Shown here: positions 1 through 64,000 of the stretch, one piece after another
Layout of the letters: every line of letters starts with the position of its first letter
How positions within the stretch are numbered: the first letter of the stretch is position 1
DNA from: a virus
Lineage: Duplodnaviria > Caudoviricetes
Length of the DNA stretch: 64,000 nt
IMG/VR virus record: IMGVR_UViG_3300044620_001883
Location: 32,001 to 96,000 of that record
Direction: 5' to 3' (one strand)
Program-made: the position numbers and the translations under genes
Notes under the pieces: generated by a model
Database searches by the model: none
Seen by the model: the letters and a program-made list of their open reading frames with translations, nothing else
Told to the model about the DNA's origin: nothing

Positions 1-336
1 TTTCCCTGTCCAGGTTGCGGGGTCCAACATTCCCTGGAGGCAGGGGAGTGGACCAACTGCAGTACACGCCCAGCCTACTACGAGGACGGGGAAGCCTACG
101 AGGAAGTCATTTGTAGTTACTGCGCCCGAGCATTCAATGCTCCCTTGCAGGCCAAGACACACTACATTTCAGGTATGCAACACCGCTCCCTTGTGTTGAA
201 GTGTGTGGAACTTGAATGGTTCGAACCGCTAGGTGCGAAATGCCAGGTTGAATGCAGCAAACTCTCCGACCTTACAGGTCAGTACATCATGACAGTATTT
301 GGAAACCACACTGCTACCCTGATGGGATGTCCATGA
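1..336 (+). CDS. 5'-truncated Zn-ribbon hypothetical protein
   Basis: Frame 1 is open from base 1 (FPCPGCG...ICSYCAR) to TGA 336; overlaps the next ATG. Confidence 0.6.
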   Translation, partial: FPCPGCGVQHSLEAGEWTNCSTRPAYYEDGEAYEEVICSYCARAFNAPLQAKTHYISGMQHRSLVLKCVELEWFEPLGAKCQVECSKLSDLTGQYIMTVFGNHTATLMGCP

Positions 337-626
337 GCCCGTTCCGTGAGCTTGAACAAAAGATGGAATACTACGTACCAAATCTTCCGGATGATGTGTG
401 TCGCTGCCATGACCAGACCGGGTTGTGTGGGCGAAACAATGAATGCCGCCGCTGGCTGCAGCGTGGTTCTGGGGGTGTACGGGTACGCCAAGCAGCGAGC
501 CTTCTGCACCTGGACTCACTCGGAGAATGCATTAACTTCATGGACACGAAGCTAGTGCCTGTAGTTATTGATGGGAAGCGCTACGAACCATGCATCACGA
601 CGAACCCGGCAATACCAGACAAATGA
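333..626 (+). CDS. Cys-rich hypothetical protein
   Basis: ATGA overlaps at both ends. Confidence 0.55.
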   Translation: MSPFRELEQKMEYYVPNLPDDVCRCHDQTGLCGRNNECRRWLQRGSGGVRVRQAASLLHLDSLGECINFMDTKLVPVVIDGKRYEPCITTNPAIPDK

Positions 627-781
627 GGTACTTCCAAATCCTGTACCGGAACGCTGATGGCAAAAATGCCCTGACGAGCAGCATCAACTTGCAACCACCC
701 TGTAAAGCCGAGGACTGCTTGAAGTACACGACACAGTTCGTACGGGACAATCTGATTCAAATCCTGGAGGTGGCATCTTGA
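623..781 (+). CDS. Small hypothetical protein
   Basis: ATGA overlap with the upstream gene. Confidence 0.45.
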   Translation: MRYFQILYRNADGKNALTSSINLQPPCKAEDCLKYTTQFVRDNLIQILEVAS

Positions 782-815
782 CAAAGAGCACCACCACCTG
801 AACTCCTATACCACT

Positions 816-1403
816 ATGACTCCAAACCTCGCAAAACTGCTAAGCCGCAGACATGAAGCAAAGTACAAGGGTTACACCTTCAAGGTGTTCCCTGGCATAG
901 ACACCATGGCACAGGCACCATGGCAGGTCGAAGAGGCCGAGGAAGACTTTGTCGTCGAAGACGATTCGGACGTGCCCGATGAGAATCTGTGGTATCTGAC
1001 CAAGGTGCCAGATGAGTACAGCCCTTCTCCATTGGGTGACTCGTGCTGTACCTGCCTGATGTTCGACAGTGCTGCTGTGCGGGAATACTTTGAGGAGGAA
1101 GGACCGTTCCAACCTGACGAGGAACTTCGGGATGGTCTGCTGGCCGAGCTAGGTCGCGAGCCCACTGAGGATGATTACCTGGACGAGCATGTCTGGAAAC
1201 TGTACGTGTACTACCGGGAGTATGTGCAGGGTCAGTCCCCTTGGCTCATGATTGAGGTGCAGGTTTGTAATCCTGATGGTGAAATAAATCTGACGGCTAC
1301 AGTAACGTACCGGCAGATTGCTGCCGATCGTTTTGACGAGATCTGGAAAGCTGCGGTGGTCGGGGCACGACAGGAGATCGACAGCCTGATTTCTGAAAAC
1401 TAG
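816..1403 (+). CDS. Acidic hypothetical protein
   Basis: 195-aa ORF that tiles with neighbours. Confidence 0.75.
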   Translation: MTPNLAKLLSRRHEAKYKGYTFKVFPGIDTMAQAPWQVEEAEEDFVVEDDSDVPDENLWYLTKVPDEYSPSPLGDSCCTCLMFDSAAVREYFEEEGPFQPDEELRDGLLAELGREPTEDDYLDEHVWKLYVYYREYVQGQSPWLMIEVQVCNPDGEINLTATVTYRQIAADRFDEIWKAAVVGARQEIDSLISEN

Positions 1404-1406
1404 GAA

Positions 1407-1598
1407 GTGAAACACGATAACAAACCAGCGCCCGCGGTGGGATCTACAATTAGCACCTGGTTCGCGGACAACCCTGCAGGTATGTCTACGGTGCTCAAGG
1501 TCGCGCGGTACACTGGAGCATATCCTCAGTGGTTCTCTTGGGTCGTTCGTGTTACAGCACCACGAACAAATCGAGGCTGGATGGAAATAGTCCAGTAA
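1407..1598 (+). CDS. Small hypothetical protein
   Basis: GTG start 3 nt after the upstream stop. Confidence 0.55.
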   Translation: MKHDNKPAPAVGSTISTWFADNPAGMSTVLKVARYTGAYPQWFSWVVRVTAPRTNRGWMEIVQ

Positions 1599-1611
1599 TT
1601 ATAGAACTTTG
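1599..1611 (+). promoter_or_regulatory. TTATAGANNTTTG motif copy 1 (candidate phage promoter)
   Basis: TTATAGAACTTTG, intergenic; same motif at 19696 and 37421. Confidence 0.6.
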
Positions 1612-1863
1612 TGCTTGAATGTTCTCTCCTGATCGGGCACCATCACGGTGTAATCTCTCGATTTGAAGAGCGTCTCTGAGTTGAAAAAACAGCGACAATT
1701 GGATCTGACAGGAGGTCATCCCTAAATGCCCGAAGGGCCTGCGAGGATGTTGAGAGTTGGTGTTTTTTCACAAAAGCGAGCGGCCCCGCAACACTTTTGC
1801 CTGTAACAGGGCTCACCAGTTCAAGACAGAATCCAGGCCCTGAGGGCTCCAGGATCACCTCAC
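1611..1863 (+). ncRNA. Structured leader/ncRNA L1 upstream of the initiator-like gene
   Basis: GTGCTTGA/TCGGGCAC stem (1611-1640); TGAAAAAACA/TGTTTTTTCA 10-bp helix (1682-1691/1761-1770) enclosing three smaller stems; further stems to about 1855. Confidence 0.5.
1726..1806 (+). CDS. Possible 26-aa leader peptide (uORF)
   Basis: AGGAGG at 1710-1715, ATG 1726, TAA 1806: MPEGPARMLRVGVFSQKRAAPQHFCL. Confidence 0.3.
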   Translation: MPEGPARMLRVGVFSQKRAAPQHFCL

Positions 1864-3654
1864 ATGTCTCAGACCACCCTCCCCGTGCCGGCTGCCAAGC
1901 AGCCCAAGGCTCCCAAGAAGCCCAGCAAGCCCAAGACACCCCCGTCTTCCCCGCACCTCCTGCCGCGCTGTATTGCCGGTTTGCGGGCTCCTACGATCCC
2001 CGAGCTGTCCCAGCACCCCGACTTCACCAAGAAGAACGTCAGCGACGCCAAGGTCATCCTGATGGCCATTCTGCGCCATGCCAGCTACTGGCAGGTCACC
2101 AAGAAGCTGGTCCGGGCTGACACAGGCTTTTCCGACAAGCGCACCACCAAGGCCCTGAACTACCTCAGGATTCAGCAGATGCTGGCCAACGTGGTTATCC
2201 GGAAGGACAGCAAGTTTCACGGCTGGTGCTTCAGGGTCGATCTGGACGGGAAGGTCCAGAAGGGCGGCTGGGTGCTCCACTACAGCCAGGAGACGGATGT
2301 GAAGCGCGACTTCAATGCCCGGAAACAGATGCGCCGGGAAAAGGGTGGGATCGACAAACCCAAGCCCAAGAAACGCCGCACACGCAAGACCAAGGCTCAA
2401 AAAAATGATCACAGTCAGTACCCCCCAAAACAGGGGGGTACTGACGCCGCTCCTCTGCACTCCTATAATGTAATACCTGTAGAAGCCTCTGAAAAAGAGA
2501 CCCTTTTATTCCCTCTGCCGAGGGAAAATTTCCAATCTCTTCCCGGAGACCCTCAGGACAGTCGCGACCGTCAGGAACTCCAGGGAGGATCGGAATCTCC
2601 GACCACCCCGGAAGTGGTCACGCCTGTCAGTCAGGAACGTCAGGAAGAAATCAAAACAGCCTACCCGGTCTCGGAGGACGTCCTGGAACACATTGAAGAT
2701 CTTGGGCTTCCTCAACCTGACCCGGCGATTGCCCCGACCTTCTACCTTCAGGCTCAGACATCGCTGGAAGCGGATCGATCATCATCAGATCCGGCACATC
2801 ACCATCGCGGCAGGCTCGCGATTGAGAAACTCCAACAGGGGGTGCGACCCCGCAAGGAGGCCGCGTTGGCTTGGTTCAAGGCCAACCTACCCGGCTGGCT
2901 GTTGGAGGATTGCCTCCGCCCTGGGGAGGCCATTACCGTCATGGTGGCTCACAAGTTGGTGCGCAAGCTACACGGTGGCTCCCTGACTCTTGACCACTTT
3001 GCCCGGTATTGGGCCGCGGTGCAGACAGAGCGCTGTAAACGCCTGCCGCTTGTGCATGTCGTGAATCTGCTTTCCAGCGCCTTTGCGATCAAAAACGAAC
3101 AGGATGCCGAGCATGCCACCAGCGCGGCAGCGCGGACTCACGATAAGTTCGGGCGGGTGCTTTACCGCGCTGAAGACGTCTCAGCCAACCTCGTACGGGC
3201 TATCCCGGATATGCGCGTGCCGCATAAAGCCGACACATCTGCGTGGGCACCCGATGCCCTCTACGAGGACCTGCAGGGTTGGAGAAGTGACCAGCTGACC
3301 GAGGGCTACGCTGACCGGTTCCTGTGGGCCGCACGCATCTACGCTCTGGCGGGCTACATGGGCGACCATCATGCTTGCGTGGTACCCCTGCTGCGTGACG
3401 TAAGTGCGGCGAACATCACCAAGCAGGATGTCTGCCGTTGGTTCGTGGAATCCCCTCGGGGGCGTCCGACCTTCGTGCGTGTCGCACGCGAGTTTGGTGC
3501 GTGTGGGTTGGATACCTTCGATGTTTTTGGTATTGACTGGCAGGAGTGCTATGCAAAGGCCTGGCGTCTGTGGGTCTGCCTTGCAACTGTCCGGGAATCC
3601 CAACTGCGGATCCCGTACGCGAACATGAGCCTTGGCGACTTCTGCCGCCACTAA
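1864..3654 (+). CDS. Putative replication initiator (N-terminal winged-HTH)
   Basis: AKVILMAILRHASYWQVTKKLVRADTGFSDKRTTKALNYL resembles phage Rep wHTH; heads the replication module. Confidence 0.55.
   Translation: MSQTTLPVPAAKQPKAPKKPSKPKTPPSSPHLLPRCIAGLRAPTIPELSQHPDFTKKNVSDAKVILMAILRHASYWQVTKKLVRADTGFSDKRTTKALNYLRIQQMLANVVIRKDSKFHGWCFRVDLDGKVQKGGWVLHYSQETDVKRDFNARKQMRREKGGIDKPKPKKRRTRKTKAQKNDHSQYPPKQGGTDAAPLHSYNVIPVEASEKETLLFPLPRENFQSLPGDPQDSRDRQELQGGSESPTTPEVVTPVSQERQEEIKTAYPVSEDVLEHIEDLGLPQPDPAIAPTFYLQAQTSLEADRSSSDPAHHHRGRLAIEKLQQGVRPRKEAALAWFKANLPGWLLEDCLRPGEAITVMVAHKLVRKLHGGSLTLDHFARYWAAVQTERCKRLPLVHVVNLLSSAFAIKNEQDAEHATSAAARTHDKFGRVLYRAEDVSANLVRAIPDMRVPHKADTSAWAPDALYEDLQGWRSDQLTEGYADRFLWAARIYALAGYMGDHHACVVPLLRDVSAANITKQDVCRWFVESPRGRPTFVRVAREFGACGLDTFDVFGIDWQECYAKAWRLWVCLATVRESQLRIPYANMSLGDFCRH
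2414..2445. repeat. Perfect 13-bp inverted repeat, candidate origin inside the initiator gene
   Basis: GTCAGTACCCCCC-AAAACA-GGGGGGTACTGAC followed by an AT-rich stretch (about 2460-2540). Confidence 0.5.
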
Positions 3655-3662
3655 TCCGATAT

Positions 3663-3875
3663 ATGCCCAAGCCACCCATAGAACTCGCAATCGTGCCCGC
3701 GCATTTCCAAAAGGGATGCCGCGTGTACAGCCCCCTCTTCGAGCAGGAGGGAGTGGTAAGCCGTGCTCCGCGTCATGACGACCAAGGGCGTGTGCTGTTG
3801 GACATTCTGTTCGACGGGGATACGATCCCTGTCGTGCAGCGTCCGCTTGAACTTCGTGTAGTCAATTTGGTATGA
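3663..3875 (+). CDS. Hypothetical protein
   Basis: 70 aa, ATGA overlap downstream. Confidence 0.6.
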   Translation: MPKPPIELAIVPAHFQKGCRVYSPLFEQEGVVSRAPRHDDQGRVLLDILFDGDTIPVVQRPLELRVVNLV

Positions 3876-4105
3876 CCCCAGAAACTTCCACTATTCACGC
3901 ATCCCATTCCTTCGTGCTGGAGCAGGCGAAGGCCAATATCGCGTTCGTGCGGGCCAACGCCGAGCACGTCGAGCAGGCAAAACAGATCAACGCGTCCCTG
4001 GCCAACATCGTGGCAATGGAACGCAACCTGGTCATGCACAACGCACTGGAACGCGCCAAGCTGAAGGAACTCAATGAAGACATGCAAAAACTGCTCAAGC
4101 ACTGA
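3872..4105 (+). CDS. Coiled-coil hypothetical protein
   Basis: 77 aa, helical heptad pattern. Confidence 0.65.
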   Translation: MTPETSTIHASHSFVLEQAKANIAFVRANAEHVEQAKQINASLANIVAMERNLVMHNALERAKLKELNEDMQKLLKH

Positions 4106-4739
4106 CTTGGTGGCACGCGGCGCAAGCGGGTTCCGAAACGTGTGTCGTGTCTGCTGGGCGGAGGCTCAACGTGAAGCGTGGGCGAAGAACCGCACAAAAG
4201 GCCGCGCGGCGCTCAAGCGTGCCTATGCCAAGCATGCATCAAAGCGTCGAAGCGAGTCAGCCAAGTACAAGCAACAGCATCGTGAGTACTACGCATTGGC
4301 TGAATGGTTCCGTAAAAAAGGCATTCGTGTCAGCCACATTGCACCATCGGACATCACAGCTTTGGTTGAAATGAAGCAGGCCCTGAAACAGGCCAAGGCA
4401 CAGACGCAGTTACCAACACAATCTCCCAAACTGACTGCGCCAGCGCAACGCGTCTTGACTGCAAGAGCTGGACACGCTGTGGTTGCATCCTTCGTGGAAA
4501 CGCAAAGCGTGACTGCTCCACCAACGCACGAGCTTATTGAAAACATGATCGAACTCCAAGACACTGACCCGATGCCATTTGGTAAACACAAGGGAGATCT
4601 CATGCAGGATGTCCCGGCTAGATACCTGCACTGGCTGTACAGCAACGGCAAAAAGGATGACCGACGCTGCCCCGTCGCGGACTACATTCGCCGCAACCTT
4701 AACGCACTCAAACAGGAGTATTCCGATGGAATCTGGTGA
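4074..4739 (+). CDS. Zn-finger/basic N-terminus plus C-terminal MPFGKHKG (DUF3820/ExoX-C-like) domain
   Basis: CKNC...CRVC at the N-terminus; MPFGKHKGDLMQDVPARYLHWL at the C-terminus; possible internal start at 4545. Confidence 0.55.
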   Translation: MKTCKNCSSTDLVARGASGFRNVCRVCWAEAQREAWAKNRTKGRAALKRAYAKHASKRRSESAKYKQQHREYYALAEWFRKKGIRVSHIAPSDITALVEMKQALKQAKAQTQLPTQSPKLTAPAQRVLTARAGHAVVASFVETQSVTAPPTHELIENMIELQDTDPMPFGKHKGDLMQDVPARYLHWLYSNGKKDDRRCPVADYIRRNLNALKQEYSDGIW

Positions 4740-5097
4740 TCCTGTGGTGTTGTGGGTGGAGCAGGCCCGACGTGCCTACGAGGCTGGGGAACAGCATCCG
4801 ATCCTGACCTTTCTGGAATCAGAGCTCGAGATCGAGATAGCAGAGCGTGGTTGTGATCGTGACATGACCGAGTCGGATCTGGATGCGTACCGCGAGAAGC
4901 GCATGCCCGAGATGCTTGAGGACGTGGTTACGATTCGGGAATACCTGGCATATTGCAGAATCCTGTCCGCAGGTAGAACCACCCCATTGGTTGATCTGCG
5001 CGCGATCATCACAGAAAACCTTCTCAAGGATCTGCCTGATGAATGTCCACAGCTTCTTGGTAGATATTTTGAACTCAAACCGAACAATGGACCCTGA
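4726..5097 (+). CDS. Hypothetical protein
   Basis: AGGAG at 4714-4718 before ATG 4726. Confidence 0.7.
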   Translation: MESGDPVVLWVEQARRAYEAGEQHPILTFLESELEIEIAERGCDRDMTESDLDAYREKRMPEMLEDVVTIREYLAYCRILSAGRTTPLVDLRAIITENLLKDLPDECPQLLGRYFELKPNNGP

Positions 5098-6382
5098 CCA
5101 AGTACGATTTCGCAGCGGGGCCAGCACTGGTGTCCCCGAGGATGTCATGAACTTCGCGCAGGCCTTGGCGGTCAAGCATGGTGCGGTGCTGATCAGCCGG
5201 GAAAAGAACGGGCTGCATTTGAACCTTGCCTGTCCAGCCTGTTTGGAAGTTGAGGGGGATCAGGAGTTGCGCAAACGGCACCTGGCCGTCAATGCAGACA
5301 AGTTCTGCGCAACAGGACGTTGGGAAGGTGCCACAGATCACCTGCGGGACTCCGTAGGGTTGTGCATGAAGTGTGGCACCAAGTACAAGGCCACACAGCT
5401 CATGACCTTTGCGCCACTGGCCGCGCGCGGGATCAAGGAATCCAAGATCGGTTCCGTGTCTTTTGCGGACAACACACAGTGGCTGGTACGCGACGCCCTG
5501 GACAACATTGTTCCCGGTGGTCCGGGCAATGGTCCTCCCGGATCTCGAGGTAATCACGGGGATCCGCGGGATGTCATTCCGATCAACCAGCTGTCTGCTG
5601 ATCATCCCGCCGTCCAGTATTTGCTGGAGCGTGACTATGATTTGCAGAGTTTGTGGGAACAGTTCCGTTGCAGCTACTGTGTGCGAGAATGGGCGCAGGA
5701 TCCCGCGACCAAGCGTTACTACCGCAAACTCTGCGAGGGTTTCCGAGATTCGCCGCAGGGTCGTATTATCTTCTTCGCCGACATTGAGGGGGTGCAAAAA
5801 ACCTGGCAGGCGCGCATCATTGAACGGGTCGCGGAGCATGGTGGTACACGTTTCAAGTATTTCTGGAATGGGGACACAAACACTTGGTTCTGCATGGAGT
5901 CCTACGACGTCGCCAAGAAGAAGTTTATCCCGCCTCCTCAGTACGCGGAACGCTGGTCGCCCAGCAAGTACCGCACAGCTAACGGCACGGCACGGAATGA
6001 GATCCTGATGGGGCTCGATGCGGCTATCGCCTGGAATGCCTGCCATCGTCCTGGTCAGCTGCCAATCGCCTTCACGTCAGAGGGACCGTTGGACGCTGGA
6101 AGGTTGAGGGCGCCGGCCGTGGCGCAGATCGGCAAGTTCCTGTCGGATGATCAGATCGCGCTTCTTGCTCGTCACTTCGCGGTGGTCATTCAGGTGCCCG
6201 ACAATGACGCGGCCGGGCAGAAGGACCTGGAACTTAGCTCACGACGGCTGGCCTCCAAGGTGTTGACCGATGTCTGGCATTTGCCGCAGCAGCTTCCAGA
6301 CGGCAAAGCTGCAAAAGACATTGGGGACTTCCCGCAGGCCTGGGTGGACGAACAAAGGCAAACGTGGTTGAACAGCTACTGA
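5087..6382 (+). CDS. dnaG: DNA primase (DnaG-type, Zn-binding + TOPRIM)
   Basis: CPAC...CMKC Zn ligands; TOPRIM motifs EGPLDA and DNDAAG. Confidence 0.85.
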   Translation: MDPDQVRFRSGASTGVPEDVMNFAQALAVKHGAVLISREKNGLHLNLACPACLEVEGDQELRKRHLAVNADKFCATGRWEGATDHLRDSVGLCMKCGTKYKATQLMTFAPLAARGIKESKIGSVSFADNTQWLVRDALDNIVPGGPGNGPPGSRGNHGDPRDVIPINQLSADHPAVQYLLERDYDLQSLWEQFRCSYCVREWAQDPATKRYYRKLCEGFRDSPQGRIIFFADIEGVQKTWQARIIERVAEHGGTRFKYFWNGDTNTWFCMESYDVAKKKFIPPPQYAERWSPSKYRTANGTARNEILMGLDAAIAWNACHRPGQLPIAFTSEGPLDAGRLRAPAVAQIGKFLSDDQIALLARHFAVVIQVPDNDAAGQKDLELSSRRLASKVLTDVWHLPQQLPDGKAAKDIGDFPQAWVDEQRQTWLNSY

Positions 6383-6385
6383 CCC

Positions 6386-7942
6386 ATGGATATCACGCAC
6401 ATCACACAAATGTCCCCTTCGACAGAACGGGCCTGGAATGAGGTTAAGACACACACGACGCGCACGCCTGCCGTGACGGGTCGTTTTGACGCGCTGCTAG
6501 GCAATGTTTTCAAACTGCGGGATGCGGGTGACGACGGTATTTTCACGAGCAGCTTGCTTATGAAACAGGCAGGCTGGCGGCATGACAACTTGCTGCGGCC
6601 GATCCGGCGATATGTTGCCGCGCACCCTCAGGAAAAGGGTGTGCATTTGTTTCGCTCAGGTCAGCATGTGAACTCGGCGGTGTTTTGGTTGCCGGCGTTG
6701 CAGCGCTTCATCGTATGGCTGCTCAACAGCCTGAAAGGGCATGAGGCAGACCAGCAGCGCAGATGTGCGGGATTCATCGACGTCTACAGCTACATGTCAG
6801 GGCTGCGTAAGACGCGGGAGATCGAGTTCTGCGGACCTCTTATTCGTACAGCCTGGCCGGAATGTGCCAGCCTAGACGCGCTGGCCTGGGAGTACCAACC
6901 CATGTCACAGCTGGTGTTGGACTTCTACCACGACGACTTGAGCCAAACACGCATCGACGTGAGCAAGCTCGCCGCGCGCTGCGGGTATTCCGAGAAGCAC
7001 GTGAGGCGCAAACTGCAGACGTCGCGGGTCGAATATGGGGAGACAGATGACACTGATTTCCTGACTGTGGCGGCAGACGGCACACTCTCACGCAAGACGG
7101 CGGTGTTTCTACTGCTTAGCTTGCCCAAGCTGCTACGTGCCCGGTTGCTGGCGTTCAACGAGCTTTACCGGCGGATTGCACCGGTGCCGGTGCCGTGCCC
7201 CGCAGGTCTGCCTGAGTATATTTCCAAGGTGGACTTTAATGATCCTAAACAGGCGGTGCAGGCTTGTCTGCAGCTGGTCGAACGCACGAGGCAGCAACAG
7301 CAACACCATGTTCAATACAAGGCCGAGACGTTGCAGCGCATTCAGGACATGCAAGGGGCCGCGGATGTTCTGGCGGCGGAGCTGGCCGGCAAGAACGAGG
7401 AGCTGGCGCGGTTGAAGACCAGTCTGGCGCAAGCGACAGCAGCGGGCTCCATCGTGCGAAGTCCTGAAACTGACAGAATGGTTTACCATTCCAGCAAACT
7501 TCGGCAGGACCACGGCTGGTGCACGATCAATGACGTGTTGGCTGCGCTGTTGGACAAATACGATTATGACACCCTGCTCGCCATGGTGCACACAGCAATG
7601 CCCGCCAGCTCGCGTGACGTGAACAAAGTTCTGCGCAATGTGGTGCGGTTCAAGATAGGGCAGAAGAAATTGCGGGCGGACGGCGAGCCTGTGTTGCGTC
7701 CGCAGATCATGATTGAACAGAAAGCATTTGTACGGCGGGTGCACACGTCAAACAGCAGCACCGCAGGTTACCGTGCCAAGCATGGAACAGACCGCGATTG
7801 GCGCTGGCAGGTGTTCTTCACCCCTGTGGGAGCACGCTGGCTGGTCGATGATTTTCCGGCCCATGTGGAAGAATTCCTGGCAGCACGTTGCCCCGAGCAC
7901 ATGGCTGAGTGTGAACTGCCGGGGGAACTGGTCACGACATGA
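6386..7942 (+). CDS. Rha-like / antirepressor-like multidomain DNA-binding protein
   Basis: SSLLMKQAGWRHDNLLRPIR (Rha-like); central coiled coil; C-terminal QVFFTPVGARWL (KilAC/ANT-like). Confidence 0.55.
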   Translation: MDITHITQMSPSTERAWNEVKTHTTRTPAVTGRFDALLGNVFKLRDAGDDGIFTSSLLMKQAGWRHDNLLRPIRRYVAAHPQEKGVHLFRSGQHVNSAVFWLPALQRFIVWLLNSLKGHEADQQRRCAGFIDVYSYMSGLRKTREIEFCGPLIRTAWPECASLDALAWEYQPMSQLVLDFYHDDLSQTRIDVSKLAARCGYSEKHVRRKLQTSRVEYGETDDTDFLTVAADGTLSRKTAVFLLLSLPKLLRARLLAFNELYRRIAPVPVPCPAGLPEYISKVDFNDPKQAVQACLQLVERTRQQQQHHVQYKAETLQRIQDMQGAADVLAAELAGKNEELARLKTSLAQATAAGSIVRSPETDRMVYHSSKLRQDHGWCTINDVLAALLDKYDYDTLLAMVHTAMPASSRDVNKVLRNVVRFKIGQKKLRADGEPVLRPQIMIEQKAFVRRVHTSNSSTAGYRAKHGTDRDWRWQVFFTPVGARWLVDDFPAHVEEFLAARCPEHMAECELPGELVTT

Positions 7943-8205
7943 ACAGGAACGTACAGTGGGTTGGAACATGCGTTCATCTACCTGCACACAGGTTGGAAGC
8001 GTTCGATAATTCCTCTCGCGAGGTTACGTACCGGACGTTCTTGAAGCATGTGGGGTTGTACATTGTGCGTGAGCTCAATGAGCAATTCGGTTTTCATCCG
8101 ACAATCAAGAATGACTGCCACATTCAGTACTACCGCGGCAAATGGTGCGGGCGTCCTGCTATGTGCATGATGCATTCCAGTATTCACCACATCTGGCTGC
8201 TATGA
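7939..8205 (+). CDS. Conserved-looking phage hypothetical protein
   Basis: SREVTYRTFLKHV...NDCHIQYYRG pattern; ATGA overlaps. Confidence 0.65.
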   Translation: MNRNVQWVGTCVHLPAHRLEAFDNSSREVTYRTFLKHVGLYIVRELNEQFGFHPTIKNDCHIQYYRGKWCGRPAMCMMHSSIHHIWLL

Positions 8206-8444
8206 AGAAAAAGACACCTAGACAAAAGAAGAAGCGCAAGGTGGAGTTCTGTCCCCGCCTCAAACCCTTTCGGTTACCGGAAGGGGAGCGGGGTCCTGTG
8301 GATCCGGTGACGGGCGATTTTGACATGGGATCCTCGTGTCATGGAAACTCAGCTTGCAGCAAGCGCGGTGTGAGTCACAGGATGCACAAGGTGACACCCC
8401 AAATGTGGGTCTGCCTCAATCCCGGCTGCTACGCCAACTGTTGA
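8202..8444 (+). CDS. Basic Cys-containing hypothetical protein
   Basis: ATGA overlap; 80 aa. Confidence 0.55.
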   Translation: MKKKTPRQKKKRKVEFCPRLKPFRLPEGERGPVDPVTGDFDMGSSCHGNSACSKRGVSHRMHKVTPQMWVCLNPGCYANC

Positions 8445-8450
8445 TTAACT

Positions 8451-11400
8451 ATGAACGGCATGCTTGAGAAACTCACAGATATGGAGCAAACCGAACAACC
8501 TTACCCGTCGTTTCCAGCGCCGACTCCCGAGCCGGAGGCAGCCACGCCGAAGGTGTGCGCTGAACCTTTTGAAGTGCCGGAGAATTGGAACGTTAGCAGA
8601 CGTCATCAGGATCGAGTTGTGGTGGCCGGCCGAGGGTCCAAACAATCCTCCATCATGTTCCTCTCCAGCAGTGTTCTGGAAGAGGAGGTGCTGGAGGAGG
8701 AGCAGGGTACCTACGGGGCTGTGTTCAAACGCAAACCTGCGTACTTGAAAGGCCCGCACGGCGCGGCTCTAAAGGACATGTGTATGTCCGTGGGTGTAGC
8801 GGTTGACAGTGACGTGTACTACACGGCGGTGTGCAAATGGTTGCTGCCCAAGGAGACACGGCTCAACCCCAAGGCAGGGGACATATCCCCCGGTCTGGCG
8901 TGTCTGCGGCGTGAGCTGACGGAGGTAAAGCCCAAGATTGTGGTGGCTTTCGGCAAGGCCGCCTTCGAGTTCTTGGTGCCGATACGGTTCAAATTTGGCG
9001 ATGCCATCGGGGCCTGGTTCTGGAGCGATGAGTTCCAGTGTCGCGTCATGCCCATGAACCACCAGTACTACGTGGCGGCCAAGCCTGAATGGATGGAGCG
9101 GTTTCGGATGGACATGGCCCAGGTGAAACAGGCCCTCGACGAATCTCGGGGTATCCTGGTCAACAGGATACCGTTGCATTACCGAACTGTCACGAACGCC
9201 GCGGAACTGCGGCAGCTTGTAAAGGACCTGCAACCATACAAGCTGCTATGTCCTGACTGTGAGTGGCACGGCAGGAGCCACGCATCAGGCCAGTTGCGTT
9301 CGCTCCAGATTGGCTGGCTGCCGGGGCATGCGGCGTACATCAGGTTCATGGACGACAAGCTCAACTACGTCTTTGACGTGGACTACCGGGCGGCCGGGGC
9401 GATTCTGGCGGAAGTGTGGGATCAGCCGGACGTGGAGCTGGTCGGACATCACATATCTGCGGATTTACCCTGGCTTGCGGAGTGGTTAGGATTGACCTGG
9501 TGGGGCAAGACAAGACTTGATACTGAGTTCGCGTACCAGTGCTGCAACGAACATGGTGACCGCGGGTTGGAGCGTATGTCCCTCCGGTACACAGATCTTG
9601 GCAGGTATGAGATGGAGCTGGAGTTCTGGAAGAAGGACCACAGGGCGGACGTGGAGGGTGGCTACGGTCTGATCCCGGATGAGATACTGATCCCCTACGC
9701 TCTCCGGGACGTTGACGTCCCGTTGCGTGCTCTGCCTTACATCGAGAAGGACTTAGAGCAGCAGGGCATGCTTGAGTACTACCGGACGATCATGAACCCG
9801 TTTGTGACGGATGTGTTCACGCAGTTCGCCATCACGGGGCTGCCGATGAACATGGAGCTCATGGATGAGATGCGCATGTTGTACGGGTTCGTCTACCAGG
9901 AGATGGAGCGGATCTTCCGCGACAACATCTACGCAGAGGCCTGGTTGCTACTGGCGCGCAATGCGGTGGAGATGCTGCCGAACCTCAAGGGGCTGGAAGA
10001 CGCGGAGCTGCGGCGCACGCTTGCAATATCTGTATCGAGTTCCTGGGGGCCCAGGCTCCGGCAGGTCTACGAGGACGCCATGGCCGACGCAAAGGACGCG
10101 GCGGCGGCACTGCGTGTTTTCTTGCAAGAGTCCATGGGACTGCCGTTGGAATCTCTCTCAAAGGAGGAGGAGCGCTGCATTGTGCAGTCCATTGAGCACG
10201 CCCACGGGGCTGCCGGTTTCAATTTACGCTCCGTGACGGACATGCGGCGTTGGTTGTTTGATGTGAAAGGTTACACACCAGTCAAGAGTACTGCCAACAA
10301 AGCCAAGGGGGTACCGGCCACAGACTGGGCAAAGGTGATGTCCTGGAAGCCGGCAAAACGTGAAGGTCTCGTGCCGGCCGTGGACAAACAAACTTTGCAG
10401 ATCCTCTCGGCCGCCAACCAGGATCCGGTATTGATGGAGTTGCTGGAGCTCAATGCGGTGGGCAATATCCGGAAGGCTTTCCTGAAGGAACCGGAGCGCA
10501 ACGAGGCGGGGGAGATTACGGAGGAGGCCGGACTACACGCGTGGGTGGCACCAGACAAGCGGGTGCATGGGCAAATGTCCATGACGGAGACATCCCGTCC
10601 GCGTGCCTGGAATCCGAACAGCCTCAACTGGCCCTCATATGTCCAGGATCGGATCCTGTCTGGGATGGCGCGCATCCTGGAATATGTTCACGCAGAAGGC
10701 AGACTTCCCGCCATTTTTCAGAAGTACCTGAAACAGAAATTGCCAGCTCTGCGGCACTGCGTGCAAGCTCCGCCTGGTCTGTGTTTTGTGGAGTCCGACT
10801 TCCAGACAGCCGAGGTGCTGGGCCTGGCGTACATTTCGGGTGATGAAAATTTGATCCGGATCATGACGGAACCGGATCAGCAGTTCGCGATCACAACCAA
10901 GGGGGAGAAGGTGCGGGTGGGTTATGCCAGCGACTGTGGTATTGCACCGCGAGCGCAGGAGCAGCGTTTCATCATGAGTGTGTGGGAAGAGGGCAAGTTT
11001 ATACGCAACGTTCAGGAATCTGAGCTGAAGCGAAATCCGGACGGTTCTCTGCGCCATCCCAAAGCGGATCTACACTGGTCCCTGGCGGAGATGTTCCAGG
11101 AACGCCCGCGCGAACTGATGACCAACAAGAAGGACCGAGGAGCCGGAAAAGCTGGCAACTTCAAGACAGCATACGGCTCGACGCCCGGCACACTGGAACG
11201 CAGTATTGAGGCGGACACAGGCTTCAAGCCGGAGCCCGGTACTGGGGAGAAAATCCTGACAGCTTTGGAGAAGCGCCAACCAAAAGCTGTGGCGTTCCTG
11301 AACGCGCAGGAAGACAAGGTTCTGGATCCTGGTTACTTGCGTGCAGCATCAGGTAAACTGCGGCACTTTGTGGCACCCCCGAACGTGTACGGGCTATCTA

Positions 11401-11876
11401 GCAGTTTGACCCGGTCGATCATCTCAGCACAGGCTCGTGAGGCGAGAAACTACTTCATGCAGGAGTCGGTGGCGGCTACAGCTCTTCGGGCTGCGTACTG
11501 GCTGATGCAGTTCAAGCGGCGGTACAACCTCGAGGGTGTGCCTATTACGGTCCTGTACGACAGCGTGGTCACCATGTGCCCCTACCACGAGCGAAAGCTG
11601 TGGGCCAAGGCGCATGAACTGTGCATGTACAGAGCCAACGGGTGGGAGTACCATGGACGCGTTCTGAACTACTCGATCGACACGGAAGTCAATGCCGGGT
11701 GGTCGCTGCCCTACAAGTACGTACCAGGGCAGCGTCATATGGACGCGCTGTTGTCGCGTGACGAGTACGCGCCCACCCCTTCCCATTTACGGGCAGCAGA
11801 AGCATGGTTGGATTCGTCGAATGAGTTCTTCAAGCAGAACCCTCGCGCGAGTCTGAACACGTGCTTGTTCAGCTAG
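8451..11876 (+). CDS. polA: Family A DNA polymerase with N-terminal UDG-like domain and 3'-5' exonuclease
   Basis: UDG fold (VYYTAVCK, KPKIVVAFGKAA); ExoI DCE, ExoII GHHISAD, ExoIII YALRD; motif A SDFQTAE, B RGAGKAGNFKTAYG, C LYDS. Confidence 0.95.
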   Translation: MNGMLEKLTDMEQTEQPYPSFPAPTPEPEAATPKVCAEPFEVPENWNVSRRHQDRVVVAGRGSKQSSIMFLSSSVLEEEVLEEEQGTYGAVFKRKPAYLKGPHGAALKDMCMSVGVAVDSDVYYTAVCKWLLPKETRLNPKAGDISPGLACLRRELTEVKPKIVVAFGKAAFEFLVPIRFKFGDAIGAWFWSDEFQCRVMPMNHQYYVAAKPEWMERFRMDMAQVKQALDESRGILVNRIPLHYRTVTNAAELRQLVKDLQPYKLLCPDCEWHGRSHASGQLRSLQIGWLPGHAAYIRFMDDKLNYVFDVDYRAAGAILAEVWDQPDVELVGHHISADLPWLAEWLGLTWWGKTRLDTEFAYQCCNEHGDRGLERMSLRYTDLGRYEMELEFWKKDHRADVEGGYGLIPDEILIPYALRDVDVPLRALPYIEKDLEQQGMLEYYRTIMNPFVTDVFTQFAITGLPMNMELMDEMRMLYGFVYQEMERIFRDNIYAEAWLLLARNAVEMLPNLKGLEDAELRRTLAISVSSSWGPRLRQVYEDAMADAKDAAAALRVFLQESMGLPLESLSKEEERCIVQSIEHAHGAAGFNLRSVTDMRRWLFDVKGYTPVKSTANKAKGVPATDWAKVMSWKPAKREGLVPAVDKQTLQILSAANQDPVLMELLELNAVGNIRKAFLKEPERNEAGEITEEAGLHAWVAPDKRVHGQMSMTETSRPRAWNPNSLNWPSYVQDRILSGMARILEYVHAEGRLPAIFQKYLKQKLPALRHCVQAPPGLCFVESDFQTAEVLGLAYISGDENLIRIMTEPDQQFAITTKGEKVRVGYASDCGIAPRAQEQRFIMSVWEEGKFIRNVQESELKRNPDGSLRHPKADLHWSLAEMFQERPRELMTNKKDRGAGKAGNFKTAYGSTPGTLERSIEADTGFKPEPGTGEKILTALEKRQPKAVAFLNAQEDKVLDPGYLRAASGKLRHFVAPPNVYGLSSSLTRSIISAQAREARNYFMQESVAATALRAAYWLMQFKRRYNLEGVPITVLYDSVVTMCPYHERKLWAKAHELCMYRANGWEYHGRVLNYSIDTEVNAGWSLPYKYVPGQRHMDALLSRDEYAPTPSHLRAAEAWLDSSNEFFKQNPRASLNTCLFS

Positions 11877-11880
11877 ACCA

Positions 11881-11903
11881 ACAGCAGTCTCTGAGGCTGC
11901 TGT
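11881..11903 (+). terminator. Hairpin after polA
   Basis: ACAGCAGTC-TCTGA-GGCTGCTGT 9-bp stem, no clear U-tract. Confidence 0.35.
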
Positions 11904-12004
11904 AACTGCAGTAAAACTTTCGCACAAATGCGACAAGAAAAATGAGTGTTCAACGCTGCAATGGCTTGCACCTCACGTGATGCGTTTTAGATGATCGTTC
12001 CCTT

Positions 12005-13987
12005 ATGGCAACTCATATCCCAACTAAACAAACCAGCCGCCGACTCACCGGTGGCAGTGCAGCAGAAGAACAGATGGACGCAGGCTTCAGCTCTGTGATC
12101 AGCCTATTCCAACCAGGGGTTGAATGGATTCAACCTGGCGACAAACGTGTGAACTTGCAGGTGCGCTTCAAACCGGCCCACGACCCACAGTTGGATCCGC
12201 AGGACCCAGCGTTCAAGCTCTCGGTAGTTCCCTACCGCACCAACTCAATCGACGCGGAATCCGGTCACCCGTTCTTCAGCGCCTGGTATGTGCCGTATCG
12301 TTCGTATCGTTATCTGGGCAACCAGAAACTCTCGTTCGTGTCTCCTATCACACGTGGGGACAGTTATCCCGAAGCGGATCGCACTTGCCCTGTGGTGATG
12401 CTGCTGCGGTATTGCAAGAAACACGCGGAATACGCGCACCTGCTTGAAGAGCGCCCGCGCACTCCTGACAACAAGTACGGTAAGCCAATCCTCCAATGGC
12501 CCGGCACGAGCATGGCTTACAATGTTGTGGCCGCGCATCGTGATCAGCAAACCCCGAAGGACATGCTGCTCACGATTGATCGCGGCGGGCACTTGAACAT
12601 GGTGGATCAGCTGGATCGTGCGACTCCGCGTGCTGCTCCTCCGGACATGCTTTCCCCTACCGGGGCGCCTCTGAATCCCGCGGACCCGCGCTGGAAGCAG
12701 TTTATGCCGCCTCATCTGGTGGACCCCAAGTGGGAACAGTACATGCTCGGCGATATCACAGATCCCGCTCGTGGATTGTTGGCGACAGTGAAGCAAGTTC
12801 AGTCTGGTAACTCTTCCGCAACGCCATGGTGCCCAGTCTTCTCCACGGAGCCCGGTTGGCCCGCTGGTATCGTGCAGTACCCGCTGACACAGCAACAGCT
12901 TGAGAATCGTTACGATCTTCAGTCTGAAGATGTGATTCGCATCGAGCCCTTTCAGCGTCTTGTTGAGATCTTGATCGCCGACGGTTTCTTGCCGCGTGAT
13001 CTGATTGCTGTTGTCTGTGGTGGTATGTGTGACATCCCTGGAGGTGGTGCGCCCTCTCCGACTTACAAGTCGGCTGTCACGGGTTTTGCACAACCGTCCG
13101 ACGACGACATTCCGATGCAGCACCCCGCGCCAGCCCAGCAGGCTCCGGCCTTCGGAGGTCAACAGGCTCCAGCGCCTGCTTACCAAGCCCCAGCTTTCGG
13201 GGACCAGCAGGCTCCGGCCTTCGGAGGTCAACAGGCTCCAGCGCCTGCTTACCAAGCCCCAGCTTTCGGGGGCCAGCAGGCTCCAGTGCCCGCTTATCAG
13301 GCTCCGGCCTTTGGCGGTCAGCAGGCTCCAGTGCCCGCTTATCAGGCTCCAGCCTTTGGAGGTCAGCAGGCTCCAGCCTTTGGAGGTCAGCAGGCTCCCG
13401 CCTTCGGAGGTCAGCAGGCTCCCGCCTTCGGAGGTCAACAGGCTCCAGCGCCTGCTTATCAGGCTCCGGCCTTCGGAGGTCAACAGGCTCCAGCGCCTGC
13501 TTATCAGGCTCCGGCCTTCGGAGGTCAACAGGCTCCGGCCTTCGGTCAACCGGCAACCAGCCCGTTGGGCCATGAAGCGGACACTCCGTTTACGGCACCG
13601 CCTCCACCACCTCCACCTCCGCCTCCGCCTCCACCTCCGCCGCCTCCACCTCCACCTCCCGCGCCCGCCCAGTTTTTCTGGGTTGCTGAAAATGGTGTAA
13701 GTCGTGCGGAGCCGGTGGCACTGCATGACCTGGGCAAATGCCCACCTGAGGTCCGCGTGTGTAGCGTCGTGGATCCAAGTAAGGGGTGGCAGTCAATTGC
13801 AGACGTGCTCGGCACGGGCGTCTCCGTTGAAACCAACGACAGCAGCGCACTGACCGGACCGGAAATGCAGGAGTGGGCGGAACTCGACGCACAGTCGCGA
13901 AACCGCACCATGGACATGCCTGGTGAGCGGCTCATGCGCTTGGGTGCGCTGCAGCAACGGGCAAGGGCAGCAGGGCAATCCCTGTAA
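12005..13987 (+). CDS. Putative gp32-like ssDNA-binding protein with low-complexity tail and GYF_2-like C-terminal domain
   Basis: Lies between polA and recA; GDITDPARG and RYDL segments typical of gp32-like SSBs; repeats; 21 consecutive Pro; FWVAENG..P..L..W..IADV. Confidence 0.55.
   Translation: MATHIPTKQTSRRLTGGSAAEEQMDAGFSSVISLFQPGVEWIQPGDKRVNLQVRFKPAHDPQLDPQDPAFKLSVVPYRTNSIDAESGHPFFSAWYVPYRSYRYLGNQKLSFVSPITRGDSYPEADRTCPVVMLLRYCKKHAEYAHLLEERPRTPDNKYGKPILQWPGTSMAYNVVAAHRDQQTPKDMLLTIDRGGHLNMVDQLDRATPRAAPPDMLSPTGAPLNPADPRWKQFMPPHLVDPKWEQYMLGDITDPARGLLATVKQVQSGNSSATPWCPVFSTEPGWPAGIVQYPLTQQQLENRYDLQSEDVIRIEPFQRLVEILIADGFLPRDLIAVVCGGMCDIPGGGAPSPTYKSAVTGFAQPSDDDIPMQHPAPAQQAPAFGGQQAPAPAYQAPAFGDQQAPAFGGQQAPAPAYQAPAFGGQQAPVPAYQAPAFGGQQAPVPAYQAPAFGGQQAPAFGGQQAPAFGGQQAPAFGGQQAPAPAYQAPAFGGQQAPAPAYQAPAFGGQQAPAFGQPATSPLGHEADTPFTAPPPPPPPPPPPPPPPPPPPPPAPAQFFWVAENGVSRAEPVALHDLGKCPPEVRVCSVVDPSKGWQSIADVLGTGVSVETNDSSALTGPEMQEWAELDAQSRNRTMDMPGERLMRLGALQQRARAAGQSL
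13136..13546 (+). repeat. Coding tandem repeat of 24-nt (QQAPAFGG) and 45-nt (QQAPAPAYQAPAFGG) units
   Basis: 12 units in order A-B-A-B-B-B-A-A-A-B-B-A with synonymous variation. Confidence 0.95.
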
Positions 13988-13998
13988 GTAGGTAATCC

Positions 13999-14035
13999 AA
14001 ACGTGACGGGGTCCGATCCCCCGTCACGTTTTGTT
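13999..14035 (+). terminator. Intrinsic terminator
   Basis: AAACGTGACGGGG/CCCCGTCACGTTT 13-bp stem followed by TGTT. Confidence 0.75.
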
Positions 14036-14070
14036 CGTACTAGGAAGACAATCAGCCAGAGAGCAAAAAC

Positions 14071-15558
14071 ATGGCCAAACGCAAAACAACAAAGCCAGCA
14101 AAAGCGACGAAAGTGTGCAACAACACATCCCCGGACACAGCTGTTCCGGAGGTTGCGGAGGACATGACAGTCCCGCGTATCCATAATGCATCACGCAGCA
14201 ACGCAGGCGAATTCGACAGTGTGGCACAGGCGGAAGCAGGGCGGGCCAGGTCCGTGCAGGAGCAATTGTTGGAGATGGCCTCGCGGCGTACTTCCAACCC
14301 ACGCCCAGCGACCTACGCGCAAGCGTCCACAGTAAAGCAAACACAGCTACCACATGTGCATTTTCTGATGCAGTGGCTGACCGACAATTATGGGTACCCG
14401 GGCAGCGGTCTGGTTAATTTCGTGGGAGACACGAGTTGCGGCAAGACCACCAAAATGTTGACCGACGCCGCACACATCATGAAGGAACGCAATGCGCCCC
14501 TGCTGTACATGTCTTGTGAAGGCAAGGACAAGACTATGAGCCGCGATCGCATGCTTCGTTGCATGCACTCTGACCCGGTCATAGCACTCCAGCTGCTCAG
14601 TAATGTGTCTATCGAGTACACCCAGTCTGTGTTGCAGCTAATGCCTCAGATGGTCAATTGGGCCAAGGTTCAACGTGAAGGTTGCGGTAAGGGTAAAAAC
14701 GCCGCGGCAGGTCTGCCTATGTCGATCCCTTTGTTGATTATCGTGGATCCATTCAGCCGCCTCCTGAACGCCGTGGAGTCTGAGGGTAATGTGTCGTGGG
14801 ACAAAGTCGGCAAGGAGCAGCGTACTGAAGTGGGCACTCAGAAGGTGAACTTAGGACACTCCAAGTACGCCCAACACTTTTGCCGTTGGTTGCAATGTTT
14901 TGTGGATGAGTACAACGTGCTGGTGTTCGTTGCCCACAGCCGTAATGCTGATGTCGATTTCGACGGTTCCGCGGCACGGGCTGTGCAGGGTATGTCCGAG
15001 TGGAAGTCCCACCTGATGCGCTACAAGTTCCTGGGCATGAGCGCTTTCGAGAGTCTGGCAGCCTTGACCTTCATCATGACATCCTTAGAGCTTATCAAGG
15101 ATCCATTCGAGAAAAAATTGATCGTGTCCAAAAGGGTGCGCTGTCGTTTGCGCAAACAGTCACACGGAATAGGTGAACGGTTGTGTTCTTGGGAACTGCG
15201 CATGGAGCACAAGAAGTTCGACCTCGATCAGGGAAAGACATATCTGGATCCTCCGATTCACTACAGCGAAGGTTTCTGCGACATGCTGCAGGAGCAAAAA
15301 CTGCTCGGTGTGCGCATCAACGAGGAAGGCCTGGTGTCCGTCGGCGATCTGGGTTTGAAAGGCTTGACCCCGCTGCAAGTGGATCTGCACCTGCATCGCG
15401 ACAAGGCGCTGATCAACAACCTGGGCATTCAGCTGGGTATCAACGGGTACGTGAACCTGGTGGAAGACATTGTGACCTCCGTGAAGGAAACCAGCGATGC
15501 CAAAGTGAAGAAAACCAGCGATGCCAAAGTGAAGAAAACCAGCGATGCCAAAGTCTAA
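14071..15558 (+). CDS. recA: RecA/UvsX-like recombinase
   Basis: Walker A GDTSCGKTT, Walker B LLIIVD, RecA-like strand order. Confidence 0.85.
   Translation: MAKRKTTKPAKATKVCNNTSPDTAVPEVAEDMTVPRIHNASRSNAGEFDSVAQAEAGRARSVQEQLLEMASRRTSNPRPATYAQASTVKQTQLPHVHFLMQWLTDNYGYPGSGLVNFVGDTSCGKTTKMLTDAAHIMKERNAPLLYMSCEGKDKTMSRDRMLRCMHSDPVIALQLLSNVSIEYTQSVLQLMPQMVNWAKVQREGCGKGKNAAAGLPMSIPLLIIVDPFSRLLNAVESEGNVSWDKVGKEQRTEVGTQKVNLGHSKYAQHFCRWLQCFVDEYNVLVFVAHSRNADVDFDGSAARAVQGMSEWKSHLMRYKFLGMSAFESLAALTFIMTSLELIKDPFEKKLIVSKRVRCRLRKQSHGIGERLCSWELRMEHKKFDLDQGKTYLDPPIHYSEGFCDMLQEQKLLGVRINEEGLVSVGDLGLKGLTPLQVDLHLHRDKALINNLGIQLGINGYVNLVEDIVTSVKETSDAKVKKTSDAKVKKTSDAKV
15481..15554 (+). repeat. 3 x 24-nt coding repeat (VKKTSDAK) at the RecA C-terminus
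   Basis: GTGAAGAAAACCAGCGATGCCAAA x3, one mismatch. Confidence 0.95.
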
Positions 15559-15985
15559 CAACGAAGCGATCAAAGTCTCCGAGCAACAAACGCTCGGGTG
15601 GTTGTGGCGTGCCTTGAAGCTCTCGGGAAGAGCGCCGAGAGCACTGGATGAATTGACAGAGGCGCATTTTTTGCAGCTTGATGAAGCATACCCGCTCCCG
15701 GTCGGATGGGATCGTGTGTTCATAACCTGTGTGGCGTTTCCGGTGTGCCGTGACATCTGGCAGGACAACGCTGACTCCATTGTTCATGACCTGCTCAGTC
15801 AGGCCCGCGCAGGTGTGTTATTGGTCTCCGATTCGACGGTGGTGCGGAGCGCGGAGAACCTGCACCTGATCTACGGCGACACGCCCCACGTGGATCCTTT
15901 GAGCTTCGACCTGGACACGCCCCCACAATTGGTACATCCCGGCTGGCAGATAGCTTGTGAAAAATTGAAGAGGCATTTTGCATGA
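15545..15985 (+). CDS. Hypothetical protein
   Basis: Tiles between neighbours. Confidence 0.7.
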   Translation: MPKSNNEAIKVSEQQTLGWLWRALKLSGRAPRALDELTEAHFLQLDEAYPLPVGWDRVFITCVAFPVCRDIWQDNADSIVHDLLSQARAGVLLVSDSTVVRSAENLHLIYGDTPHVDPLSFDLDTPPQLVHPGWQIACEKLKRHFA

Positions 15986-16425
15986 TGCGCAGCAGACGAA
16001 ACATCAAGAAATGGTACGAGATACTTTTAGCCGTCGAGGATAACTGGCGGCCGGCGGCTGATGATATTGTGGAGCGAAACTACAGTGCGGCGGAGTTGTG
16101 CGTACCGGCCGCGGAGTTCGGTTCCGGGTCGACCATCTTGGATGTGGCTTTCTACTTCCAGAGCCCAAACTTGGAAGGCATGCGCAGGCAGCTGCGCATG
16201 TTCGATATTTTGCACATGTGTGTTAACACCCAACAAGCCTCGGGCGGTGCCAACTTCAGTGCCATCGACTTCTTGTTGGTTCCGCGCGAAAGACTGCGTG
16301 AGTTTGTGTGCCTGACCGCAGCTGGGCGCTTGCCTTTTGCGGACCCAAACATCCCAGAACTGTGCATGGTTCAACTGGGACGTTCGTTCCAGAAGTCATT
16401 CAGGAAGGAACTGCGCACGGCATGA
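15982..16425 (+). CDS. Hypothetical protein
   Basis: ATGA overlaps at both ends. Confidence 0.75.
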   Translation: MMRSRRNIKKWYEILLAVEDNWRPAADDIVERNYSAAELCVPAAEFGSGSTILDVAFYFQSPNLEGMRRQLRMFDILHMCVNTQQASGGANFSAIDFLLVPRERLREFVCLTAAGRLPFADPNIPELCMVQLGRSFQKSFRKELRTA

Positions 16426-17027
16426 CACCGTCATTCAGCCAGCCCGCCCTTGTATATTTTTACTCACCCCTTCCAGGTGGGTTGGTTGATTTGACCCAGG
16501 GTTGTATCAACACACCCGTGTTGCCAGGTACTCCTGACGTGGACGTCGTGTGTCAGATCGTTACAGAAGCAGGCATCCACGCACCCTTTGCTGTAGTCGA
16601 TTCGGGCAGGCTGGTACCATCCAGTGCAGGGTTGTCACAGCTGATCGGGATAATAGAAACTGCGTCAACCTCACAGCAATGGTACAGTCCACATGCTCGG
16701 AGTGTGCTAGCGCGGTACGCGCAGTGGGCGCTGTGGCAGGATCAGCTCTTCCGGGAACAGAAGGGGTTACAACCACCCGCGTACTGGCAACCGACATTGA
16801 GTTTCCTGGATCCTGTTCAGGAACTCAACAGCCCCGCCTACATGGCTTTGCAGGACAGGCAGTCCTGGACTGCTGTGAAGGTGTTGCAGCTTTTCCCGTC
16901 TTTACTGCCGGAAGGCGCTGACAGGTCAAAATGGCCGCTGGTCGAACCGTGGGTTGCCGCTATGATCTGGTTCAATCTTGCTAAATTCTTACACACGCAC
17001 TCGAAATGTCCCAACCTCGTTACATAG
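16422..17027 (+). CDS. Hypothetical protein
   Basis: ATGA overlap; 201 aa. Confidence 0.7.
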   Translation: MTPSFSQPALVYFYSPLPGGLVDLTQGCINTPVLPGTPDVDVVCQIVTEAGIHAPFAVVDSGRLVPSSAGLSQLIGIIETASTSQQWYSPHARSVLARYAQWALWQDQLFREQKGLQPPAYWQPTLSFLDPVQELNSPAYMALQDRQSWTAVKVLQLFPSLLPEGADRSKWPLVEPWVAAMIWFNLAKFLHTHSKCPNLVT

Positions 17028-18682
17028 TACGTAAGCCAGTAATTGATATGGAGCAGTACGCACGCGGAATGCTCAAGCTCCCGGCAGTACTGAAGCGCAT
17101 GGGTTTTCAACGTATGCGCGAAGGGCAGGATGCCGTTGCGGCCAGCCTGATGGCAGGGCGGGACACGATTGGCATCCTCCCGACCGGCACCGGCAAGAGC
17201 GCCTGTTTTATTATCCCGACATTGTGTTTGGGTCTCAAGACGTTGGTGTTCCTGCCCTTGATCAGCTTGATGGCGGACCAGGTGCAGTCCGCGGTAGCCA
17301 AGGGCGCCAGGGTAGGCAGCATTTCGAGCCACAACCCGGCGCTGCATGCCGAGACAGTCCGCGCGTGGTTGCGAGGAGACCTGGATCTGCTGTTCGTGGC
17401 GCCGGAGCGTCTTCGTCGTGATGATTTCATGGCCGCCATGCGGAAGGTGCCTCCGGATATGATCGTCCTCGATGAGGCCCACTGTATCTCCACCTGGTCG
17501 GTCACGTTCCGTCCGGCCTATAAGATCATCGGTGATTTCATCACAGCTTTGCAGCCCAAGATCGTGGCGGCTTTCACGGCCACGTGTCCTGCCCAGGTTG
17601 AGCACGACATCCGTCACGTGATGTGTATTGAGGACGCGCATCTGTCCATGCATTACCCGCGGCGCAGAAACCTGGAACTCAAGTCGGAAGACTGGCAAGG
17701 TGCTGCGCCTTTGGCCTCGCTGTTGACGCAGCAGACCGAGGGTGCTGCGATTGTGTACTGCGCAACCAAACGCCGGACCGAGGAGCTGGCTTTGGAGCTG
17801 CAGAAAATCACGGGGGAGCAGGTGGGGTTCTACCATGGTGGGCTGGCACCCGCGGCGCGCAACTACATCCAGTCGCAGTTCATGACAGGAGAGATACCTT
17901 GGTTGTGTGCGACCAACGCATTCGGGATGGGTATCGACAAGAGCAACATCCGGCTGGTTGTTCATAGAGATATTCCAGGTTCCATTGAGGCGCAGATGCA
18001 GGAGGATGGGCGTGCCGGGCGTGATGGTTTACGCTCCACCTGCCTGACCTACTTCAGTCCGGACTCGGTGCGCACGCAGGAATACCTGATCAACCTCAGC
18101 AGTCCATCCTTCGGCGAAGTGCGACAGGTGCACAAGGCGCTGGTCAAGCATGCGGCAAATCATGATGGTTTGATCTCTCTGTCCTATGAGGACCTCAGCA
18201 AGGCCGCGGGGCTACACGCACCCCGGCTGGCGGCCATCATGAACATTCTTTCCGGTGCACGCGTCACAGACCGTGCAGCCGCGACAGAAAAGATATGCAG
18301 CGTGCGCTTGCGTAACAAAGTGGACAGTCCGGTTGTAACGTCGCTGTTGGAGTTGTTGCAACAGTGTGGCGTGCCTGCGGCCAATGGTTACATCGATGTG
18401 CCAATGTGCACGCTCGTGGAGGAGCTGAATGTACAGGAAAGCACAGTGAAGCGCCGGCTTGGGGATCTGGCCAAGCAGCAAATCATCGACTACATACCAC
18501 CGGACTCGCAGCGTCCGATCAAGCTGATTGGTGACCTCAGTCAAGTTGACGCAGAGCTGGTGGACGAACTGCGTGAAAAGGCCTTCTGGCGACTTAGCCA
18601 AACTGTCGAGTACGCGACGAAGATTCCAGACAGGGACAAGCACAAGTTTGTGGAAGACCAACTAGGCATCATCAGCATCTAA
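17006..18682 (+). CDS. recQ: RecQ-family DNA helicase
   Basis: LPTGTGKS, DEAHC, FRPAY, TAT, YHGG, ATNAFGMGID, QEDGRAGRDG. Confidence 0.95.
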   Translation: MSQPRYIVRKPVIDMEQYARGMLKLPAVLKRMGFQRMREGQDAVAASLMAGRDTIGILPTGTGKSACFIIPTLCLGLKTLVFLPLISLMADQVQSAVAKGARVGSISSHNPALHAETVRAWLRGDLDLLFVAPERLRRDDFMAAMRKVPPDMIVLDEAHCISTWSVTFRPAYKIIGDFITALQPKIVAAFTATCPAQVEHDIRHVMCIEDAHLSMHYPRRRNLELKSEDWQGAAPLASLLTQQTEGAAIVYCATKRRTEELALELQKITGEQVGFYHGGLAPAARNYIQSQFMTGEIPWLCATNAFGMGIDKSNIRLVVHRDIPGSIEAQMQEDGRAGRDGLRSTCLTYFSPDSVRTQEYLINLSSPSFGEVRQVHKALVKHAANHDGLISLSYEDLSKAAGLHAPRLAAIMNILSGARVTDRAAATEKICSVRLRNKVDSPVVTSLLELLQQCGVPAANGYIDVPMCTLVEELNVQESTVKRRLGDLAKQQIIDYIPPDSQRPIKLIGDLSQVDAELVDELREKAFWRLSQTVEYATKIPDRDKHKFVEDQLGIISI

Positions 18683-18687
18683 ACCCC

Positions 18688-19110
18688 ATGGACAACCGCC
18701 TGCTGCAAGAGTACATCGATATTACCAAGAAGCTACCTCCCCCGGTACCCCCGCGCATCGTCACTCTTCTGGACGACGTCAATTTCATGCTTTGCATGTG
18801 TGGTAAGCGAAAGCGCAAGGTGGATATGCCACCGCGCCACAGCGGCGTAGTACGCTTTCATGACAACATCTGCCGGGGTTGCGTGGCCCAGGCCAAAGAC
18901 TGGGCTGCCGTGGTGTGTACACGCTGCAAAGAAGTAGTGGCACGCATGGAGCCGGGCGGTAAGGAGAAAGACGGCTGGACATTCAAAAGGAACGGCATAT
19001 ACCATGTCGTCAACTGTGCCTCTTGCTGTCCCGGATTGGAGTCCGTCGAAATCGTCGAACGCATTCTTTGGCGGCAGAGGAACAATCTACCCATACCCAA
19101 ATCATCATGA
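18688..19110 (+). CDS. Cys-rich (multi-Zn) hypothetical protein
   Basis: CMC, CRGC, CTRC, CASC. Confidence 0.75.
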   Translation: MDNRLLQEYIDITKKLPPPVPPRIVTLLDDVNFMLCMCGKRKRKVDMPPRHSGVVRFHDNICRGCVAQAKDWAAVVCTRCKEVVARMEPGGKEKDGWTFKRNGIYHVVNCASCCPGLESVEIVERILWRQRNNLPIPKSS

Positions 19111-19670
19111 GTCTGACAAGAAACAATCCAAAGATCTCCCGGCGTGTGCTCATCTACGCCATGGACAAAGCCCTCATTCCCATGAAGGAAGGCACAGACA
19201 AAGTCATCGAGGAGCAGTGCCGCATTATCGGTACGGACCCAACAGGTGTGAATCTCAAATTCCCATGCACGCGGGCCGCCATCGCTCAGGCTGTTGGACG
19301 TAACGACGCCGGTAAACCGACACGCGCGCCGTTCCATTTGCTGCCGGAACACACACGTTTCCTCGTGTGTCTGGATGACGCTGGCCGTGTCGTGCGCACG
19401 GACACCATCAGCGACATCGAGCCCAGCCGTTTGGAGCGTTCCAAGGACGGTACAACCGTCGATGTGCGGGTGGAATCTGACGCACTAGGAACGCTGCGGG
19501 TGGAGAATTATCCGCAGCGCTTTGGTTTCGAAGCCGTGCGTCGGATCGTATCCAGCATGTCTGATGTGGAAGCTTTCAAGGTGGGTGATGCCTTCGGGGC
19601 TGCCACGATCTCGGCCATTGAAGGCAACTTGGTGCGTCTGACGCCCGAGGTGACGGCGGACGAGAGCTGA
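19107..19670 (+). CDS. Hypothetical protein
   Basis: ATGA overlap; 187 aa. Confidence 0.75.
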   Translation: MSLTRNNPKISRRVLIYAMDKALIPMKEGTDKVIEEQCRIIGTDPTGVNLKFPCTRAAIAQAVGRNDAGKPTRAPFHLLPEHTRFLVCLDDAGRVVRTDTISDIEPSRLERSKDGTTVDVRVESDALGTLRVENYPQRFGFEAVRRIVSSMSDVEAFKVGDAFGAATISAIEGNLVRLTPEVTADES

Positions 19671-19674
19671 GTTC

Positions 19675-19708
19675 GCAATACAGCGACCTTCCACGTTATA
19701 GATATTTG
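19675..19708 (+). promoter_or_regulatory. GCAATA-N15-TTATAGANNTTTG motif copy 2
   Basis: GCAATA 19675-80, TTATAGATATTTG 19696-19708; same spacing as copy 3. Confidence 0.65.
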
Positions 19709-20066
19709 GTGAAGAGATTCATCAACACGGTTGAGACCTGGGTCCGCAAGGGCAGCCAGGTCGCCCTGATCCAACTTGGTTGGATCGGGAAACCCCTCGC
19801 ACTATTGTGCGGGGTGGTTGTTGTAGGCGCACTTATCCTTGGCGGGTGTTCCGCCTTGGTTTGGGTGTTCGCCGACGGGCTGCGTATCCTGCTCGTCACC
19901 TTCGTGGTGGCGTGCATGGTGCCCTGGAATGCCGTCCTGCCTTTGTGCAGCGGTGTCGCAGCCCTTGTAGCGGTGGGAGAGTTGCTACCGACTCTCCTCA
20001 GCATACTGCCCACTTTGGGTAGTGTGTGGGTACTCCTAACGGTGCTGCGGGTCTTTCAGGGCCCGG
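19708..20066 (+). ncRNA. Structured leader/ncRNA L2
   Basis: At least 9 stems, e.g. GGTGAA-GAGA-TTCATC; GACCTGG/CCAGGTC enclosing GTCC-GCAA-GGGC; 11-bp stem 19765-19789; 9-bp stem 19976-19997; 12-bp stem 20001-20027; many G-U pairs. Confidence 0.6.
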
Positions 20067-20083
20067 AAAGGAGGTCAGCATGA
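19709..20083 (+). CDS. Hydrophobic ORF, possibly a by-product of the G/T-rich structured RNA
   Basis: GTG start, V/L/G-rich; overlaps L2 entirely. Confidence 0.3.
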   Translation: MKRFINTVETWVRKGSQVALIQLGWIGKPLALLCGVVVVGALILGGCSALVWVFADGLRILLVTFVVACMVPWNAVLPLCSGVAALVAVGELLPTLLSILPTLGSVWVLLTVLRVFQGPERRSA

Positions 20084-20859
20084 CAAAGCTGGCGTCCCTA
20101 CTAGGAGAGTTTGACGTCGATACATTGTTGGGCGACCCGCCCAGCGATGTACCTGCCGACCAGCCACCACACAATGGTGGGCTAGATCTGAACAGGATCA
20201 CAGGCGGAGGTGGGGATGGGGACGATGTATACCGGGGCCATCATCGGCCCTGCTATCAGTTCATCTACATCATACCTGGGGCAGGAGTGGTACCTCTATG
20301 GCGCCGCAAGTGCCTGAAGGAACTTCTGAGCTGTTGCCTGTTTCAGTTCCAGCAGCAATGGGAGCCCTGTCAGGAGTACCTGGAGATGTGGATGCTAGGG
20401 GTGACAAGTACCGCCAACTCTGAAATGGCATTCATGGTACCGGGCGGGGTGTCCGGGTGGGAGCACAAATCCATCTCAGAGCTCCGACAGCGTCATAGTC
20501 CGGAGCTTTCTGTGGTGACGTTGAAAATGAAGCTCCCACCATCTCCGTGGGAGCTTTGTCCTAACATCCACGTACCCGGCAGGGCCAGGAATGACAGCTG
20601 GGGAGTGCGCACCGTGCCTCTCAGCCAACTTCCCTTGGACGATCATTGGCCGCCCAAGATGGGGACAAGAATCCCATTTACCCCGAGCAGTACCGGCAGA
20701 GGAAAACTGCCAGGTCTGAACCTTACGGACAAGGAATGGGAGTGGGAAGGTGACTGGCGTCCAGGTGCCGGTGCAGTTGTCAATGCCGCGACGATCGGTA
20801 TGCAGGCGGGTGCCTTCTACACGGGTGTGTATGAGGATATGGGCGTAATCCCACGCTGA
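20080..20859 (+). CDS. Hypothetical protein downstream of L2
   Basis: Strong SD AAGGAGGT just upstream; 259 aa. Confidence 0.75.
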   Translation: MTKLASLLGEFDVDTLLGDPPSDVPADQPPHNGGLDLNRITGGGGDGDDVYRGHHRPCYQFIYIIPGAGVVPLWRRKCLKELLSCCLFQFQQQWEPCQEYLEMWMLGVTSTANSEMAFMVPGGVSGWEHKSISELRQRHSPELSVVTLKMKLPPSPWELCPNIHVPGRARNDSWGVRTVPLSQLPLDDHWPPKMGTRIPFTPSSTGRGKLPGLNLTDKEWEWEGDWRPGAGAVVNAATIGMQAGAFYTGVYEDMGVIPR

Positions 20860-20870
20860 CCTCTGAGGTC

Positions 20871-20901
20871 TCCAGCGGTAGGGGTGCACCCTGCCGCTGG
20901 A
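20871..20901 (+). terminator. 13-bp hairpin (terminator or processing site)
   Basis: TCCAGCGGTAGGG-GTGCA-CCCTGCCGCTGGA; no U-tract. Confidence 0.5.
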
Positions 20902-20931
20902 CATCCCCCATTCTATTAGCTATTGGTAAGC

Positions 20932-22512
20932 ATGCGTGAATTCAAACCAAAAGGTGTGGAGCTGTTTGACCCGGATGATTTCGGGACACAGCGTACTCAT
21001 ATTTTCGACAAGGTACACGACGCGGTGAAAACTTCGTTTCCGCGCAGTTTTGGCGGCGTGCGCATGGAGCTCAAGGACTCGACCTACGAGGGCCCGGAGG
21101 ACTTTTCTCCGGAGGAGCAAAAGCAGGCACTGCTGAACAACAAGTTTTTGGGGCGCCGGCTGCGCGGGACCCTGCAGCTGTTCGACGACAAGACCAACGA
21201 CGTGCTGGACGAACAGCGTGTGACGCTCATGAATGTTCCCTGGTTGTCGCCTCGCGGTACGTTTCTGCACGGCGGTTCAAACTACACAGCCGTGCGTCAG
21301 CTGCGGTTGGTCCCAGGTCCCTATGGGCGTGTCATGAACAACGGCAACACCGAGGTTCATTTCAACGTGCGGCCCGGATCCGGGTCCGGCTACCGGGTCA
21401 TGCTGGAGCCCGAAACGGCGCAGTTTAAGCTCAAGGTTGGGAAACAGTCAGAGGTGCATTTATATTCGGTCCTGAAGGACATGGGCGTCCAGGACGATCA
21501 CATCAAGGGTATGTGGGGGGATGGTACATGGGAACGCAACGCCAAAAAGTACAACCCCAAGGCGTTCCAACAGGCTTACGTCAAGCTGGTGCCCACCCGC
21601 GAACAGCTCCCTGATGCCCCCAGAGTGGATCAAGTCAAACAGCTACGTGCGGCATTTGACCGCTCCCAGATACTGGCAAGCGTGCGGGACCAACACCTGC
21701 CAACCATGGCAGACACCGTCAAGCGCGCGGCCTTGGGTCGTGAGTTGGCGACAACTGACAAGGACTACGAGGATCTCGAAAAGGCTTTCAAGCCAGACTT
21801 CACACCCGAGGATCTGACGGACGTCAAGAACGCCATTTACGGCAAGTCGGGACCGCAGCTGGCGTCCATGAAGCAGTGGCCGGATGCGTGGATTAACAAG
21901 GACGTAGATCCTATGGGCTGGTTGGAATGGTATGACAATTACGCGGGCGGGCGGCGCTCCGAGGACGACGCCAGGCAGATCCAGCGCTGGTTGCGTTTCA
22001 AGCGCCGAGCCGGTGCACAGTATGTACAGAACCCAACGGCACGCCGGGGACACGCTTTGCGGAACTGGGGGATTGATGCGCCGACCCTCCTACCACAGGA
22101 GCGACAGGAGGCTGCCCGCAAGGACATGGACGCGCACAAGGCACAAGCCTGGGGTGACTGGGCCGCGAAAAGGGCCAGCTTGACCCGGCAAGACTTGATC
22201 GCGCTGGCCAGGTATATCAACCAGCAGAGCCAGGCGGCGTTACCTCTTGAGGGCACAGTTGAGGAACTCGAGCAGGCGATCAGCATCTTTCTGACACGCC
22301 CCGATAATCCGGACGCAGGCAATGACGCAATGCTGGCAGCTTCCAGCCTCTTCAAAACGGCGACAATTGCGCACATGATGGCGCGTCACCCGGAAGACTT
22401 CCAGATGGTCTTCGAGGCGGGGGACAACTTGAAGATCAAGTACGCCAACAGCGCCCAGGCCTGCACCGTGGTTGCCACACCCTTCATGGAGGTACTTGGA
22501 TGTCTTATTTGA
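20932..22512 (+). CDS. RNA polymerase beta subunit, N-terminal fragment, fused to extra domains
   Basis: VTLMNVPWLSPRGTFLHGGSNYTAVRQLRLVPG matches the RpoB N-terminal block; then a DPMGWLEWY...GRR..DD.RQIQRW domain; KRAA/KRAS/KTA motifs. Confidence 0.85.
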   Translation: MREFKPKGVELFDPDDFGTQRTHIFDKVHDAVKTSFPRSFGGVRMELKDSTYEGPEDFSPEEQKQALLNNKFLGRRLRGTLQLFDDKTNDVLDEQRVTLMNVPWLSPRGTFLHGGSNYTAVRQLRLVPGPYGRVMNNGNTEVHFNVRPGSGSGYRVMLEPETAQFKLKVGKQSEVHLYSVLKDMGVQDDHIKGMWGDGTWERNAKKYNPKAFQQAYVKLVPTREQLPDAPRVDQVKQLRAAFDRSQILASVRDQHLPTMADTVKRAALGRELATTDKDYEDLEKAFKPDFTPEDLTDVKNAIYGKSGPQLASMKQWPDAWINKDVDPMGWLEWYDNYAGGRRSEDDARQIQRWLRFKRRAGAQYVQNPTARRGHALRNWGIDAPTLLPQERQEAARKDMDAHKAQAWGDWAAKRASLTRQDLIALARYINQQSQAALPLEGTVEELEQAISIFLTRPDNPDAGNDAMLAASSLFKTATIAHMMARHPEDFQMVFEAGDNLKIKYANSAQACTVVATPFMEVLGCLI

Positions 22513-22982
22513 TTCTGCATCTTCCCCTGCCAGACCGTTATCGCGGAGCCTGGGCTGCCGCGCAGTTAAAGCTTGGGTGCAAGCCGCATGATGCCGACTT
22601 GGATCCCGGCATCCTGCTCGCATTGCTTCCGGCAGGTGTGGATGTGGATGCCCTCCGCGCGGGCTTGCCTGAACGTATCAGCTGTACGCTCGGGGATGTG
22701 GAGCAACAGGCTTCAGCTTCAGGAGCCGCTGTGGTCATCAACGTGACAGGGGAGGTGTTGGAGGTCTGGGAAGATTTGATGACCAGCGGGGCTGAACATC
22801 TCGACAACACTCCCACCCTCACGCTGGCCACCGGCATGTACGACGCGCTGGAAGCTGTGCAGGACATGCTGAGCGGTCAACGTGTGTTCTTTGACACACT
22901 GGACGTGTTGGATCTTGAAACCGGAGAATGCGTGGCAAGTTTTGATTTGAACGGAACGGAGGACACTGACGATGACGACTGA
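22500..22982 (+). CDS. Hypothetical protein, possible degenerate 2H-phosphoesterase fold
   Basis: Secondary-structure pattern resembles T4 57B-like proteins but the HxT motifs read PGIL / PTLT. Confidence 0.6.
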   Translation: MSYLILHLPLPDRYRGAWAAAQLKLGCKPHDADLDPGILLALLPAGVDVDALRAGLPERISCTLGDVEQQASASGAAVVINVTGEVLEVWEDLMTSGAEHLDNTPTLTLATGMYDALEAVQDMLSGQRVFFDTLDVLDLETGECVASFDLNGTEDTDDDD

Positions 22983-23622
22983 TCTCGACGTACTTGATAA
23001 TGCTGATATTCCTTCGGCTTCCGACGACCACTATGTACCAGTTGGTGTCGACGGTGTACTGGCTGCAACGCAAAAAGCGCTGGCGATCAATCGCGGCTTG
23101 GCCGAGCAGGACCACCGTGATGGTATTCAGTTCAAGCGCATCATGAACACACCCGACTTGTTGTCTGAGCGTGTACGGTTGGACGCAACCGGCTCCTTGC
23201 GCAAAACACTGGGCTACGCGGCCCGGCACCGATCCTTAAAAGGGTTTATGCCTGGAGCATTGAGCGATCTCGTGACGAAGCACATCACAGCCAGTCAGCT
23301 CGCTTCTCCTTTGGAGGAAATCAACCCGCTCGACGTCGCAAACCAGGCAAGGCGTGTCACGTTATTGGGTCCAGGCGGGGTCAGCAGCGCTGACATGATC
23401 ACAGATTCGATGCAGGCAATTCACCCCTCGATCTTTGGTTTCTTGTCCCCTATTGAAGGTCCTGAATCAGGGTCGGCCGGTGTCGACACCAGGTTGGCCA
23501 ACGGCGTCAAGATCGGGAGCAATGGGCGGCTGTACCAAAAGTTCAGAAATCCCCGCACGGGTGACATTCACTGGTTGTCCCCGGAAGATCTGCGCGGTAA
23601 GGTGATTGGCCTGCCCCGGTGA
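22972..23622 (+). CDS. RNA polymerase beta subunit, middle fragment (fork loop 2 / rifampicin pocket)
   Basis: DHRDGIQFKRI, SQLASPLEEINPL..RRVTLLGPGG, HPSIFGFLSPIEGPESGSAG. Confidence 0.92.
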   Translation: MTTDLDVLDNADIPSASDDHYVPVGVDGVLAATQKALAINRGLAEQDHRDGIQFKRIMNTPDLLSERVRLDATGSLRKTLGYAARHRSLKGFMPGALSDLVTKHITASQLASPLEEINPLDVANQARRVTLLGPGGVSSADMITDSMQAIHPSIFGFLSPIEGPESGSAGVDTRLANGVKIGSNGRLYQKFRNPRTGDIHWLSPEDLRGKVIGLPR

Positions 23623-23667
23623 ATTTCTTTTTGACAGGCTTCAACTCTCAACGTTCCTTTAAGTACT

Positions 23668-25248
23668 ATGTCACTCATCCTCCGCCCCCTTCGCACTGGT
23701 ATCTTCGGTTTTGGTCAGAAATATGTCCGGAACCTTGCGAACCGGGAAGACTTCACGATTCCAGCAGAGTTCGCGCTCGACAAAGAGGTCCTGGCGGCTG
23801 TCCGCAGCCATGTCGCCGCTGGCTACATGCAGGTCGTCAAATCGGACGCCATCCACGGCATCTCTTCGGTGCGTCCAAGCACAGCACGCAAAACACTTCT
23901 GGTACAGATCGGTGCCGGCGGGGTCATTCCAAATGGCGCCACGCTCAACAAGGTCACGCTTGGTGGGGTTCCCTTCACGTTCGGCAACTCCAACATTGAC
24001 GGCGCAACCACCGCCGCCCTGCTCGCCGCCTTCTTGGTGGAACTTGCAGCCAGCACCGACTTCGCCGCCACGGGCGCAACAGTACGCAGCTCCACTGAGC
24101 TGGCCACCCCCGCGGCTATTGCGGCCTCCGGTACGCTGACCGCCGCCGCTGCGCCTGCCAACAACGACACGGTCACGATCGGTGGCACTGTTTACACTTT
24201 CAAGACGGCGATCCAAGGCGTCACGGCCAATGAGATTCTGGTGGAGGTGGCAGCCAGCGACGCGTTGGACAACCTGATCGCCGCTATCACTGGTGGAGCT
24301 GGCAGCGGTACAAAGTACGGCTCGGCAACCGTCGCGCACACAACCGTTACGGCAGCTGCCGGCGCGGGTGATACAATCACGGTCACGGCCTCCACCGCCG
24401 GTTCGGCGGGCAACGCCATCGCCACCACGGAAACCGGCGCGAATCTTTCCTTCGGCGCAGCGACACTCACTGGCGGCGCGGACACGCATGCGGTTGTGAT
24501 CATCGACGGGGATGACGTCGCCGATTGGACTGCCTTTGGAGATGCCAGCAGCGTGACAGGTTCTAATGACCTGCCGCTGGCTACGCCGCTGGTGTCCTTG
24601 GAATTCAAAGCCGGCGCATATGCGACCGGCACGCTCACGAGCAACAACACCAATGTCACAGAAGGCGACACGGTCACGATTGTCGACAAGGTTTACACTT
24701 TCATGGCAACCCCAGCCGAAGAAGGTGATGTGGACATCGGCGCAGACGCCGATGGAAGCCTCCTGAATCTGATCCGTGCCATCAACCACTCCGGCACCCC
24801 GGACACGAATTACGTCTGTGCACTGCCACATCCGCACGTGACAGCCGCCACGTCAGTCACTTCCCACGCCTTTGCGGTCACGGCACGCGTTCCCGGCACC
24901 GATGGCAACAGCATTCCAACCACTGAGGTGGCGGCGACACTCTCCTGGGGAGCTGCGACTCTCGCAGGTGGCACTGACGTGCTGGATACCATCGCGACAG
25001 ACGTTCCCGTCTATGTGTCTCGCACGGTCACCGCGGCTGATGTCAGCCGTGGTTACATTGAACTCGACACAGGCCTCACAAATCTGTCCACCAAGTTCGC
25101 GGTCCGCATCACCCGTTCCGGCACCGCTGTGCTGCATGACGGCACCGTGAATGTCAAGGGCTCGGCCATCATCCTGATCCAGAACAACGGCAGTGTGGAC
25201 TTTGTCGCTGGTGACATCGTCCAGGCCTTCGCCGCCGGTGCTGATTGA
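23668..25248 (+). CDS. Virion structural protein with an internally duplicated beta-rich domain
   Basis: Two copies of A(S/T)GTLT..DTVTI...YTF..NLI.AI..G(N).I.TTE..LS(F/W)GAATL.GG.D; Ala/Thr/Gly-rich. Confidence 0.7.
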   Translation: MSLILRPLRTGIFGFGQKYVRNLANREDFTIPAEFALDKEVLAAVRSHVAAGYMQVVKSDAIHGISSVRPSTARKTLLVQIGAGGVIPNGATLNKVTLGGVPFTFGNSNIDGATTAALLAAFLVELAASTDFAATGATVRSSTELATPAAIAASGTLTAAAAPANNDTVTIGGTVYTFKTAIQGVTANEILVEVAASDALDNLIAAITGGAGSGTKYGSATVAHTTVTAAAGAGDTITVTASTAGSAGNAIATTETGANLSFGAATLTGGADTHAVVIIDGDDVADWTAFGDASSVTGSNDLPLATPLVSLEFKAGAYATGTLTSNNTNVTEGDTVTIVDKVYTFMATPAEEGDVDIGADADGSLLNLIRAINHSGTPDTNYVCALPHPHVTAATSVTSHAFAVTARVPGTDGNSIPTTEVAATLSWGAATLAGGTDVLDTIATDVPVYVSRTVTAADVSRGYIELDTGLTNLSTKFAVRITRSGTAVLHDGTVNVKGSAIILIQNNGSVDFVAGDIVQAFAAGAD

Positions 25249-25292
25249 TTTCCCTGCATTCCACAACAACCCCACCCACCCATACCCCGTAT

Positions 25293-25508
25293 ATGATTCC
25301 CTCCTCCGCCTACGTTAAACGCGCCTCGCAGATGTTCTTGCTTGGCGTCTCCGCTGAAGCACGCTCCCGTCACCAGGATTCCAGCAAGCTCCTGGAGAAG
25401 GTCGCCAGTGCCGCCCCCCGTCTGCAGGAACAGGCCGAAAAGGCTGTCCTGGGCACCTGTCTCTTCATCGACGCGCTGACGTCTCGCCTCAATGGGCAAG
25501 CCGCCTGA
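25293..25508 (+). CDS. Small KxA-motif protein (putative virion)
   Basis: VKRAS, EKVAS. Confidence 0.65.
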   Translation: MIPSSAYVKRASQMFLLGVSAEARSRHQDSSKLLEKVASAAPRLQEQAEKAVLGTCLFIDALTSRLNGQAA

Positions 25509-26097
25509 TGCCAGGTTATCCCGCGCGACCCATGAGCGGTTCGTGTGGTTTGTTCAGCAGCAACTTCAGTTACAGAAACGGAACGTGGTATCTCTCGGGG
25601 TACCACGTTCTGTGTTTTACAACTGGTGCAAAATGAGGCACCGACCAGGAAGGCGGCGTGCGGTACAAGTGTTACGCCTTCTAGGATTCAGCTGGGGTGA
25701 GTTTAGGGCGGCGGGCATGGTGACCCCGGAGGAAGGTTTGCCGGAGCTGCCGGTCAACGCAGGGATCGTCTGGGATCTCGCCAATATGTTCTCCCTCATC
25801 CTGGAAGAACCGGCGACGATCACAACAGACACACAACCCAACGCCGTGTGGTTTGCCAGGGTGCGGACTTTACACCTGGTTGTACACATGTCCCGCTGGT
25901 GTGAAGTATTTGACGGTCCTGCTTTGGTGTTGGCTGGTCAGTACTCGACAGGCTTCAGGAATGAGTGCGCCCGTATTGCGCGTTTAATCAGCGCACCTGT
26001 GCGGCGGCACAAGAAGAAATCGCAGATGAGCATTTCACGCTTGCAAAGCAAGATGCGTGCGCTTCATCTTAGCGGTGATGGTTCCTCCCAATGCTGA
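25492..26097 (+). CDS. XRE/Cro-like HTH protein
   Basis: LGVPRSVFYNWCKMRHRPGRRRAVQVLRLLG. Confidence 0.55.
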   Translation: MGKPPDARLSRATHERFVWFVQQQLQLQKRNVVSLGVPRSVFYNWCKMRHRPGRRRAVQVLRLLGFSWGEFRAAGMVTPEEGLPELPVNAGIVWDLANMFSLILEEPATITTDTQPNAVWFARVRTLHLVVHMSRWCEVFDGPALVLAGQYSTGFRNECARIARLISAPVRRHKKKSQMSISRLQSKMRALHLSGDGSSQC

Positions 26098-26656
26098 TGT
26101 CGCTTCGAATGACCTGGCCGAACAAGCTCTCTTGGAGCAGGCGGACAAATACCCCGCGCCCGCAGAACTGAGCAGACGCGCGCGTGCGGCGGAGAACTTT
26201 TTTACTGGCAAATCCAGCAGCTCTGTACAGGACCCTGACGACGCCGTCACACCAGTTTCCATCGCGCCGGTCAAACGTAAACGTGGAAGGCAACCGACAG
26301 ACAACACGCCAGTGGAAGCCAACACCACGGCTGCGGGTGAACTTGCACAGCTCCTTCTCTCCTCACAGGAGCGGATCACGCTCACCTTCGATTCCCTGAC
26401 CCTGCAATTCAGCGTGTTCGTGTATGTGAGTGAGGACGCCGCAACGTTAACTCTACTGGGCTGGGGCGCCAACCAAGTGCAGTTGAAGCTGCACGATATG
26501 GCCAGTCAGGTTATTAAAGTGACGCGACAGTCCGGTCAGGTTTACGACGCCATGTACCTCGGTGCCAGTGTCACGCTGGGGTTGCACGGTACGCTGATCA
26601 GTTTTATGCTGGTGGAGCATGATGATCAAAACTGGCATACCACCCGTCCAGAATAA
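26078..26656 (+). CDS. Hypothetical protein
   Basis: 192 aa; tiles with neighbours. Confidence 0.7.
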   Translation: MVPPNADVASNDLAEQALLEQADKYPAPAELSRRARAAENFFTGKSSSSVQDPDDAVTPVSIAPVKRKRGRQPTDNTPVEANTTAAGELAQLLLSSQERITLTFDSLTLQFSVFVYVSEDAATLTLLGWGANQVQLKLHDMASQVIKVTRQSGQVYDAMYLGASVTLGLHGTLISFMLVEHDDQNWHTTRPE

Positions 26657-26663
26657 AACAGCG

Positions 26664-26703
26664 GCACATCAACCCCAACCTCACGTGGTTGATGTTGATG
26701 TGC
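26664..26703 (+). terminator. Long hairpin upstream of the portal-like gene
   Basis: GCACATCAAC/GTTGATGTGC 10 bp plus inner CAACC/GGTTG. Confidence 0.5.
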
Positions 26704-26763
26704 TGGTTGAACTGATGCCTAAGCAGGCGGCAATCAAACCCTCCAAAACAACTTCCCACTCCC

Positions 26764-28572
26764 GTGTTCGAGTCGCATCAAAACTCACTGTCTAACACGG
26801 GAACCAGCGGGTTCTTGTCGTCGAGCATCTCCAAGTTTGGAGATCCTTTCATGCTGCCAAGCTGGTCCTTCGTCCCGGAGAACCTGACAGCACTTTTTGA
26901 AATTTGTCGTTTCCTGTACATCCGCACGCCTGAGTATGCGCGGGCCAGTCAGCGTGTTGTCTCGTATTTCCTCACGGATCTGGATTTCATCGGCGCCAAA
27001 TCCAAGGCCGGGGACAAGGCGGAACAGGATGAATTACGGGAGTGGATGCGCGACGGTATCGCCTTCTGGTTACATCTGGCTGAACTGGGGATGGACTGGT
27101 CGGCTTTCGGCAACGCGTTTGGACGGATGCACAGGCCGTTCAACAGGTTCCTGCTGATTCCCACGGACAATGGACACTCCGAAATGTCTGTGTCGGAGTT
27201 CCCGGATGCCAAGTACAAGTTTGAGACGCTCAAGTACGAGATTGCTGACCCTACACGTCAGCACCGCAGCCAGCGGCAGCGCCGCACTATTCAGGTCAAT
27301 TTCATTGACCGTGTTGCACGTGACCTGAACCGGCTGGCGTTGCGCCGGATCGATCCGGCTTACGCGTACCTCCAGCACGCGGACAGATCCGGGCGCTACC
27401 AGGTGGCTGAGCGTTTCCAGCCGTTCTTCAAAGCCGCTATCCGCCGCGGGGACCTGTGGCAGGTCAATGAGACTCCGATTGCGCAGCTGCGGGCGCTCGC
27501 CGCGGACAGTGATTTTCTCTACAACGAGGGGGAGGTGTTTCACCTGCGTGCTCCGTGCATCTCCGGCATCAGCGACTCCGGCTGGGGTATGCCTGAGATT
27601 CTGGCCAACTTCCCGAACATCCATCAGATGGCTGTCTACCGTCGAATCGACGAAGCCATTGGGTTGGACTATATGTTACCGTTCCGTGTGTTCTTCCCAC
27701 AGGCCGGCGCCAGCGGGTCACTCGACGCGTACGCGAACCAGGGCTCCATGCAGGTCTGGCAGCAGATGCTGCAGCAGATGATTGGAGACCGGCGCAAGGA
27801 TCCGTTTTCGATTCACGCCATGCCCTTCCAGATGGGCTTTGCGGAAGTCGGGGCCTCAGGCAAGCAGCTGACACCCAAGGAGAACATGGAGTGGCAGACC
27901 AACGCGATGCTAAACGCCCAGGGTTTTCCGGCCGAACTCTACAACGGTTCCATGGCTTGGCAGCAGGTGCCGACAGCCTTGCGGTTGTTTGAGAATACCT
28001 GGCAGCATTTGCCTTGGAGCTTCAACAAGCACCTCAAGTGGGTCGTGCGCACTGCCCTGGATTTCATGGGGCGGGAACAGATGCAGGTCAAGGCCGCCAG
28101 TCCGCGTATCCTCGACGACATCGAATCCCGGCAGGTGTACCTGCAATTGGCGGCCGGTGGAGAGTTTCCACGCCGCATCGCGTTCCGTCCTTACGGTGTG
28201 GACGATCCGGTCGAAGCAGCGGCGGAGCGAGCTCGCGAGAACGTCGAAATCAAACGGCAGGTGGACAAGATTCAGGCGGACGCTGCCTTGGAGGAAGGCG
28301 CAGGGTCAATCGGAGGAGGCGGCGGCGGCGCAGGTGGCGCACCGGGAGGGGTGGCCTACACACCTTCCCAGAAAGCCGAGCAGGCCCTCGCGGAGTCCCA
28401 GCGCTTGTTGCAGATCCAAGATGACGGGGATCGGGCTAAACAGCTCGCTGCCATCCGGTCCACGGATCCCGACATGCACGCTCTGGTGCGTCAGAAAATG
28501 ACGGAGCTACGTGCGGCTGCACGTAGTCAAGGCGGAGCGCAAGTGGCGCAGCTTGCATCAGCAGGGGCTTGA
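26764..28572 (+). CDS. Putative portal protein
   Basis: 602 aa; helical N-terminus, D..AFGNAF, WGMPEIL, EAI..DY..P blocks and a coiled C-terminus typical of phage portals; GTG start. Confidence 0.6.
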   Translation: MFESHQNSLSNTGTSGFLSSSISKFGDPFMLPSWSFVPENLTALFEICRFLYIRTPEYARASQRVVSYFLTDLDFIGAKSKAGDKAEQDELREWMRDGIAFWLHLAELGMDWSAFGNAFGRMHRPFNRFLLIPTDNGHSEMSVSEFPDAKYKFETLKYEIADPTRQHRSQRQRRTIQVNFIDRVARDLNRLALRRIDPAYAYLQHADRSGRYQVAERFQPFFKAAIRRGDLWQVNETPIAQLRALAADSDFLYNEGEVFHLRAPCISGISDSGWGMPEILANFPNIHQMAVYRRIDEAIGLDYMLPFRVFFPQAGASGSLDAYANQGSMQVWQQMLQQMIGDRRKDPFSIHAMPFQMGFAEVGASGKQLTPKENMEWQTNAMLNAQGFPAELYNGSMAWQQVPTALRLFENTWQHLPWSFNKHLKWVVRTALDFMGREQMQVKAASPRILDDIESRQVYLQLAAGGEFPRRIAFRPYGVDDPVEAAAERARENVEIKRQVDKIQADAALEEGAGSIGGGGGGAGGAPGGVAYTPSQKAEQALAESQRLLQIQDDGDRAKQLAAIRSTDPDMHALVRQKMTELRAAARSQGGAQVAQLASAGA

Positions 28573-28590
28573 TCTACATTTTGCGGTATT

Positions 28591-29232
28591 ATGCAACTTA
28601 TCCCGCACGCGGAACATGTTTCCAAACCACGCTCCCGGCTGCGCTATCAACGTATTGATGGGATGCCACCGCGTGGTTTCAATGAGCCCAAGGAGGACGA
28701 GGACCCTTCAGGCCTTTCCAAATTGAACTTGGTCGGCAAAGATTACTACAGTGGCTCCGGTACAGGCCCTGAAATTGAGAAAGTCTCAGCCCAGATCTGG
28801 GGTGCTCCTTTAGTCAATCTAGCTGTCAAACTCGCAACACGTCAGCCGCTGCCGTCGGGATTGGCGGCCGTGCATGACAACGCGACGTACATGAACACCG
28901 GCAAGCTGGTTCAAACGGACCCGTTCCGCCGTCCGGTTGGTGCGCCTGCTTGGCAATCCCAAACTCCCGACTTTCCTTTTCTGGGTACCTCGTTGTTTCA
29001 GCTGGCTCGTAATTTACGCAACAAGCTGCAAACCGCGCAGATGCCCAACATCCTGCAGCAGTCCGCCCCGCTGCGGGGCACTGTGGGGGCGTTGGGAGGT
29101 GCGGCGGCTGCTGCCGGCGCTGGCTGGTTGTCGAACATCCTGAATCAGAAGAACACCCCGCTGAGCCACTACGCCCTTGGCGGAGCAGGGCTCGCTGGTT
29201 TGCTCGCGTATGGAAGGGGCACCCACAAGTGA
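28591..29232 (+). CDS. KxA-motif virion/ejection-type protein
   Basis: EKVSA, VKLAT; two Gly/Ala hydrophobic helices. Confidence 0.7.
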   Translation: MQLIPHAEHVSKPRSRLRYQRIDGMPPRGFNEPKEDEDPSGLSKLNLVGKDYYSGSGTGPEIEKVSAQIWGAPLVNLAVKLATRQPLPSGLAAVHDNATYMNTGKLVQTDPFRRPVGAPAWQSQTPDFPFLGTSLFQLARNLRNKLQTAQMPNILQQSAPLRGTVGALGGAAAAAGAGWLSNILNQKNTPLSHYALGGAGLAGLLAYGRGTHK

Positions 29233-29507
29233 ACGTGGGAGCCCTGCTTCGTATGCTTATCCAAGGTGCCATGGATATTCCGCCCAGCGCCAAGCAGGGG
29301 ATCATGGGTATCATTGACCTTCTGCCGGAGGAACACAAACAGCGGTTGTTTCAACTTCTCAGGGCAGGCACGGCTGCAGGTATCGGCGCAGTTGTGTCCT
29401 CCTTCCTTTCGGGGTATGGTGGTCCGGGCGCACTCGCAGGCCTGGCCGTTCAATCCAGCATACGCTACGCCACACCAGATCAACTCACTTACCGTCCGTA
29501 TTTATGA
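29229..29507 (+). CDS. Small Gly-zipper protein
   Basis: GTGA/ATGA overlaps; AGTAAGIGAVVS. Confidence 0.65.
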   Translation: MNVGALLRMLIQGAMDIPPSAKQGIMGIIDLLPEEHKQRLFQLLRAGTAAGIGAVVSSFLSGYGGPGALAGLAVQSSIRYATPDQLTYRPYL

Positions 29508-30067
29508 ATCACAGGAACGCTGCTCAAACTCACGTCATGCATGAAACCGCGAGACAGCTGGGCTGTTCTCCACTCGATTTGCAAGTGGCGAAAGCAGCGG
29601 CTGAGCACCTGGACAACCGGGCGTTTGGACGCATCCTTGCTTTGATCGGCGACACCTGTCTCATCAAGGCAGGCCATGAAGGCAAATTCGCGCAGCAGTT
29701 GTACTGCAGGCTGTGGCGCAGCCCTGAGTGGAACCCGTCGTTTGATACCCTGGTGGAACCCGTCCAAGACGCCTTGGGTCGTGTGAACATCAAACAGGCC
29801 AGCTTTGGCACTGCGACGATTGCCTCCATGTTCCCTCGTGCAGGTACAAGCATTTCGGACAACATGTTTGGCATTCTCAGCGCGTTGGCGTTGGGTGGAG
29901 GTGTCGTTGGCAGTGGTGTGGGCGCTCTGAACTGGCACCTGAAGCGCATGACACAGGCCGACGACGCCAAGGCTGAGGAGTTGGATACCAAGGCCGATTT
30001 CTACAAGCAGCTGGCGGATGAGATCGGCACAGATGCGCGGTTGCGCAAATGGCAGCAGGGTGCATGA
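29504..30067 (+). CDS. KxA-motif virion protein
   Basis: IKQAS; LALGGGVVGSGVGAL helix. Confidence 0.7.
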   Translation: MNHRNAAQTHVMHETARQLGCSPLDLQVAKAAAEHLDNRAFGRILALIGDTCLIKAGHEGKFAQQLYCRLWRSPEWNPSFDTLVEPVQDALGRVNIKQASFGTATIASMFPRAGTSISDNMFGILSALALGGGVVGSGVGALNWHLKRMTQADDAKAEELDTKADFYKQLADEIGTDARLRKWQQGA

Positions 30068-30074
30068 ATGCGCC

Positions 30075-30476
30075 ATGTCTCCATCTGACCTATCTCCCGG
30101 TATAGCCCTCCCTGCCGCAGTGCCTGTCCTGGGCCAGGCAGCGGTGGAAGTTGTCGACACAGTACGTCGACCAGAGAAGTGGGTTAAGGGCAAGCCACAG
30201 CTCAAGGATCATTTTGTAAAAAACCAGCAGCACGTCAAGTACGGGCCCATAACACACAAGATCCTGAATCTGTTGGATGCTGATGACCTGGGGGCGCTGA
30301 ACGAGTTGTACGAGCAGTCGCATAATCCCACCGGGGACGGTGCTTGTATTGAAATCATGCGACACAGCGAGCCTGTCGTTGTCGGTGACAAATGGATATG
30401 CCACATTATGTTGCGCGATATCTTTTACAGAAAGCTCGATCCTCATGACTCAGACGACACCAATTCCAAACCCTAA
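30075..30476 (+). CDS. Hypothetical protein
   Basis: 133 aa in the structural cluster. Confidence 0.65.
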   Translation: MSPSDLSPGIALPAAVPVLGQAAVEVVDTVRRPEKWVKGKPQLKDHFVKNQQHVKYGPITHKILNLLDADDLGALNELYEQSHNPTGDGACIEIMRHSEPVVVGDKWICHIMLRDIFYRKLDPHDSDDTNSKP

Positions 30477-31944
30477 CGTCAAGCAGGCGGACGCTGCTAT
30501 GTTCCCCACCGCAGGGATGCCAGCCCCAGCAGGGATGCCAGCCCCAGCAGCGATGCCAGCCCCAGCAGCGGCTCCCGCCCCTCCCGCCCCTGCCGCCCCT
30601 GTGGGAACCCACGACACTCATGTCAACCCAGGGTTCCTTGCCCGCATGCTGCTTGGAGGTCTGGTCGCCGGCGGCGGGGTAGGACTTCTGACCGCGTTGC
30701 TTCGGCAGCGGAACGCCATCGTGGAGGACAAAAACGAGGCAGCCGATTCTGACTTGGAGCTGCAACTACCGGCGAGACTTCGCAAGCAGGCCTCAGGTTT
30801 TTCTCAACTCATGAACCTGGCGGCCCCCGCCGGGGAGTGGTTCAATGAGAAAATGGCACCGGCTGAGCAGTACGTGCAGTCACCAATGCCCGCGGCAGGA
30901 AAACAACCACTGAGCGTGTGGGACTACATGTTGGGTGGTGCAGCGTTCCCCCTGGCTGCGCTGGGCGGGTTGCAGCTGACACGCAAGGCCTACCAAGGCT
31001 GGCGCGAGCGGGACGTGAAAGACAGGCTTGCGGAACAGCAGTCGCGCTACATGGCGGCGCTGCAGGCCGAAGCTGAAGGTACAAAGGAGGCGGCAGACGG
31101 GCGAGGCTTGAGTATGCCGCAGATCGCCGCTCTTGCGATTGGCGGCATACCGTTACTGACAGCCCTGACGTCGGGCTTGCTGACGGATCGTTTTCTGGAC
31201 CAGCAATTCCCGCTCAAACCCAAGATGCAGGCCCCGGTGAACCGAGTGCGTGTCGGGTTTGGGGAAGACCCGGCAGCAGAGGAGGAGGAAGACACGGAGG
31301 CTTTCAAGAAAGCATCCGACGCCCTGGTACATGTGGCTCTCCAGTTTGAAAAGCTTGCAGCCGATGCCGGTGTCAAAGCCGTCATCGCTGCAGTGGGACA
31401 CGGGATGCTCGATGACCTGGAACGTCATCAGTTCAAATATGGTTCGGACGCCATGCTGGATCTGGCCCAAGGAGCCAACCTTGAGTTGCCGTCGGATCCT
31501 TTGGTCAAGTGCGCAGCTGTGCGGGTCGCGGTGCAGTCTGGTATTGGGCCTGCTCTGATGCTCATGTCTGCCGGTGTTTTCGCTAATGCTGCACCGCACT
31601 GGCGCAAGCAAGGCGCACAGCTGGCGGAGTTCAACAAGACGGCGTCGCAGCTGATTAGTTGTACGGCTTCCGCCCTGGATCTGCATATCGCGGCACTGGC
31701 CGGCGAAGAAGTCATCAAGGCGGCGGCAGCGCAGGCTGCCCCACAAACACCGATGGAACAACTGCGTGCTATGCTTGCCCAACAGGGTGGCGCAGCAACT
31801 ATCGGTAAAGATGACGCGTCGCAAATGCACACGGGTACGCTACAGACGGCAGCCACGGGCTCCCAGTTCAGTGATTCCACACAGCAGGTCAACAGACCGC
31901 AGAACATCAAAGACGATATTGTAGACAACGTCCTGGTTAAATGA
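30445..31944 (+). CDS. Large KxA-motif virion/ejection-type protein
   Basis: 8 K-x-A motifs (KQAD, KQAS, KEAA, KKAS, KLAA, KCAA, KTAS, KAAA); Gly-rich hydrophobic helices. Confidence 0.75.
   Translation: MTQTTPIPNPNVKQADAAMFPTAGMPAPAGMPAPAAMPAPAAAPAPPAPAAPVGTHDTHVNPGFLARMLLGGLVAGGGVGLLTALLRQRNAIVEDKNEAADSDLELQLPARLRKQASGFSQLMNLAAPAGEWFNEKMAPAEQYVQSPMPAAGKQPLSVWDYMLGGAAFPLAALGGLQLTRKAYQGWRERDVKDRLAEQQSRYMAALQAEAEGTKEAADGRGLSMPQIAALAIGGIPLLTALTSGLLTDRFLDQQFPLKPKMQAPVNRVRVGFGEDPAAEEEEDTEAFKKASDALVHVALQFEKLAADAGVKAVIAAVGHGMLDDLERHQFKYGSDAMLDLAQGANLELPSDPLVKCAAVRVAVQSGIGPALMLMSAGVFANAAPHWRKQGAQLAEFNKTASQLISCTASALDLHIAALAGEEVIKAAAAQAAPQTPMEQLRAMLAQQGGAATIGKDDASQMHTGTLQTAATGSQFSDSTQQVNRPQNIKDDIVDNVLVK
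30511..30570 (+). repeat. 18-nt coding repeat (AGMPAP) x3
   Basis: GCAGGGATGCCAGCCCCA tandem copies. Confidence 0.9.
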
Positions 31945-32495
31945 CACCCAGCATTGCTGATATTATCTCACGCGCCCAAGAAAGTCTTGGGCAGGTATGG
32001 TTGACCAACTATCGGAGTAGCGACGGCAAAGTTGCGAATTATCGGCTGCAGGTGCATCCCGCGCATTTCTATCCGTCTCTGATCAACCAGACTATCGCCA
32101 TGTTACAGCGAGTCGCGGAGGAAACAGAGCAGAAGGCTGAGTGTCCAGCCCCGGCGGTCATGCAGGCTGCCGCGACGCGATTGCTGGGCACGTTACAGCA
32201 GCGGCAGGCCGCCTTTGAGGAGCAGCAGAAATCTGCTGCGGGTATGCCACCCGAGAACCCCAATCTGCAGTTGCAGCCAGACGCGACGCTCATGCTGCGC
32301 AACGTGGAGGTACTCGAGACTGTCGTGGTTGAAGAACCAGCAATGAAGGCAGGCAAACGCGCCACCGCCGCAAAGGTGTACACACCGGATGAACAAGCGG
32401 AGCGTTGGCTACGGGCCAACTGGCCGTTAAAGCGTTACGGGGCGTCTTTCAAACTTGTCCCTGGAAAGTTTAGTTCAATCGTACCAACCGCTTAA
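31941..32495 (+). CDS. Hypothetical protein
   Basis: ATGA overlap; 184 aa. Confidence 0.75.
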   Translation: MTPSIADIISRAQESLGQVWLTNYRSSDGKVANYRLQVHPAHFYPSLINQTIAMLQRVAEETEQKAECPAPAVMQAAATRLLGTLQQRQAAFEEQQKSAAGMPPENPNLQLQPDATLMLRNVEVLETVVVEEPAMKAGKRATAAKVYTPDEQAERWLRANWPLKRYGASFKLVPGKFSSIVPTA

Positions 32496-32502
32496 AACAC
32501 AC

Positions 32503-33117
32503 ATGGAATTCTACTCAAAACACAACAGGCTTACGCCAGAACTCTGGCATGATTACAGCGTCAACGCCTACAGGACGACGCCGGATGTCGGAAAACTGCT
32601 AACGCAATGGGGAGTTATTCAACCTGGTCAAGACCCTGCAATGGTGGTGTGGGATCTGGCAAATGTCAGGCGTGTCGAGGATCTCAAGCACGGCGCCCAC
32701 GGACTGGCCACGGAGTTGTATGAATACGCCTGCGCTCCGGATGAGGAAAACCGCAACGAGGAACTTGGGGATATCTGCTGGTACTTGGCTGTGATCGTAC
32801 GTGGCCTTGACTTGTGCCTCGATGATATCTGCCCACCAACCGATGACGGCACCATGTTTGCAATGACATTCCCGGCGTGTGCACATGAGGTTGTGGGAGA
32901 CCTCAAACGCCTGGCCTACTATGATCGCCAAGAAATACGGGACAGGTTAATCACCAACATCAGATCCACATTGATCTGTATTCAGGGACTTGCATCCTGC
33001 AGCATGGCCGAGTTGCTAGATCAGAACAGTCATAAACTTCTCAAGAAACGTTACCCTGATGGATTCAGCAACGAAGCAGCTACGGCTCGCCGCGATAAAC
33101 CGGGCGAGAGCGATTGA
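32503..33117 (+). CDS. MazG-like nucleotide pyrophosphohydrolase
   Basis: GLATELYE...EELGDICWYLA and N..KLLKKRYPDGFS. Confidence 0.85.
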   Translation: MEFYSKHNRLTPELWHDYSVNAYRTTPDVGKLLTQWGVIQPGQDPAMVVWDLANVRRVEDLKHGAHGLATELYEYACAPDEENRNEELGDICWYLAVIVRGLDLCLDDICPPTDDGTMFAMTFPACAHEVVGDLKRLAYYDRQEIRDRLITNIRSTLICIQGLASCSMAELLDQNSHKLLKKRYPDGFSNEAATARRDKPGESD

Positions 33118-33481
33118 TGCAGAATGGCATCGAGCGGGGGAGTTGATGCGGACCACCCAGGACTTTCGTTCGGACGTGGCCTGGTATTGGGCAGGACCAG
33201 AGGACGACTTCACACGTGCTGCTTTTTGGCAGATCGTGGTGCAGGCACGCTGCATTGTGTTGGAGTTCCTCAATGACGCGATCATTGGATTGGTCTGGGA
33301 TCGAGGCCAACCCGCAGTAGCCTACGACGCCTCGCTGGCGCTGGCGATCTTGCGGCGTAAATGGCTGTTGGGGGACACGTCAACAAAGTTGCAGCGCGAG
33401 ATAGAGGCCAGGGAACTTGAGAAGTTCGAGGCAATGCTGCACACAGACTTTGGAAAGACAACGCCTTGGTTTTTGATGTAG
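33059..33481 (+). CDS. Hypothetical protein (start uncertain)
   Basis: 140-aa ORF filling the gap before the AT-rich region. Confidence 0.55.
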   Translation: MDSATKQLRLAAINRARAIDAEWHRAGELMRTTQDFRSDVAWYWAGPEDDFTRAAFWQIVVQARCIVLEFLNDAIIGLVWDRGQPAVAYDASLALAILRRKWLLGDTSTKLQREIEARELEKFEAMLHTDFGKTTPWFLM

Positions 33482-33720
33482 ATGGTTATAAGAGTATCCA
33501 GTATAATACACTGAAGAATGTGCGAAATGGGCAATTTCCTGAACGTGTTTTGGAATAAGTTGAACAAACTGTTCAGCGTGATACATGTATGCTAAGTATT
33601 GATTATCAATTATTTAGCTGCGTTTTAGGTTTCACCAGAAATGGTGCGCTTAAAATGTTGTTCAGCGTTTTAAGTTATTGCTACACAGTGCTTTACAACA
33701 CTCAATTTGCTGATGGCTAC
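33482..33720. promoter_or_regulatory. AT-rich palindrome cluster with an IHF consensus site
   Basis: TATAAT 33502; GTTGAACA/TGTTCAGC; ATACATGTAT; near-palindrome 33591-33618 containing TATCAATTATTTA (WATCAANNNNTTR) 33604-33616. Confidence 0.55.
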
Positions 33721-34147
33721 AATGTACAGTTTCGCGTGTATTGACACGAATGGTGGTCATCGCAATTACTACCGGACCGCGAGCAAGGAGTCTATGTGCG
33801 TGCTGGGCGCTGACGGCAAAACCGTGCTGCAGTGTCCCGAAGACATTGATCACACGGACACGATTGTGTTGCCTGGCGGTGTGCACCTCAGCATCCGAGA
33901 GATCGCACTTTCGGGTCTAGCAGGTTGGGTGACAGCACCCCCCACGTCCTATCGTTGGTGGTTGGAGTTCACGGACGGTACACGCGCCTCTTACTTGTTG
34001 CGTGAGCCTGACAGCACAGTTTATCAGTTTTTTCCTGAGCAGGAAAACGGAGCATGGGTGCCTGCGCGCACCGTGCAGGAGCAGGCAATCTTGTGGCACC
34101 CACGTGCGAACAAGTACGGGTTAGTTGTTAAAGTACATCCTGTTTAG
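33707..34147 (+). CDS. Hypothetical protein (start 33707-33722)
   Basis: Open frame after the AT-rich region. Confidence 0.65.
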   Translation: MLMATMYSFACIDTNGGHRNYYRTASKESMCVLGADGKTVLQCPEDIDHTDTIVLPGGVHLSIREIALSGLAGWVTAPPTSYRWWLEFTDGTRASYLLREPDSTVYQFFPEQENGAWVPARTVQEQAILWHPRANKYGLVVKVHPV

Positions 34148-34188
34148 ATTGTACTTGCCGTCGTTGATTATCTTGCCAGTTCTACATC

Positions 34189-34755
34189 ATGGTTAAAAAA
34201 GCATCATCTAAAGGGGGCACCGCATCTGCGAGTGCCGGTATCGAAGTCGTCTATCGCGTCGGTGGGCAGGAGTTCACTGACAAGGCCGCTGCGGAAACGC
34301 ATGCTGCGAAGCATTCCGTGGAAGCAAAAGTAGCGTCCGCTGTGTCGGCTGTCATGCAACGCACCGCAGCGCGCAAGCGTCAGGACGTGCATGAGGGTGT
34401 CAAACATGTGTGCACACTGCTGCTCACCAATCCGGAGCTCGCGGCAAGGCTGCAGGAACTCATCAGCGGCGGAGGCGTGGACGCGAAAGCAGCAACGCGT
34501 GCCGTCGCAAAGACCCCCAAGACAAAGAAACCCACGGCGGAAGCCAAGGCACCAAGGGCCAAGAAACCCGCAGCGCCCGAGAGCAAGCCCGAGAAACCTG
34601 CGGAGTCGGAAAACAAGCCCGAGAAGCAGACCAGGACCAAGAAAGCTGCCGCGGTCAAACCTGCAGCAACCCCACCGGCTGCGGCGGAGGCTCCACCCAA
34701 GATCGACTTCTCCAAGTTTCCACCGCCACCCCCGCCACCACCACCTGGTAAGTAA
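34189..34755 (+). CDS. Lys/Ala/Pro-rich histone-H1-like protein with P9-GK terminus
   Basis: KKPTAEAK, KKPAAPESKPEK, KKAAAVK; ends FPPPPPPPPPGK. Confidence 0.7.
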   Translation: MVKKASSKGGTASASAGIEVVYRVGGQEFTDKAAAETHAAKHSVEAKVASAVSAVMQRTAARKRQDVHEGVKHVCTLLLTNPELAARLQELISGGGVDAKAATRAVAKTPKTKKPTAEAKAPRAKKPAAPESKPEKPAESENKPEKQTRTKKAAAVKPAATPPAAAEAPPKIDFSKFPPPPPPPPPGK

Positions 34756-34791
34756 GCACAGGAACTGATCTCCTCTAACGACGTACTTGCC

Positions 34792-35343
34792 ATGGACCCT
34801 CACATCATCATTTCCGGTTCGAATCCCCAGCCTACTGAACCCCCATCTCCGACTGGAGGTGTGGCGTTCCGGCAGGCGGATTTTGACCAGCAGGTGCGAG
34901 GGCTCCATGCAAGTGCACGTGTGCGTCCAGAGGACGTACTTGTCGGTAATCCGGAGCATCGGCCCTTTGTGACGGTGATCCCGATTCTACCCCATCCCTT
35001 CAGTGTTGATCTGCAGCATGTGATCATTTTCACACGCGCGCCGAATCTGACAGAGGCGCTGGGCCGCACACCCATCATCTGGGAGAAGTTCATCAAACCG
35101 ATACACTTCCCACCACAGTCGGACTTCACAGGTGTTCCAATGGCGAAAGCCTTGGACGAAGAGGATTGGGTCGAGTACCTGAAATCCTGCCTGCGGGCGC
35201 AAAGAGACCAACCGCACAAGTACAAACTTGTGGCGCTGGGCCGCGGTTCATTCCCGCACACATTTTGTCCCTTGTGGTTGCTGGAGGACTTCAAGGATAT
35301 GTGCAGCTTCGAAGTGGACAACCGCAAGGATGTGGTCGCGTGA
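34792..35343 (+). CDS. Hypothetical protein
   Basis: 183 aa. Confidence 0.7.
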   Translation: MDPHIIISGSNPQPTEPPSPTGGVAFRQADFDQQVRGLHASARVRPEDVLVGNPEHRPFVTVIPILPHPFSVDLQHVIIFTRAPNLTEALGRTPIIWEKFIKPIHFPPQSDFTGVPMAKALDEEDWVEYLKSCLRAQRDQPHKYKLVALGRGSFPHTFCPLWLLEDFKDMCSFEVDNRKDVVA

Positions 35344-35579
35344 CCAAACACGCACCAGTCGAAATGGAATTGCGCCGGTTGACGGCGGCTCATCGTTACG
35401 GTGAGTTGAAAAATGTACGACGCCTTTCACCAGGGTTAGCGGCAGGAGTGGTCCAAACCGGCTGTAGGACACTCATTTGTCGGCGCCTGAGAACAGGGGA
35501 ATGCGTTTTGTTGTGGTCCGCATCATGGCTGCCTTTGCGGCAGCTTCTGAGGCTCCAACATGCCGGCTATCAAACATAA
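35340..35579 (+). CDS. Hypothetical protein
   Basis: GTGA overlap; fills the gap. Confidence 0.4.
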   Translation: MTKHAPVEMELRRLTAAHRYGELKNVRRLSPGLAAGVVQTGCRTLICRRLRTGECVLLWSASWLPLRQLLRLQHAGYQT

Positions 35580-36375
35580 CAGAGTTACAGGCAGTGCGCG
35601 CAAGAGCACTGCGGGACGTTGGAAACAGAAACAGCTGCAGAAGCAGCCCACAGGTGCGCTGCTAAAGTTCAGTCGTGACAATGCCAAGCTGGGAAGTCAC
35701 ATCCTGACGTTTTCCCTGCCATCCGGCCACACATGCCCCGGAGCTTGCACCTGTTTGGCCAAGGTGGATTTCAACACTAACCGGCTTGTGGACGGACCGC
35801 AGCAGGACACACGATGCTTTTCTGCCTCGCAGGAAGTGGCGTTCAAGAACTTGCGTGAAGCCAGGCGCTTCAACTTCGCATTGCTCCGTCGGCTCAAGAA
35901 AGCCACAGACATGCGGGATCTGATTTTGCGATCTCTGCCTGATGTGGGTGGTATCATTCGGATACACATCGGAGGTGACTTCTTTTCGCAGACATACTTT
36001 GACGCCTGGCAAATGGTGGCGCAGGCGCGTCCATATCAAAAGTTTTACGCGTACACGAAGTCCATACCGTTCTGGCGCAACTGGCTCAACAGGCACAAGG
36101 CGCTGGCCAAGAACTGTTTTCTGACGGCCAGCCTTGGTGGTAAGTTCGACGACCTAATTCTCCCGGGCTGGGTCACAGCCCAGATTGTAAAACATCCCGA
36201 CGTGGCCGAGGCGTTGGAACTGGAGATCGACCATGATGACTCCCATGCCTACAACCCGCGTGGGTCCTTTGCACTGCTGATCCATGGTCCACAACGCCCA
36301 GGTACAGAGGCTGCTGCCTCGCTCAAAACGCTGCGTGAAGAAGGTGTGCAGTACAGCTATTCACGAAAAAAATGA
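35560..36375 (+). CDS. GP88-like (Gene product 88) protein
   Basis: NAKLG..FSLPSGHTCPGACTC..C, IRIHIGGDFFSQTYFDAW, FYAYTKS. Confidence 0.75.
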   Translation: MPAIKHNRVTGSARKSTAGRWKQKQLQKQPTGALLKFSRDNAKLGSHILTFSLPSGHTCPGACTCLAKVDFNTNRLVDGPQQDTRCFSASQEVAFKNLREARRFNFALLRRLKKATDMRDLILRSLPDVGGIIRIHIGGDFFSQTYFDAWQMVAQARPYQKFYAYTKSIPFWRNWLNRHKALAKNCFLTASLGGKFDDLILPGWVTAQIVKHPDVAEALELEIDHDDSHAYNPRGSFALLIHGPQRPGTEAAASLKTLREEGVQYSYSRKK

Positions 36376-36578
36376 ACGAGCAACGAATTCTGAAGCGTCT
36401 GGCTCAAGCCCGTCGAGGGCTGTGCATTGCTTTGTGGTGTGCTGTACTTCTGCCATTACCAGCTGCCTTGATTTCTCCCTCCGTGGCTTTTATGACGTCT
36501 GGAATTGTGCTTGCAGTTGCAGCGCTTTTATGGTGGTATCGGGCGCATTTGTTTAGCAGCCTCATAGATCATGACTGA
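36372..36578 (+). CDS. Small 2-TM membrane protein
   Basis: Two hydrophobic helices; ATGA overlap. Confidence 0.65.
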   Translation: MNEQRILKRLAQARRGLCIALWCAVLLPLPAALISPSVAFMTSGIVLAVAALLWWYRAHLFSSLIDHD

Positions 36579-36939
36579 AACACCCAGCAAACCCACGCCC
36601 TATGATGGGCTTCCGCTAGAAGCCAAAGAACTGGCAGCCTTTGCGCTCTTCAAGGCGCTGCTGCAGCCGGTGGACGCAAAAGACTCACGGCCGCTGGGGG
36701 CTGTGATAAGCCTGAAGTCTTGGGAGACGTGCGCCGAGGCGGACCAAGCTGAGCTGCACTGGCGCGACGACAAGAACCTGCGCTTCATTTTCCGCAGCTT
36801 CGGCCGGGTTGTGGTTGAGGAGTTGCTGCAACAGGGCTTCACGATCAGACCGCCACGTGAAAAACAAATGCTCGACCAGCTCGATGCGGTCGTGACAGTA
36901 CCGTCACACCCTGCCTACCAACTGACGGACGACATCTGA
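36571..36939 (+). CDS. Hypothetical protein
   Basis: 122 aa. Confidence 0.7.
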   Translation: MTETPSKPTPYDGLPLEAKELAAFALFKALLQPVDAKDSRPLGAVISLKSWETCAEADQAELHWRDDKNLRFIFRSFGRVVVEELLQQGFTIRPPREKQMLDQLDAVVTVPSHPAYQLTDDI

Positions 36940-36944
36940 TACTT

Positions 36945-37406
36945 ATGCATGTCGCGCGACTACTCCAGATGGCTGATTACCTTGATCGTCTGGATCCGTC
37001 GCGTTTCACCATGCAGGCCTGGGTGCGCGTACCGCAGGCTCCGCGTTCGCACTTGATCAACCAACTCCCACCGGACAGCCGAGCTTGCCCGGTGGGATGG
37101 CTTCCTGACTTGGATCCTGAAAACTGGTGTTGGGTGGCCGTGCCTGAATCCTCTGAAGGGAAAGTGGAGTTGACCATCTACCCCGTGTGCAAGGTAGCCG
37201 CGGTATGGTGTGGGGAGGGACTGCAACCACATAACCTTGACCTCAATCCGGTGGTGTGTCGGGTGTGGCAGCAGGTGCGAGAATGGTTCGAGCTGGATTC
37301 GTTACAGCTGACGGGGCGGCTATTTGAGAGCAGTGGGTATGGTAATGGCGAGCCGGAACCGGGTCAAGTGGCGCGACGCATACGCGAGACAGTTTGTGTG
37401 CAATAA
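36945..37406 (+). CDS. Hypothetical protein
   Basis: RLLQMADYL..FTMQAW..ACPVGW pattern. Confidence 0.7.
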   Translation: MHVARLLQMADYLDRLDPSRFTMQAWVRVPQAPRSHLINQLPPDSRACPVGWLPDLDPENWCWVAVPESSEGKVELTIYPVCKVAAVWCGEGLQPHNLDLNPVVCRVWQQVREWFELDSLQLTGRLFESSGYGNGEPEPGQVARRIRETVCVQ

Positions 37407-37433
37407 CACACACCAACGCGTTATAGAAATTTG
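37400..37433 (+). promoter_or_regulatory. GCAATA-N15-TTATAGANNTTTG motif copy 3
   Basis: GCAATA 37400-05, TTATAGAAATTTG 37421-33. Confidence 0.65.
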
Positions 37434-37752
37434 AGGACGGCTACGCTTGGTGGCGCCTCACCCATCTCCCGAAAGGGCACGAACTGGGGACCTTCGGGTC
37501 CCCGCCTGCGTACTGGCTCGCTACCAGCACGCAGGTTTGTTCGGCTTCGGGCTTTGCAGTGACTTCATCGGGTCATGCATTTGGGGAAATCAAACAGGTC
37601 ATGGGTGACCTGTACGATGGTTCGTGTTCACGAGACCCCACAGGGGCGGGAATCAATATGGGGCGGCATACGCCCCCACAGGGCCCAACTGGCCCGACCG
37701 CTGACCTGGCAGTTACTACCAGGATCGTTCCGGCGAAATCCGGTTCCACACC
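37433..37752 (+). ncRNA. Highly structured RNA L3 (multi-helix junction + candidate pseudoknot)
   Basis: cUUCGg 7-bp hairpin, GAAA hairpin, 7+4-bp and 8-bp stems, long-range CACGAAC/GTTCGTG, loop ATGGGT complementary to linker ACCCAT. Confidence 0.7.
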
Positions 37753-39060
37753 ATGCAGAACAAAAGCAAACAGATGAGTCTCTCCAACATGTTCGCCCAA
37801 GGACTCACATCTATGGGCGCTCTCCTGGAGAGCAATGAGCAGTTCGCGAACCTCGCGGCGGCAAGACCGCCGCGCTGCCGCTTGACCAGCAGCTACGCAG
37901 GCCCCAACGATTTCACGTTGGAGGTCATCGGGGAACAGATGCCGGCACCGGCGAAGGTGGATGAGGCGACGGTGCGCCTCATGAAGGGATGGCTGGCCAG
38001 TCGCCAGGTCATCACGGGAATCCTTCAGGGGGATAACCTCCTGGAGGACATGTCAGTCGAGGAGGCGATCGATCTCCTCGACCAGCACCGTATCATTAAG
38101 CCCCGTGACAAGAAGTCGCTGGGCATGACCGTGTGGGAACATGCAGTTCCGCACTGCTTGTTCCGTCAGTCCCTGGAGTTCCTCCAGAAAGCAGGACCTG
38201 GCCTCCCGGCAGCCTGGGACGTGGTGGAACTCCTCGAGGATGACGACGGCACCCAAGTGGGTGTCAGCCGCGCGGATCTCGAGGACTTGATCAAGAAGAT
38301 CAAGGCCGTCGAGGCCATCGTGACGAACCTGCCCAAGATCGCAGGTCCGTTCATCCCGCTTGGGGCCGCGACACCGCGCCCCTCGCTGGACACCTCGGAT
38401 ATCCAGCGCAACACCCGCTGGGTGCCGCTGAGCCGCTGGGGTGGTACGACGGCGTTCAAGTTGCGGATTGAGGTCCGCAACGGTCGTATGACGGCCATGT
38501 CGGCCGTTCCTGAACTGGAGGGCGGTACTCGGGAGAAACCCGAGGTCGTCCAACAGGCGCGCAACCCCGACCGCCACGGGCGTCCACAGCTGACGCCCCT
38601 GCCGTCTCTTCCGCCCCTGGCGGAAGACTGCCGGTTCCTCACGGACACTTTCGCACGCCGGGAGGAGATCCTCCAGGCAGCGCCAGAGTTCGCGAAATGG
38701 GCAGGAGCGGCAGGGCTACCGCTCTTCCTGCTTCAGCAGATCAACCTGACAAAGTCGGGGAAGGTCTGGCTGCAGGACGTGATGGATCAGCAGCAGCAGG
38801 CCAAGGAGGACTTGGCCGCTGCAAAGGCTGAGGCGGCCGCCGCTGTGGCCGTTGCAATGGGTGTTCAGAACGGAGAGGTCGGCGACGATTTCTCGATTCT
38901 GGAGAATGCGATTTCGTCCGCACCGATTGCGGATGAAATCGAGATCGAGCCTGAGGTGATTTCGTCCGCACCGATTGCGGATGAGATCGAGATCGAGCCT
39001 GAGGTCGAGGCAACACCAGCTGAGGCCGAAACGACACCCGCCGAGATGGCAGTTGTTTAA
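37753..39060 (+). CDS. Hypothetical protein with acidic repeat tail, downstream of L3
   Basis: 435 aa, strongly C/G-ending codons. Confidence 0.85.
   Translation: MQNKSKQMSLSNMFAQGLTSMGALLESNEQFANLAAARPPRCRLTSSYAGPNDFTLEVIGEQMPAPAKVDEATVRLMKGWLASRQVITGILQGDNLLEDMSVEEAIDLLDQHRIIKPRDKKSLGMTVWEHAVPHCLFRQSLEFLQKAGPGLPAAWDVVELLEDDDGTQVGVSRADLEDLIKKIKAVEAIVTNLPKIAGPFIPLGAATPRPSLDTSDIQRNTRWVPLSRWGGTTAFKLRIEVRNGRMTAMSAVPELEGGTREKPEVVQQARNPDRHGRPQLTPLPSLPPLAEDCRFLTDTFARREEILQAAPEFAKWAGAAGLPLFLLQQINLTKSGKVWLQDVMDQQQQAKEDLAAAKAEAAAAVAVAMGVQNGEVGDDFSILENAISSAPIADEIEIEPEVISSAPIADEIEIEPEVEATPAEAETTPAEMAVV
38911..39006 (+). repeat. 2 x 48-nt coding repeat (ISSAPIADEIEIEPEV)
   Basis: Direct tandem copy. 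Confidence 0.95.
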
Positions 39061-39068
39061 GTGACCAC

Positions 39069-39122
39069 GGCGTGGGCCGGCTCAGGGGGTAACACCCCTG
39101 GGCCGGTTCCCGCCATCATTTT
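39069..39122 (+). terminator. Probable intrinsic terminator
   Basis: CCGGCTCAGGGG/CCCCTGGGCCGG 12-bp stem with outer GGCG/CGCC, then ATCATTTT. Confidence 0.6.
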
Positions 39123-39174
39123 AGCTATTGCGTCTTGCTGTGTACTGCTTAGATGTAAGCATCATATAGTACAC

Positions 39175-39582
39175 ATGCACTTCGATCCTCCGGAACTCGC
39201 CGTCATTGCCGACCTAATCTTGTGGTTACTCCAGGACGGTAACATCGCCGACCAAGTGACGCAGCATGGCATCAGCCTCCCGGATTTGAAGCTCAAGCTC
39301 CTGCAGGTACAAGAGACCAGTCATGACAGTGAACCCCTGTTGTTGGATGAACCAAGCAGTGATTACGAGGAGCGCAGACGCCGCAAGCCAGCCACCGTGA
39401 AGGAGAAATCACGGAACATAGCCACGCTGGTAAATTGCTACAGCAAGAAGTCGCTGACAGGTATGCAGCTACAGGAGGCTTTCTTGGAGTCCCCGAAGCA
39501 GGACCTCGTTGATTTTATCATGCTTTCACTTTTAGGATGGGCACCCCCACAGCAGCGGAAGAAATTCCCAGCGGTCAATTAG
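39175..39582 (+). CDS. Hypothetical protein
   Basis: ACACATG start; 135 aa. Confidence 0.65.
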   Translation: MHFDPPELAVIADLILWLLQDGNIADQVTQHGISLPDLKLKLLQVQETSHDSEPLLLDEPSSDYEERRRRKPATVKEKSRNIATLVNCYSKKSLTGMQLQEAFLESPKQDLVDFIMLSLLGWAPPQQRKKFPAVN

Positions 39583-40037
39583 TACCGGAAGCCACGACAG
39601 TGTCAGGGCAGGAAGTAGCCAGGTTGGTATTTGACCACGCAGAGGCAAAAGGCACAGTGGAGTTGCGACGGGAAGGCTACGGCGCGTCACTGTGGGTAGA
39701 CGGTGTTGAGCTCGCCTATGTGGATCTGTTTTACCGTTCTCCAGAAGGTCAACGCGCAATCGCCGACAGTTTGGTGCAGCGCAACACCGCTCTACTGAGC
39801 GCGCCTGACAGTCTGGTGCGGCGTAACGCCGTTTTACTGGGATCACATGCCGATGAATTTGGAGAGCAGGGGCTCCTGCAGTACATTCGAGCCGAGGATG
39901 GTAGGATCGTCAGTCGCACGTATGACGAAATAGGGCTGCCCATTGTGCGCAGTCGCTGGCGTCCTATCCAAGACACGGATCCCACTCACGTGCTGTGTGA
40001 CAAGGTTCCAGCCACCTGGGAGGCAAGCAGCATATGA
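39537..40037 (+). CDS. Hypothetical protein with a 14-aa internal duplication (start uncertain)
   Basis: DSLVQRNTALL / DSLVRRNAVLL. Confidence 0.6.
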   Translation: MGTPTAAEEIPSGQLVPEATTVSGQEVARLVFDHAEAKGTVELRREGYGASLWVDGVELAYVDLFYRSPEGQRAIADSLVQRNTALLSAPDSLVRRNAVLLGSHADEFGEQGLLQYIRAEDGRIVSRTYDEIGLPIVRSRWRPIQDTDPTHVLCDKVPATWEASSI

Positions 40038-40288
40038 CACCCCGGCAGCAAATCCGACTTAATCAAACCTTTGCGCGTGTGAAGGGTGAGTCCATTGAGG
40101 TGCTGGAGCGCGCCGAGGAAGTCTTGAAGGAAGCACTAAAACTGCTGCGGACAGATGATGTCGAACTGCCACGGTATCTGCATTCTCAAATGCAGCTAGT
40201 CACATCTGCGCTTAACAAGGTGCTTTCCGGACAGCAGCGAGTACGCGGTATCCGGGAAGCTTGCCGGATCATGGAGGGTAAGCCGTGA
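40034..40288 (+). CDS. Coiled-coil hypothetical protein
   Basis: ATGA overlap. Confidence 0.65.
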   Translation: MTPRQQIRLNQTFARVKGESIEVLERAEEVLKEALKLLRTDDVELPRYLHSQMQLVTSALNKVLSGQQRVRGIREACRIMEGKP

Positions 40289-40509
40289 AGCAACCTGATG
40301 TAATCATCTTTGTCGAAGGGGGTCTGGTGCAGGCAGTTCGTTCGACGGTACCGCTTACGGTGCAGGTGTTCGACAAGGACAACTACGACGCAGGGGGCAG
40401 GGCTGAGCGGGAGGACATGAGGCGTCGCTTTATCATTCTGGGTGACATGGACATTGATGACTGGTGGTCTGACGTCGTCAGAGAAACACATCCGCATGGA
40501 GCCTTCTGA
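40285..40509 (+). CDS. Small phage hypothetical protein
   Basis: VIIFVEGGLVQAV...VQVFDKD pattern. Confidence 0.65.
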   Translation: MKQPDVIIFVEGGLVQAVRSTVPLTVQVFDKDNYDAGGRAEREDMRRRFIILGDMDIDDWWSDVVRETHPHGAF

Positions 40510-40999
40510 AAATCAATCTTTGAAGCTGCCCAGGTTGATGGTGCAGCCGGATGGAACTGCCAAGTTGTACTTGCTGGCAGCGGATACGCATAAAGGAGGT
40601 ACGACTGTGGAATGCTTCACGGAGGAGTTGAGTATTCCACGTGCAATAGCACGCTTGCTGGACGAGTCGGAAGAGGCGGCCGTTGCTGCGTACAATGATG
40701 AGGATGAAAGTGGAGACTTCTGGGACTGGATTGAAGATGTGAGGGGTAACACCCTGGATACCTTCCAGACAGATGAGGCCACGTACTTGGTCGATCCAAC
40801 GCCACGCGTGCAGCGTCTGGAGGATCTGCTCCTCAAGGCTTTTGACCATCTGTGTTACATGGCCAATATCTTACCAGCAGGTATCATGATCGACATGGCG
40901 CGGAGTGGCCAAGATGAGGCGGCACAGCAGATCGTGAAAGAAGTAGATCGCATCCGAGCGTACCGGAAACAACATGGAAGCAATCCCAATCCCGTTTGA
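40496..40999 (+). CDS. Acidic hypothetical protein
   Basis: 167 aa. Confidence 0.65.
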   Translation: MEPSENQSLKLPRLMVQPDGTAKLYLLAADTHKGGTTVECFTEELSIPRAIARLLDESEEAAVAAYNDEDESGDFWDWIEDVRGNTLDTFQTDEATYLVDPTPRVQRLEDLLLKAFDHLCYMANILPAGIMIDMARSGQDEAAQQIVKEVDRIRAYRKQHGSNPNPV

Positions 41000-41207
41000 A
41001 CAAGAGGACCCCGTGTTGGGGAACCTGGTGGCCCGCTGGATTCTTCGTCGTCATGGTGCGTCGCCGTTTGCTGCACGGATGCTGGACATGAAGTCAGACC
41101 GCATGTTTGAAGAGATACGACGTGAAACACGCGCCCAACCCCGGAACGCTCCTTGTGGTTGCGGTTCTGGACAGAAGGCCAAGAAGTGCTGTAGTGCCCT
41201 GGTATGA
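40974..41207 (+). CDS. SEC-C motif protein
   Basis: PRNAPCGCGSGQKAKKCC. Confidence 0.8.
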   Translation: MEAIPIPFEQEDPVLGNLVARWILRRHGASPFAARMLDMKSDRMFEEIRRETRAQPRNAPCGCGSGQKAKKCCSALV

Positions 41208-41632
41208 CAAACCCCCTATCTCTTTCCGATTTTTTTGAGGCACTCGGCGGTATCGCTGCCTCTGTTTTAACCTGGCTCGATACTCCTGCTGCCTCCCCGT
41301 TCGAATCTCACAGTTTCGACATAGAGGATGACACCTTCAAAGGCTGGTTTACACCCGCGGTTTGCCAAGGCGCATCACTACGCGTGCGGCCGTTGGAAGG
41401 CCCGACGGGGCATGGGGTGGAGCTGTTGTTTTCCGTGAACGCTCCTGCAAATCCATTTCTGCATGGCAGCAAGCGTATGCAGACTCAATGGGTCGCTCCA
41501 ACTTTCAAGGCGTTGGGGTTGGATATTGATATCCTCGTTCCTCAGTCGAGTCACACGGTGTACATTACGCTCGTCCACACAGACTCACGCAGGAGTTGCG
41601 TACTGAGCGTCGTGTACTACCCACGCAAATAG
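41204..41632 (+). CDS. Hypothetical protein
   Basis: ATGA overlap. Confidence 0.65.
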   Translation: MTNPLSLSDFFEALGGIAASVLTWLDTPAASPFESHSFDIEDDTFKGWFTPAVCQGASLRVRPLEGPTGHGVELLFSVNAPANPFLHGSKRMQTQWVAPTFKALGLDIDILVPQSSHTVYITLVHTDSRRSCVLSVVYYPRK

Positions 41633-41668
41633 CGGTTGACAGTACCGTATGCGCGGGAACCATCTAGC

Positions 41669-41947
41669 ATGGACGAGACCATGCACAGCTACGATGTACT
41701 GCACCTTGCCGACTTGCTGGAGCGAGTCTGGCAGGAGCGTAGCATCGCGGCCTCGTTGGTTGAGCGCCAATCCTGGGATGTTGTTGAAGGGATGGTGCTG
41801 CACGCAACCTCGATAACGGCACTGGAGAGCAAGCTGCGCACCTGTATTAAGTTCGCGGCAAAAGGAGGTTACCGGAGAGTACTGAGGCTCGCTTTGACGC
41901 ACATGGAAGAAACCATCCTGAACATCTCGGCCTGTGTGGGAGTTTGA
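41669..41947 (+). CDS. Hypothetical protein
   Basis: Helical ORF that tiles with neighbours. Confidence 0.6.
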   Translation: MDETMHSYDVLHLADLLERVWQERSIAASLVERQSWDVVEGMVLHATSITALESKLRTCIKFAAKGGYRRVLRLALTHMEETILNISACVGV

Positions 41948-42134
41948 GTGTACGCTAGCGCGTGTGCTCACCCGCACAGGCCGCTTCACTGTAATGGCGG
42001 AGCGGAAAGAAGACGCGGAGGAGCAAGCGCTCAAGATATTGGCGGACCCGAAAAATCCGGCTGTCCAGTGGGATGCAGAAGCTGCCTGTCAGTCATCCAT
42101 GGTCGTATCCATTGAAAAAGTGGAGAAGGCCTGA
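41934..42134 (+). CDS. Small hypothetical protein
   Basis: FTVMAERKEDAEEQA pattern. Confidence 0.6.
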   Translation: MWEFECTLARVLTRTGRFTVMAERKEDAEEQALKILADPKNPAVQWDAEAACQSSMVVSIEKVEKA

Positions 42135-42150
42135 TTGGGATCTGTTCTAA

Positions 42151-42627
42151 ATGTCCAACACACTCACTTCAAATCTGCGCAGCCGGCGCAATCAACTCAT
42201 TGAATCCTTCGAGCAGGGATTCAGTTCTTCCGATATCCAGAGCGTCAACATCCTCGCGCATGCCCGGAGGCATTGGCCCGTACAGTTCACCTGGACCTAC
42301 CTGCTGGAGCGCCTGACGGTTATTCAGGGAGACACCATCACGGTGCCTGAGTTGTGGGAACTGCGCATGATTACCGATGCCGGACAGCACCCGGATTTCA
42401 ATCCGCTTGCCTGCCATCCCTGGTCTGGGTACAATCAACCCCACCCAGCTGATCGCACTTTGCAGCGCTTGAGCCGGGTTTTCGCAGGCTGCTGTGCGCG
42501 TCTGATGATAGACCGCGGGAGCGCGGTCACCCGTCAGTACTACATCCGGAGACTCCGGGCTGTGCTCGTGCGTGTCACAAATCTGTGTAACGCAGCCCAG
42601 CAGGAATACGACGACAACTGTCTCTAA
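42151..42627 (+). CDS. Hypothetical protein
   Basis: 158 aa; TAATG overlap. Confidence 0.7.
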   Translation: MSNTLTSNLRSRRNQLIESFEQGFSSSDIQSVNILAHARRHWPVQFTWTYLLERLTVIQGDTITVPELWELRMITDAGQHPDFNPLACHPWSGYNQPHPADRTLQRLSRVFAGCCARLMIDRGSAVTRQYYIRRLRAVLVRVTNLCNAAQQEYDDNCL

Positions 42628-42938
42628 TGTCTTTAACGGCCCAGCAACGCCATAACCGTACGGTGTGTAAATGCTGCCCTCAGTGTAATCTTCCCTCGGA
42701 TCGTTTGCTCCCAAGCGGACGCGCGGGGCTCTGCAGTGTGTGTCGCGTCCACCTGCGCGGTGTGCGGGATGTTTGGCGCGCTGACCGTCACGACCGGGGG
42801 CTGTGTCTGGACTGCGGTGGTCCTAAGGGGGTTAACAGGCAGGCACGTACTACCTGCCAGGGGTGTGCGGACTGCAAAGCGGCAAAGCGGCGAAATAGTT
42901 TGCAGGGCAACAGTCTCGTATGGACTATACCCCAATGA
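42627..42938 (+). CDS. Cys-rich Zn-finger protein
   Basis: CPQC, CSVC, CLDC, CQGC. Confidence 0.65.
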   Translation: MSLTAQQRHNRTVCKCCPQCNLPSDRLLPSGRAGLCSVCRVHLRGVRDVWRADRHDRGLCLDCGGPKGVNRQARTTCQGCADCKAAKRRNSLQGNSLVWTIPQ

Positions 42939-43480
42939 CACCCACCATCATCGCTTACAGCACCGCAGACTTGTTGTTTGGCAAGATCGATCGCGAGGCC
43001 ATGCAACGCTCCGTCGAGCAGGCAGTCACCGAATGGAATCGTGTACTTGCAGGGCTTGTGGTGTTTCAGCCCTGGGTGAAAGGCTGCACGGACCCTTTGG
43101 TGTTGATCACGTTTGGACACCAGTTCAAACCACGGCCAACGACAACAGAGACCTGGGCAACCTGTACACAGTTCCCAGGCAAGCTGGCACCGCGTTGGGT
43201 TATTGAGCTCAAGGACAACCCCAGGTTGAACTGGAAACCCCTGCCGGTAACCCGGTTCGGTATCTGGTGGCGCAGGGTAAACGGGCTTGCCGTTGGTAGT
43301 ATCTCGATTGTGGCGGTGCTGCTCCATGAATTGGGGCATGTGCTGCAGCTACCCCATGAGGAAGTTGAAGACTTGATCATGAGCGAGTCTTGCGCGCAGC
43401 GGGAAACCATCCGACCGATGGAAGCCAAACGGTACCGGACATGGTTTGAGAAATACATCGCGGCGCAGCAGCATGACTGA
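42935..43480 (+). CDS. Matrixin/M10-like metalloprotease
   Basis: HELGHVLQLPH followed by the Met-turn LIM. Confidence 0.75.
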   Translation: MTPTIIAYSTADLLFGKIDREAMQRSVEQAVTEWNRVLAGLVVFQPWVKGCTDPLVLITFGHQFKPRPTTTETWATCTQFPGKLAPRWVIELKDNPRLNWKPLPVTRFGIWWRRVNGLAVGSISIVAVLLHELGHVLQLPHEEVEDLIMSESCAQRETIRPMEAKRYRTWFEKYIAAQQHD

Positions 43481-43605
43481 GCGTCCCAAGTTCGCAGATG
43501 GTTCGGGCAATACCTGAGGTACGCGCTCCGGTTGTGGGAAGGTGAATGGCGCAAAGCGTAAATCTTACCCGTGACAATGGAGGGACCGGTGGTTAAACTT
43601 CTCCT

Positions 43606-45411
43606 ATGGCAACCCGTGCGGAATTCGACCAGCTCCTAAACAGTATCTACCAGGACAACCCCACCTGGTGGCCTCACGGCCTCAAACGCGCCCAGCTCGA
43701 CGAGGCGTTCGCGATCCGAGACCCTGCGACGCGCAAGCTGGCTGGTTTCACAGGCTGGCAGTTCCGCAACGATCAGACAGGCAAGAAGGCTGGCTACTAC
43801 GCTGTGGGACTCCTGCCGGAGTTCCGGCGCCAGGGGCTTGCGAAGCGTGCCCTGCAGGAAATGTTCCAGGAGCACAAGCCGGCGGATGTCCAGGATGTCC
43901 GGGCCTACATTGTGCCCGGTAATGAGCCGAGCCTGAAGCTCGCCGACAAGCTCGGGGTGCCTGTGCAGCATAAGATGGCACGCTTGCGCTCCCAACCGCT
44001 TCCCTCTATGTTGACCAAAATGGCACGCCGACCTTCCTACGTTCCAGGCTCCTACGGGGGTGTTTCTCTCCAGCAGTACATGCCGCTGGCACCCCGCCGT
44101 GCTGTGCTGAACCCAGAGGAACAGGCCAACGTCGAGGAAGGACAGAGTCAATGGTTCCCAAAACTTTTCAGGTCTATGGCTGACAGTCCTGCTGTGGACA
44201 TGTCCTCCCCTGCCAAGGCATCCTTGATGACAGCCTTGGTTGGTGGTGGAGCAGTCGGCGCAGGTGCCCACTTCCTAGGAGCCAAGCCAGAACACACGGC
44301 AATGGCCGGCGGCGGTGCGGCGTTGCTGTCTGGGTTGCTCGGTTACCACAGCCGCAAGGCCAACAACGAGGGGATCATTGAGATGATGCGCCGCCTACCC
44401 CCAGGTGGGACCCGTCGCGACATGCTGGCTGACCCGGTGCTGCAGCAGGAACTCAACCGCGAGAGTCAGACCGGTGCCTCCGAGGAAGCCCTCCGGACGG
44501 CCCAACTTCTGGCCGTCTTGAAAGCCACGTCCAAGACGGCGGCGGTGAAGCAAGCCGGTTGGCCCGAGGTTGCCAAGGCGTTGTGGACAGGCACCAAATA
44601 CATGGCGGCACCAACAGCAGGTGCGGTCGGCATGGACGCGTTATACAACGCCCCCAGTGGACGGTTTCTCACGACTGAACATTGGAAGGAACGCCTGGCG
44701 GACGGTTTGCTGAACACTACCATGTTCGGGATTGGCAAAGGTACGGGACGGTTGCCTGGTGTTTCCGCACTCGCGAAGGCCGAAGCGGCAAAGCGGCCCG
44801 TACAATTGACCATCGACGCCGCCAAGAGGTTAAAGATGATGGGCGGAGCAACAGGTATGGCGGTAGCTATTCCCGGTGTGTTCGCGAAGGATTTAATGCG
44901 GCGTAACATGAACACGGGTTCTGATTTGGTGGCCGCCTTGTCCAAGGAGCGTGGGACCAACGTCAACGTCACGGCTCCCGCCAATACCTCTGTCAACGTC
45001 ACGTCCCCGAGCATCTTTGATCAGGCTTCTCAGTACATAGACAAGAATCCGGGAACAGCCATCGCGGGTGGGCTTCTGGGCGCCGGGCTGCTGGGTGGTG
45101 TCGGTTATCTGGGCCTCAAGGGCATCAATGCCCTGCAGGGTGTCGCGGACCGTGCGGAGCGCCCTGAGTCTGGACGTATCCGGGTGACACTACCAACCAA
45201 GAACAAGGGTGACGCGGAAACGCAGCTTGATCTGCCTGTGCAGGAGATGGCACTCTCGGATGCTCTGGTGGGCAAGATTCGCCGCGATGTTCGTGGTCGC
45301 CTCCGGCACGAAACTAACGAGCGTACCAAACGCGTGATCCTCTCCCCGGAAGAGCGCCAGCGTCGAGCTGAGTTGTTGGCAAGCTACCGTAATAACGCTG
45401 TGAACGTATGA
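43606..45411 (+). CDS. GNAT acetyltransferase fused to a KxA-motif virion-type protein
   Basis: AVGLLPEFRRQGLAKRAL (motif A), NEPSLKLADKLG (motif B); then KMAR x2, KTAA, KQAG and Gly-zipper helices. Confidence 0.8.
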   Translation: MATRAEFDQLLNSIYQDNPTWWPHGLKRAQLDEAFAIRDPATRKLAGFTGWQFRNDQTGKKAGYYAVGLLPEFRRQGLAKRALQEMFQEHKPADVQDVRAYIVPGNEPSLKLADKLGVPVQHKMARLRSQPLPSMLTKMARRPSYVPGSYGGVSLQQYMPLAPRRAVLNPEEQANVEEGQSQWFPKLFRSMADSPAVDMSSPAKASLMTALVGGGAVGAGAHFLGAKPEHTAMAGGGAALLSGLLGYHSRKANNEGIIEMMRRLPPGGTRRDMLADPVLQQELNRESQTGASEEALRTAQLLAVLKATSKTAAVKQAGWPEVAKALWTGTKYMAAPTAGAVGMDALYNAPSGRFLTTEHWKERLADGLLNTTMFGIGKGTGRLPGVSALAKAEAAKRPVQLTIDAAKRLKMMGGATGMAVAIPGVFAKDLMRRNMNTGSDLVAALSKERGTNVNVTAPANTSVNVTSPSIFDQASQYIDKNPGTAIAGGLLGAGLLGGVGYLGLKGINALQGVADRAERPESGRIRVTLPTKNKGDAETQLDLPVQEMALSDALVGKIRRDVRGRLRHETNERTKRVILSPEERQRRAELLASYRNNAVNV

Positions 45412-46856
45412 CCACTCTTTCGCCCTTCATCAAGCTCGCACTCCTGCAGGACGGCGTCTCACCCAAGAGCGCCCCGGGTCCTGTGCGGCCTGCGGATCAA
45501 ACCAACGGCATCAAGCCAATCGTGATCCCGAACCATGCGGCTGAGGATCCGAACGCAGTCTCCCCTGAACAGACCAAGGCCGAGCAGGGACAGGTCAAGG
45601 CTGAGCAAACAGCCCAGCAGGCGCAGATGAAGGCCTTGGAAGCAGGCCATCAGCAGAAGCTGCAGCAGCAACAGATCCTGCACACCAAGGCCATGTCCAA
45701 CGCGGCAAACAACATGGGCGCTGGTTATTTCGGTAAGCGCTTCTCGACGACCATGGGGAACATCAGCAAGCTCACCCAGCAGGCAAGCATGTCCCGGTTG
45801 AACCATGGGCTCTATGGTCTCAAAACAGCGGCAGATGCTCCGAGTGCGCCCACCCTGACCCGCTCTGGCAAACCCTGGCCAACCGGGCGGGCCGCACCAA
45901 CAGGCGTGCTGAAGGGACCGCATATTGCGGATCTGTACCGCGACAACGGAATCAATTACAAAGCCCTGCAGGCTGGGCACTACGGTGATCCTGCGGCGCC
46001 TGTGCCAGGTGTCATGGACACGCTCTGGAATGGGATTAAGGAGCCCAGCAAGGCCCTGCCGATTGCACGTGCCGGTATCAGTACAGTTCCGGGTCTTAAC
46101 TGGTTTGCAGGTGACAAACCGGTCACGCCTTTCGGAGAGACACCGTGGCAACCCTTTTCGAACTCGGCCAAACCAGGTACGGTGGGAGCGTTGATGCCTA
46201 CCAGCTTACTCAACGGCGTAGCTAACGCGACGCAGTGGATGGGCAATAAAGCGCTCAACTTACCACGTGTACTGGGCAACGCCGGCTTGGCTGTAGGTGC
46301 AACAGGACTAGGGGCAGCCTCCCACACTGGCCAGGCTTACGCAGCAGCGCCCGATGCCTACAAGGAACTCTCGGCAGCTCATGCAACCCCGGAGGGAATC
46401 TGGAATACCCCGACCGACAAGCTGACTAAAACCAAGGCGATGCTTGGTCAACTTGGTTCGGGTGCACTGGATACTGCTAACACGGCTTTCACGGTTACTC
46501 CCTGGAAAGGGGTCGGACTGGCGGCGAAACCAATTGCGAAACTGCTGGGCCTCTCGTTTCCGCTCATGGAGGGGCCGATGGCCAACATGGGGCATGACGC
46601 GACTGTCGCACAGGCGACTGCCCAACAGCAGGCGCTGCGCGAGGCGGCGGCCAAGGCAGGACAACCATTGACCACCCCCAGCGGCTCAGGTGAATGGTTG
46701 CAAGGGCTGCTTGGACAGCTCGGCACCTACCTGAAGAATCGCACAGGCTCCATGGTAGCAGGTGGACAACCACAGACGCTGCCCTCCACAGTAGGGGCGC
46801 AAGGGCTGCCTGTGCGCTCCATGACGGGATTCTTGCGGGAAGCACTCGGAACCTAA
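45408..46856 (+). CDS. KxA-motif Ala/Gly/Pro/Gln-rich virion-type protein
   Basis: IKLAL, LKTAA; hydrophobic Gly-rich segment. Confidence 0.75.
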   Translation: MTTLSPFIKLALLQDGVSPKSAPGPVRPADQTNGIKPIVIPNHAAEDPNAVSPEQTKAEQGQVKAEQTAQQAQMKALEAGHQQKLQQQQILHTKAMSNAANNMGAGYFGKRFSTTMGNISKLTQQASMSRLNHGLYGLKTAADAPSAPTLTRSGKPWPTGRAAPTGVLKGPHIADLYRDNGINYKALQAGHYGDPAAPVPGVMDTLWNGIKEPSKALPIARAGISTVPGLNWFAGDKPVTPFGETPWQPFSNSAKPGTVGALMPTSLLNGVANATQWMGNKALNLPRVLGNAGLAVGATGLGAASHTGQAYAAAPDAYKELSAAHATPEGIWNTPTDKLTKTKAMLGQLGSGALDTANTAFTVTPWKGVGLAAKPIAKLLGLSFPLMEGPMANMGHDATVAQATAQQQALREAAAKAGQPLTTPSGSGEWLQGLLGQLGTYLKNRTGSMVAGGQPQTLPSTVGAQGLPVRSMTGFLREALGT

Positions 46857-46868
46857 AGTCCACGCCTC

Positions 46869-47309
46869 ATGTTCAAAGCACCTCTCATCAACGCCGCCGC
46901 CAACACAAGCCCGAGCGCGCACATCAGACTCAACTACGGCACCCCAAGTGGGGAGGCCCTGCCGAGTCTGACATCCAGCCCAATGGCGGATGCGCTGCTG
47001 CGCTTTGGTCGGGCGGCTCTAATGCCCGCAGGGCGTGCTGAGACGTTTGAACCTTCAACATACCGCCTGCCGAATCTCATAGGGCGCATGAACGGCAGTT
47101 ACGGGGTGGGTGGTGAGTTCTACGCAAAGGCGCTCGGCAACGTGGAGGCAGCGCAACAGCTTGCAGCGCAGTCTCAGGCTGGTCTCATGGCCGCCGTGCA
47201 GGGCACCGGTGCCGCCCCCTACGCGCTACCGCTGTATGAAACCTTGCAGGACCCACGTTGGGGACCTGAGGCCAGCAATCTCCGCAACGCGCTTTTCCAT
47301 GCATCGTGA
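46869..47309 (+). CDS. Hypothetical protein (probably virion)
   Basis: Ala-rich, between virion and RNAP genes. Confidence 0.7.
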   Translation: MFKAPLINAAANTSPSAHIRLNYGTPSGEALPSLTSSPMADALLRFGRAALMPAGRAETFEPSTYRLPNLIGRMNGSYGVGGEFYAKALGNVEAAQQLAAQSQAGLMAAVQGTGAAPYALPLYETLQDPRWGPEASNLRNALFHAS

Positions 47310-49203
47310 AGTCGTTAACGCCCAGTATGAATTGGATCGGCGCCCTGAAGAGGACGTCGATTTCGAGTTCATGTCTCCCAATCAATTCGTCGGTCCCAAT
47401 GTCGGGCTGATCCCGCTGCAGAATGCCGTCCAACCTACCCGGTTGTTCTACGGTGCCCGTTTCGCCAACCAGGCACAACCACTGGTAAAACCAGAGGCAC
47501 CATGGATCCAGACCAGCATGGATGACACGCCGGACACGTCATTTGACGACATGCTTGGCGGTACGGCCGGCGCTATCCGCTCTGACGGGGACGCCACGGT
47601 TGAGGATGTGGCGGACACACAAATCAAACTGCGACTGGCAGATGGAACTCCCAAGGTGATCGGGCTGTATCGCAACATGCCCTTCAACCGGTACAGCGGA
47701 ATCACACAGACCCCGACGGTCACGAAGGGACAGACTGTCAAAGCCAAGGACCTGCTGGCCCGTTCCAACTTCACAGACGAGAAGGGTTCCCTGGCGTTAG
47801 GCCTCAACGCCCGTGTGGGGGTTGTTCCCTTCAAGGGGTTCTCGATGGATGATGCCATGGTGGTCTCGGACAAGTTCGCAAAGCGGGCCACCAGCCTCCA
47901 TCTGGATTCCATCGACAAGGACTTTTCAGGGGGCAACCTGAAGAGCGGCCAAGACCACTTCAAGTCACTGTTCCCTGACATGTACACCAAAGATCAGCTC
48001 ACGCTGCTGGACGAGCACGGCATCGTGCGTCCAGGTCAGGTTGTACAACCGGGCGACCCTCTGATCCTGGCCACCCGTCCGCGCAACTTCAATTCAGCCC
48101 AGTCACAAAGCCTGGGGCGCTTGGGCAAGGTAGCGAGACAGCTCCGCGCGGATGCCTCTGTGCAGTGGGACAGCGCAGTGCCAGGTACCGTCACGGACGT
48201 GGTGCGCAAGAATGACGGATCTGTGAAGGTGCTGGTCGAGAGTCATCGCCCCATGCAGAAGGGCGACAAGCTTGTCCTGCGCTCGGGCCAGAAGGGGATC
48301 GTCTCAGCGGTCATCCCCGAGCATGAGATGCTCCGCACAGCGTCGGGTGAACCGCTGGAGATGCTGCTCAACCAACAGGGTCTCCCATCGCGTGCCAACC
48401 CCTCGCTGTTACTTGAGATCCTTCTTGGAAAAGTTGCAGCCAAGTCAGGCACCCCAATGAAGCTCCCGGCGTTCAATCCGAACGAGGACAGTTGGATAGA
48501 CTTTGTGGCGGCCAAGCTCAAGGAAGCAGGCATGACCGACAAGGAGACTGTGTTCGATCCCAAGGACAACCGCAAGCTGGACAGGCCGATCACAACCGGC
48601 AATGCCTACGTGTTGAAGCTGCACCACATCGCAGAGCACAAATACGACGCACGTGGGCAAGGGGGGTATGACCAGGACGGACAACCTTCGAAGGGGTCTG
48701 GCCTTGGTGGCGGCGCCAAACGTCGCTCAGGTCTCGAGACTACCGTGATGCTCAGCAGCGGCGCGTACAACAACCTCCGGGAGTCCAGCACATTGACGGG
48801 GCAGCAGAACGATGATTTCTGGCGCACCTTCAGGTCAGGGCAAACCCCCAAAGCTCCAGGCTCTCCTTTTGTGTTCCAAAAGTTCAGGGCACTTCTGAAC
48901 GGTGCTGGCATGCACGCGCGCGAAATGGGCGGCGGCAAACTTCGGTTGGGTCTCCTGACTGACAAACAGCTCGAGCAATTCAAACCCCTGAAAGTACATT
49001 CCGGTGAGACCATTGACTTCCGCACCTTGGCTCCCAAGGCAGGCGGTCTCTTCGACCCGGCATTGGTGGCCAACAAGAACTGGGGTTACATTGACCTCCC
49101 GGAGCCTATGCCGAACCCAGCCGCAGAGGACACCATTCGCCAGCTGCTTGGGATCACTCGCAAGGACTTCGAGGAAGTTCTTGCCGGTACTCGGCCGCTG
49201 TGA
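47299..49203 (+). CDS. RNA polymerase beta C-terminal fragment fused to the beta-prime N-terminal segment
   Basis: GFSMDDA, GDKLVLRSGQKG, GLPSRAN, LKLHH..ARG, GGGAKR; then LGLL..ETIDFRTLAPKAGGLFD..WGYIDLPEP (RpoC region A without the Zn ribbon). Confidence 0.92.
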   Translation: MHREVVNAQYELDRRPEEDVDFEFMSPNQFVGPNVGLIPLQNAVQPTRLFYGARFANQAQPLVKPEAPWIQTSMDDTPDTSFDDMLGGTAGAIRSDGDATVEDVADTQIKLRLADGTPKVIGLYRNMPFNRYSGITQTPTVTKGQTVKAKDLLARSNFTDEKGSLALGLNARVGVVPFKGFSMDDAMVVSDKFAKRATSLHLDSIDKDFSGGNLKSGQDHFKSLFPDMYTKDQLTLLDEHGIVRPGQVVQPGDPLILATRPRNFNSAQSQSLGRLGKVARQLRADASVQWDSAVPGTVTDVVRKNDGSVKVLVESHRPMQKGDKLVLRSGQKGIVSAVIPEHEMLRTASGEPLEMLLNQQGLPSRANPSLLLEILLGKVAAKSGTPMKLPAFNPNEDSWIDFVAAKLKEAGMTDKETVFDPKDNRKLDRPITTGNAYVLKLHHIAEHKYDARGQGGYDQDGQPSKGSGLGGGAKRRSGLETTVMLSSGAYNNLRESSTLTGQQNDDFWRTFRSGQTPKAPGSPFVFQKFRALLNGAGMHAREMGGGKLRLGLLTDKQLEQFKPLKVHSGETIDFRTLAPKAGGLFDPALVANKNWGYIDLPEPMPNPAAEDTIRQLLGITRKDFEEVLAGTRPL

Positions 49204-49220
49204 AACATTTACTCATTCCT

Positions 49221-49850
49221 ATGAACCTGCCATTCCGTATCAATCTCACGACTTTCATCATCAAGCGCGCTGCGGGTGAACCAGCCCAAGCGCCAATTAA
49301 CCCCCGCATCCTGGCCGCCATCCTTGGTGGTGGAGCCGGGGCGCTCGGGGGTGGCGCCATTCAGGGTGTCCGTAAGCTCATGCAGAGCAAACGGGATGAG
49401 GAGGAGAACGGTTCTCCCTCGATCCTGAAAGGTATGCTGCTCGGGGGTCTTGGTGGTGCTGGGGTTGGTGCGGGCTTGGAACACTGGCGTGGGCAGGGTG
49501 GTTCCGATGAATCATCGATACCAGCGTTTGCAGATCACTCCAGTCAGCTTGCAGGAGCAGCAGGGCTAACCCCAACTAAACCCATCACCGGTTCCGTCAG
49601 GGAAATGGAGGAGGGCGCGGGTTACCCGACACGCCCAACTAACTGGGGAGCACAGAGCAAGGCAGATCCATTACAGACGAATCTGCTCCGTACACCCGCT
49701 AGGTTTGGCGGAGTACCGAATGAGAACGAGCAAGCAATGTTATCGTCAGCTATGTTCAAAAAAATTCTGATGGGGGCTCCGTCTCCAAGTTCGCTACTTT
49801 CAGGAACAATACCAGCTCCGTCTCTCCCGCCGTACGCAGGAGGCGCATAG
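49221..49850 (+). CDS. KxA-motif Gly-zipper protein
   Basis: IKRAA; GGGAGALGGGA and GGLGGAGVGAG helices; alternative GTG start at 49200. Confidence 0.75.
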   Translation: MNLPFRINLTTFIIKRAAGEPAQAPINPRILAAILGGGAGALGGGAIQGVRKLMQSKRDEEENGSPSILKGMLLGGLGGAGVGAGLEHWRGQGGSDESSIPAFADHSSQLAGAAGLTPTKPITGSVREMEEGAGYPTRPTNWGAQSKADPLQTNLLRTPARFGGVPNENEQAMLSSAMFKKILMGAPSPSSLLSGTIPAPSLPPYAGGA

Positions 49851-49870
49851 CGCAGTAAAATCAGCACTTA

Positions 49871-50221
49871 GTGTCCACCAAGGCCTATCACGAGTACAGG
49901 GGGCAACAGCAGTTTGTCCGGTTTGATTTCGGCGTCACAGAAGCGTTCCCGCAAGGTACAAACTACATTGAAGTGCAGGTGGTAGGCTCCCATACGGAGC
50001 GCACCCCGGTGACAATCTCGTCGGATCTTACAATTGAGAAGGAGGACGATGACTGGTACTGGGATCGGCGCGATGAGTGGAACATCGCAGTAGATCAGCT
50101 CCTCAGTACACTGTTGACCGTGCTCACGCACAACCCGCAGCTGTTGGATCTGGAGCGTCCCGACTCCTCGACCGCAGACATGTTCACGGATTTATTCGAC
50201 ACGCTTGGAAACCAGTTTTGA
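49871..50221 (+). CDS. Acidic hypothetical protein
   Basis: GTG start; 116 aa. Confidence 0.6.
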   Translation: MSTKAYHEYRGQQQFVRFDFGVTEAFPQGTNYIEVQVVGSHTERTPVTISSDLTIEKEDDDWYWDRRDEWNIAVDQLLSTLLTVLTHNPQLLDLERPDSSTADMFTDLFDTLGNQF

Positions 50222-50742
50222 ACAAACTACGAAATCTTATCCTCAAGTGCCACACTGCGTGGTACTGGCTCTCAGAAGGTACCTACGATGTGTACGTGGC
50301 CTTGACAGACTGGCGACCGGTCCTGACTGATCTGACCAGCATTTGGGTCGGTGTCATGCTGTGTGGTTGTCTCAATGCCTTGGTGACGATTCCGGACCAT
50401 CCGTTGTTGGGTTGTGTGTTTCTGCTGTGCTGTGCGAGCAGCATAAAGATCTCGCTGGCGACCAGTGACAACACGTACGCGCGTGCCTACGGGACGTTGG
50501 AGGCGCGGCAAAACATGCTGAAGAGCATGGAGGTTGCGGTGATAAATTTGCAGCAACAGGCACGGGATCCGAAGCAACTCGAATGGCGTGTCTTACAGCA
50601 AGCCGTGCAGGACTTGTACCTCAGCAACCTGACGGCGATGAAACGTCATGAGCAGTACAGGCAGGGTATGCGGTTTCGTGCGCAGCAGTGGTGTTATGAG
50701 AAGTACCAATTCCTGACAGGATGTCACAGAAGATCTCATTGA
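50218..50742 (+). CDS. 2-TM membrane protein
   Basis: TTGA overlap; two hydrophobic helices then a coiled coil. Confidence 0.6.
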   Translation: MNKLRNLILKCHTAWYWLSEGTYDVYVALTDWRPVLTDLTSIWVGVMLCGCLNALVTIPDHPLLGCVFLLCCASSIKISLATSDNTYARAYGTLEARQNMLKSMEVAVINLQQQARDPKQLEWRVLQQAVQDLYLSNLTAMKRHEQYRQGMRFRAQQWCYEKYQFLTGCHRRSH

Positions 50743-51101
50743 ACGCCCAAGCGGATCACGTGATTCTGATATCACGCGAGGGTGAACCGAGCACGAAGCT
50801 GGAGTTTAGGTGCAGTACAATAACCGCCATGACCATGGAGGAAGTGCTGAGCAGAGTGCAGTCTGCCGTGACGGATTGGATTATTGAGACGGACGAGGGC
50901 AAGCGTGCCTGGCAGGATTCTGTGGAGGACTTTAATGTCGGAGACCTGAGTCTGGAATTATGCGCCCAGCTCCATGAGCATCTCCGTAGCTGGGGTATCT
51001 TGAATGTCTCAGTCTCGTCACCGGACCACGACGTCTGTCCGGCGTGGAACTATGACACCGTGTTGGCTGAACGGTCGCGGTTGGAGGGCCTCGCCTCGTG
51101 A
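50721..51101 (+). CDS. Hypothetical protein
   Basis: 126 aa. Confidence 0.7.
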   Translation: MSQKISLNAQADHVILISREGEPSTKLEFRCSTITAMTMEEVLSRVQSAVTDWIIETDEGKRAWQDSVEDFNVGDLSLELCAQLHEHLRSWGILNVSVSSPDHDVCPAWNYDTVLAERSRLEGLAS

Positions 51102-51775
51102 GCGGTACTGTCGAGTACCCCTTCCTGTACGAGGCCACAGATGCTCAGCTGCAACGATTCTTCATGTTGACGGCCTTTGTGGCGGGTAAACATGCTGGCG
51201 TTCAGCAACGCAAGTTGGACGCCCTGCTGGGTGACTGGCGGGAGCTGTACGGACTGCGCTGTCCCTTCGACTGTTTGTCCATGTTATGGGCCGACGCGCG
51301 AAAGTGTGTTCCGGACAGCGGAGCGGAAGCGCAGCGTGTGGTGAAAGAGGAGCCGGCATTGGTGATCTGGCTACAGCAACACAAGGTTGGTCAGTACGTG
51401 CGCTTGTCGCGGTTGCTGTTCCATGTGGCAGCCAGGCACTATGAGGGGTTGCTGAATCTCCGCACCTGCACACGCGAGGACCTCGTAACGCTTCCCGGTT
51501 ACGGCCTCAAGAGCGCCTCTATGCTCATGCTATTCACACGCCCCGGATTGCAGTTGGCCTGCCTGGATACCCACATCTTACAGTACATGCAGCGCAAACG
51601 CCTGTGTGCTGGGATTCCCAAAACAACTCCTTCCGGTAATGAGTATTTGCGGTTGGAGAAGGCGTTCTTGCATCATTGTGATGAGCTGGGCCGCGTACCG
51701 GCAGAACTGGACTTCGAGATCTGGAAAGAAAACTCAGTGACGATGCGTGGACAAAAGTTCCTGACAGAGCTATGA
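51098..51775 (+). CDS. HhH-GPD-type DNA glycosylase (Ogg-like)
   Basis: LVTLPGYGLKSAS (HhH with Lys), LACLDTHI (catalytic Asp), YLRLE..F..ELDFEIW. Confidence 0.75.
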   Translation: MSGTVEYPFLYEATDAQLQRFFMLTAFVAGKHAGVQQRKLDALLGDWRELYGLRCPFDCLSMLWADARKCVPDSGAEAQRVVKEEPALVIWLQQHKVGQYVRLSRLLFHVAARHYEGLLNLRTCTREDLVTLPGYGLKSASMLMLFTRPGLQLACLDTHILQYMQRKRLCAGIPKTTPSGNEYLRLEKAFLHHCDELGRVPAELDFEIWKENSVTMRGQKFLTEL

Positions 51776-52293
51776 GCAGGCGTAGCACCAAAGCAACGCG
51801 GGACAAGTTCGTACAAGATTTCGTAAAATCCTGGGCAAGGGGGAGGGCACGCTTCGAAGCCATGCGCCGTCGTTTTGCGGCGGAGGCTGGGTGCGAAGTG
51901 ACGATTCATCCTAGACCTGAAAAGTACTATTGGAACTTTGTGATAATCCAGCAAGGGCTTGCTCCAGCCCTGCGTAAACTTCTTGGTCCCGAGGCGGCCG
52001 TGCTAGGTCCAATGGGGTTGTACTGTGATCTTACAGTCGTGGCGAATCTAATGCGTACGCGCAGTCCGTCCTTGGAGTTGAGATTCACGAACTACAACAA
52101 AGCGTCACTGCACTTTGTGTTACCGTCCGTAGCGAGACAAGCCAAATTCGCCCCCGGTTCCCTCGGCGCCATCAATGGGGGTAATCGTAAAAGCATCCCG
52201 ATCCCAGATGACTTTACCGTCGGGCAGCTCGTCGACCTCCTGTTAGCCGGGCGGCGCGCCCAGCGGAAGTTTTTCAAGACACTGTTGTCATGA
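51772..52293 (+). CDS. Basic hypothetical protein
   Basis: ATGA overlaps. Confidence 0.7.
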   Translation: MSRRSTKATRDKFVQDFVKSWARGRARFEAMRRRFAAEAGCEVTIHPRPEKYYWNFVIIQQGLAPALRKLLGPEAAVLGPMGLYCDLTVVANLMRTRSPSLELRFTNYNKASLHFVLPSVARQAKFAPGSLGAINGGNRKSIPIPDDFTVGQLVDLLLAGRRAQRKFFKTLLS

Positions 52294-52757
52294 CCTCCCC
52301 ACCTATTCCCGCAGGGCTTCCTCCCGAGGAAGCCATTAAACGAGTGCTGACGGATCAACTCGATCAGCCGGAGTGCTGGGCCAAAGCCCTCGTGAATCTT
52401 TCGGAGTTAGACAGAGAGTGCCAAGTGGACGCCCTGGTTATGCTGCAGCTGGCGCAGCCCATAAGACAGTTTCTGCATCAGGTCGCGGGGGGCAATTCGG
52501 AAATCAATCAGACGATGCGGCGAGCTCGTATGTTCTTGTACGCGCTGAGCCTCAAACCTGGTACGGTTACTCTGGGTATGCATCCGGACAAACAAGGGCA
52601 TGTGTTGACCCTCAAACTGGACTTGGGTGCGGTTCCTCTGCTGGAGGAGTTCTATGAGGAGGAAGACAAGGCGCAGGCGCTTGACGAATACGCGCTACTG
52701 ACGGAACTGAGAATGCCGGCCAATGCCTTGCACACCACGCACGACAAGGACGCATGA
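52290..52757 (+). CDS. Hypothetical protein
   Basis: ATGA overlaps. Confidence 0.7.
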   Translation: MTSPPIPAGLPPEEAIKRVLTDQLDQPECWAKALVNLSELDRECQVDALVMLQLAQPIRQFLHQVAGGNSEINQTMRRARMFLYALSLKPGTVTLGMHPDKQGHVLTLKLDLGAVPLLEEFYEEEDKAQALDEYALLTELRMPANALHTTHDKDA

Positions 52758-54808
52758 GCACACCCACTACACCCGCACAAGTACGAGACCGCATTGAGGT
52801 TCTCAGGAAGCAGATTGAAGATGCCGCTAACTGGTACTACCAGGTGGGGCGGCCCGTGATATCAGACCAGGAATACGACAAGCTGTTCCGAGAACTGCAG
52901 ATCTACGAAGCGAGCTATCCGGAACTCCTGACGCCGGCGTCCCCAACGCAGCGCATCCTGCAGCAACCCCTGAAGGGCTTTGCTTCCTGCATGCGCCAGA
53001 TCCCAATGCTCAGCCTCGCGAATGCCTACGAGGACAAGGATATCAAGACATTCTTGGAGCGTTGCGTGAAAACAATCGGGACGCAGGACACGCCAGCCTA
53101 CTTGGTGGAGCCGAAGGTGGATGGTCTCTCCGTGGAGCTGTACTACAACCATGGTATTTTGACGCGCGCCCTGACCCGTGGTGACGGTATCACGGGTGAT
53201 GATGTGACGGCCCAGGTCAGGACGATTCGTAGCGTCCCGCTGCAACTCAAGAGCACTACCGGCTTCCTGCACCCGGATGAGATGGTGTTTCGTGGGGAAG
53301 TGTACATGTCGCGGGATACATTCCAGCTGCTCAATGCACAGCGTGTCGCCGCCGGGGAAGAGGAATGGGCAAACCCCCGCAATGCTGCCGTGGGAGCCCT
53401 CAAGCAGCTGGACCCGCGTGAGACCTCCAAGCGGCGTCTGGACTGTGTCATCTACGAGTTGCTGGAATGTGACAGCTGGGTCTGTCAGACAACCCTCCAT
53501 GATCAGTTCCGCTGCATGGGCCTGCCGACCTTTCCTCCGCATGTCCTGTACCGCACACGCCAACCCACCGTCGAGCAGACCTTGGTGTCTCTGAAGGATG
53601 CGCTGGCGCAGCTGCAGAGTGAGCGTGGTACGTTGCCCTTCGACATCGATGGCGCGGTGATCAAGCTTGATCAGCGGAATCTCCGCCGACTGCTTGGCAC
53701 CAACAAGACAGCCCCGCTCTGGGCCGCGGCCTTCAAGTACCCACCCGAGGAAGCCAAGACCGTCCTGAATTCCGTGACGGTCCAGATGGGCAAGAACGGT
53801 GTCCTGACGCCCGTGGCGGAACTCCGTGCCGTGAAGCTTGCTGGTTCCACGATTCGGCGCGCGACCCTCCACAACTATGTGGATGTCGCCGCGAAGGACA
53901 TCCGGGTCGGGGACCATGTGATCATTGCAAAAGCAGCAGAAATCATACCGCAGGTCTTACGGCCGATTCTGGACAAGCGCACAGGCGACTGTTCCAAGAT
54001 CTTCGCCCCAACGGAGTGTCCGTTCTGCGGCTCCCCCACAGGCAAGTCTGAGGAAGAGGCGGTGGCAATCCGTTGCACCAACTATGATTGCCCGGAGTGG
54101 TTCAAGCAACGTCTCTGCTACTTTGTATCCAAGGCCGCTTTGGATGTTGAGGGAATGGGACCGTCCACTATTGAGGCGATTTTGACGCATCTGCCGCGCG
54201 TGAAACGGTACGCAGATCTGTTCCTGCTTGGCATCCCCGAGTTGGATCGGTGCGGGCTAGGGGAGAAGCAGGCCAGCAATACCGTCAAGGCACTCGCGAC
54301 GGCACGTCAACGCGCAGCCCAGGAGCAAGACCGGGTTATCCGGGGACTCTGTATCCCGCAGGTTGGCAACACGGCATCGAGGGCGCTCGTGACACACTTT
54401 GGCAGTATCCCAGCAATCCTGGCCGCCGCCGACCAGGATATCCTGTCCTGTCCGGATATGCTCCCTGTGGCTGCCGCAGCCTTCCTGGCCTGGCGGCAAG
54501 ACACCGAGAAGGTGCGGGACATTGATCTGCTGGGTTTGGTCGGCTTCGAGTTCCCGGAAGCCACGCGGGAGATCAAAGGTAACACCTTGGAGGGTGAAAT
54601 CTGGGTCATCACCGGCACCCTGACGGTCCCACGTGAGATCGCAGCGGCGATGATCAGGGCCCACGGAGGCAAGGTGGCATCGGGGGTGACCAAGAACACG
54701 ACCCGGTTGCTCGCCGGTGACAAGGCAGGCTCGAAACTCGACAAGGCCGCGAAGCTGGGTGTCATGGTGGTAACCGAAGAAGAGTTCCGGACGCGCATTG
54801 GAGCTTGA
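52754..54808 (+). CDS. ligA: NAD-dependent DNA ligase
   Basis: EPKVDG, TRGDG, RGEVYM, NPRNAA, DIDGAVIK, AFKY, C4 Zn finger, HhH, BRCT. Confidence 0.97.
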   Translation: MSTPTTPAQVRDRIEVLRKQIEDAANWYYQVGRPVISDQEYDKLFRELQIYEASYPELLTPASPTQRILQQPLKGFASCMRQIPMLSLANAYEDKDIKTFLERCVKTIGTQDTPAYLVEPKVDGLSVELYYNHGILTRALTRGDGITGDDVTAQVRTIRSVPLQLKSTTGFLHPDEMVFRGEVYMSRDTFQLLNAQRVAAGEEEWANPRNAAVGALKQLDPRETSKRRLDCVIYELLECDSWVCQTTLHDQFRCMGLPTFPPHVLYRTRQPTVEQTLVSLKDALAQLQSERGTLPFDIDGAVIKLDQRNLRRLLGTNKTAPLWAAAFKYPPEEAKTVLNSVTVQMGKNGVLTPVAELRAVKLAGSTIRRATLHNYVDVAAKDIRVGDHVIIAKAAEIIPQVLRPILDKRTGDCSKIFAPTECPFCGSPTGKSEEEAVAIRCTNYDCPEWFKQRLCYFVSKAALDVEGMGPSTIEAILTHLPRVKRYADLFLLGIPELDRCGLGEKQASNTVKALATARQRAAQEQDRVIRGLCIPQVGNTASRALVTHFGSIPAILAAADQDILSCPDMLPVAAAAFLAWRQDTEKVRDIDLLGLVGFEFPEATREIKGNTLEGEIWVITGTLTVPREIAAAMIRAHGGKVASGVTKNTTRLLAGDKAGSKLDKAAKLGVMVVTEEEFRTRIGA

Positions 54809-54833
54809 TTGGATACGCACGTCGTGTCATTCT
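54805..54833 (+). promoter_or_regulatory. Possible sigma70-type promoter
   Basis: TTGATT-N17-CATTCT with TG extension; predicted +1 at A54840, where a 12-bp hairpin begins. Confidence 0.35.
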
Positions 54834-54839
54834 CATTTT

Positions 54840-55052
54840 ATCTGCGGCTAGTGCTCCCCTAGCTGCAGATGCACCACCAGCAGGTGTGCAGTGTCGGAAG
54901 CGTTTTCCTGCAACCTTTCCCTGAGTGGTTACAGGGTTTCACGTATTGTCCCTGCACGCGCAATAAACCGCGGCAGGGTTTCCGATCAGAACAGCTGGCG
55001 TTTATTAAACAGGACTGGCAGGTGCTCCCTCACACCTGCCAGTCCATTTTTC
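54840..55052 (+). ncRNA. Structured RNA / attenuator-like leader L4
   Basis: 12-bp 5' stem, two CCCTG/CAGGG-TTTC stems, 13-bp terminal stem; GTGCTCCC in both the first and last loops. Confidence 0.55.
55012..55052 (+). terminator. Intrinsic terminator
   Basis: GGACTGGCAGGTG/CACCTGCCAGTCC perfect 13 bp + ATTTTTC. Confidence 0.8.
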
Positions 55053-55060
55053 ATATTTAC

Positions 55061-55303
55061 ATGGGCAGAACTAGAATGAGCAGAGACGTCCGGTACTTTG
55101 TGCTGGGTTGGGTGTGCGTGTTGGTTGGTATGGTTCCTTGGGCGGTGCTGCTGGCCGACTCTTCCGGCGCCGTGTTTGGCATGTTGTGCGTCGTGGGGCA
55201 GATCGCAGGGGCCTGTGTGGGTTTTTGGCTCATCTACAAAGCGCACACGTGGCGTGAACCAGAACCGAAGAAAGAACGTCCAAACAACGAAAAATGGTCA
55301 TGA
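55061..55303 (+). CDS. Small 2-TM membrane protein
   Basis: ATG 55061 or 55076; two hydrophobic helices and a charged tail. Confidence 0.65.
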   Translation: MGRTRMSRDVRYFVLGWVCVLVGMVPWAVLLADSSGAVFGMLCVVGQIAGACVGFWLIYKAHTWREPEPKKERPNNEKWS

Positions 55304-56061
55304 CTTATCGCATTGAACAGATCACTAAATTTGTGGACCGCATGCATGCGATCCTGGCAGACGATTCAGTTGAACGCATTGAGCTCACCAAAGAGGAGTA
55401 CACGGCGCAGGAACTCTCCGTTATCCTTAACACCTACCTGGCTGAGGCGCAGACATCCCAGCAGCGGGCTGCGATGCTTGAGGAGCTGGCGGAGCTGGCC
55501 ACGCAAGCAGCGGCATCAATCACGCTGACGGCAAAAACTGCGGCGCTGTTGTTTGCGATCAACCACACCGTCACGACTTGTTCAACCATGGTAGATGCCA
55601 TAGATCAAGCATTGAAGCTCGGTGTGCATGCCCGCCGCGCCGCCCTGGAGCTGACAGCACAGGGGATCGCAACAGAGCTGCGGAATATTCACGCGGACCT
55701 CTCGGTAATCGCGAAGGATGGTGAACTGTCGGCTGCGCGTCAACCTGAGGAAGTCACGTGGGTGCCGCTAGCACGCGTGCTGGCAGTCCTGAACCACCCG
55801 AACTTCTACTGGGGCAACACCAACATGGCGGCGACAGCCAAGTACCTGGAACTCCGGATCGACACCCGGGACAACCACTGCGTGGTCATGGACGCAAAGC
55901 ATAAGCTCCTGGACATCAAGCACCTCGAGGAGGCCTGCCTGAAGTTCTATGTGCCGAACATGAACGAGAATGTGTGTCCCCGTGAAAAGGGACCCAAGGC
56001 GTTGATCTCAGACACGCAAACCGAACCAGCATCGGACCATGGACCTGATCCAGTCACGTAA
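55300..56061 (+). CDS. Coiled-coil hypothetical protein
   Basis: ATGA overlap. Confidence 0.75.
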   Translation: MTYRIEQITKFVDRMHAILADDSVERIELTKEEYTAQELSVILNTYLAEAQTSQQRAAMLEELAELATQAAASITLTAKTAALLFAINHTVTTCSTMVDAIDQALKLGVHARRAALELTAQGIATELRNIHADLSVIAKDGELSAARQPEEVTWVPLARVLAVLNHPNFYWGNTNMAATAKYLELRIDTRDNHCVVMDAKHKLLDIKHLEEACLKFYVPNMNENVCPREKGPKALISDTQTEPASDHGPDPVT

Positions 56062-56482
56062 GCAATTCCGTCAGGATATCACGCAGATATTTGAATCTCT
56101 GCGACATCAGCGAGGTGAGGCTATTGATGTAGCCTGGGACGATCTCATTCAGTACTACGTCATGGGGTTCAATGGTTTCAATCCCATGACGACCACGGCC
56201 AGGCTCCTGGAGGTAGCCAAGCATATCCCCTATCTGGAGCTACCCGACATACACGGGGTGCACTTTCAATTCAACGTGCTGTACAGTGACCCTGCATATC
56301 CGCAAGAGTCATCGACGCGGGTGGTTGTGCAGATGGTACGCAAAGTGCGTGTGGTTTATCGAATGGAGTGTGAAGCCAAGGTTCCTCTGGGGCATCCTCA
56401 CATCAAATACAATCCCGACTTCCCGGTGCCTGCGCCTGAGTTTGGAGAGTTCCTGGATTACGAGATCATTGACGAATCATGA
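56039..56482 (+). CDS. Hypothetical protein
   Basis: 147 aa. Confidence 0.7.
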   Translation: MDLIQSRKQFRQDITQIFESLRHQRGEAIDVAWDDLIQYYVMGFNGFNPMTTTARLLEVAKHIPYLELPDIHGVHFQFNVLYSDPAYPQESSTRVVVQMVRKVRVVYRMECEAKVPLGHPHIKYNPDFPVPAPEFGEFLDYEIIDES

Positions 56483-57186
56483 GTACAACTCTAACTGCTG
56501 TTGACTGGATTGTGACGCCCTGGCAACCGACCGGGCTGGCCGTGGGGGATTTCGTGGAAGCTGCAGCGCGTGCCGACGACGCCTGGTTCGGCGTGATTCG
56601 CGGTGAGATCTCGTACATCTTGCGTGGTCCGGAATGCTACGCTGCCGTCGAAGTAGACGACGGTGTAGTCTGGGACGTGGATATCAGTCAGATCAAGGTT
56701 CTCAGTGGGAAGCGCAAAGTGTCCATATACCTGAGCGAGAACACCAAGCTTGACCCTCTGCACAGCTCACACAAGAGCGCCGCGTATAACACCATGCCGG
56801 TGAGCTTGTTCGGGTTGCGGTTGGGTCTCCTGACCGTGCAGGTCTATCGTTGTGACCAGGACAGGCCGGCAATAGCAGACACCCAGCTGCACCTGCACAC
56901 CGCTGTATTGGAGTTCAATGAGGAAGAAGACGAAATCACCTGGGAGGCAGTCTTGCCGTTGTTCCAGGAGCTCCCGATTTCAACCATAGGCAGGAAAGAG
57001 AAACCCACGGAGGCTCTCGTGTCCTTGACGCATTCCGGCAAAGAGGATTGGGGTTGGGAACAATCCTTCCCGCTCCAGTTCTGTCATGCCAACCGCAAGG
57101 TGTACGTCTGCGTTGGGGACCTTGATTCCATCCCGGATGTAGAGGACATGACAAACCTCGAAGACGACATATGCCAATGGGATTAG
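56479..57186 (+). CDS. Acidic hypothetical protein
   Basis: ATGA overlap; 235 aa. Confidence 0.75.
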   Translation: MSTTLTAVDWIVTPWQPTGLAVGDFVEAAARADDAWFGVIRGEISYILRGPECYAAVEVDDGVVWDVDISQIKVLSGKRKVSIYLSENTKLDPLHSSHKSAAYNTMPVSLFGLRLGLLTVQVYRCDQDRPAIADTQLHLHTAVLEFNEEEDEITWEAVLPLFQELPISTIGRKEKPTEALVSLTHSGKEDWGWEQSFPLQFCHANRKVYVCVGDLDSIPDVEDMTNLEDDICQWD

Positions 57187-57614
57187 GAGACCTCGGTTTC
57201 GTCCCAGTAATCCTGACAGAGGATGATTATAAGGCTGCTGCCAAGCTGGTAGAACATGCTGAAACGTACGTGCTGTCCCATCAGGACATGAAGCGTATTC
57301 AAACAGGCTTCGATCCTCCCGCTGGTGCGGACCCGGCTAGGCAGATTATCATGGGAGGCGTGATACGCTGTGTGTTCACCCACGAGTACCAACCCTGCGG
57401 ATTATGTCGACACCTTTCACTGAGTGTCATCGAAGAGGTCGGTACCAAAATAGTACCTAGCCGGCTGGTAGCTTACATTGCGGCGAAGTTCTTCGGGTTC
57501 GACATTAAGGACAAGGGCGCCGTTGATGTACTGACGGTCTACCTGGAAGCAAATGAGGAACCTGCGGCGCCTCCGGTCTTTAATCTAATCCAGAGAATTC
57601 ATGAACCAGAATGA
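57171..57614 (+). CDS. Hypothetical protein
   Basis: VFTHE..CRHLSLS pattern. Confidence 0.7.
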   Translation: MPMGLGDLGFVPVILTEDDYKAAAKLVEHAETYVLSHQDMKRIQTGFDPPAGADPARQIIMGGVIRCVFTHEYQPCGLCRHLSLSVIEEVGTKIVPSRLVAYIAAKFFGFDIKDKGAVDVLTVYLEANEEPAAPPVFNLIQRIHEPE

Positions 57615-58089
57615 AATCAAGGCGCTCGGACGCCGACGCGAACTGGAGAGGCTGTTCGCAGGTAAGAAGGTGTGGCTCAGGAATCCTCAAGGGATGTACA
57701 TGTGCCATCCAGATGGTAAGCAGGGTGTAGGAGCGAGCTGGCACCCAGAGAACACACATGCGCGGATCTTTGACTTTGATCAGGCCCGCGTCGCTGATCA
57801 GTTGTTCGATATCCAGATGGAGCAAGGTGATGAATGGGAAGTCGAGGAGGCGAGTCGTCCCTACTCGGTGCTGTTGCTGTATCCCGACTACCTGGCGGAC
57901 ACGTATGGGCAGGACACGTTCTTGACCACCGTGCAGGCCATCAATCCCATCCAGGCTGTGGCGTTGGCACGTAGTCAAATGGCGGTGGCCCAACACTTAG
58001 TACCTGAAGCAACGGAGGACCCATATTTGCTTCTGGTCTGTGAAGGTGCGATCCGCAACCTGGTCTACAAGGGAGAACTGCTATGCTGA
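57601..58089 (+). CDS. Hypothetical protein
   Basis: YSVLLLYPDY..V.A.NP..AV pattern. Confidence 0.7.
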   Translation: MNQNEIKALGRRRELERLFAGKKVWLRNPQGMYMCHPDGKQGVGASWHPENTHARIFDFDQARVADQLFDIQMEQGDEWEVEEASRPYSVLLLYPDYLADTYGQDTFLTTVQAINPIQAVALARSQMAVAQHLVPEATEDPYLLLVCEGAIRNLVYKGELLC

Positions 58090-59576
58090 TAGGCCACACC
58101 GCTACAGGCAGCATTGCTGTCATGGTGGATGAGGGGCGCAAGTACACCCTGTATCAGCAGAGCGGCGGATGGCATCTGCGCGCGTATGCTGACTTTTCAA
58201 ACAGAATCGTGGAGGAGCGCGTTCCTGTCACGGAGGTGGAATGGCTGGCATGGCACAAAGTCAATGAGGCCGAGCAGGAGTTGCGGAACATCTGTATCAG
58301 GTTCAAGGAGGACCAAGCTTTCGCAGTAGAGCTGCTGCGCATGCGTGATCGTACCATGCAGACCGTAGAGGTCCTGGATGCAGTTGTCCGCAAGCGGATC
58401 AAAGACGCCACGATGGGTGACGTGCGCAAGAGCATGACGGCGCGGCAGTGGGACGTCATTGTACGTCATGGCAAATACCCTACAGGGTTTGATCGGGTCG
58501 TGTACGCGACTCTGACCAAGCGCCTTCAAGCACTGAGGTATGCCGCGCAGAAGCGCCGCCCAGGTCGCGGCTGGGTCGCCCCCACCCCACGTCCAAGCTC
58601 ACTCTACCTGGCGACACTAAGATCGCAGTTGAACCAGAAACGTGAGATCGCGCGCGCCAAGCGAGATGCAGCGGCCAGGAAACGGCTCGAGCCCCTCAAT
58701 AAGTTCCTGCTCCATGTAGCGCACCGATTCGACAAGTCCGTTTATGCCCTGCATAACCAGAGTCAGATCCGCGTGGGCATGGGTGTTACTGGTCACTCCC
58801 AATTCAACCGAGGGCGTTGGCGCTCCACTCCCGGCGCTGCTGGGGTGCAGCTTATCCGGGGACGCGTGGTCCTCACAACCGTACAGCGTGGTGGTAAGTG
58901 CTTCGCATTCAAGATGCCTGCCAACTGGCGCAAGGCAGCTGTGGGGGTGGCACACCCACGTGGTCTGTTCTGCGTAGCCTCCAAGGAGTATCCAGGCTTC
59001 TATGAGAACTGGGGGTTCGATGTACCAGACAAGATCACAGCCGTGCCGATCTCTAAGCGCCCCCTCAAGGACATGCCGCATCATGCACGAATGCTGCCCT
59101 CCTGTTGGCGTATCCTCGGGTACAGCTATAAGGGTGTGCGCGTGCCTGAAAACGTGATGCGGCGCGAGTACGCACCCGAGGATATCCTGGAAGAGGATAA
59201 CCAGGAAGTTCGGCGCATCATGATCGAGCTGCTGGCGCCGGAGATTCTGGAGGCCAGTGGAATCCTGAAGGTGCTCCATCGTGACGACTTCGGAACATTG
59301 TTTGTGGCCGGGCTGCCAGCCGATGCGTATGACCTGAGCCAGCCGCGGCTTGGTGAAATTGAATACCGGCGTACTTGCGACACCGTGCGGCGCTTCGGCG
59401 CCACCAAGCACAGTCTGACGTTGTTCGTCAAAGTCGTGAACTCTACGGCTGAACCGGACGGTACCTTCAAGGACTACTACCTGCAGGTGCCGCCGCATAT
59501 AAGCTCTTCGAAAGAAGCCGTGGCCTGGACGTTTGGTCTGCGAGCAGATCACTACAACCCCACCTTTGAATCATGA
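58083..59576 (+). CDS. Protein with C-terminal DUF6745-like domain
   Basis: ILEEDNQEVRRIMIE, VKVVNSTAEPDGTFKDYYLQVPP..EAVAWTFGL..YNP. Confidence 0.75.
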   Translation: MLIGHTATGSIAVMVDEGRKYTLYQQSGGWHLRAYADFSNRIVEERVPVTEVEWLAWHKVNEAEQELRNICIRFKEDQAFAVELLRMRDRTMQTVEVLDAVVRKRIKDATMGDVRKSMTARQWDVIVRHGKYPTGFDRVVYATLTKRLQALRYAAQKRRPGRGWVAPTPRPSSLYLATLRSQLNQKREIARAKRDAAARKRLEPLNKFLLHVAHRFDKSVYALHNQSQIRVGMGVTGHSQFNRGRWRSTPGAAGVQLIRGRVVLTTVQRGGKCFAFKMPANWRKAAVGVAHPRGLFCVASKEYPGFYENWGFDVPDKITAVPISKRPLKDMPHHARMLPSCWRILGYSYKGVRVPENVMRREYAPEDILEEDNQEVRRIMIELLAPEILEASGILKVLHRDDFGTLFVAGLPADAYDLSQPRLGEIEYRRTCDTVRRFGATKHSLTLFVKVVNSTAEPDGTFKDYYLQVPPHISSSKEAVAWTFGLRADHYNPTFES

Positions 59577-59932
59577 ACACCACCGCAATCCCAGCAATTG
59601 TCAGGCAGGGCGATGTCCTGCTTGTGCCAGTCGAGATGCCCGAAGCGGCAGCTCAGAAGAAGATGAAACGAAGCAGAAGCGAAGCCGGTCGGTTTGTGCT
59701 CGCGCACGGGGAAGCCACTGGACACGCCCATACCGTATCTGTGAATGATTGCCTGATGTTGCAGAACACCATCAACCGTCTGTTGATCGTCAATAAGCCG
59801 ACGCAGTTGACACACCAGGAGCACGCGCCGCTTTGGCTCCAAGAGAACACCTGTTACAGGGTCATTCGTCAGCGCGAGTTTGTGAGATCAGAACCAGGCA
59901 TGCCCTTGGAGGACCGGTATGTCCGAGACTGA
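59573..59932 (+). CDS. DUF6745 partner protein (RQGDV / GEATGHAH / HQEH)
   Basis: RQGDVLL, LAHGEATGHAH, LTHQEH, YRVIRQREF; ATGA-coupled. Confidence 0.8.
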   Translation: MNTTAIPAIVRQGDVLLVPVEMPEAAAQKKMKRSRSEAGRFVLAHGEATGHAHTVSVNDCLMLQNTINRLLIVNKPTQLTHQEHAPLWLQENTCYRVIRQREFVRSEPGMPLEDRYVRD

Positions 59933-60914
59933 TCCGTATCGTGAGAATATCTTGTACGGGTTGGCCTGCGGGTTCTGCACTGCTCTGAGGTTGGGGTTAA
60001 ATGATGCGCAGCTGTGCGCTTTGATCAGCGGCAAAGACGGGCTCGGTGCGAATGATTATTGTGATGCAAATGTGCTGATGGCTGCCGCATGGGATGCTGT
60101 GATGTTGCAGAAGATATTTGATCCGGACAACGCACAGGATGCGGCATTATGGAACGACGCCTGGAACCTGGCTGTGCGGCAGCGGTACGACATGAGCAAA
60201 TACAGGCTGGAGCAGGCGCTCAAAACTCCAGAACAACCGGCTGAGGCGCCAGATGCTGCAGCGGAATTTGCAATTGCCAAAGGTCTGTACGACTACTTTG
60301 CAAACAAGCAGAGCTACGACATCTCCGAGATCTACAACGGCGCGGATGAATTCATGCGAAGGTGCGCACACCTCGGCCGGCTGTTCGAGGCATGGAGTTG
60401 TGACCATGTGGACTTCAACGCCATGCAGGATGTTTGGCCGTACTATTTGGAAGACCACGTAGGACCTGCGGTAGAATCCATGTTCTGGGAGCAGAACTGT
60501 GAGATCCCGGTGCGTTGGGGTGAAGATGAACTCCTGTCTCTGGCGACCAAACTGCGGTTGCCAGTGCGTATCCAAAACACACCCAACTGCAGCATGAACG
60601 TGGAGTGGGCTGCCGCGCCCGCGCAGCAGGGACGTTATCAGCGTTACCAGGTGCGCACAGTGCGGCACAGTGAGGACGGCTGGGCGATGGAACACTACAC
60701 CGTCGAGGATGCGCAGGAGCGCCACGCGGCTGACAACGATCACCCCGTCCTGTTTGCCCTGTATGGCTCGCTGGAGAGCTCAGGTGAATGGGAGTTCATC
60801 TGCGAAGCTCCCAGCTATGATGTCTTGCGCACGTCTATGCTGCGCATGCTTGGTCCGGAGAATATCGAGGGACTGCTAGAGTGTCCGGTCATGCAGTACC
60901 CGAACAAGGTATGA
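59919..60914 (+). CDS. Acidic multidomain hypothetical protein
   Basis: 331 aa. Confidence 0.75.
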   Translation: MSETDPYRENILYGLACGFCTALRLGLNDAQLCALISGKDGLGANDYCDANVLMAAAWDAVMLQKIFDPDNAQDAALWNDAWNLAVRQRYDMSKYRLEQALKTPEQPAEAPDAAAEFAIAKGLYDYFANKQSYDISEIYNGADEFMRRCAHLGRLFEAWSCDHVDFNAMQDVWPYYLEDHVGPAVESMFWEQNCEIPVRWGEDELLSLATKLRLPVRIQNTPNCSMNVEWAAAPAQQGRYQRYQVRTVRHSEDGWAMEHYTVEDAQERHAADNDHPVLFALYGSLESSGEWEFICEAPSYDVLRTSMLRMLGPENIEGLLECPVMQYPNKV

Positions 60915-61183
60915 GCGCCAGACACGGAAGCAGAGTCCCGCTGCCCAAAGTGCCCAAAGTGCTGCAGCGTGTCGGCGATGGTAAGTTTTTGGAGTTGTGG
61001 GGGTGGGGAATAGAGTGGGCTGAAAAGCAGTCTGCCGCGTGTCCAAAGTTCACGACCAGCAACATGGGCAAGCAGCGTCAAGATGACTTTCACAAAAACC
61101 TGTACCAGCGTTTCTCCAGCCGCAAAGCCAAGCAGGCTGGGGTGTTTTGCAAGCTCGTTCCCTATGACGAATCCAACGGTTAA
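60911..61183 (+). CDS. Basic hypothetical protein
   Basis: ATGA overlap. Confidence 0.5.
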   Translation: MSARHGSRVPLPKVPKVLQRVGDGKFLELWGWGIEWAEKQSAACPKFTTSNMGKQRQDDFHKNLYQRFSSRKAKQAGVFCKLVPYDESNG

Positions 61184-61676
61184 ATTCAAGTTTAAGCACT
61201 TCGACACGACGTTGTCAGGGCGGTTGTCTGTGACCACTTACGCTCTGGGTGGGCTGGCTGTGTCCCTCACCACCGAAATGGAGGAAGCACCTGGGCAGTA
61301 CGAGCCGTATTGTCATGTCAGTGTACGCCTGCCTGAGACAGATCACCTGCCTTCCGATGTCTTCTATGCCAAGCACTGGAGCGAGAACGAGGGAATAGTG
61401 GAGACGCTGGTTGAGCTGCGTATCATTGAGCTAGCCCCGGACTTTCCTCCGGTAGCCAGTGGTTTTGTGCGGAACATCCGGGCGTACCGGTTGGTGTCCT
61501 GTGTTCAGTGTCCGGACGAGCCGCGGTTTGAGGGTGACCTTGTTGGTTGCGGCTTCGTCTGCGCAGAGCCTCCCGATTCCGAGGGGTTGTATGACTGTCT
61601 GAATTGTGGTCTGTTCTTCTCCAAGGAAGATGACCAGCGCGGTATTCCCCATATCGTACATGACAATATCCAATGA
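61164..61676 (+). CDS. DUF4313-like protein with C-terminal Cys cluster
   Basis: YAKHWSENEGIVETL...SGFV..YRL; CVQC...CLNC. Confidence 0.65.
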   Translation: MTNPTVKFKFKHFDTTLSGRLSVTTYALGGLAVSLTTEMEEAPGQYEPYCHVSVRLPETDHLPSDVFYAKHWSENEGIVETLVELRIIELAPDFPPVASGFVRNIRAYRLVSCVQCPDEPRFEGDLVGCGFVCAEPPDSEGLYDCLNCGLFFSKEDDQRGIPHIVHDNIQ

Positions 61677-61730
61677 GAACTCATCAAGAACCTCCGGTAT
61701 GAGCTTCGGAATACAGGGATCAAATGACCT

Positions 61731-62387
61731 ATGACAGCTAAAAAAAAGAAAACCGAAATACCCCAACAACCAGCTGGGGTGGTGGACGAAGTACAAAAGG
61801 TTAAACGGCGCGGGCTCGTACCGTCCAACGGTGAGAACCGGGTCATGACACCCGCGCCATTGGCCCAGCAGCTCGTGGATCATTTTGCTGCGCAGATGAC
61901 CGGCGGATACATTCTTGACCCGGCTCGCGGACAGGGCGCATTCCTGGAGGCATTGAAGACGCGATGTGCTGTAACCAGTTTGAAGTGGGCTGAAGTGGAC
62001 GCCGGGATCGATTTCTTCGACACCAAGAACTGGTGGGGTTGTGTGATGAAACGCGACACCCTCAAGGACACCAAGCTGGACCATGTAGACAAGTTCAGTT
62101 TCATCATCACCAACCCGCCTTGGGAGAAACTCCTGAACTGGTGGATTCGTGGGATGGAGCTGGCCGACAATGTTGTGTACTTGTGTCTGGTCCCCAACGT
62201 GTTCCAGAAGGCCAAACGCAACGCCATCCGGAATGCTGGCTTCGGTATCAAGGAGATCGCGTACGTGAAGACCCCACCGCCCAAGACTCCCTGGCCCCAG
62301 GCTGGGTTCTGTCTTGGGGCTGTGCATGTACAGCGCGGCTACAAAGGTGGCATCAAGGAAACGTTCCTGCCCGACTACGACGCATGA
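61731..62387 (+). CDS. Orphan amino-DNA methyltransferase (m6A/m4C)
   Basis: VMTP, motif I ILDPARGQGAF, motif IV ITNPPW. Confidence 0.85.
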   Translation: MTAKKKKTEIPQQPAGVVDEVQKVKRRGLVPSNGENRVMTPAPLAQQLVDHFAAQMTGGYILDPARGQGAFLEALKTRCAVTSLKWAEVDAGIDFFDTKNWWGCVMKRDTLKDTKLDHVDKFSFIITNPPWEKLLNWWIRGMELADNVVYLCLVPNVFQKAKRNAIRNAGFGIKEIAYVKTPPPKTPWPQAGFCLGAVHVQRGYKGGIKETFLPDYDA

Positions 62388-63121
62388 AAGCCGTCACGCT
62401 GATCCAAGTATGTTCTGCAGAAGATGAGCACGACAGTGCTTCTCTAATGCGCCGCGTGCAGGAGATGAACTGCATCCTACAGGGTGTACAGGCCCACTAT
62501 GCTGAGTCTGACGTGTACGTGGTGACAGACCAGCTGTACGCAGGTCTGAATGGTAACACGCGGGAGTTCCGGTCACATTTTAATCGCGTCTGGGACTCAA
62601 ATGCACATCCGTGCACTGAGAAAGTGTTTAGAACGTGGTGGCTCAGCTGGGTCGAGATGCTGCAGTTCGAGCTCAACTACATTGTTGGGTTGGAACAGTC
62701 ATGCGACAAGGCGGATCGTGAATCCTCTGAAAATGCTCACAGAACCTGGGACTCGTACCTGAAGGGGCTGAGGGTGCAGGTCGACAATACTGTGCGGATC
62801 ATGCAGGAAGTCAGGCATGAGGTGCTCAAGATCATTCCAACATTGGACCTGCCGGGATTCCCGGACGTTCCCAAGGCAGCCGAGTTGACCCCGGACGACA
62901 AGCGTTGGATCAAAACCGCTGCAGAGGTTGTCGCCGATGTTGAGATGGAGCGGGGGCGGCATGAGGCTATCAGGGAGCTGGCCAGGCAATACCATCAGAA
63001 AGATGGTGAGCTCGAGTTCGACCCGGACGCGAAGGTGTCTGAGGGTGAAGAAAACGGCGCCTATGTGCAGGGTTGGAAGTGGGTCAGCTTTCGCGATACC
63101 GCCCTGGATAAAGTGTCATGA
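62384..63121 (+). CDS. Hypothetical protein
   Basis: ATGA overlaps; 245 aa. Confidence 0.7.
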   Translation: MKAVTLIQVCSAEDEHDSASLMRRVQEMNCILQGVQAHYAESDVYVVTDQLYAGLNGNTREFRSHFNRVWDSNAHPCTEKVFRTWWLSWVEMLQFELNYIVGLEQSCDKADRESSENAHRTWDSYLKGLRVQVDNTVRIMQEVRHEVLKIIPTLDLPGFPDVPKAAELTPDDKRWIKTAAEVVADVEMERGRHEAIRELARQYHQKDGELEFDPDAKVSEGEENGAYVQGWKWVSFRDTALDKVS

Positions 63122-63456
63122 AATCCGATCTATCCGAGGACATCATTGCCTGCATGGTGGCGGGTGGTTTGATCATCGCGGCTTTGCTGTGGGTTAAGTC
63201 CGCAGACAGTCCTGAGCCTAAGAAACCAGCAATGCCAGTTCAAGACGCTCCATTTACAGCAACCCTAGATACCCTCAAGGAGTTGTCACTCCCAGGAACA
63301 GCGCCGTTGTTGATTGTCACAGATAACACCTGGATGACGCTCACGTTTGGTCCTGAGGGTCCCAGCACCGCGAAGGGGGCTGTCATGACCTTGAAGGCGG
63401 AGCCCATTGTGGAGCGGCTAGGGACGACGTGGAGAGTCACTTTCAAGGTGCCATGA
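63118..63456 (+). CDS. Protein with N-terminal TM anchor
   Basis: IIACMVAGGLIIAALLWV. Confidence 0.7.
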   Translation: MKSDLSEDIIACMVAGGLIIAALLWVKSADSPEPKKPAMPVQDAPFTATLDTLKELSLPGTAPLLIVTDNTWMTLTFGPEGPSTAKGAVMTLKAEPIVERLGTTWRVTFKVP

Positions 63457-63731
63457 CAAGTCAAACAACCGACCGACGGGACAGGCTACACCAGGAGTAC
63501 TGGGAGGTGTTTACCCGATGGGCCTGGCGGGTGCTGGGTCCACAGCAGCTCAACTGGTATTGGACTATGAACAATACCCCGGCAGGTCAGCGCTTCAGCG
63601 CCGCCCTCTGCCGGTTCGGGTTGCAGGAATCATTCATGTACCGGCGCCAGAATTACGAACGCGGGCTGCGGGGTTCCATCATGGAACCTCCGCCCCGTCT
63701 CATGATCCGTACCATTGATGCATCAGCATAA
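63453..63731 (+). CDS. Hypothetical protein
   Basis: ATGA overlap. Confidence 0.6.
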   Translation: MTSQTTDRRDRLHQEYWEVFTRWAWRVLGPQQLNWYWTMNNTPAGQRFSAALCRFGLQESFMYRRQNYERGLRGSIMEPPPRLMIRTIDASA

Positions 63732-63957
63732 GCATTTCGTCCGCACCCCTGTCATCCATGATGTGCTGCACCTGCAGTGCTATCAGCGGGGACAGTGGGT
63801 GCAGCTCGCTTGGTGTGATCGACCAAGCAGGTATTGGGGCACAAAGCCAGGAGCAGGCAGGGTCGTGATAGCCTTTCACTACCCCCATGCGCACCGCAGT
63901 TTCGTTCAGTACAACCAGATGTTAAAACAAAGAGCAGCATGCCCGTCTACGACGTAA
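63715..63957 (+). CDS. Hypothetical protein
   Basis: Tiles with neighbours. Confidence 0.5.
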   Translation: MMHQHKHFVRTPVIHDVLHLQCYQRGQWVQLAWCDRPSRYWGTKPGAGRVVIAFHYPHAHRSFVQYNQMLKQRAACPSTT

Positions 63958-64000
63958 CGATTCAGGCCACGGTCCGCAAGGCAGTCCGTGTGGAAGCAGA
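63939..64000 (+). CDS. 3'-truncated small protein
   Basis: MPVYDVTIQATVRKAVRVEA runs off the window. Confidence 0.5.
   Translation, partial: MPVYDVTIQATVRKAVRVEA

Follow-up and report, generated by a model that had tools for sequence, protein, structure and literature searches.

A rare, conserved promoter-like motif in an uncultured freshwater jumbo phage precedes a membrane-protein gene and two different leader RNAs

Three copies of one word, TTATAGANNTTTG, stand at positions 1599, 19696 and 37421 of the window (the whole 64,000-nt stretch of phage DNA analyzed here), each ahead of a long stretch that an earlier note, made from the letters, had read as a structured RNA leader. The question is whether the word marks a class of phage promoter and whether the three stretches behind it form one family of regulatory RNA. 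The phage is a member of a clade of uncultured freshwater (lake) jumbo phages, unrelated at the sequence level to any isolated phage. Its host is probably a member of the Verrucomicrobiota, because the closest homologs of a 596-aa protein encoded behind the first copy sit in islands on a contig with a Verrucomicrobiota-like flanking gene (71% identical to a Verrucomicrobiota MAG).

All three copies were found on the + strand at the positions first reported, and their rarity was borne out by shuffled sequences, from which 0.01 copies were expected. The 121-kb record searched (~59% of the phage genome) holds just these three, even with one mismatch allowed, and in a position-weight scan the three sites scored 31-47 while the next best site scored 6, leaving no weaker copies. 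Each copy is intergenic and on the gene strand. The earlier description of the copies as lying just after a stop codon applies loosely: copies 2 and 3 are 25 and 14 nt past a stop, and copy 1 directly adjoins the stop of a 63-codon frame that is itself doubtful. Counted from the terminal G, the downstream ATG is 253, 372 and 320 nt away, as claimed, and GCAATA does lie exactly 15 nt 5′ of copies 2 and 3, where at copy 3 it overlaps the stop of the upstream gene. The upstream box of copy 1 is TGGATG, not GCAATA.

1578 to 1611, + strand: promoter-like site 1, with TGGATG at 1578-1583, the core motif at 1599-1611 and the putative +1 at G1611
19675 to 19708, + strand: promoter-like site 2, with GCAATA at 19675-19680, a 15-nt spacer and the core motif at 19696-19708
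37400 to 37433, + strand: promoter-like site 3, with GCAATA at 37400-37405, a 15-nt spacer and the core motif at 37421-37433

The motif is kept at matching positions in five related contigs, usually with GCAATA 15 nt upstream. Site 1 has an ortholog in the related phage G001 (L004:1622), which reads TTATATGACTTTG and carries TGGAAC at the same 15-nt distance; orthologs of site 2 were found at L004:21856, L040 near 228 and L041 near 1166, and those of site 3 at L033:9764, L034:7139, L036:9669 and L038:9609. The consensus form is tGCAATAa, 15 nt, TTATAGA-NN-YTTG, with TGGAW as the upstream box of copy 1, and the 15-nt spacer is fixed in length and unconserved in sequence across orthologous sites. 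Conservation across these contigs marks the motif as a cis element, and the −35/−10-like geometry and the non-sigma70 sequence that had been proposed for it were borne out. Instead of being a promoter it could, with its flanks, act as a DNA element or an RNA processing site, for example by binding a phage protein or as an AU-rich single-stranded cleavage site beside a hairpin, since AU-rich words beside stems resemble RNase E-type sites. However, two conserved boxes at a fixed distance around an unconserved spacer are typical of promoters, and all copies lie on the gene strand at operon-like starts; we consider this alternative quite improbable.

For the motif we infer promoter function: in this clade of uncultured freshwater jumbo phages it would form the core of a two-part promoter that is rare and strongly conserved, with transcription most likely starting at the terminal G, because a pyrimidine stands at −1, a purine at +1 and a 5′-terminal hairpin begins there. 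The Y−1/R+1 rule for transcript starts is general (PMC4782308). The hairpins at the terminal G, also pointed out earlier, covary in copy 2 (GGUGAA/UUCAUC, GAUGAG/CUCGUC and GAUG/CAUC) and recur in copy 3, which fits a transcript start at this position; hairpins of this type protect the 5′ ends of mRNAs.

As to the polymerase, the phage has split RNAP beta genes, with RNA_pol_Rpb2_3 and Rpb2_6 domains in separate ORFs, and a search for a phage sigma factor detected none. Jumbo phages with multisubunit RNAPs have highly conserved, AT-rich early-promoter motifs of ~10 nt near −10 (PMC7598289), and the motif here, a conserved AT-rich word of ~10 nt near −10 in a multisubunit-RNAP phage, matches what is seen at virion-RNAP early promoters. 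It shares with the early promoters of phiKZ, AR9 and PhiR1-37 (PMC7598289) a conserved AT-rich word of ~10-13 nt just upstream of the presumed start, visible by eye before operons in a phage with split beta-like RNAP genes. It differs from them in having just three copies in 121 kb (~59% of the genome), which are few for a jumbo-phage early promoter class, and in having a second conserved box 15 nt upstream, with sigma-like geometry.

This geometry bears on a further reading, in which the host RNAP, with a primary or alternative sigma factor and possibly redirected by a phage factor, transcribes from these sites in place of the split RNAP of the phage. The 16 nt between GCAATA and TATAGA are a spacing of sigma70 type, and descriptions of known jumbo-phage RNAP promoters give one motif each, near −10 or at the start site, and no −35 box (PMC7598289). 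Against this, the hexamers agree poorly with sigma70, the last −10 base being A where T is expected, a scan for the sigma70 consensus returned nothing at the three motif positions, conservation is far tighter than at usual housekeeping promoters, and the phage has RNAP genes of its own. We hold host transcription to be a real but lesser possibility. A sigma70-type promoter proper, with TTGACA-like and TATAAT-like hexamers (A at −11, T at −7) 17 ± 1 bp apart, was also considered and set aside, as the sequences do not fit. We lean towards a rare class of phage promoter that would head three unrelated transcription units, giving one mRNA with almost no leader and two 5′ UTRs that act in cis.

The three “leaders” (L1, L2 and L3, behind copies 1, 2 and 3) are three different things and not one RNA family. 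Their “dense stems” proved uneven: folding z scores against dinucleotide shuffles were strongest in L2 (−6.8 to −7.5), intermediate in L3 (−2.7 to −3.3) and weakest in L1 (−1.8 to −2.7), with 16 coding windows as controls at +1.6 to −1.5 and one outlier at −4.1. The proposal that all three are structured or regulatory RNAs stands for L1, through conservation, and for L3, through covariation, and falls for L2, which is protein-coding. That they form a single class is contradicted by a covariance model of the L3 5′ domain, which matches a single site in this genome and none in a 53-kb relative. In line with the earlier impression that no known class was recognizable, an Rfam 15 search gave nothing at gathering thresholds in the window, and around the three sites the sub-threshold matches, none with an E value under 0.3, look like chance. 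The element CC-GNAA-GGGCA is indeed common to copies 2 and 3, with the tetraloop at +38 to +41 in both; it is absent there in copy 1 and in L005, and it is not tied to the promoter, the L3 core of L035 and L037 lying ~900 nt from the motif. A promoter-proximal antitermination RNA (lambda nut boxB, HK022 put) was likewise rejected, there being no same hairpin at a fixed distance after each promoter. The missing Shine-Dalgarno sequence (SD) at the two leader genes is not special, because most genes of this phage are without one (present in 16 of 52).

19709 to 20083, + strand: gene for a 124-aa multi-pass membrane protein (“L2”), with a GTG start directly after the last G of the motif
20080 to 20859, + strand: 259-aa gene, with a strong SD (AAGGAGGT) and a start that overlaps the stop of the membrane-protein gene (ATGA)

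L2 is a protein-coding gene. The non-coding reading was rejected because one frame is open in all four orthologs (375, 375, 375 and 387 nt, open in this frame only) and because differences are biased to third codon positions (24/19/53 by codon position against L040, with pS 0.47 and pN 0.18). An RTG stands in frame directly after the motif in all four orthologs, as GTG in two and ATG in two. As the GTG abuts the last G of the motif, the L2 mRNA would be leaderless or nearly so, and unit 2 would be a leaderless or one-nucleotide-leader mRNA with the 124-aa membrane protein as its first cistron; the ATGA overlap suggests, from its sequence, translational coupling to the 259-aa gene. In Akkermansia (Verrucomicrobia), ~10% of transcript starts are leaderless (PMC4782308). 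The L2 mRNA resembles leaderless mRNAs, such as that of lambda cI and those common in Actinobacteria, Deinococcus and Akkermansia (PMC4782308), in having its start codon at the putative start site and no SD, in four orthologs. It differs from them in that the start codon, GTG in half of the orthologs and ATG in the others, lies within a 5′ hairpin and that the transcript start is a predicted one. Such a hairpin containing the start codon should hinder leaderless initiation. The L2 mRNA is also unusually well folded, with z −3.2 to −7.5 across all four orthologs.

1611 to 1863, + strand: L1, a 253-nt non-coding leader with a long-range helix enclosing small hairpins
1864 to 3654, + strand: 596-aa gene, at the head of a primase and PolA module

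L1 is an unusually conserved non-coding leader, far better conserved than its neighboring genes: it is 81-85% identical to its G001 ortholog, with indels of 1-2 nt, whereas identity drops to 28% for the downstream 596-aa Rep-like protein and, at the nucleotide level, to 68% for PolA. The 596-aa product is probably a winged-helix replication-initiator-like protein. It had no Pfam or PHROG match; Atlas features give weak hints of HTH_36, DnaD_N and Phage_rep_O, and homologs with 59-64% identity occur in islands with an integrase and HTH_17 on bacterial contigs. Among 50 predicted L1 pairs, two are compensatory and six are changed on one side only relative to G001, so that covariation here amounts to two pairs from a single diverged homolog. 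If the motif were a DNA element and not a promoter, L1 would be a replication origin, as its place directly before the Rep-like gene that heads the replication module and its conservation far above the surroundings could suggest; but no regularly spaced iterons were seen in L1, and its differences include compensatory and G-U-compatible changes.

On the promoter reading, unit 1 would open with a 253-nt 5′ UTR that acts in cis ahead of a Rep-like initiator gene. Within L1, a short upstream ORF (uORF, 1726-1806) follows an SD-like AGGAGG (1710-1715) and overlaps the 5′ strand of the long helix, and an SD-led uORF is present in both phages, with 26 codons here, 12 in G001 and only non-synonymous changes. 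Translation of the uORF could open the long-range helix and tune synthesis of the initiator. In plasmid-type rep coupling, the leader ORF ends at or beside the rep start and its translation opens the rep ribosome site. L1 resembles such leaders (R1 tap/repA, IncI repY/repZ) in its structure before an initiator-like gene and in an SD-led short ORF over one strand of a long helix. In contrast to them, the L1 uORF stops at least 58 nt before the main ATG, which speaks against direct coupling, its length is not conserved and the assignment as an initiator is weak.

37433 to 37459, + strand: L3 5′-terminal hairpin (GAGG...CCUC), beginning at the putative +1
37459 to 37557, + strand: L3 5′ domain, a two-hairpin junction closed by CGAAC/GUUCG (alignment A9)
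37553 to 37647, + strand: L3 variable middle domain, deleted in L033, with the distal partner at 37620-37627
37639 to 37752, + strand: L3 3′ domain, with four hairpins, the last of them a few nt short of the ATG (alignment A10)
37753 to 39060, + strand: orphan 435-aa gene, found behind the L3 core in every case

Covariation shows L3 to be a real structured RNA. In the 5′ domain (A9, five distinct sequences), the paired share of cells is 92.7%; shuffles gave 79.9%, and 0 of 500 attained the observed share. There, 12 of 33 pairs change on both sides in a compensatory manner, with slid controls 25-47% paired. In the 3′ domain (A10), the paired share is 95.6%, as opposed to 29-51% in slid controls, and three pairs change on both sides. 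The minus strand folds about as well as the + strand, as a DNA-level element might; however, the helices keep pairing through G-U, and the + strand is favored because G-U cells exceed A-C cells in the 5′ domain (~15 against ~5, the latter from a hand tally of unpaired cells). The distal partner in the middle domain competes with a proximal partner for one 5′ strand, its helix forming with 8/8 pairs here, 8/8 in L035 (two of them changed, C-G to U-A and G-U to G-C) and 6/8 in L034, and being absent in L033. Because one strand thus has two mutually exclusive partners, L3 may switch conformation to control translation or stability, and unit 3 would open with a 320-nt multi-domain RNA ending at the start codon of the orphan gene. 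Homologs of the 435-aa protein (62-91% identity) all have the L3 core directly upstream. In L035 and L037 the core, with a different hairpin at the position of the 5′-terminal one, lies behind another leader and a 208-aa gene and yet stays with the 435-aa gene. This protein had no Pfam or PHROG match, remote-relative search included, and its AF2 model (pLDDT 35) is unusable.

Like large cis-regulatory leader RNAs and riboswitches, L3 lies immediately before a start codon and has covariation-supported helices, invariant single-stranded stretches and two competing pairings. Unlike them, it is longer (~320 nt) than most riboswitches, matches no Rfam family and is known from five distinct sequences of one phage clade. 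L3, and perhaps L1, might also be a functional RNA in itself, as partner or scaffold of the 435-aa protein, a new riboswitch class or a processed trans-acting RNA. Its strict synteny with the 435-aa gene where the promoter is distant, its size, several domains and strong covariation, the mutually exclusive helices, the 18-nt UCCCGAAAGGGCAYGAAC invariant in all homologs and a protein family without a recognizable domain would all agree with this. On the other hand, L3 in every case stops a few nt short of the start codon, as expected for a cis-regulator, the middle domain is dispensable, copies elsewhere were not found, and neither processing nor a terminator between L3 and the gene is indicated; we think such a role unlikely. 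A bolder view seems to us just as doubtful: L3 as a new ~320-nt class of jumbo-phage RNA, acting with the 435-aa protein or a ligand and switching between two covariation-supported pairings, with transcripts of the promoter class, the membrane-protein mRNA among them, under selection for unusually stable folding within a phage-specific expression strategy. The rarity and conservation of the motif, the coding nature of L2, the covariation in L3 and the conservation of L1 are shown by the sequences; the start site, leaderless translation at copy 2 and every regulatory mechanism proposed for copies 1 and 3 are what we infer.

Transcription signals and RNA-level regulation are essentially unknown in uncultured jumbo phages and in phages of Verrucomicrobiota-like hosts. 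The locus offers a concrete candidate promoter whose start site is predicted precisely, and it corrects a misreading, as a stretch that is rich in G/U and folds strongly can nonetheless be a true gene. It also adds two new candidate cis-regulatory RNAs, one with solid covariation support and a possible conformational switch, and with the L3 model (R1) metagenomes can be mined for further members.

The promoter-like motif TTATAGANNTTTG occurs at 1599, 19696 and 37421 (copies 1, 2 and 3) with 0.01 occurrences expected, and a count over the full record gave no further copy in 121 kb, one mismatch allowed. Scored with a weight matrix derived from 8 sites, copies 1-3 reached 31-47 and all other sites 6 or less, and no series of weaker copies trails behind them. 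Inspection confirmed what the earlier note describes: GCAATA at a distance of 15 nt before copies 2 and 3, the CC-GNAA-GGGCA element at +38 and the three leader lengths. The motif also persists in relatives. In the related phage G001 the orthologous sites were kept, copy 1 with two mismatches and copy 2 with one, and a third, exact copy has GCAATA at 15 nt. Among contigs found with the 435-aa protein encoded after copy 3, the motif was kept at the copy-3 site in L033, L034/L036 and L038/L039, and lies further upstream of the core of the copy-3 leader in L035 and L037; walking two of these contigs provided copy-2 orthologs. The resulting consensus is tGCAATAa, 13 unconserved nt, CG, TTATAGA-NN-YTTG and a purine, with copy 1 carrying TGGAW instead of GCAATA in both the window phage and G001. 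At one G001 locus (L005:1481-1948; G001:2697-3164), the promoter, again with its GCAATA box at 15 nt, heads 436 nt of non-coding sequence containing perfect hairpins of 14-16 bp (z −8.25) and then a 72-codon ORF; immediately before it, the opposite strand carries a TnpB-like gene, and a search of the window's contig found no DNA counterpart of this locus.

We consider the motif to be real and a promoter function most likely, because the distance between the two conserved boxes is fixed while the spacer sequence varies freely, and because the boxes always lie on the gene strand, at the heads of gene runs. A sigma70 consensus scan gave 0 matches at the motif sites, and no sigma r2/r4 domains encoded in the contig were found by profile search. 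Jumbo phages with their own RNAPs have AT-rich, highly conserved early-promoter motifs of ~10 nt near −10 (PMC7598289); the motif described here fits this pattern, but has a low copy number and an additional upstream box.

The record of origin (121 kb, completeness judged 59%, the window being its minus strand) derives from lake-water metagenomes, and nearly all window genes are on the + strand. Genes for a PolA fused to a UDG-like domain, a primase-like protein, a DEAD helicase and a NAD ligase, together with RNAP beta domains Rpb2_3 and Rpb2_6 encoded in separate ORFs, mark it as a phage of the jumbo type whose multisubunit RNAP is split. No close isolated phage was found (0 relatives among GenBank phages), and IMG/VR protein searches with the three downstream genes returned 0 close relatives. 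A PolA search recovered G001 (69% protein identity) and, more distantly related, contig L015, where neither the motif nor the copy-1 leader is present within 10 kb upstream of the PolA homolog. This homolog (L015:9980-14827) has 1615 aa vs 1141 aa in the window, the extra length probably being inserted sequence, for example an intein or an additional domain. Metagenome runs X4-X7 contained same-strain fragments only, with 0 informative variants in the leaders. A read-depth spike at 13596-13660, where a low-complexity Pro/Gly-coding tract matches hundreds of unrelated metagenome contigs, is a composition artefact and not copy number.

Leader L3 (37433-37752), preceding the 435-aa gene, is a real structured RNA with strong covariation, as assessed in five distinct homologs of one clade (the window, identical to L038 and L039; L033; L034, identical to L036; L035; L037). 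The covariation check proposed in the earlier note came out positive: in the 5′ domain (37459-37557), both partners differ in 12 of 33 pairs and 92.7% of cells pair vs 79.9% in column shuffles, a value reached by 0/500 shuffles, and controls slid by 1-3 columns gave 25-47% paired. RNAalifold, applied independently to four sequences, found compensatory changes in 18/65 pairs, and in the 3′ domain (37639-37752) pairing reaches 95.6%, three of the pairs being compensatory. The middle part is absent from L033 and is thus dispensable. Leader and downstream gene diverge at about equal rates (nucleotide identities 85/81, 76/75 and 54/66%); judged from these alignments, the conserved feature of L3 is its structure and not its sequence, an invariant 18-nt stretch excepted. 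Folding energy did not distinguish the strands, but about 15 G-U vs 5 A-C cells in the + sense (the A-C cells tallied by hand) favour the gene strand. The 5′ strand at ~37477-37484 has two possible partners, a proximal one with 5/5 pairs in all sequences (one covarying) and a distal one with 8/8 pairs in the window and L035 (two changed pairs) and 6/8 in L034, absent in L033; these alternative pairings may form a conformational switch. A candidate pseudoknot was discarded as not conserved (4/6 and 3/6 pairs, deleted in L033).

In two contigs the first elements behind the promoter are a different leader of 250 nt and a gene for 208 aa, and the L3 core and the 435-aa gene come after these:

Elements between promoter and L3 core (leader plus 208-aa gene with a good SD, G001-type phage)
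L035:6734-7955
L037:550-1771

This order ties the L3 core to the 435-aa gene and not to the promoter, and the reading of the +38 element shared by copies 2 and 3 as promoter-linked was rejected, the L3 core being apart from the promoter in both contigs. Searches of Atlas, Pfam and PHROGs for a function of the 435-aa family were all empty, remote homologs included, and the AF2 model of the protein has a pLDDT of 35. Within this gene, 38300-38675 was the sole outlier (z −4.1) of 16 coding control windows.

Leader L1 (1611-1863) precedes a 596-aa gene with homologs in bacterial contigs:

The 596-aa gene and its island homologs
1864-3654, 596-aa gene in the window
L007, L009, L011, L013, island homologs in bacterial contigs (HTH_17, excisionase-like)

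Compared with one diverged homolog, that of G001, L1 is 81-85% identical with indels of 1-2 nt; the 596-aa protein is 28% identical to its ortholog, and PolA 68% at the nucleotide level. On this comparison L1 appears to be a genuine conserved non-coding RNA. Its consensus fold contains a long-range helix with one compensatory pair (G-C to A-U), the 5′ hairpin has a second, and six more pairs change on one side only. That L1 acts at the DNA level, as an origin, is conceivable; Atlas features link the 596-aa protein weakly to replication-initiator families. The 5′ strand of the long-range helix is covered by a short ORF (26 codons in the window, 12 in G001), which is led by an SD-like AGGAGG. 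All differences in this ORF are non-synonymous; it may be translated for regulation, but encodes no conserved peptide.

The island homologs, 59-64% identical, lie with an integrase, HTH_17 and two more genes, one island contig being Verrucomicrobiota-like, and the 20 nt 5′ of the ATG are also common to them. These shared 20 nt and the closer identity to island homologs than to the phage ortholog suggest that modules have been exchanged between the phage and islands of its hosts. An anti-SD mimic before this ATG was dropped, since genes of this phage typically have upstream regions that are rich in CA and lack an SD. Upstream of copy 1, a 195-codon ORF (816-1403) ends in TAG and its frame then stays open for 63 codons to a TAA abutting the motif; this arrangement (816-1598 in all) could reflect read-through, a recently acquired nonsense mutation or mere coincidence. 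TAG recoding is unlikely because TAG terminates 11 of 103 confident genes.

The stretch after copy 2 had been taken for a structured non-coding RNA, which proved wrong: the 372 nt are coding sequence, running from an RTG directly after the motif to a stop overlapping the next ATG, with the frame kept and the arrangement the same in four orthologs (375, 375, 375 and 387 nt):

Orthologs of the copy-2 gene (folding z −3.2 to −7.5)
window 19709-20083
L040:241-615
L041:1179-1553
L004:21869-22255 (G001)

Each of the two other frames contains 1-8 stops. Comparing the window with L040 gave a pS of 0.47 and a pN of 0.18, with differences by codon position of 24/19/53, and the hydrophobic, multi-pass product has a conserved N-terminal VETWVRKGSQV. 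The strong folding noted earlier was upheld in all four orthologs, but in a coding stretch and not a non-coding leader; 15 of 16 coding control windows gave z +1.6 to −1.5. The 5′-end hairpin covaries (GGUGAA/UUCAUC, GAUGAG/CUCGUC, GAUG/CAUC), and the hairpin after it also stays paired in G001, where it has two double changes, with different amino acids as a result. Hairpins persisting while the sequence changes may reflect selection on mRNA structure within a membrane-protein gene.

Transcription starting at the terminal G of copy 2 would yield a leaderless mRNA or one with a one-nt leader. In Akkermansia, leaderless mRNAs account for ~10% of starts, and the Y-1/R+1 rule holds generally (PMC4782308). 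An SD is present in 16/52 called genes of close relatives (~30%), so its absence at two leader genes is nothing special. CA-rich repeats of the (CCACCC)n type lie directly 5′ of start codons (L040:5765-5786, L041:553-574 and other gene starts). Initiation in the phage would be mostly SD-independent, and presumably likewise in its host.

The proposal of a single RNA-based expression system was not supported. R1, a covariance model of the L3 5′ domain, finds one copy in the genome and none in G001, and a single RNA family comprising all three leaders was rejected on this count. Aligned to each other, the three regions show no similarity past the promoter; they share the promoter, a hairpin from at or near the last G, and above-average folding. 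An Rfam search gave 0 matches, in agreement with the earlier note, and pattern scans of viral and genome collections with conserved L1 and L3 words returned only G001 or chance matches, all of the scan matches being rejected by CM and BLAST. As judged from sequence comparison, then, two of the leaders appear to be real non-coding RNAs under conservation, one of which covaries strongly, and the third is a gene.

Follow-up and report, generated by a model that had tools for sequence, protein, structure and literature searches.

The locus described here lies in a window of 64,000 nt (positions 32,001 to 96,000 of IMG/VR record IMGVR_UViG_3300044620_001883; Duplodnaviria, Caudoviricetes), taken from a linear virus record of 121 kb with 57% GC; proteins identical to its own also occur on one 200-kb contig, and the genome that hosts the locus is that of a lake phage of ~200 kb. 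A search of sequencing runs returned lake-water metagenomes as the best DNA holders of the sequence and listed no RNA run as a holder; the promoter is covered by a 210-nt contig whose source run is RNA by guess only and which cannot show transcription. The locus occupies the end of a replication block, ahead of a block of RNA polymerase β-fragment genes, and holds two overlapping genes of which the first encodes a small membrane protein (Table 1).

Table 1. Features of the membrane-protein locus and its surroundings (window coordinates)
Feature	Position	Strand	Remarks
RecA-like gene	14071		upstream replication block
RecQ-type helicase gene	17006		upstream replication block
Cys-rich 140-aa gene			upstream replication block
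187-aa gene	ends 19670		last gene of upstream replication block
Promoter-like motif GCAATA-N13-CGTTATAGA-NNN-TTG	19675..19708	+	boxes conserved, spacer free
Hairpin P0	19706..19725	+	8 bp; 5 bp if RNA begins at GTG
Membrane-protein gene	19709..20083	+	124 aa, orphan, GTG start; homology, dN/dS, open frame
Invariant GGTTGA and hairpin P1	19730..19762	+	7+4 bp, 3' AG bulge, GNAA loop
Stem (P1)	19735..19762	+	7-bp lower stem, AG bulge, 4-bp upper stem, GCAA loop
Hairpin P2 (stem)	19765..19789	+	11 bp; structure kept, sequence free
Hairpin P3	19795..19814	+	8 bp
Hairpins P4-P5	19823..19922	+	partly kept, ambiguous
3' stems named earlier	19925..20065	+	this phage only, unconserved
Stem	19976..19997	+	9 bp
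Stem	20001..20027	+	12 bp
Stem	20048..20065	+	7 bp
Shine-Dalgarno (SD) AAGGAGGT of partner gene	20068..20075	+	
Partner gene	20080..20859	+	259 aa, soluble, orphan, fast-evolving
Hairpin without U-tract	20871..20901	+	13 bp; closes unit, before RNA-polymerase-fragment gene
RNA polymerase β fragment	20932		downstream block start
RNA polymerase β fragment	22972		Pfam RNA_pol_Rpb2_3
Second full promoter-motif copy	37400..37433	+	heads different non-coding hairpin array, 37432..37745

Protein searches and contig look-ups recovered the syntenic region in five other lineages (L001, L005, L021, L030 and L024). The gene content of the slot varies between relatives; in all lineages the slot holds a hydrophobic ORF of 124-141 codons (GRAVY 1.0-1.4, hydrophobic 19-aa windows above 1.9) with a basic N-terminus (4-8 K+R in the first 30 aa). 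Homology of this ORF to the window's membrane protein is firm for L001 (70% identity, z 55) and L005 (35-39%, z 15), marginal for L021 (~30%) and L030 (z ~3 for both) and undetectable for L024; the orthology of L021 is supported by its RNA core and its partner gene (z 7-12). The orthologue set is small, with four independent orthologues only, and the RNA comparison covers four phages, namely the window, L001, L005 and L021. When IMG/VR was scanned for the ORF, for its neighbours and for a 20-mer from P1, L021 was the sole match; no relative was found among GTDB genomes, and blastn against GenBank phages gave a single 28-nt chance match; 13 metagenome matches to a 19-mer from P1 lie in unrelated DNA and were likewise set aside as chance.

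Is the 124-aa ORF a gene at all? A preliminary description of this DNA, which had correctly placed both the ORF and the strong SD of the gene at 20080, read the region as a G-U-rich structured RNA and the ORF as a possible reflection of the G/T bias of wobble-rich stems that gene callers would mis-annotate as a membrane protein. On that reading the whole 370 nt would be non-coding and the ORF a compositional mirage, for which one may cite that the window sequence folds throughout (z -6.1 overall, -2.1 to -2.7 in its 3' part) and that neither Pfam, PHROGs nor PADLOC yields anything significant for the membrane protein or its partner. Against it, codons 47-124 compared with L001 show saturated silent change under amino-acid constraint (pS 0.68, dN/dS 0.19; 0.52-0.81 and 0.03-0.14 in neighbouring genes); within codons 47-119, 21 of 28 four-fold sites are changed and just one of 32 replacements introduces a charged residue. 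Frame and length are kept in all orthologues, those of three related phages presenting an open hydrophobic frame of 124-128 codons. Nor is the region rich in G-U pairs, which make up only 22 of the 136 pairs of the minimum free energy (MFE) fold (16%) and one per helix in the four conserved hairpins. The excess of G+T (0.59) is driven by the protein: T accounts for 45% of codon position 2 and 15% of position 3, and an excess at the second position, not the third, is typical of codons for hydrophobic residues. The ORF is under protein-level selection and is a real gene, and the mirage reading is virtually untenable. A minus-strand ORF at 19696-20013 proved to be a mere antisense shadow of the real frame. 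Strong folding z in one G/T-rich membrane-protein gene, a point of caution, does not prove its ORF false.

The protein consists of a basic N-terminal part of ~28 aa followed by a hydrophobic stretch that probably forms three to four helices (GRAVY 1.2). An AlphaFold model is all-helical, does not determine the fold (pTM 0.29) and met only generic helix matches in BFVD and the Atlas; a search of the ESM Atlas by features gave no usable match. A holin finds no support: none of the six sequences tested matched a Pfam or PHROG holin family, BFVD gave no match, and the genes nearby encode a RecQ-type helicase, a Cys-rich protein and RNAP fragments, with no endolysin or spanin among them. An orphan holin is conceivable at most.

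The folding itself exceeds chance. The plus strand of 19700-20085 has an MFE of -193.2 kcal/mol, distributed over 14 helices, with z -6.1 and none of 100 dinucleotide shuffles as good (minus strand, z -4.1); this run and that at 37.4-39.2 kb are the longest two of the window, and the stems named in the preliminary description all recur in the MFE fold where they had been placed. What does not hold is the idea of a single conserved RNA of ~370 nt, as structure is conserved in the 5' ~115-140 nt only. The 3' stems lose 5 of 9 (19976-19997), 6 of 12 (20001-20027) and 2 of 7 pairs (20048-20065) in L001, through silent as well as replacement changes, and 16 of the 19 four-fold sites in 19925-20065 differ there; an ORF that is kept while silent changes break its stems is the very pattern that had been named as contradicting the RNA reading. 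Against synonymous shuffles the 3' stems score z -2.1 in the window and -0.2, +0.2 and -0.2 in the homologues, and 19925-20065 shows no combination of silent-site constraint and pair-preserving variation. P4-P5 are intermediate in position and ambiguous in score against the same kind of shuffles (z -3.3 in the window, -1.4 in L001, -1.8 in L005 and -1.4 in L021).

The 5' end behaves quite differently. In codons 1-46, two of 27 four-fold sites differ from L001, compared with 257 of 429 (60%) in four flanking genes (binomial P 1.6e-8); none of the 271 windows of 46 codons in the flanking genes falls below 0.28, and 19694-19772 (79 nt) is the longest invariant run between the two phages in 10.4 kb. 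Six of the seven L001 changes fall at the tips of P2 and P3. All four phages have the hairpins P0-P3 (19706-19814), in which double-sided changes affect five pairs in total. P0, whose 5' arm contains the start codon, shows one double-sided and two single-sided changes and no breaks in L005, and is a hairpin of different sequence in L021. P1 is identical in the window, L001 and L005 except for its loop (GCAA to GAAA in L005); in L021 it carries two double-sided changes (T-A to C-G, C-G to A-T), an AACA loop and the loss of its two outer pairs. P2 has a C(UUCG)G-type loop in L001, two double-sided and two single-sided changes in L005, and is replaced wholesale by an unrelated 13-bp hairpin in L021, whereas P3 changes in its loop only in L001, keeps seven of eight pairs in L005 and corresponds to a 12-bp hairpin in L021.

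Across the window, L001 and L005, 97% of the alignment cells are paired as opposed to 32-49% in slid controls; the three double-sided pairs that this comparison contains are suggestive only, being within reach of relatedness alone (shuffle control 15/500). In L021 the two double-sided changes of P1 and the replaced P2 come at the price of radical amino-acid replacements (W to R, V to W and similar). P0-P3 score z -3.4 to -5.0 against synonymous shuffles in all four phages. When a covariance model was trained on the window, L001 and L005, L021 was its sole match (E 0.003), and the genome gave no second copy. L024 and L030 have no detectable RNA homology to P0-P3, though their slot ORF is hydrophobic. 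Silent-site constraint and pair-preserving variation were both found for 19706-19846, and P0-P3 are under RNA-level selection. The preliminary description had also allowed for a dual use of the sequence, and this part survives for 19706-19846 only, where silent sites are frozen and pairs covary; the independent trans-acting RNA function that the term 'dual-function RNA' strictly demands may exist, as a candidate.

Could the frozen segment have another cause? An overlapping gene in the other plus-strand frames was rejected, as both contain stops. Recent recombination between phages, or a DNA-level element such as an origin or operator, would account for the 79 identical bases shared with L001, and the variability of the slot would fit as well; this is very improbable, given that distant phages show pair-preserving changes, plus-strand pairs that tolerate G-U, GNRA- and UUCG-type loops and a replaced P2. 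The 5' domain is a new RNA motif absent from Rfam: neither the gathering nor the E-value mode returned a family in the window, and the best local matches (E 0.3-3) are far under threshold (RNAI, 18 bits vs 47). Signal recognition particle (SRP) helix 8 and group II intron domain V, both considered as candidates for the element, are unsupported; a CRISPR-repeat mimic formed by P0 plus GGTTGAGAC has no CRISPR-DR match there, and pairing of P1 with the downstream hairpin, likewise unsupported, amounts to 5 bp only.

The promoter-like motif upstream is found by alignment at the orthologous place in six of six phage lineages. The 121-kb record contains two full copies (19675 and 37400) and a partial one at 1599; of 11 pattern matches, six lie on contigs of 31-34% GC with no downstream structure or homology and are attributed to chance. 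The motif does not contain the σ70 element TAnnnT, which would point to a phage-specific or alternative σ factor. We infer that it acts as a promoter, with transcription predicted to start at 19706-19709. Its TTG is followed by a purine in each of the 10 full copies examined, and in the window, L001, L005, L021 and L024 this purine opens a GTG or ATG codon (in L030 the codon begins two bases later); an in-frame start codon at +1 to +3 is shared by the window, L001, L005, L021 and L030. No SD precedes the GTG at 19709. Genome-wide, leaderless-type starts defined by TTG plus the hexamer motif are enriched (10 observed vs 2.2 expected); no peak emerged when -10-like hexamers ahead of ATG were counted more crudely. 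The membrane-protein frame is the only one free of stops across the RNA domain in every lineage, and the indels of L021 measure 3 and 15 nt. Taken together, the single open frame, the indel lengths and the leaderless enrichment point to probable translation of the N-terminal codons, and hence to a dual-coded region.

The alternative, that P0-P3 belong to a plain structured 5' UTR, with the protein starting downstream (at L33 TTG/GTG, V36 or L50) and the first 30-46 codons open by chance, appears improbable to us. It would explain the radical amino-acid changes in the P1/P2 region, and it has a parallel in L024, where a 17-codon frame runs from +1 and an SD-led GTG, 41 nt further downstream, is the start of the membrane gene. 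Initiation without an SD, moreover, usually needs unfolded RNA and is generally hindered by structure at the start codon (PMC3121790). It would leave unexplained, on the other hand, the single open frame with its indels of 3 and 15 nt, the start codon at +1 to +3 in four lineages and an N-terminus that stays basic (K+R 4-7, D+E 1-2), and the internal starts have no good SD ahead of them. How severe is the structural hindrance here? Opening the start region would cost 2.4-5 kcal/mol if the RNA begins at the GTG and 5-9 kcal/mol if it begins 3 nt earlier, within the 1-9 kcal/mol of neighbouring genes, so that masking of the start codon is modest and strong repression finds no support. In L024 the slot handles its start differently, with the SD-led start locked in a hairpin that takes 10-11 kcal/mol to open; there the 17-codon frame overlaps the SD hairpin of the membrane gene (L024:11297-11350), as it also does in L025-L029, and a T7 run joins it to the main ORF in the -1 frame, a possible case of coupling or frameshifting.

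The membrane-protein gene ends in an ATGA stop/start overlap (20080-20083) with its partner, and a GGAG-type SD with such an overlap is common to the window, L001, L005, L021 and L030. An ATGA overlap behind an SD is the usual layout for translational coupling. The partner is 58%, 36% and 23% identical to its counterparts in L001, L005 and L021 (dN/dS 0.14) and has two true relatives among 1.84 billion representatives. In L021 both products have diverged further (membrane protein 31%, partner 23% identity) than the upstream gene (52%). Such fast divergence, in a slot of variable gene content, suggests that the role of the two proteins may be host interaction, for example the exclusion of competing phages. 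A hairpin of 13-16 bp is kept in five lineages at the position of 20871-20901 and probably terminates a transcript of ~1.2 kb. Two further features were seen nearby: a 14-bp hairpin close to the partner start (20121-20151; tile z -4.5 in the window and -3.8 in L001, unstructured in L005), and a TTAG(C/G)TAT motif (20915-20931) that five lineages keep at 7-8 nt from the ATG, on the upstream side of the RNAP-fragment gene, and that may be a second promoter type.

The terminator-like hairpin raises the question of antitermination. In phage HK022, putL comprises ~70 nt in two stems just downstream of PL (PMC9378689); put RNA binds the zinc domain of RNAP β' and suppresses termination. P1-P3 might similarly bind the transcribing RNAP as a nascent-RNA element and carry it through 20871-20901 into the RNA-polymerase and virion genes. 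The locus is like putL and putR in having compact hairpins close to a promoter on a phage transcript, with linkers of 2 and 1 nt, a bulged and sequence-conserved stem, and a conserved hairpin ~1.1 kb downstream; the element does lie just downstream of its promoter, the promoter itself being predicted. The differences are that four hairpins spread over ~115 nt and overlap the start codon, instead of forming a ~70-nt two-stem V fold, that the promoter is not σ70-like and that the phage encodes RNAP pieces of its own. While putL and putR resemble each other, the element is present at only one of the two full promoter copies; tests for a match in sequence or structure gave no positive result, a conserved motif of its own precedes the RNAP gene, and the P1-P2 linker is 13 nt in L021. 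We regard a put-like role as quite improbable.

The interpretation that we favour, with guarded confidence, is that of a dual-coded 5' end, in which a cis-acting RNA domain of ~115-140 nt at the head of a near-leaderless two-gene mRNA would stabilise the message or set the dose or timing of the membrane protein, with P1 bound by a protein. The locus would form a two-gene transcription unit, consisting of membrane protein and soluble partner, with its own promoter and a closing hairpin. Transcription would start 0-3 nt before the GTG, leaving the mRNA essentially without a leader, and on such an mRNA any 5' control element must overlap the reading frame. The first ~115-140 nt would both encode the basic N-terminus and fold into P0-P3, which would act in cis: P0 would cap the 5' end and partly mask the start codon, P2 and P3 would matter as helices only, and P1 would most likely be bound by a protein of phage or host, being the only hairpin with a conserved sequence where P0, P2 and P3 are free to vary as helices. 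The probable outcome would be stabilisation of the 5' end, keeping or timing the dose of the membrane protein. The start site, translation from the first GTG, the binding of a factor to P1 and the regulatory outcome are all steps that we infer. The locus offers a clean natural case in which one sequence serves both an RNA structure and a protein, on what seems to be a phage mRNA of the leaderless kind; selection switches sharply along it (pairs kept in codons 1-46, amino acids in codons 47-124). It also defines a conserved promoter motif for a group of phages that is uncultured and whose RNA polymerase genes are split.

One argument against the cis-acting domain is that, at other sites, non-coding hairpin arrays unrelated to it follow the same promoter; the structure may therefore go with the promoter class and not with this protein. 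The covariance model of the 5' domain detects no sequence or structure homology to the array at 37432-37745. That second copy opens a segment (37400-39180) with a hairpin array of ~315 nt and an orphan ORF of 435 aa that is strongly structured within its coding region too, and the partial copy (downstream box only) opens a leader of ~250 nt with weak folding (1599-1863; tile z 0.3 and -2.7). The relatives G001 and G002 carry two motif copies each, several of them followed by long hairpin-rich non-coding DNA, and on L038, a contig of a related 122-kb phage, the motif precedes ~760 nt without a long ORF that is rich in hairpins (8059-8856; tile z to -10.3). Divergent from the second promoter copy of G001 and its ~450-nt hairpin array lies a 385-aa ORF (L032:340-1497, minus strand) that by eye is like the TnpB nuclease of IS200/IS605.

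Two further readings involve a free RNA. Early termination or processing near 19820-19846 might set the 5' domain free as a stable trans-acting RNA of ~115-140 nt that serves as decoy, guide or sponge, which would make the locus a true dual-function RNA gene. The invariant P1 core, a U/G-rich tail after P3 that scores as terminator-like, and the long non-coding hairpin arrays headed by the same promoter class in this phage and two relatives are consistent with a released RNA; it is nevertheless unlikely, as the phage record holds no complementary target (best E 0.28), Rfam and CRISPR repeats offer no match, and conservation fades gradually over P4-P5 with no sharp end. It is also conceivable, if rather doubtful, that the promoter class (GCAATA-N13-CGTTATA-NNNNNTTG) serves a few transcripts, all with long 5' hairpin domains recognised by a phage factor or the phage's own RNAP, and that here the domain was fitted within codons 1-40 of a membrane-protein gene lacking a leader while also working as a free RNA. 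If true, the locus would encode a dual-function RNA of phage origin, linked to an expression system that is new.

Dual-function RNAs are exemplified by RNAIII of Staphylococcus aureus, which encodes δ-haemolysin, and by SgrS/SgrT. The locus is like them in combining conserved RNA structure and the ORF of a membrane-active or hydrophobic protein on one transcript, and it does encode a functional protein; it is unlike them in that the ORF, of 124 aa, fills the whole element, with the structure inside codons 1-46, and in being phage-encoded and bicistronic, with no target in the phage record. The mRNAs of type I toxins (hok, txpA, bsrG) share with it a hydrophobic, fast-evolving membrane protein and a start within a hairpin of a structured mRNA. 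Such toxins, however, are mostly below 60 aa, with one helix and an antisense antitoxin (PMC6562991), whereas the proteins here are too large (124-141 aa), have several hydrophobic segments and are coupled to a partner gene; a scan for σ70-like promoters, which omits this phage's promoter types, detected none on the minus strand over the element. The PeSL cassettes of T4-like phages, composite units of a terminator and an early promoter that are repeated in hyperplastic regions (PMC4122927, PMC2839356), likewise have a constant promoter and slot genes that vary between relatives; here the conserved stems lie downstream of the promoter, in transcript and ORF, with 2-3 copies only and unrelated spacers, and a U-tailed hairpin directly before the promoter, as the upstream terminator of a PeSL would be, is found in L024 and not in the window. 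The cabRNA of staphylococcal phages, a liability derived from terS/terL and sensed by CBASS, is also a structured RNA inside phage protein-coding sequence (PMC10686824), as opposed to which the structure here is positively conserved, with covariation. PeSL and cabRNA are the looser analogies; the locus works like the structured 5' regions of membrane-toxin mRNAs, and it resembles dual-function RNAs in that structure and protein share sequence.

Some minor observations concern the surroundings. The upstream 187-aa gene contains a 12-bp hairpin (19492-19519; tile z -7.7). ARAGORN returned nothing at the membrane-protein locus and called a tRNA-Ser(GGA) at 31387-31463, possibly falsely, within a 534-aa ORF (30340-31944). 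At L024:5781-9995 and L044:4111-5778, relatives show a LAGLIDADG intein in the RecQ-type helicase and an insertion of ~1 kb that splits the rpoB-fragment gene in L044/L021.

Follow-up and report, generated by a model that had tools for sequence, protein, structure and literature searches.

Bacterial-type RNA polymerase (RNAP) sequences that lie in separate genes of a phage genome raise the question of whether they belong to one working enzyme, how such an arrangement arose, and whether the enzyme travels in the virion. We address it for the window, a stretch of 64,000 nucleotides from an IMG/VR record of an uncultured tailed phage with a genome of about 200 kb. Judging from the sequence, at least five genes of this phage very probably specify the two large subunits of a single bacterial-type RNAP, and three of them lie in the window.

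Three genes encoding beta

The first-pass annotation had placed N-terminal, fork-loop/rifampicin-region and C-terminal blocks of beta in this window, in collinear order and up to 24 kb apart. Comparisons with Pfam, the PDB and E. coli confirm that all three are real plus-strand genes, located where they had been placed (Table 1), and the distance from the fork gene to betaC amounts to 23.7 kb. Instead of the single polypeptide encoded in an rpoBC operon (two polypeptides in some archaea), beta is here the product of three genes.

Table 1. Features of the window that bear on the split beta subunit
Feature	Position	Strand	Length	Content
betaN gene	20932..22512	+	526 aa	beta N-terminus plus accessory extension
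unrelated acidic ORF	22500..22982	+	160 aa	not beta
fork-loop/rifampicin-region piece	22972..23622	+	216 aa	about E. coli beta (RpoB) 423-607, aligned by blastp
portal protein	26764..28572	+		tblastn match to Arash portal gp204
betaC gene	47299..49203	+	634 aa	about E. coli beta 650 to end plus beta-prime start

The fork piece is recognized by the Pfam model PF04565 (E value of 3e-8; 34 bits against a cut-off of 21) and matches 48 beta subunits in the PDB, with a best E value of 1e-10. Relative to E. coli, the rifampicin pocket shows the substitutions Q513S, D516E, H526Q and S531T. The betaC product, which contains the catalytic DPBB, the flap and the clamp, matches PF00562 (E value of 1.4e-58; 199 bits against a cut-off of 23.4) and bacterial beta subunits in the PDB (E value of 2.5e-51). 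According to a residue-by-residue alignment with E. coli, the catalytic residues are kept, as had been claimed, with D814 corresponding to D185, K1065 to K324, K1073 to K332, R1106 to R365, and H1237 to H443. The strong Pfam and PDB matches also bear out the annotated closeness to cellular RpoB: the enzyme is a cellular-type RNAP, much less divergent than the phiKZ enzymes.

For betaN the earlier description has to be amended, since only the first ~262 aa of the gene product are beta, while the remaining ~264 aa form an accessory domain. In a phmmer search of the PDB, where beta subunits were the sole matches (E value of 0.0025), residues 5-262 correspond to the beta1 and beta2-lobe domains; residues 1-262 represent part of beta1 and the entire beta2 lobe, or about E. 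coli 20-414. Neither the protrusion model nor the lobe model of Pfam has a match in betaN. Its AF2 model (pLDDT 78) gives VIA Z values of 8-9.8 to bacterial beta lobes, with model residues 126-262 superposing on E. coli beta 151-413, and tblastn matches betaN to residues 28-231 of gp206 from the cultured Salmonella phage Arash. Homologues of betaN occur in 45 database clusters. The extension (residues 268-526) is mostly helical and showed no match in Pfam, PHROG or Atlas and no PDB fold at an E value of ≤0.001; the sole lead is a weak likeness in AFDB to GCR1_C-like proteins.

The three pieces jointly cover beta without loss. Unsplit relatives, G012 among them, have the counterparts of betaN residues 10-250, fork residues 19-215 and betaC residues 19-634 in one frame, where they abut within 10 to 25 residues. 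Four relatives have the fork piece as a gene of its own (225-257 aa); in G001 and G004 it forms part of a longer frame, of 483 aa and 603 aa, respectively. As for the 160-aa ORF between betaN and the fork gene, no match was found in Pfam or PHROG, or by BLAST in six relatives, which have no ORF, or other small ORFs, at this position; it is nevertheless called as a gene in independent assemblies too.

The end of betaC reaches beyond beta. Its C-terminal part (about 48937-49203, in the same frame) corresponds to the first ~90 residues of beta-prime without the zinc-binding domain of that subunit, and a profile built from the last 100 aa matches beta-prime residues 6-56 in 27 of 28 PDB matches. 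Since betaC still carries this beta-prime start at its end, the split state is derived.

Beta-prime genes and assembly of the enzyme

The remainder of beta-prime, including the NADFDGD motif, had been predicted to lie outside the window. This proved correct: the motif occurs at aa 951-957 of a 1043-aa product whose gene (beta'N; window-equivalent positions 106829-109960) is found on the same record, 57.6 kb downstream of betaC. The search of the record for the remaining beta-prime, a catalytic gene of which the earlier reading required, thus turned one up. The product matches PF00623 (E value of 9e-17) and comprises a HAD-like domain, two zinc ribbons and then beta-prime residues ~178-550 with NADFDGD, the whole being interrupted by a LAGLIDADG intein.

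The record measures 121 kb and is 59% complete, so that ~80 kb of the ~200-kb genome are missing from it. On this part of the genome we detected neither the C-terminal half of beta-prime (beta'C; PF04998, with the bridge helix and the trigger loop) nor a tblastn match to its Arash homologue gp216. PF04998 is present in all five complete relatives of the clade, far from beta'N. A 666-aa gene following beta'N was considered as beta'C and rejected, having no match in the PDB or in 15 relatives. Neither sigma70 region 2 nor region 4 was detected on the 121-kb record, and sigma-like genes occur in two or three of the five complete relatives, in none of which an alpha subunit (RpoA, PF01000) was found. 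Because sigma and beta'C were not found on the record, nor alpha in the five relatives, the makeup of the holoenzyme is incomplete on present evidence. Each RNAP piece occupies a single locus in the record and in 15 related genomes, and an all-against-all BLAST of the record's ORFs revealed no paralogues.

We propose that five collinear genes on one strand would specify the two large subunits. The first, betaN, would supply part of beta1, the beta2 lobe and the accessory domain; the second, the fork/rifampicin piece; the third, betaC, the catalytic barrel, flap and clamp along with the beta-prime N-terminus; the fourth, the intein-interrupted beta'N, the NADFDGD motif; and the fifth, beta'C, would have to lie in the genome part missing from the record. 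The pieces are expected to fold separately and to join non-covalently into a working enzyme, which a phage sigma factor may direct. Fragments of E. coli beta, the archaeal B''/B' subunits and the phiKZ/AR9 subunits all assemble non-covalently into active enzymes. A complex prediction of betaN residues 1-265 and betaC residues 1-500 with the fork piece as partner scored 0.85, against 0.75 for a control in which betaC was replaced, and so counts neither for nor against such an assembly.

It could be argued instead that mature beta is one chain because its pieces are joined again at the RNA or protein level, through recoding, a split intein or an intron of group I or II, and the clade is indeed rich in inteins, which occur in beta'N here and in the betaC or fork gene of relatives. 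We consider this very improbable. No Rfam family exceeded its threshold in the window, so that no known intron of either group came to light; betaN, the 160-aa ORF, the fork gene and betaC lack a Hint domain, and the tail of betaN is a 264-aa helical domain rather than half of a Hint domain. Moreover, start and stop codons delimit every piece separately in all relatives, and the fork and betaC genes are far apart.

Spread and origin of the split

The same gene calls come from Logan as well as JGI assemblies, covering at least five independent samples, and an identical 634-aa betaC gene turns up in at least four samples besides this one. Among 27 related IMG/VR loci, 13 carry a stand-alone betaC with neither the fork gene nor betaN within 10 kb, and throughout the split clade a stop codon lies 16-64 codons upstream of the betaC match; a single frame of ~1450-1530 aa joins the pieces in Arash and 13 other loci. 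In the databases the split recurs in more than 100 protein clusters. The best 120 betaC matches are all at least 49% identical, most of them being 626-683 aa long, and the longer ones among these 120 contain intein families or, in P0072, beta-prime domains. Relatives in viral contigs were recovered with an alignment as the query, a single-sequence search with betaC having given none, and a megablast of 20 kb against GenBank phages yielded no match.

Gene order is likewise shared. In six split-clade genomes (five complete, and G005 at 86%), betaN, fork, betaC and beta'N follow in order on one strand, and beta'C, sought in five of those six, comes next once arbitrary assembly starts are allowed for. 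The RNAP pieces are 39-53% identical to their counterparts in these genomes, with the same catalytic residues invariant, and betaN homologues within the clade show 32-42% identity. Apart from the unusual layout, nothing suggests that a captured rpoB is decaying here, or that the assembly is chimeric, in a phage that uses the host RNAP. We regard this as extremely improbable in light of the open frames and intact catalytic residues, the identity and invariance across the six genomes, the identical genes in independent samples, and a layout common to the whole clade. The split is therefore neither artefact nor decay. The unusual subunit architecture announced by the first-pass annotation stands as far as a beta in three pieces is concerned, although it extends beyond one phage, being the norm throughout a large uncultured clade. 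In the literature on this clade, on the analysis of the Arash RNAP and on split rpoB in phages, we found no description of it.

The split loci form a single clade whose layout probably derives from a fused beta/beta-prime gene. An IQ-TREE phylogeny of betaC places them together on one side of a single branch (support 100/100), requiring one change. A fused beta-beta'N gene is found in the sister clade as well as in two cultured phages, Arash (1525 aa) and Vibrio D69 (1527 aa); in P0072, betaC is still joined to beta'N. The ancestor would accordingly have carried a fused beta-beta'N gene. Three cuts would have followed, one where the lobe meets the protrusion, one behind the fork domain and one within the beta-prime N-terminus, with blocks of 12-45 kb later interposed between the pieces and the new protein ends free to acquire accessory domains. 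The domains found at these ends vary.

Since fused, partly split and dispersed forms coexist in related genomes, the order of events, the cut positions and the recruited domains can be read from them. The cuts, corresponding to E. coli ~414/423, ~608/650 and a point inside the beta-prime N-terminus, mark positions that RNAP tolerates and offer natural, selection-tested split points for engineering it. A bolder scenario, which strikes us as rather unlikely in its entirety, would have beta-beta' break up stepwise, from the fused gene through a stand-alone betaC fused or adjacent to beta'N to five genes over ~100 kb. The enzyme and DNA-binding domains added at each new end (HAD, 2H, InPase, GCR1-like) would then function as components of a transcription machinery delivered by injection, and the phiKZ/AR9-type fragmentation could have arisen by the same route rather than as a pre-LUCA relic.

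Possible virion packaging and comparison with known RNA polymerases

Packaging of the enzyme is plausible, because Arash packages a homologous RNAP; on this analogy, the capsid probably contains the enzyme, which after injection would transcribe early genes. Mass spectrometry of Arash virions placed the beta/beta-prime homologues and a sigma factor among the most abundant proteins, gp206 giving the most spectra and gp216 and the sigma factor gp10 being abundant as well, and its authors noted that abundant enzymes might contaminate virion preparations (PMC10585845). Beyond the RNAP pieces and the portal protein, no protein of the record matches the ~120 kb of Arash compared, which makes the transfer of the Arash virion result weak. 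The portal protein itself matches Arash gp204 with tblastn E values of 6e-35 to 6e-38 and was found in 14 of 15 related genomes; it lies 3 kb downstream of the fork gene here and 1.6-6.4 kb downstream in four of the five split-clade relatives with a match.

The beta genes had been described as scattered among virion genes and embedded among portal and KxA proteins. The portal is there, and it is the only recognizable virion gene in the interval, so that the wider scattering was overstated; the flanking genes encode a primase, PolA, helicases, MazG, GNAT and an NAD-dependent ligase. The K-x-A signal did not hold up either, the excess per protein being unconvincing in the window: the RNAP pieces contain 6, 0 and 5 occurrences against 3.2, 0.7 and 3.2 expected, which we judged not to be above expectation, and the highest counts among 167 ORFs were 10 against 4.3 and 9 against 4.1. 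A HI-x-VS tag shared by four ORFs upstream of beta'N is on none of the RNAP pieces. With neither the tag nor K-x-A enrichment, these pieces carry no packaging signal in their sequences.

This lack fits a split RNAP that is functional but unpackaged, made by the host RNAP after infection and serving middle and late genes only, like the non-virion enzyme of phiKZ or T7 RNAP. The replication and nucleotide-metabolism genes flanking betaN and betaC, which are not virion genes, point the same way, as does the contamination that the Arash authors allow for. We hold this to be possible, though not probable: gp206 tops the spectra of purified Arash virions in the company of a sigma factor, each genome has a single RNAP set, and the portal gene is conserved in the neighbourhood of the beta genes. 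Furthermore, an InPase domain is fused to betaN in one homologue (P0145), and this domain, as found in a 901-aa protein upstream of beta'N, matches the PHROG families 'minor head protein' and 'virion structural protein'. The possible packaging and injection of a bacterial-type RNAP has a test case in this clade, which is also a tractable system for the assembly of large-subunit fragments without a phage-encoded alpha and has cultured fused relatives in Salmonella and Vibrio.

The closest known systems are Arash gp206 and gp216 and the genes of Vibrio D69, D148 and D181, which belong to the same RNAP lineage (31% identity to Arash over betaC). They share with our phage a bacterial-type RNAP with all pieces recognizable, the portal as a neighbour, and one RNAP set. 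They differ in that a single gene of ~1525 aa beside the portal, annotated in the published Arash genome (gp206) simply as 'beta', encodes beta together with ~415 N-terminal residues of beta-prime. In our phage the same sequence is distributed over four genes and 89 kb, and both an intein and further domains have been added.

Uncultured tailed phages in IMG/VR with cellular-type beta and beta-prime have also been described as mReC contigs, which carry adjacent full-length genes for beta (~1011 aa) and beta-prime (~904 aa) in a paper silent on splits (Weinheimer and Aylward 2020, PMC7481178). Contigs listed as falling outside the mReC cluster include a probable member of our clade, and gene sizes differ; this distinction is drawn from the description, our betaC tree being built without mReC sequences.

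Among cellular RNAPs, the archaeal B''/B' and cyanobacterial gamma/beta-prime splits, the Helicobacter beta-beta' fusion and the E. coli beta fragments establish that fragments assemble into active enzyme and that subunits can be fused. Of the cuts described above, the second (E. coli ~608/650) is close to what we take to be the archaeal B''/B' junction. Known cellular split genes stay adjacent in one operon, in contrast to the pieces here, which are 12-57 kb apart, and one cut here falls inside beta-prime and not at a subunit border. The cyanobacterial and archaeal splits are also described in PMC7598289.

With the phiKZ/AR9 enzymes, the RNAP described here shares beta/beta-prime homologues divided among four or five polypeptides, a beta-prime cut soon after the catalytic barrel, the lack of an encoded alpha (checked here in five relatives), and accessory enzyme domains fused to subunits. 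Beta of the phiKZ virion enzyme is likewise in three parts (PMC7824862), and AR9 has an HD domain fused to an RNAP subunit (PMC7598289). However, phiKZ-type phages have two paralogous sets, virion and non-virion, against one set per genome here, and no sigma, whereas some relatives of our phage encode sigma-like proteins. Their subunits are cut at other places, and their homology to cellular RNAP is hard to see, in contrast to the strong Pfam and PDB matches obtained here. Split multisubunit RNAPs of phages have so far been known from enzymes of this phiKZ/AR9 type, too divergent for their origin to be traced, whereas the present enzyme is clearly bacterial-type and its split can be followed back to a fused ancestor.

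RNAP genes of the window and the beta-prime gene beyond it

The window corresponds to the minus strand of G000:C1:49070-113069, and nearly all genes are on the window's + strand. G000, the IMG/VR record of this phage, is linear, measures 121,077 bp, and has a completeness of 59% (CheckV). According to our analysis, three separate ORFs encode the N-terminal (betaN), fork-loop/Rif (fork), and C-terminal (betaC) blocks of a bacterial-type RNAP beta subunit, as the first-pass annotation had claimed and as Pfam, PDB, and E. coli alignments confirm. BetaC aligns with bacterial beta from about E. coli position 650 to the end (E 2.5e-51). The same annotation had listed five catalytic residues as retained, correctly so, since all five could be mapped in betaC: D814, K1065, K1073, R1106, and H1237 correspond to D185, K324, K332, R365, and H443 (numbered from 47299). 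A very acidic 160-aa ORF ending in DTDDDD separates betaN from fork and shares a few bases with each; it is unconserved, relatives having nothing or unrelated small ORFs at this place.

Features of the RNAP genes and their surroundings (window coordinates unless a record or locus is named)
Feature	Coordinates	Strand	Remarks
Family A DNA polymerase	8451-11876		1141 aa
betaN	ORF 20923/20932-22512	+	PDB matches to RNAP beta subunits only; weak, E 0.0025, residues 77-242
betaN tail domain	21733-22512		betaN residues 268-526
160-aa acidic ORF	22500-22982
fork	ORF 22972-23622	+	Pfam Rpb2 domain 3, E 3e-8; aligned to E. coli beta 423-607
Portal	26764-28572		Between fork and betaC
betaC	ORF 47110/47299-49203	+	Rpb2 domain 6, E 1.4e-58
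Four tagged ORFs	Window-equivalent 101025-106792 (L004:6278-12045)	minus strand of the record	Between InPase protein and beta'N
beta'N	C1:3110-6241 (= L004:3110-6241); window-equivalent 106829-109960	minus strand of the record	1043-aa ORF; Rpb1 domain 2
Salmonella phage Arash gp206	L008:18573-23150		GenBank 'RNA polymerase subunit beta'
Vibrio phage D69 gene	L064:3480-8063		1527 aa; GenBank 'hypothetical protein'; betaC match; behind a portal-sized gene

At key positions, the rifampicin pocket of the fork gene departs from the E. coli sequence (Q513S, D516E, H526Q, and S531T, with R529 unchanged), so that the phage RNAP is probably insensitive to rifampicin.

The rest of beta-prime, including NADFDGD, had been expected outside the window, and NADFDGD was indeed found on the same record, at residues 951-957 of the gene for the catalytic part of beta-prime (beta'N), which gives the single Rpb1 domain 2 match of G000 and lies 57.6 kb downstream of betaC. 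Its product, read directly from the sequence, begins with an HAD-like domain with a DLDGT motif, for which a weak PF25109 match is the sole support, followed by two CxxC...CxxC zinc ribbons, which precede the beta-prime sequence, and by beta-prime from about E. coli 178 to 273. A full intein with a Hint match and two LAGLIDADG-like motifs extends from C459 to N829, is followed by S830, and is inserted within the conserved GKQGRFRQNLLGKR motif; past it, the protein corresponds to beta-prime from about E. coli 339 to 550.

The border between betaC and beta'N falls inside beta-prime, since betaC ends in the beta-prime N-terminus. When a profile of its last 100 residues and those of 12 clade homologues was run against PDB, 27 of 28 matches, individually weak (E 0.04-1.1), fell on residues 6-56 of bacterial beta-prime, at its extreme N-terminus; the zinc-binding domain that comes next in cellular beta-prime is missing. 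Rpb1 domain 5, which marks the gene for C-terminal beta-prime (beta'C), was not found on G000 at its 59% completeness, and the 666-aa ORF after beta'N was rejected as a candidate, being unrelated. All five complete relatives searched have beta'C, 10-82 kb beyond beta'N, and that of this phage most likely lies within the missing ~80 kb of its genome.

Split and fused layouts among related phages

IMG/VR was scanned with an alignment, which yielded 33 loci; 15 of the longest records were searched with each piece, and 27 loci were examined by tblastn. In thirteen of these, as in this phage, betaC stands alone: a stop precedes the match by 16-64 codons, and neither fork nor betaN is present within 10 kb. 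In the other 14, Salmonella phage Arash included, a single frame of 1456-2603 aa spans betaN, fork, betaC, and beta'N, with intein-like or other inserts where it is longer. By tblastn, the four pieces of this phage find their counterparts in order at residues 28-231, 270-468, 475-1103, and 1142-1524 of Arash gp206 (1525 aa), which makes the published 'beta' a beta-beta'N fusion. In unsplit genomes (e.g., G012), the counterparts of the three beta pieces adjoin one another to within 10-25 residues, and the split form has lost no part of beta.

In six complete or nearly complete genomes of the split clade (five complete, and G005 at 86%), betaN, fork, betaC, and beta'N are collinear on a single strand, at distances of 0.3-2.8 kb (betaN-fork matches), 12.5-45 kb (fork-betaC), and 0.6-44 kb (betaC-beta'N); beta'C, searched in five of the six, is next in order, allowing for an arbitrary assembly start. 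The unusual split-beta architecture noted at first for this phage is confirmed and is common to the whole clade.

Decay or artefact as the source of the split is excluded, because the pieces are conserved and the genes recur across samples. Identical betaN (526 aa), 160-aa, fork (216 aa), and betaC (634 aa) genes, with the same neighbours, are called in assemblies (Logan and JGI) that come from five or more samples. When betaC was searched against a protein database, 280 proteins matched at E <= 1e-20, with identity of at least 49% throughout the best 120; the best matches are mostly 626-683 aa long, many on contigs of 180-220 kb, and those of ~980-1057 aa contain intein families or, for one of them (P0072), beta-prime domains. 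It is also unlikely that the pieces are rejoined into one beta chain, given that no Rfam family exceeds its threshold in the window, the relevant ends of the pieces have no Hint domain, the betaN tail is helical, and fork and betaC are 23.7 kb apart.

The direction of the change was considered in a tree (IQ-TREE, LG+C20+F+G4) of betaC-equivalent segments from 23 phage rows, with E. coli as a long-branched outgroup. A branch with 100/100 support sets the 13 split rows apart, so that a single change of state suffices; Arash lies outside, as do nine fused genomes that form a clade. We argue that fusion came first and was followed by stepwise fragmentation, since split-clade betaC retains the beta-prime N-terminus, betaC of P0072 remains fused to beta'N, and beta'N lies 1.6-4.6 kb downstream of betaC in four split loci.

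Cut positions and accessory domains

The first cut separates lobe from protrusion at their junction (E. coli ~414/423), the second parts the fork domain from the external domains (~608/650), and the third falls inside beta-prime, between ~150 and 178. In the AF2 model of betaN (mean pLDDT 78), residues 5-262 align with bacterial beta1/beta2, and a superposition of residues 126-262 on lobe residues 151-413 of E. coli gives 3.0-3.5 Å (Z 8.2-8.6). BetaN homologues, 323-916 aa long, have this ~262-aa core in common, and it is their tails that vary. The tail of this phage is modelled with confidence (pLDDT 80) as a mostly helical domain with the conserved signature GW..WY..Y..GRR..DD.RQI.RW..FK.R; it matched neither a Pfam family nor a PDB fold, and is weakly similar to GCR1_C-type or unnamed AFDB proteins (probability 0.97, 28-34% identity over ~80-90 residues, E ~0.2).

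The tail is variable within the clade. The same domain occurs in betaN of three relatives (G002, G003, and G004), and two others (G001, L056; G006, L061) have a different one whose two HxT motifs, taken by themselves, read as 2H phosphoesterase-like. Among betaN database homologues, one carries PF18823 (InPase) and one PF13563. Accessory modules thus shift from one end or junction of the RNAP pieces to another, since G006 has this phage's tail-domain type at the N-terminus of its beta'N ORF instead and the HAD-like head of this phage's beta'N sits between betaN and fork in the unsplit beta of locus L021.

Gene neighbourhood, possible virion packaging, and known systems

Upstream of betaN are genes for a primase, PolA with a UDG domain, helicases, and a recombinase-like ATPase; a MazG-like gene and a GNAT-domain protein are the other nameable genes between fork and betaC, and an NAD-dependent ligase and an Ogg-like gene follow betaC. 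The family A DNA polymerase has an N-terminal domain of the uracil-DNA-glycosylase superfamily and also a 3'-5' exonuclease domain. The first-pass description of RNAP pieces among virion genes stands for the portal alone, since the other named flanking genes are those just listed and are not virion genes. The portal is a conserved neighbour of the RNAP beta genes: this phage and four of five portal-matching split-clade relatives (G002, G003, G004, and G006) have it 1.6-6.4 kb downstream of fork, and it lies upstream of the beta genes in G001 (18 kb), Arash, and seven of nine unsplit genomes.

In Arash virions, gp206 has the top spectra count of all proteins, and gp216 and the sigma factor gp10 are likewise abundant (PMC10585845). 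By analogy, packaging of this RNAP in the virion, as first proposed, is plausible and may reasonably be supposed, with the chances roughly balanced. A 901-aa InPase protein upstream of beta'N has matches to PHROGs annotated as minor head protein or as virion structural protein, and the four otherwise unrelated ORFs ahead of beta'N share a peptide, HI[KQR]VS..[LMY][LV][GK][KRQ][AG] (HI-x-VS...K-x-A/G), N-terminal in two and internal in two; the RNAP pieces have neither this tag nor K-x-A enrichment. Sigma was not found on the 121,077 bp of G000 (59% complete); among five complete relatives, sigma70 region 2 is clear in two, with a weak, sub-cut-off match in a third, and RpoA was found in none.

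We found no paper on the split clade and no description of the fused Arash gene as a fusion. The RNAPs of phiKZ and AR9 are likewise divided, into four or five polypeptides, with beta in three parts in the virion enzyme of phiKZ (PMC7824862; PMC7598289). They differ from the RNAP of this clade in being far more divergent, forming two sets, and lacking sigma. In mReC phages, beta and beta-prime are adjacent and full-length, in contrast to the dispersed pieces of this phage; a contig that is probably G005 appears among the matches outside the mReC cluster. Phage multisubunit RNAPs with split subunits are an already known type, of which this dispersed layout is a variant.

Follow-up and report, generated by a model that had tools for sequence, protein, structure and literature searches.

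Protection of transcripts by 5'-terminal hairpins is established in Escherichia coli, where the leader of the ompA type is a 5'-terminal stem-loop that stabilizes its mRNA. The leader of phage T4 gene 32 is autoregulated and carries a 5' pseudoknot. In giant (phiKZ-like) Pseudomonas phages, RNAs derived from 5'UTRs have been described, for example sRNA005 of 201phi2-1 upstream of the gp277/phiKZ gp182 tail gene; these RNAs are short and are defined by premature termination in long-read RNA-seq (PMC11512511).

We analyzed a 64,000-nt stretch of DNA (the window) from an uncultured phage. The source IMG/VR record is 121 kb long with an estimated completeness of 59%, and contigs with a matching protein set reach 200 kb. 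The genes of the window are tightly packed and lie nearly all on the plus strand; among them are genes for a family-B-like DNA polymerase, for helicases, and for pieces resembling RNA-polymerase beta. The region studied here is the sole large gap within this co-oriented, densely packed gene row. Comparative analysis of the sequence indicates that the approximately 320-nt stretch at 37433-37752 is a genuine folded RNA maintained in evolution, and this RNA is probably the long 5' leader of the mRNA of the 435-aa gene that starts at 37753. Its most likely character is that of a lineage-specific, modular, cis-acting, structured leader of a few closely related uncultured 200-kb phages.

Like the RNAs of the giant Pseudomonas phages, this element is structured, is positionally conserved upstream of one conserved gene, and has a secondary structure common to its relatives. 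Unlike them, it is about 320 nt long, contains a three-way junction, belongs to an unrelated group of uncultured phages, and has no plus-strand terminator. That is, no intrinsic-terminator-like site at which premature termination could define a 5'UTR-derived small RNA was found on the plus strand at 37200-37900. The element resembles the ompA and gene 32 leaders in the hairpin at its extreme 5' end, in a possible pseudoknot near that end, and in a conserved operator-like sequence that separates the structure from an unstructured initiation region. It differs from both in that it is far longer and more branched and in that the pseudoknot does not occur in all lineages. Unlike the gene 32 system, the 435-aa protein has no fold or family match suggesting nucleic acid binding.

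Putative promoter, transcript start and downstream gene

The features that bound the leader are the following.

37399-37433, plus strand: promoter-like element, TGCAAT (37399-404), 17-nt spacer, TATAGA (37422-27), then AATTTG
37407-37752: intergenic gap of 346 nt between a 153-aa ORF and the 435-aa ORF starting at 37753
37433-37459, plus strand: H1 hairpin, GAGG..GCUAC-GCUUG-GUGGC..CCUC, at the putative transcript start
37753-39060, plus strand: the served gene, encoding the conserved 435-aa protein

The 17-nt spacing of the bipartite motif is identical 5' of the homologous gene in six relatives (L002, L003, L004, L032, L035, and L036), and both motif and spacing are kept even at 25-36% protein identity, as in the last three of these. 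The consensus of the relatives is TGCAAT, a 17-nt spacer, and TATAGA or TATAAA, followed by A/T and TTG. Because TGCAAT lies outside the upstream ORF in L036, the motif is not a coding constraint. A generic sigma-70 scan gave no call for the element at 37399-37427. Judging from its conserved sequence, we regard it as a sigma-70-like promoter, from which transcription would proceed rightward and read through into the 435-aa gene. All relatives, close and distant alike, have a hairpin directly 3' of the promoter, and since it stands 6 nt past TATAGA in every case, it would lie within a few nucleotides of the likely start. In H1, the U.G pair of the window is U-A in L002.

We read 37433-37752 as the leader of the 37753 mRNA because of the promoter upstream, the lack of a plus-strand terminator, and the hairpin near the likely start; promoter and start codon lie on one strand, with no terminator between them in the sequence. 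The preliminary description of this DNA had held that the complexity of the RNA exceeds that of an ordinary 5' UTR. That claim is at odds with the position of the element, which a conserved promoter precedes and a conserved gene follows, and with the lack of a plus-strand terminator. On the minus strand, the leader hairpins at 37676-37660 and 37613-37594 read as terminator-like (a stem and a T-rich tail) and might keep antisense transcription from reaching the upstream genes. At 47110-49203 the window encodes an RNA polymerase beta-like protein (PHROG 3295 and 24349). The phage thus supplies at least part of a multisubunit RNA polymerase itself, yet the leader promoter looks host-type.

The AF2 model of the 435-aa protein (pLDDT 73.8) combines a mixed alpha/beta core with a long helix; the N-terminus of the protein is disordered and its tail is acidic. 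The tail (38970-39060, residues ~390-435) contains two copies of the tandem repeat SSAPIADEIEIEPEV, and its length varies in the relatives. Neither this protein nor the product of the 153-aa ORF belongs to a Pfam or PHROG family, and for the 435-aa protein nothing usable was obtained from Pfam, PHROGs, ESM Atlas, Foldseek against PDB, BFVD and AFDB clusters, or VIA-align (best Z 4.6). Because of the acidic tail, we considered a self-regulating single-strand-binding protein like gp32, and we rejected it since it found only three BFVD rows named SSB at E~1. The ATG at 37753 and the residues that follow are conserved as the start. In every lineage the start AUG stands in a C/A-rich, unpaired stretch just past the last hairpin of the leader. 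Most genes of the phage have no Shine-Dalgarno sequence, and the absence of one at 37753 is therefore uninformative; we discarded it as a special feature.

Covarying stems and dispensable modules

Relatives of the leader were reached only through the downstream 435-aa protein, which has 13 homologs among 1.84 billion representatives, three of them close (91, 82, and 62% identity) and ten distant. Members of its protein cluster added only near-identical copies of four lineages. The leader was thus compared in four versions, namely that of the window (with L039 and L040), the L002 type (L002, L038, and L041), the L003 type (L003 and L042), and the L004 type (L004 and L043, which differ at few bases). 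The 5' domain contains the following stems.

37468-37551, plus strand: three-way junction domain formed by P1, P2, and P3, with compensatory changes
37468-72/37547-51, 37476-78/37544-46, and 37480-84/37539-43, plus strand: P1
37486-92/37497-503, plus strand: P2, GGGGACC-TTCG-GGTCCCC, with a UUCG loop
37505-16/37524-35, plus strand: P3, CCTGCGTACTGG/CCAGCACGCAGG within 37505-35

In the alignment of this domain, 92.5% of the cells pair and 12 of the 32 pairs are changed on both sides, a result that none of 500 shuffles reached. When the partners were slid by one column, the pairing fell to less than 47%. P3 keeps 11-12 bp with both-side changes in 9 of its 12 pairs, and P2 has such changes in 2 of 7 pairs (two independent changes from G-C to A-U), with UUCG as its loop in the window and UGCG in L004. 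In P1, the pair 37480:37543 occurs as C-G, U-A, and U.G among the lineages. RNAalifold counted 15 compensatory pairs and returned the three-way junction together with the P4 and local P6 hairpins listed below. The preliminary description of a structured RNA with a multi-way junction is thus upheld by covariation and by the shuffle control. The domain also contains 9 G.U cells against 2 A.C cells; since a G.U pair is an A.C mismatch on the other strand, this excess points to an RNA on the plus strand. The covariation rests on four independent lineages and the shuffle controls ignore relatedness, so these statistics are thin. The nucleotides in the junction vary among the lineages (U/A/-, G/A, UUU/CGU), and no conserved unpaired pocket nucleotides were found in it.

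The remainder of the leader consists of hairpins.

37555-37579, plus strand: P4, UGCA-G-UGACUU CAUC GGGUCA-UGCA
37594-37613, plus strand: P5, ACAGGUC-AUGGGU-GACCUGU, whose loop is the 3' half of the candidate pseudoknot
37614-37629, plus strand: P6, local hairpin ACGA-UGGU-UCGU, overlapping GUUCGUGUUC (37620-29)
37636-37646, plus strand: small hairpin CCCC-ACA-GGGG, read from the sequence
37660-37676, plus strand: P7, GGGGCG-GCAUA-CGCCCC
37681-37695, plus strand: P8, GGGCC-CAACU-GGCCC
37702-37727, plus strand: P9, predicted hairpin UGA-CCUGG ... CCAGG-A-UCG, inside the invariant block CUGACCUGGCAG
37730-37743, plus strand: P10, predicted hairpin CCGG-CGAAAU-CCGG, ending 9 nt before the start codon

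By direct reading, all stems of the preliminary description were located where it had placed them, including those at 37555-79 and 37594-37613 and the five 3' stems at 37636-46, 37660-76, 37681-95, 37705-23, and 37730-43. A direct repeat that it had listed, CCCCACAGGG, also exists; its second copy starts at 37675 rather than 37674, and the repeat is not kept in the relatives.

P4 pairs in 10 of 10 columns in the window, 8 of 10 in L003, and 9 of 10 in L004, with two compensatory positions. P5 is CAGACC/GGUCUG in L003, with two compensatory pairs, and its place is taken by a different hairpin in L004. The local P6 hairpin covaries (C-G to U-A in L004), and the equivalent of the small hairpin in L004 is CCACC-CAG-GGUGG. 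Two pairs of P7 show compensatory change between the lineages, from G-C to A-U. P8 occurs in the window, L002, and L003 (with a G.U pair in L003) and is missing from L004 and L043. P9 is identical in sequence in all lineages, without changed pairs, and its 12-nt identical run is among the longest of the leader between the window and L004. P10 is kept in all lineages, with one change from G-C to G.U in L004 and L043.

Between the window and L004, the identity of the leader is 55.8%, and that of the two flanking genes is 66.9% and 59.8%; the leader thus changes about as fast as the adjacent coding DNA. It nevertheless holds invariant islands of 12-13 nt, two of them in this comparison. The L002 lineage, which is represented by three contigs from different runs, lacks about 100 nt matching 37553-37654 and, with them, P4, P5, P6, and the small CCCC-ACA-GGGG hairpin. 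A stretch of that length in the middle of the leader is therefore dispensable.

The plus strand folds at -145 kcal/mol, with a z of -3.2 against its own dinucleotide shuffles, and the minus strand does no worse (z -5.4). After adjustment for GC, the stability is ordinary (z -1.5), and 23 of 398 other 320-nt windows of the phage are equal or better. Thermodynamics alone is thus weak evidence, and the real support for the fold is comparative. The strongest GC-adjusted folding of the window is at 37921-39200, inside the 435-aa coding region, and at 19361-20320, around another leader at 19.7 kb, with residuals of -25 to -43 kcal/mol per 320 nt.

A search of the whole window with Rfam 15 at gathering thresholds, which had been proposed with the preliminary description, returned no family (GOLLD, ROOL, HEARO, OLE, riboswitches, and ribozymes were included). 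At E values up to 10, the region 37300-37850 gave noise, the best being sX13 with 21.3 bits against a threshold of 50 (E 0.079), and no ribozyme model of Rfam matched in the region. No tRNA-like gene was found in the leader region. Elsewhere in the window, ARAGORN called a tRNA-Ser (GGA) at 31387-31463, within the ORF-rich segment 30340-31944.

Alternative partners of the 5' strand

The preliminary description had the junction closed by a helix between CACGAAC (37478-84) and GTTCGTG (37620-26). This pairing is present and extends to 10 bp, between GGGCACGAAC at 37475-84 and GTTCGTGTTC at 37620-29. Across the window, L003, L004, and L043, 95% of its cells are paired (10 of 10, 8 of 10, 10 of 10, and 10 of 10 columns, respectively), with one compensatory pair. 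In the shuffle control 71 of 500 were as good, which is not significant. The 5' strand of this long-range helix doubles as the 5' strand of the local P1, and the two helices exclude each other; its 3' strand also takes part in the covarying local hairpin P6. All four lineages retain P1, even L002, which has lost the distal strand, and RNAalifold favors the local helix over the long-range one. In constrained folding, the two global folds lie within 1.6 kcal/mol of each other in the window, L004, and L043, and in L003 the local fold is favored by 13 kcal/mol. As a complementarity conserved in the sequence, the long-range helix is real, but it competes with a better conserved local helix and is not simply the closing stem of the junction. 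Since the two share strands and both complementarities are kept, we take the long-range helix to be an alternative to the three-way junction and not its replacement.

That the shared strand is invariant is consistent with an obligation to satisfy two partners. A bistable switch is thus possible, although four lineages cannot prove it. In its full form, this reading describes a device in which GGGCACGAAC (37475-84) alternates between the junction and the 10-bp helix with 37620-29, is locked by the pseudoknot, and controls a conserved early protein; we consider this doubtful. Either a factor of phage or host origin or the course of co-transcriptional folding would decide between the folds, and the phages using the device would form a clade with 200-kb genomes and a split RNA polymerase of their own. 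As in riboswitch and attenuator leaders, GGGCACGAAC is invariant, has a near or a distant partner, and both pairings are kept. Unlike in such leaders, the distal partner is deleted in one viable lineage. The leader also differs from riboswitches: its junction contains no pocket of conserved unpaired nucleotides, an expression platform in the form of a terminator or a sequestered ribosome site is likewise absent, and no riboswitch of Rfam matched.

The candidate pseudoknot joins the loop of P5 to a linker near the 5' end.

37459-37467, plus strand: single-stranded linker CACCCAUCU, the 5' half of the candidate pseudoknot

The complementarity of ACCCAT (37460-65) to ATGGGT (37601-06) noted earlier was confirmed. 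In the window, CACCCAU pairs with AUGGGUG (37601-07) over 7 bp at -10.1 kcal/mol, and 10 of 2000 shuffled linkers were as good. Pairing over 7 bp is also possible between CACCUUU and GGAGGUG in L004 and L043, where some pairs are changed and two are G.U (-7.2 kcal/mol; 133 of 2000 to about 135 of 2000 shuffles), and part of the partner sits in a stem. Two one-sided changes break the pairing in L003, where the remaining -3.4 kcal/mol is no better than shuffles, and L002 has an unchanged linker but has lost the partner. The candidate pseudoknot is thus only partly conserved, being strong in the window, weaker in L004, broken in L003, and deprived of its partner in L002.

Distribution, rival explanations and proposed role

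In all recovered copies (L002, L003, L004, and L038-L043), the element immediately precedes the homologous gene. The covariance model R1, built on the three-way junction, found one copy in the genome and matched only the four close lineages, with no match in the leaders of the distant relatives. These relatives have the same promoter and gene, with leaders of only about 100-165 nt and different hairpins. Deposited phages showed no DNA similarity, and single-protein and alignment scans of viral and metagenome contigs gave no relatives. The DNA pattern CTGACCTGGCAG..CCAGGA matched 26 loci, of which R1 scored none, and we regard them as chance matches. The pattern TCCCGAAAGGGCAYGAAC had one match, inside a coding region, and a stricter pattern had none in the metagenome contigs. 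Because relatives were collected via the protein, copies elsewhere would be visible only to the DNA and model searches, and those searches found none. In L004 and L043, a 208-aa ORF lies between the promoter and the element, as follows.

L004 2766-3669 and L043 812-1438: region of the inserted 208-aa ORF, with its own hairpin-rich leader of 277 nt

This ORF has no Pfam family and no homolog in the genome record analyzed here. Since the element still adjoins the 435-aa gene despite the insertion, it is tied to the gene rather than to the transcript start.

The element had been proposed as a new large noncoding RNA or ribozyme class. A free-standing RNA of this kind, that is, a molecule of its own of about 320 nt acting in trans or cleaving itself, is in our judgment unlikely. 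Its many stems, UUCG loop, GAAA sequence, and covarying multi-way junction, together with the lack of an Rfam family, would suit such an RNA; small RNAs derived from 5'UTRs are reported in giant Pseudomonas phages (PMC11512511), and in L004 and L043 the element stands between two ORFs and might be excised by processing. But the same gene is always adjacent, a plus-strand intrinsic terminator was not found, and about 100 nt of the core can go, as it has in L002. The element is moreover confined to four close lineages, whereas distant relatives with the same promoter and gene have shorter leaders that are not homologous, and its junction nucleotides vary, unlike those of catalytic or ligand-binding cores. 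Still less probable is a chance run of GC-rich hairpins in a spacer, conserved only through recent common ancestry. Between lineages at 62% protein identity, P3 keeps its 11-12 bp through nine both-side changes, P2, P4, P5, and P7 compensate too, the pairing collapses after the one-column slide, and there are the invariant islands of 12-13 nt. All of this stands against chance, even though the GC-adjusted folding energy is ordinary for the genome, the overall identity is no higher than in the flanking genes, and whole modules have been gained and lost.

UNCG-type loops, to which that of P2 belongs, are RNA-specific stabilizers. This loop, the 9 to 2 ratio of G.U to A.C cells, and the conserved promoter immediately upstream make it very improbable that the inverted repeats act at the DNA level, as a replication origin, packaging site, or protein-binding array. 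Dense inverted repeats in a non-coding gap and the z of -5.4 on the minus strand would agree with such an element; repeated binding-site words and an AT-rich unwinding region were not found in the sequence. We give hardly any credence to the view that the gap is coding, either for a small protein or for extra N-terminal residues of the 435-aa protein. The window does have open frames of 53-108 codons, and no stop interrupts the gene's own reading frame along the leader of L004 and L043; one gene caller extended the protein to 486 aa. In the window, however, this frame contains 3 stops, the lineages differ by indels of 1, 2, and 95 nt, and the substitutions occur as paired changes in stems and not at third codon positions. 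The gap is therefore not coding, in agreement with the conserved start at 37753.

We thus return to a leader that probably belongs to the mRNA of the 435-aa gene and would act in cis on its own message. It may be described as a chain of modules, consisting of the 5'-end hairpin, the three-way junction, the dispensable P4-P6, and the 3' set P7-P10. By analogy with known leaders, the 5'-terminal hairpin and the dense stems may protect the transcript from 5'-end-dependent decay. The invariant parts UCCCGAAAGGGCA-GAAC, CUGACCUGGCAG..CCAGGA, and CCGGCG-AA-U-CGG may form an operator that sets translation. Such an operator could work via a bound protein or via a switch between the junction and the 10-bp helix 37475-84/37620-29.

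The leader enlarges the very sparse list of RNA elements from uncultured giant phages by a well-supported structure, with several hairpins and a covarying three-way junction, and it lies outside every curated family. Its value is that of an annotation and an experimental candidate, as a clade-restricted leader and not a new class. If the switch were true, it would offer a compact model of how phages whose hosts make little use of Shine-Dalgarno sequences control genes post-transcriptionally.

The locus also defines a conserved promoter type, by which this phage would drive long leaders. One further plus-strand site in the record, at 19674, has the complete bipartite motif, and its downstream half TATAGAACTTTG alone occurs at about 1599, upstream of a 250-nt leader. 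The region 19674-20080 consists of about 370 nt with a possible small hydrophobic ORF, followed by an ATG at 20081. The copy at about 1599 is weaker (CTGGAT-N17-TATAGA, in which only the TATAGAACTTTG half matches well), and 1577-1863 holds the 250-nt non-coding leader, followed by a 596-aa gene at 1864. We looked for a likeness among the three long leaders of the window and rejected it, as the promoter motif alone is common to them. At 1850-1863, directly 5' of the ATG at 1864, stand the 10 nt GGATCACCTC, which we take to be the 3'-terminal sequence of bacterial 16S rRNA, that is, the anti-Shine-Dalgarno strand itself and not its complement; this may be chance.
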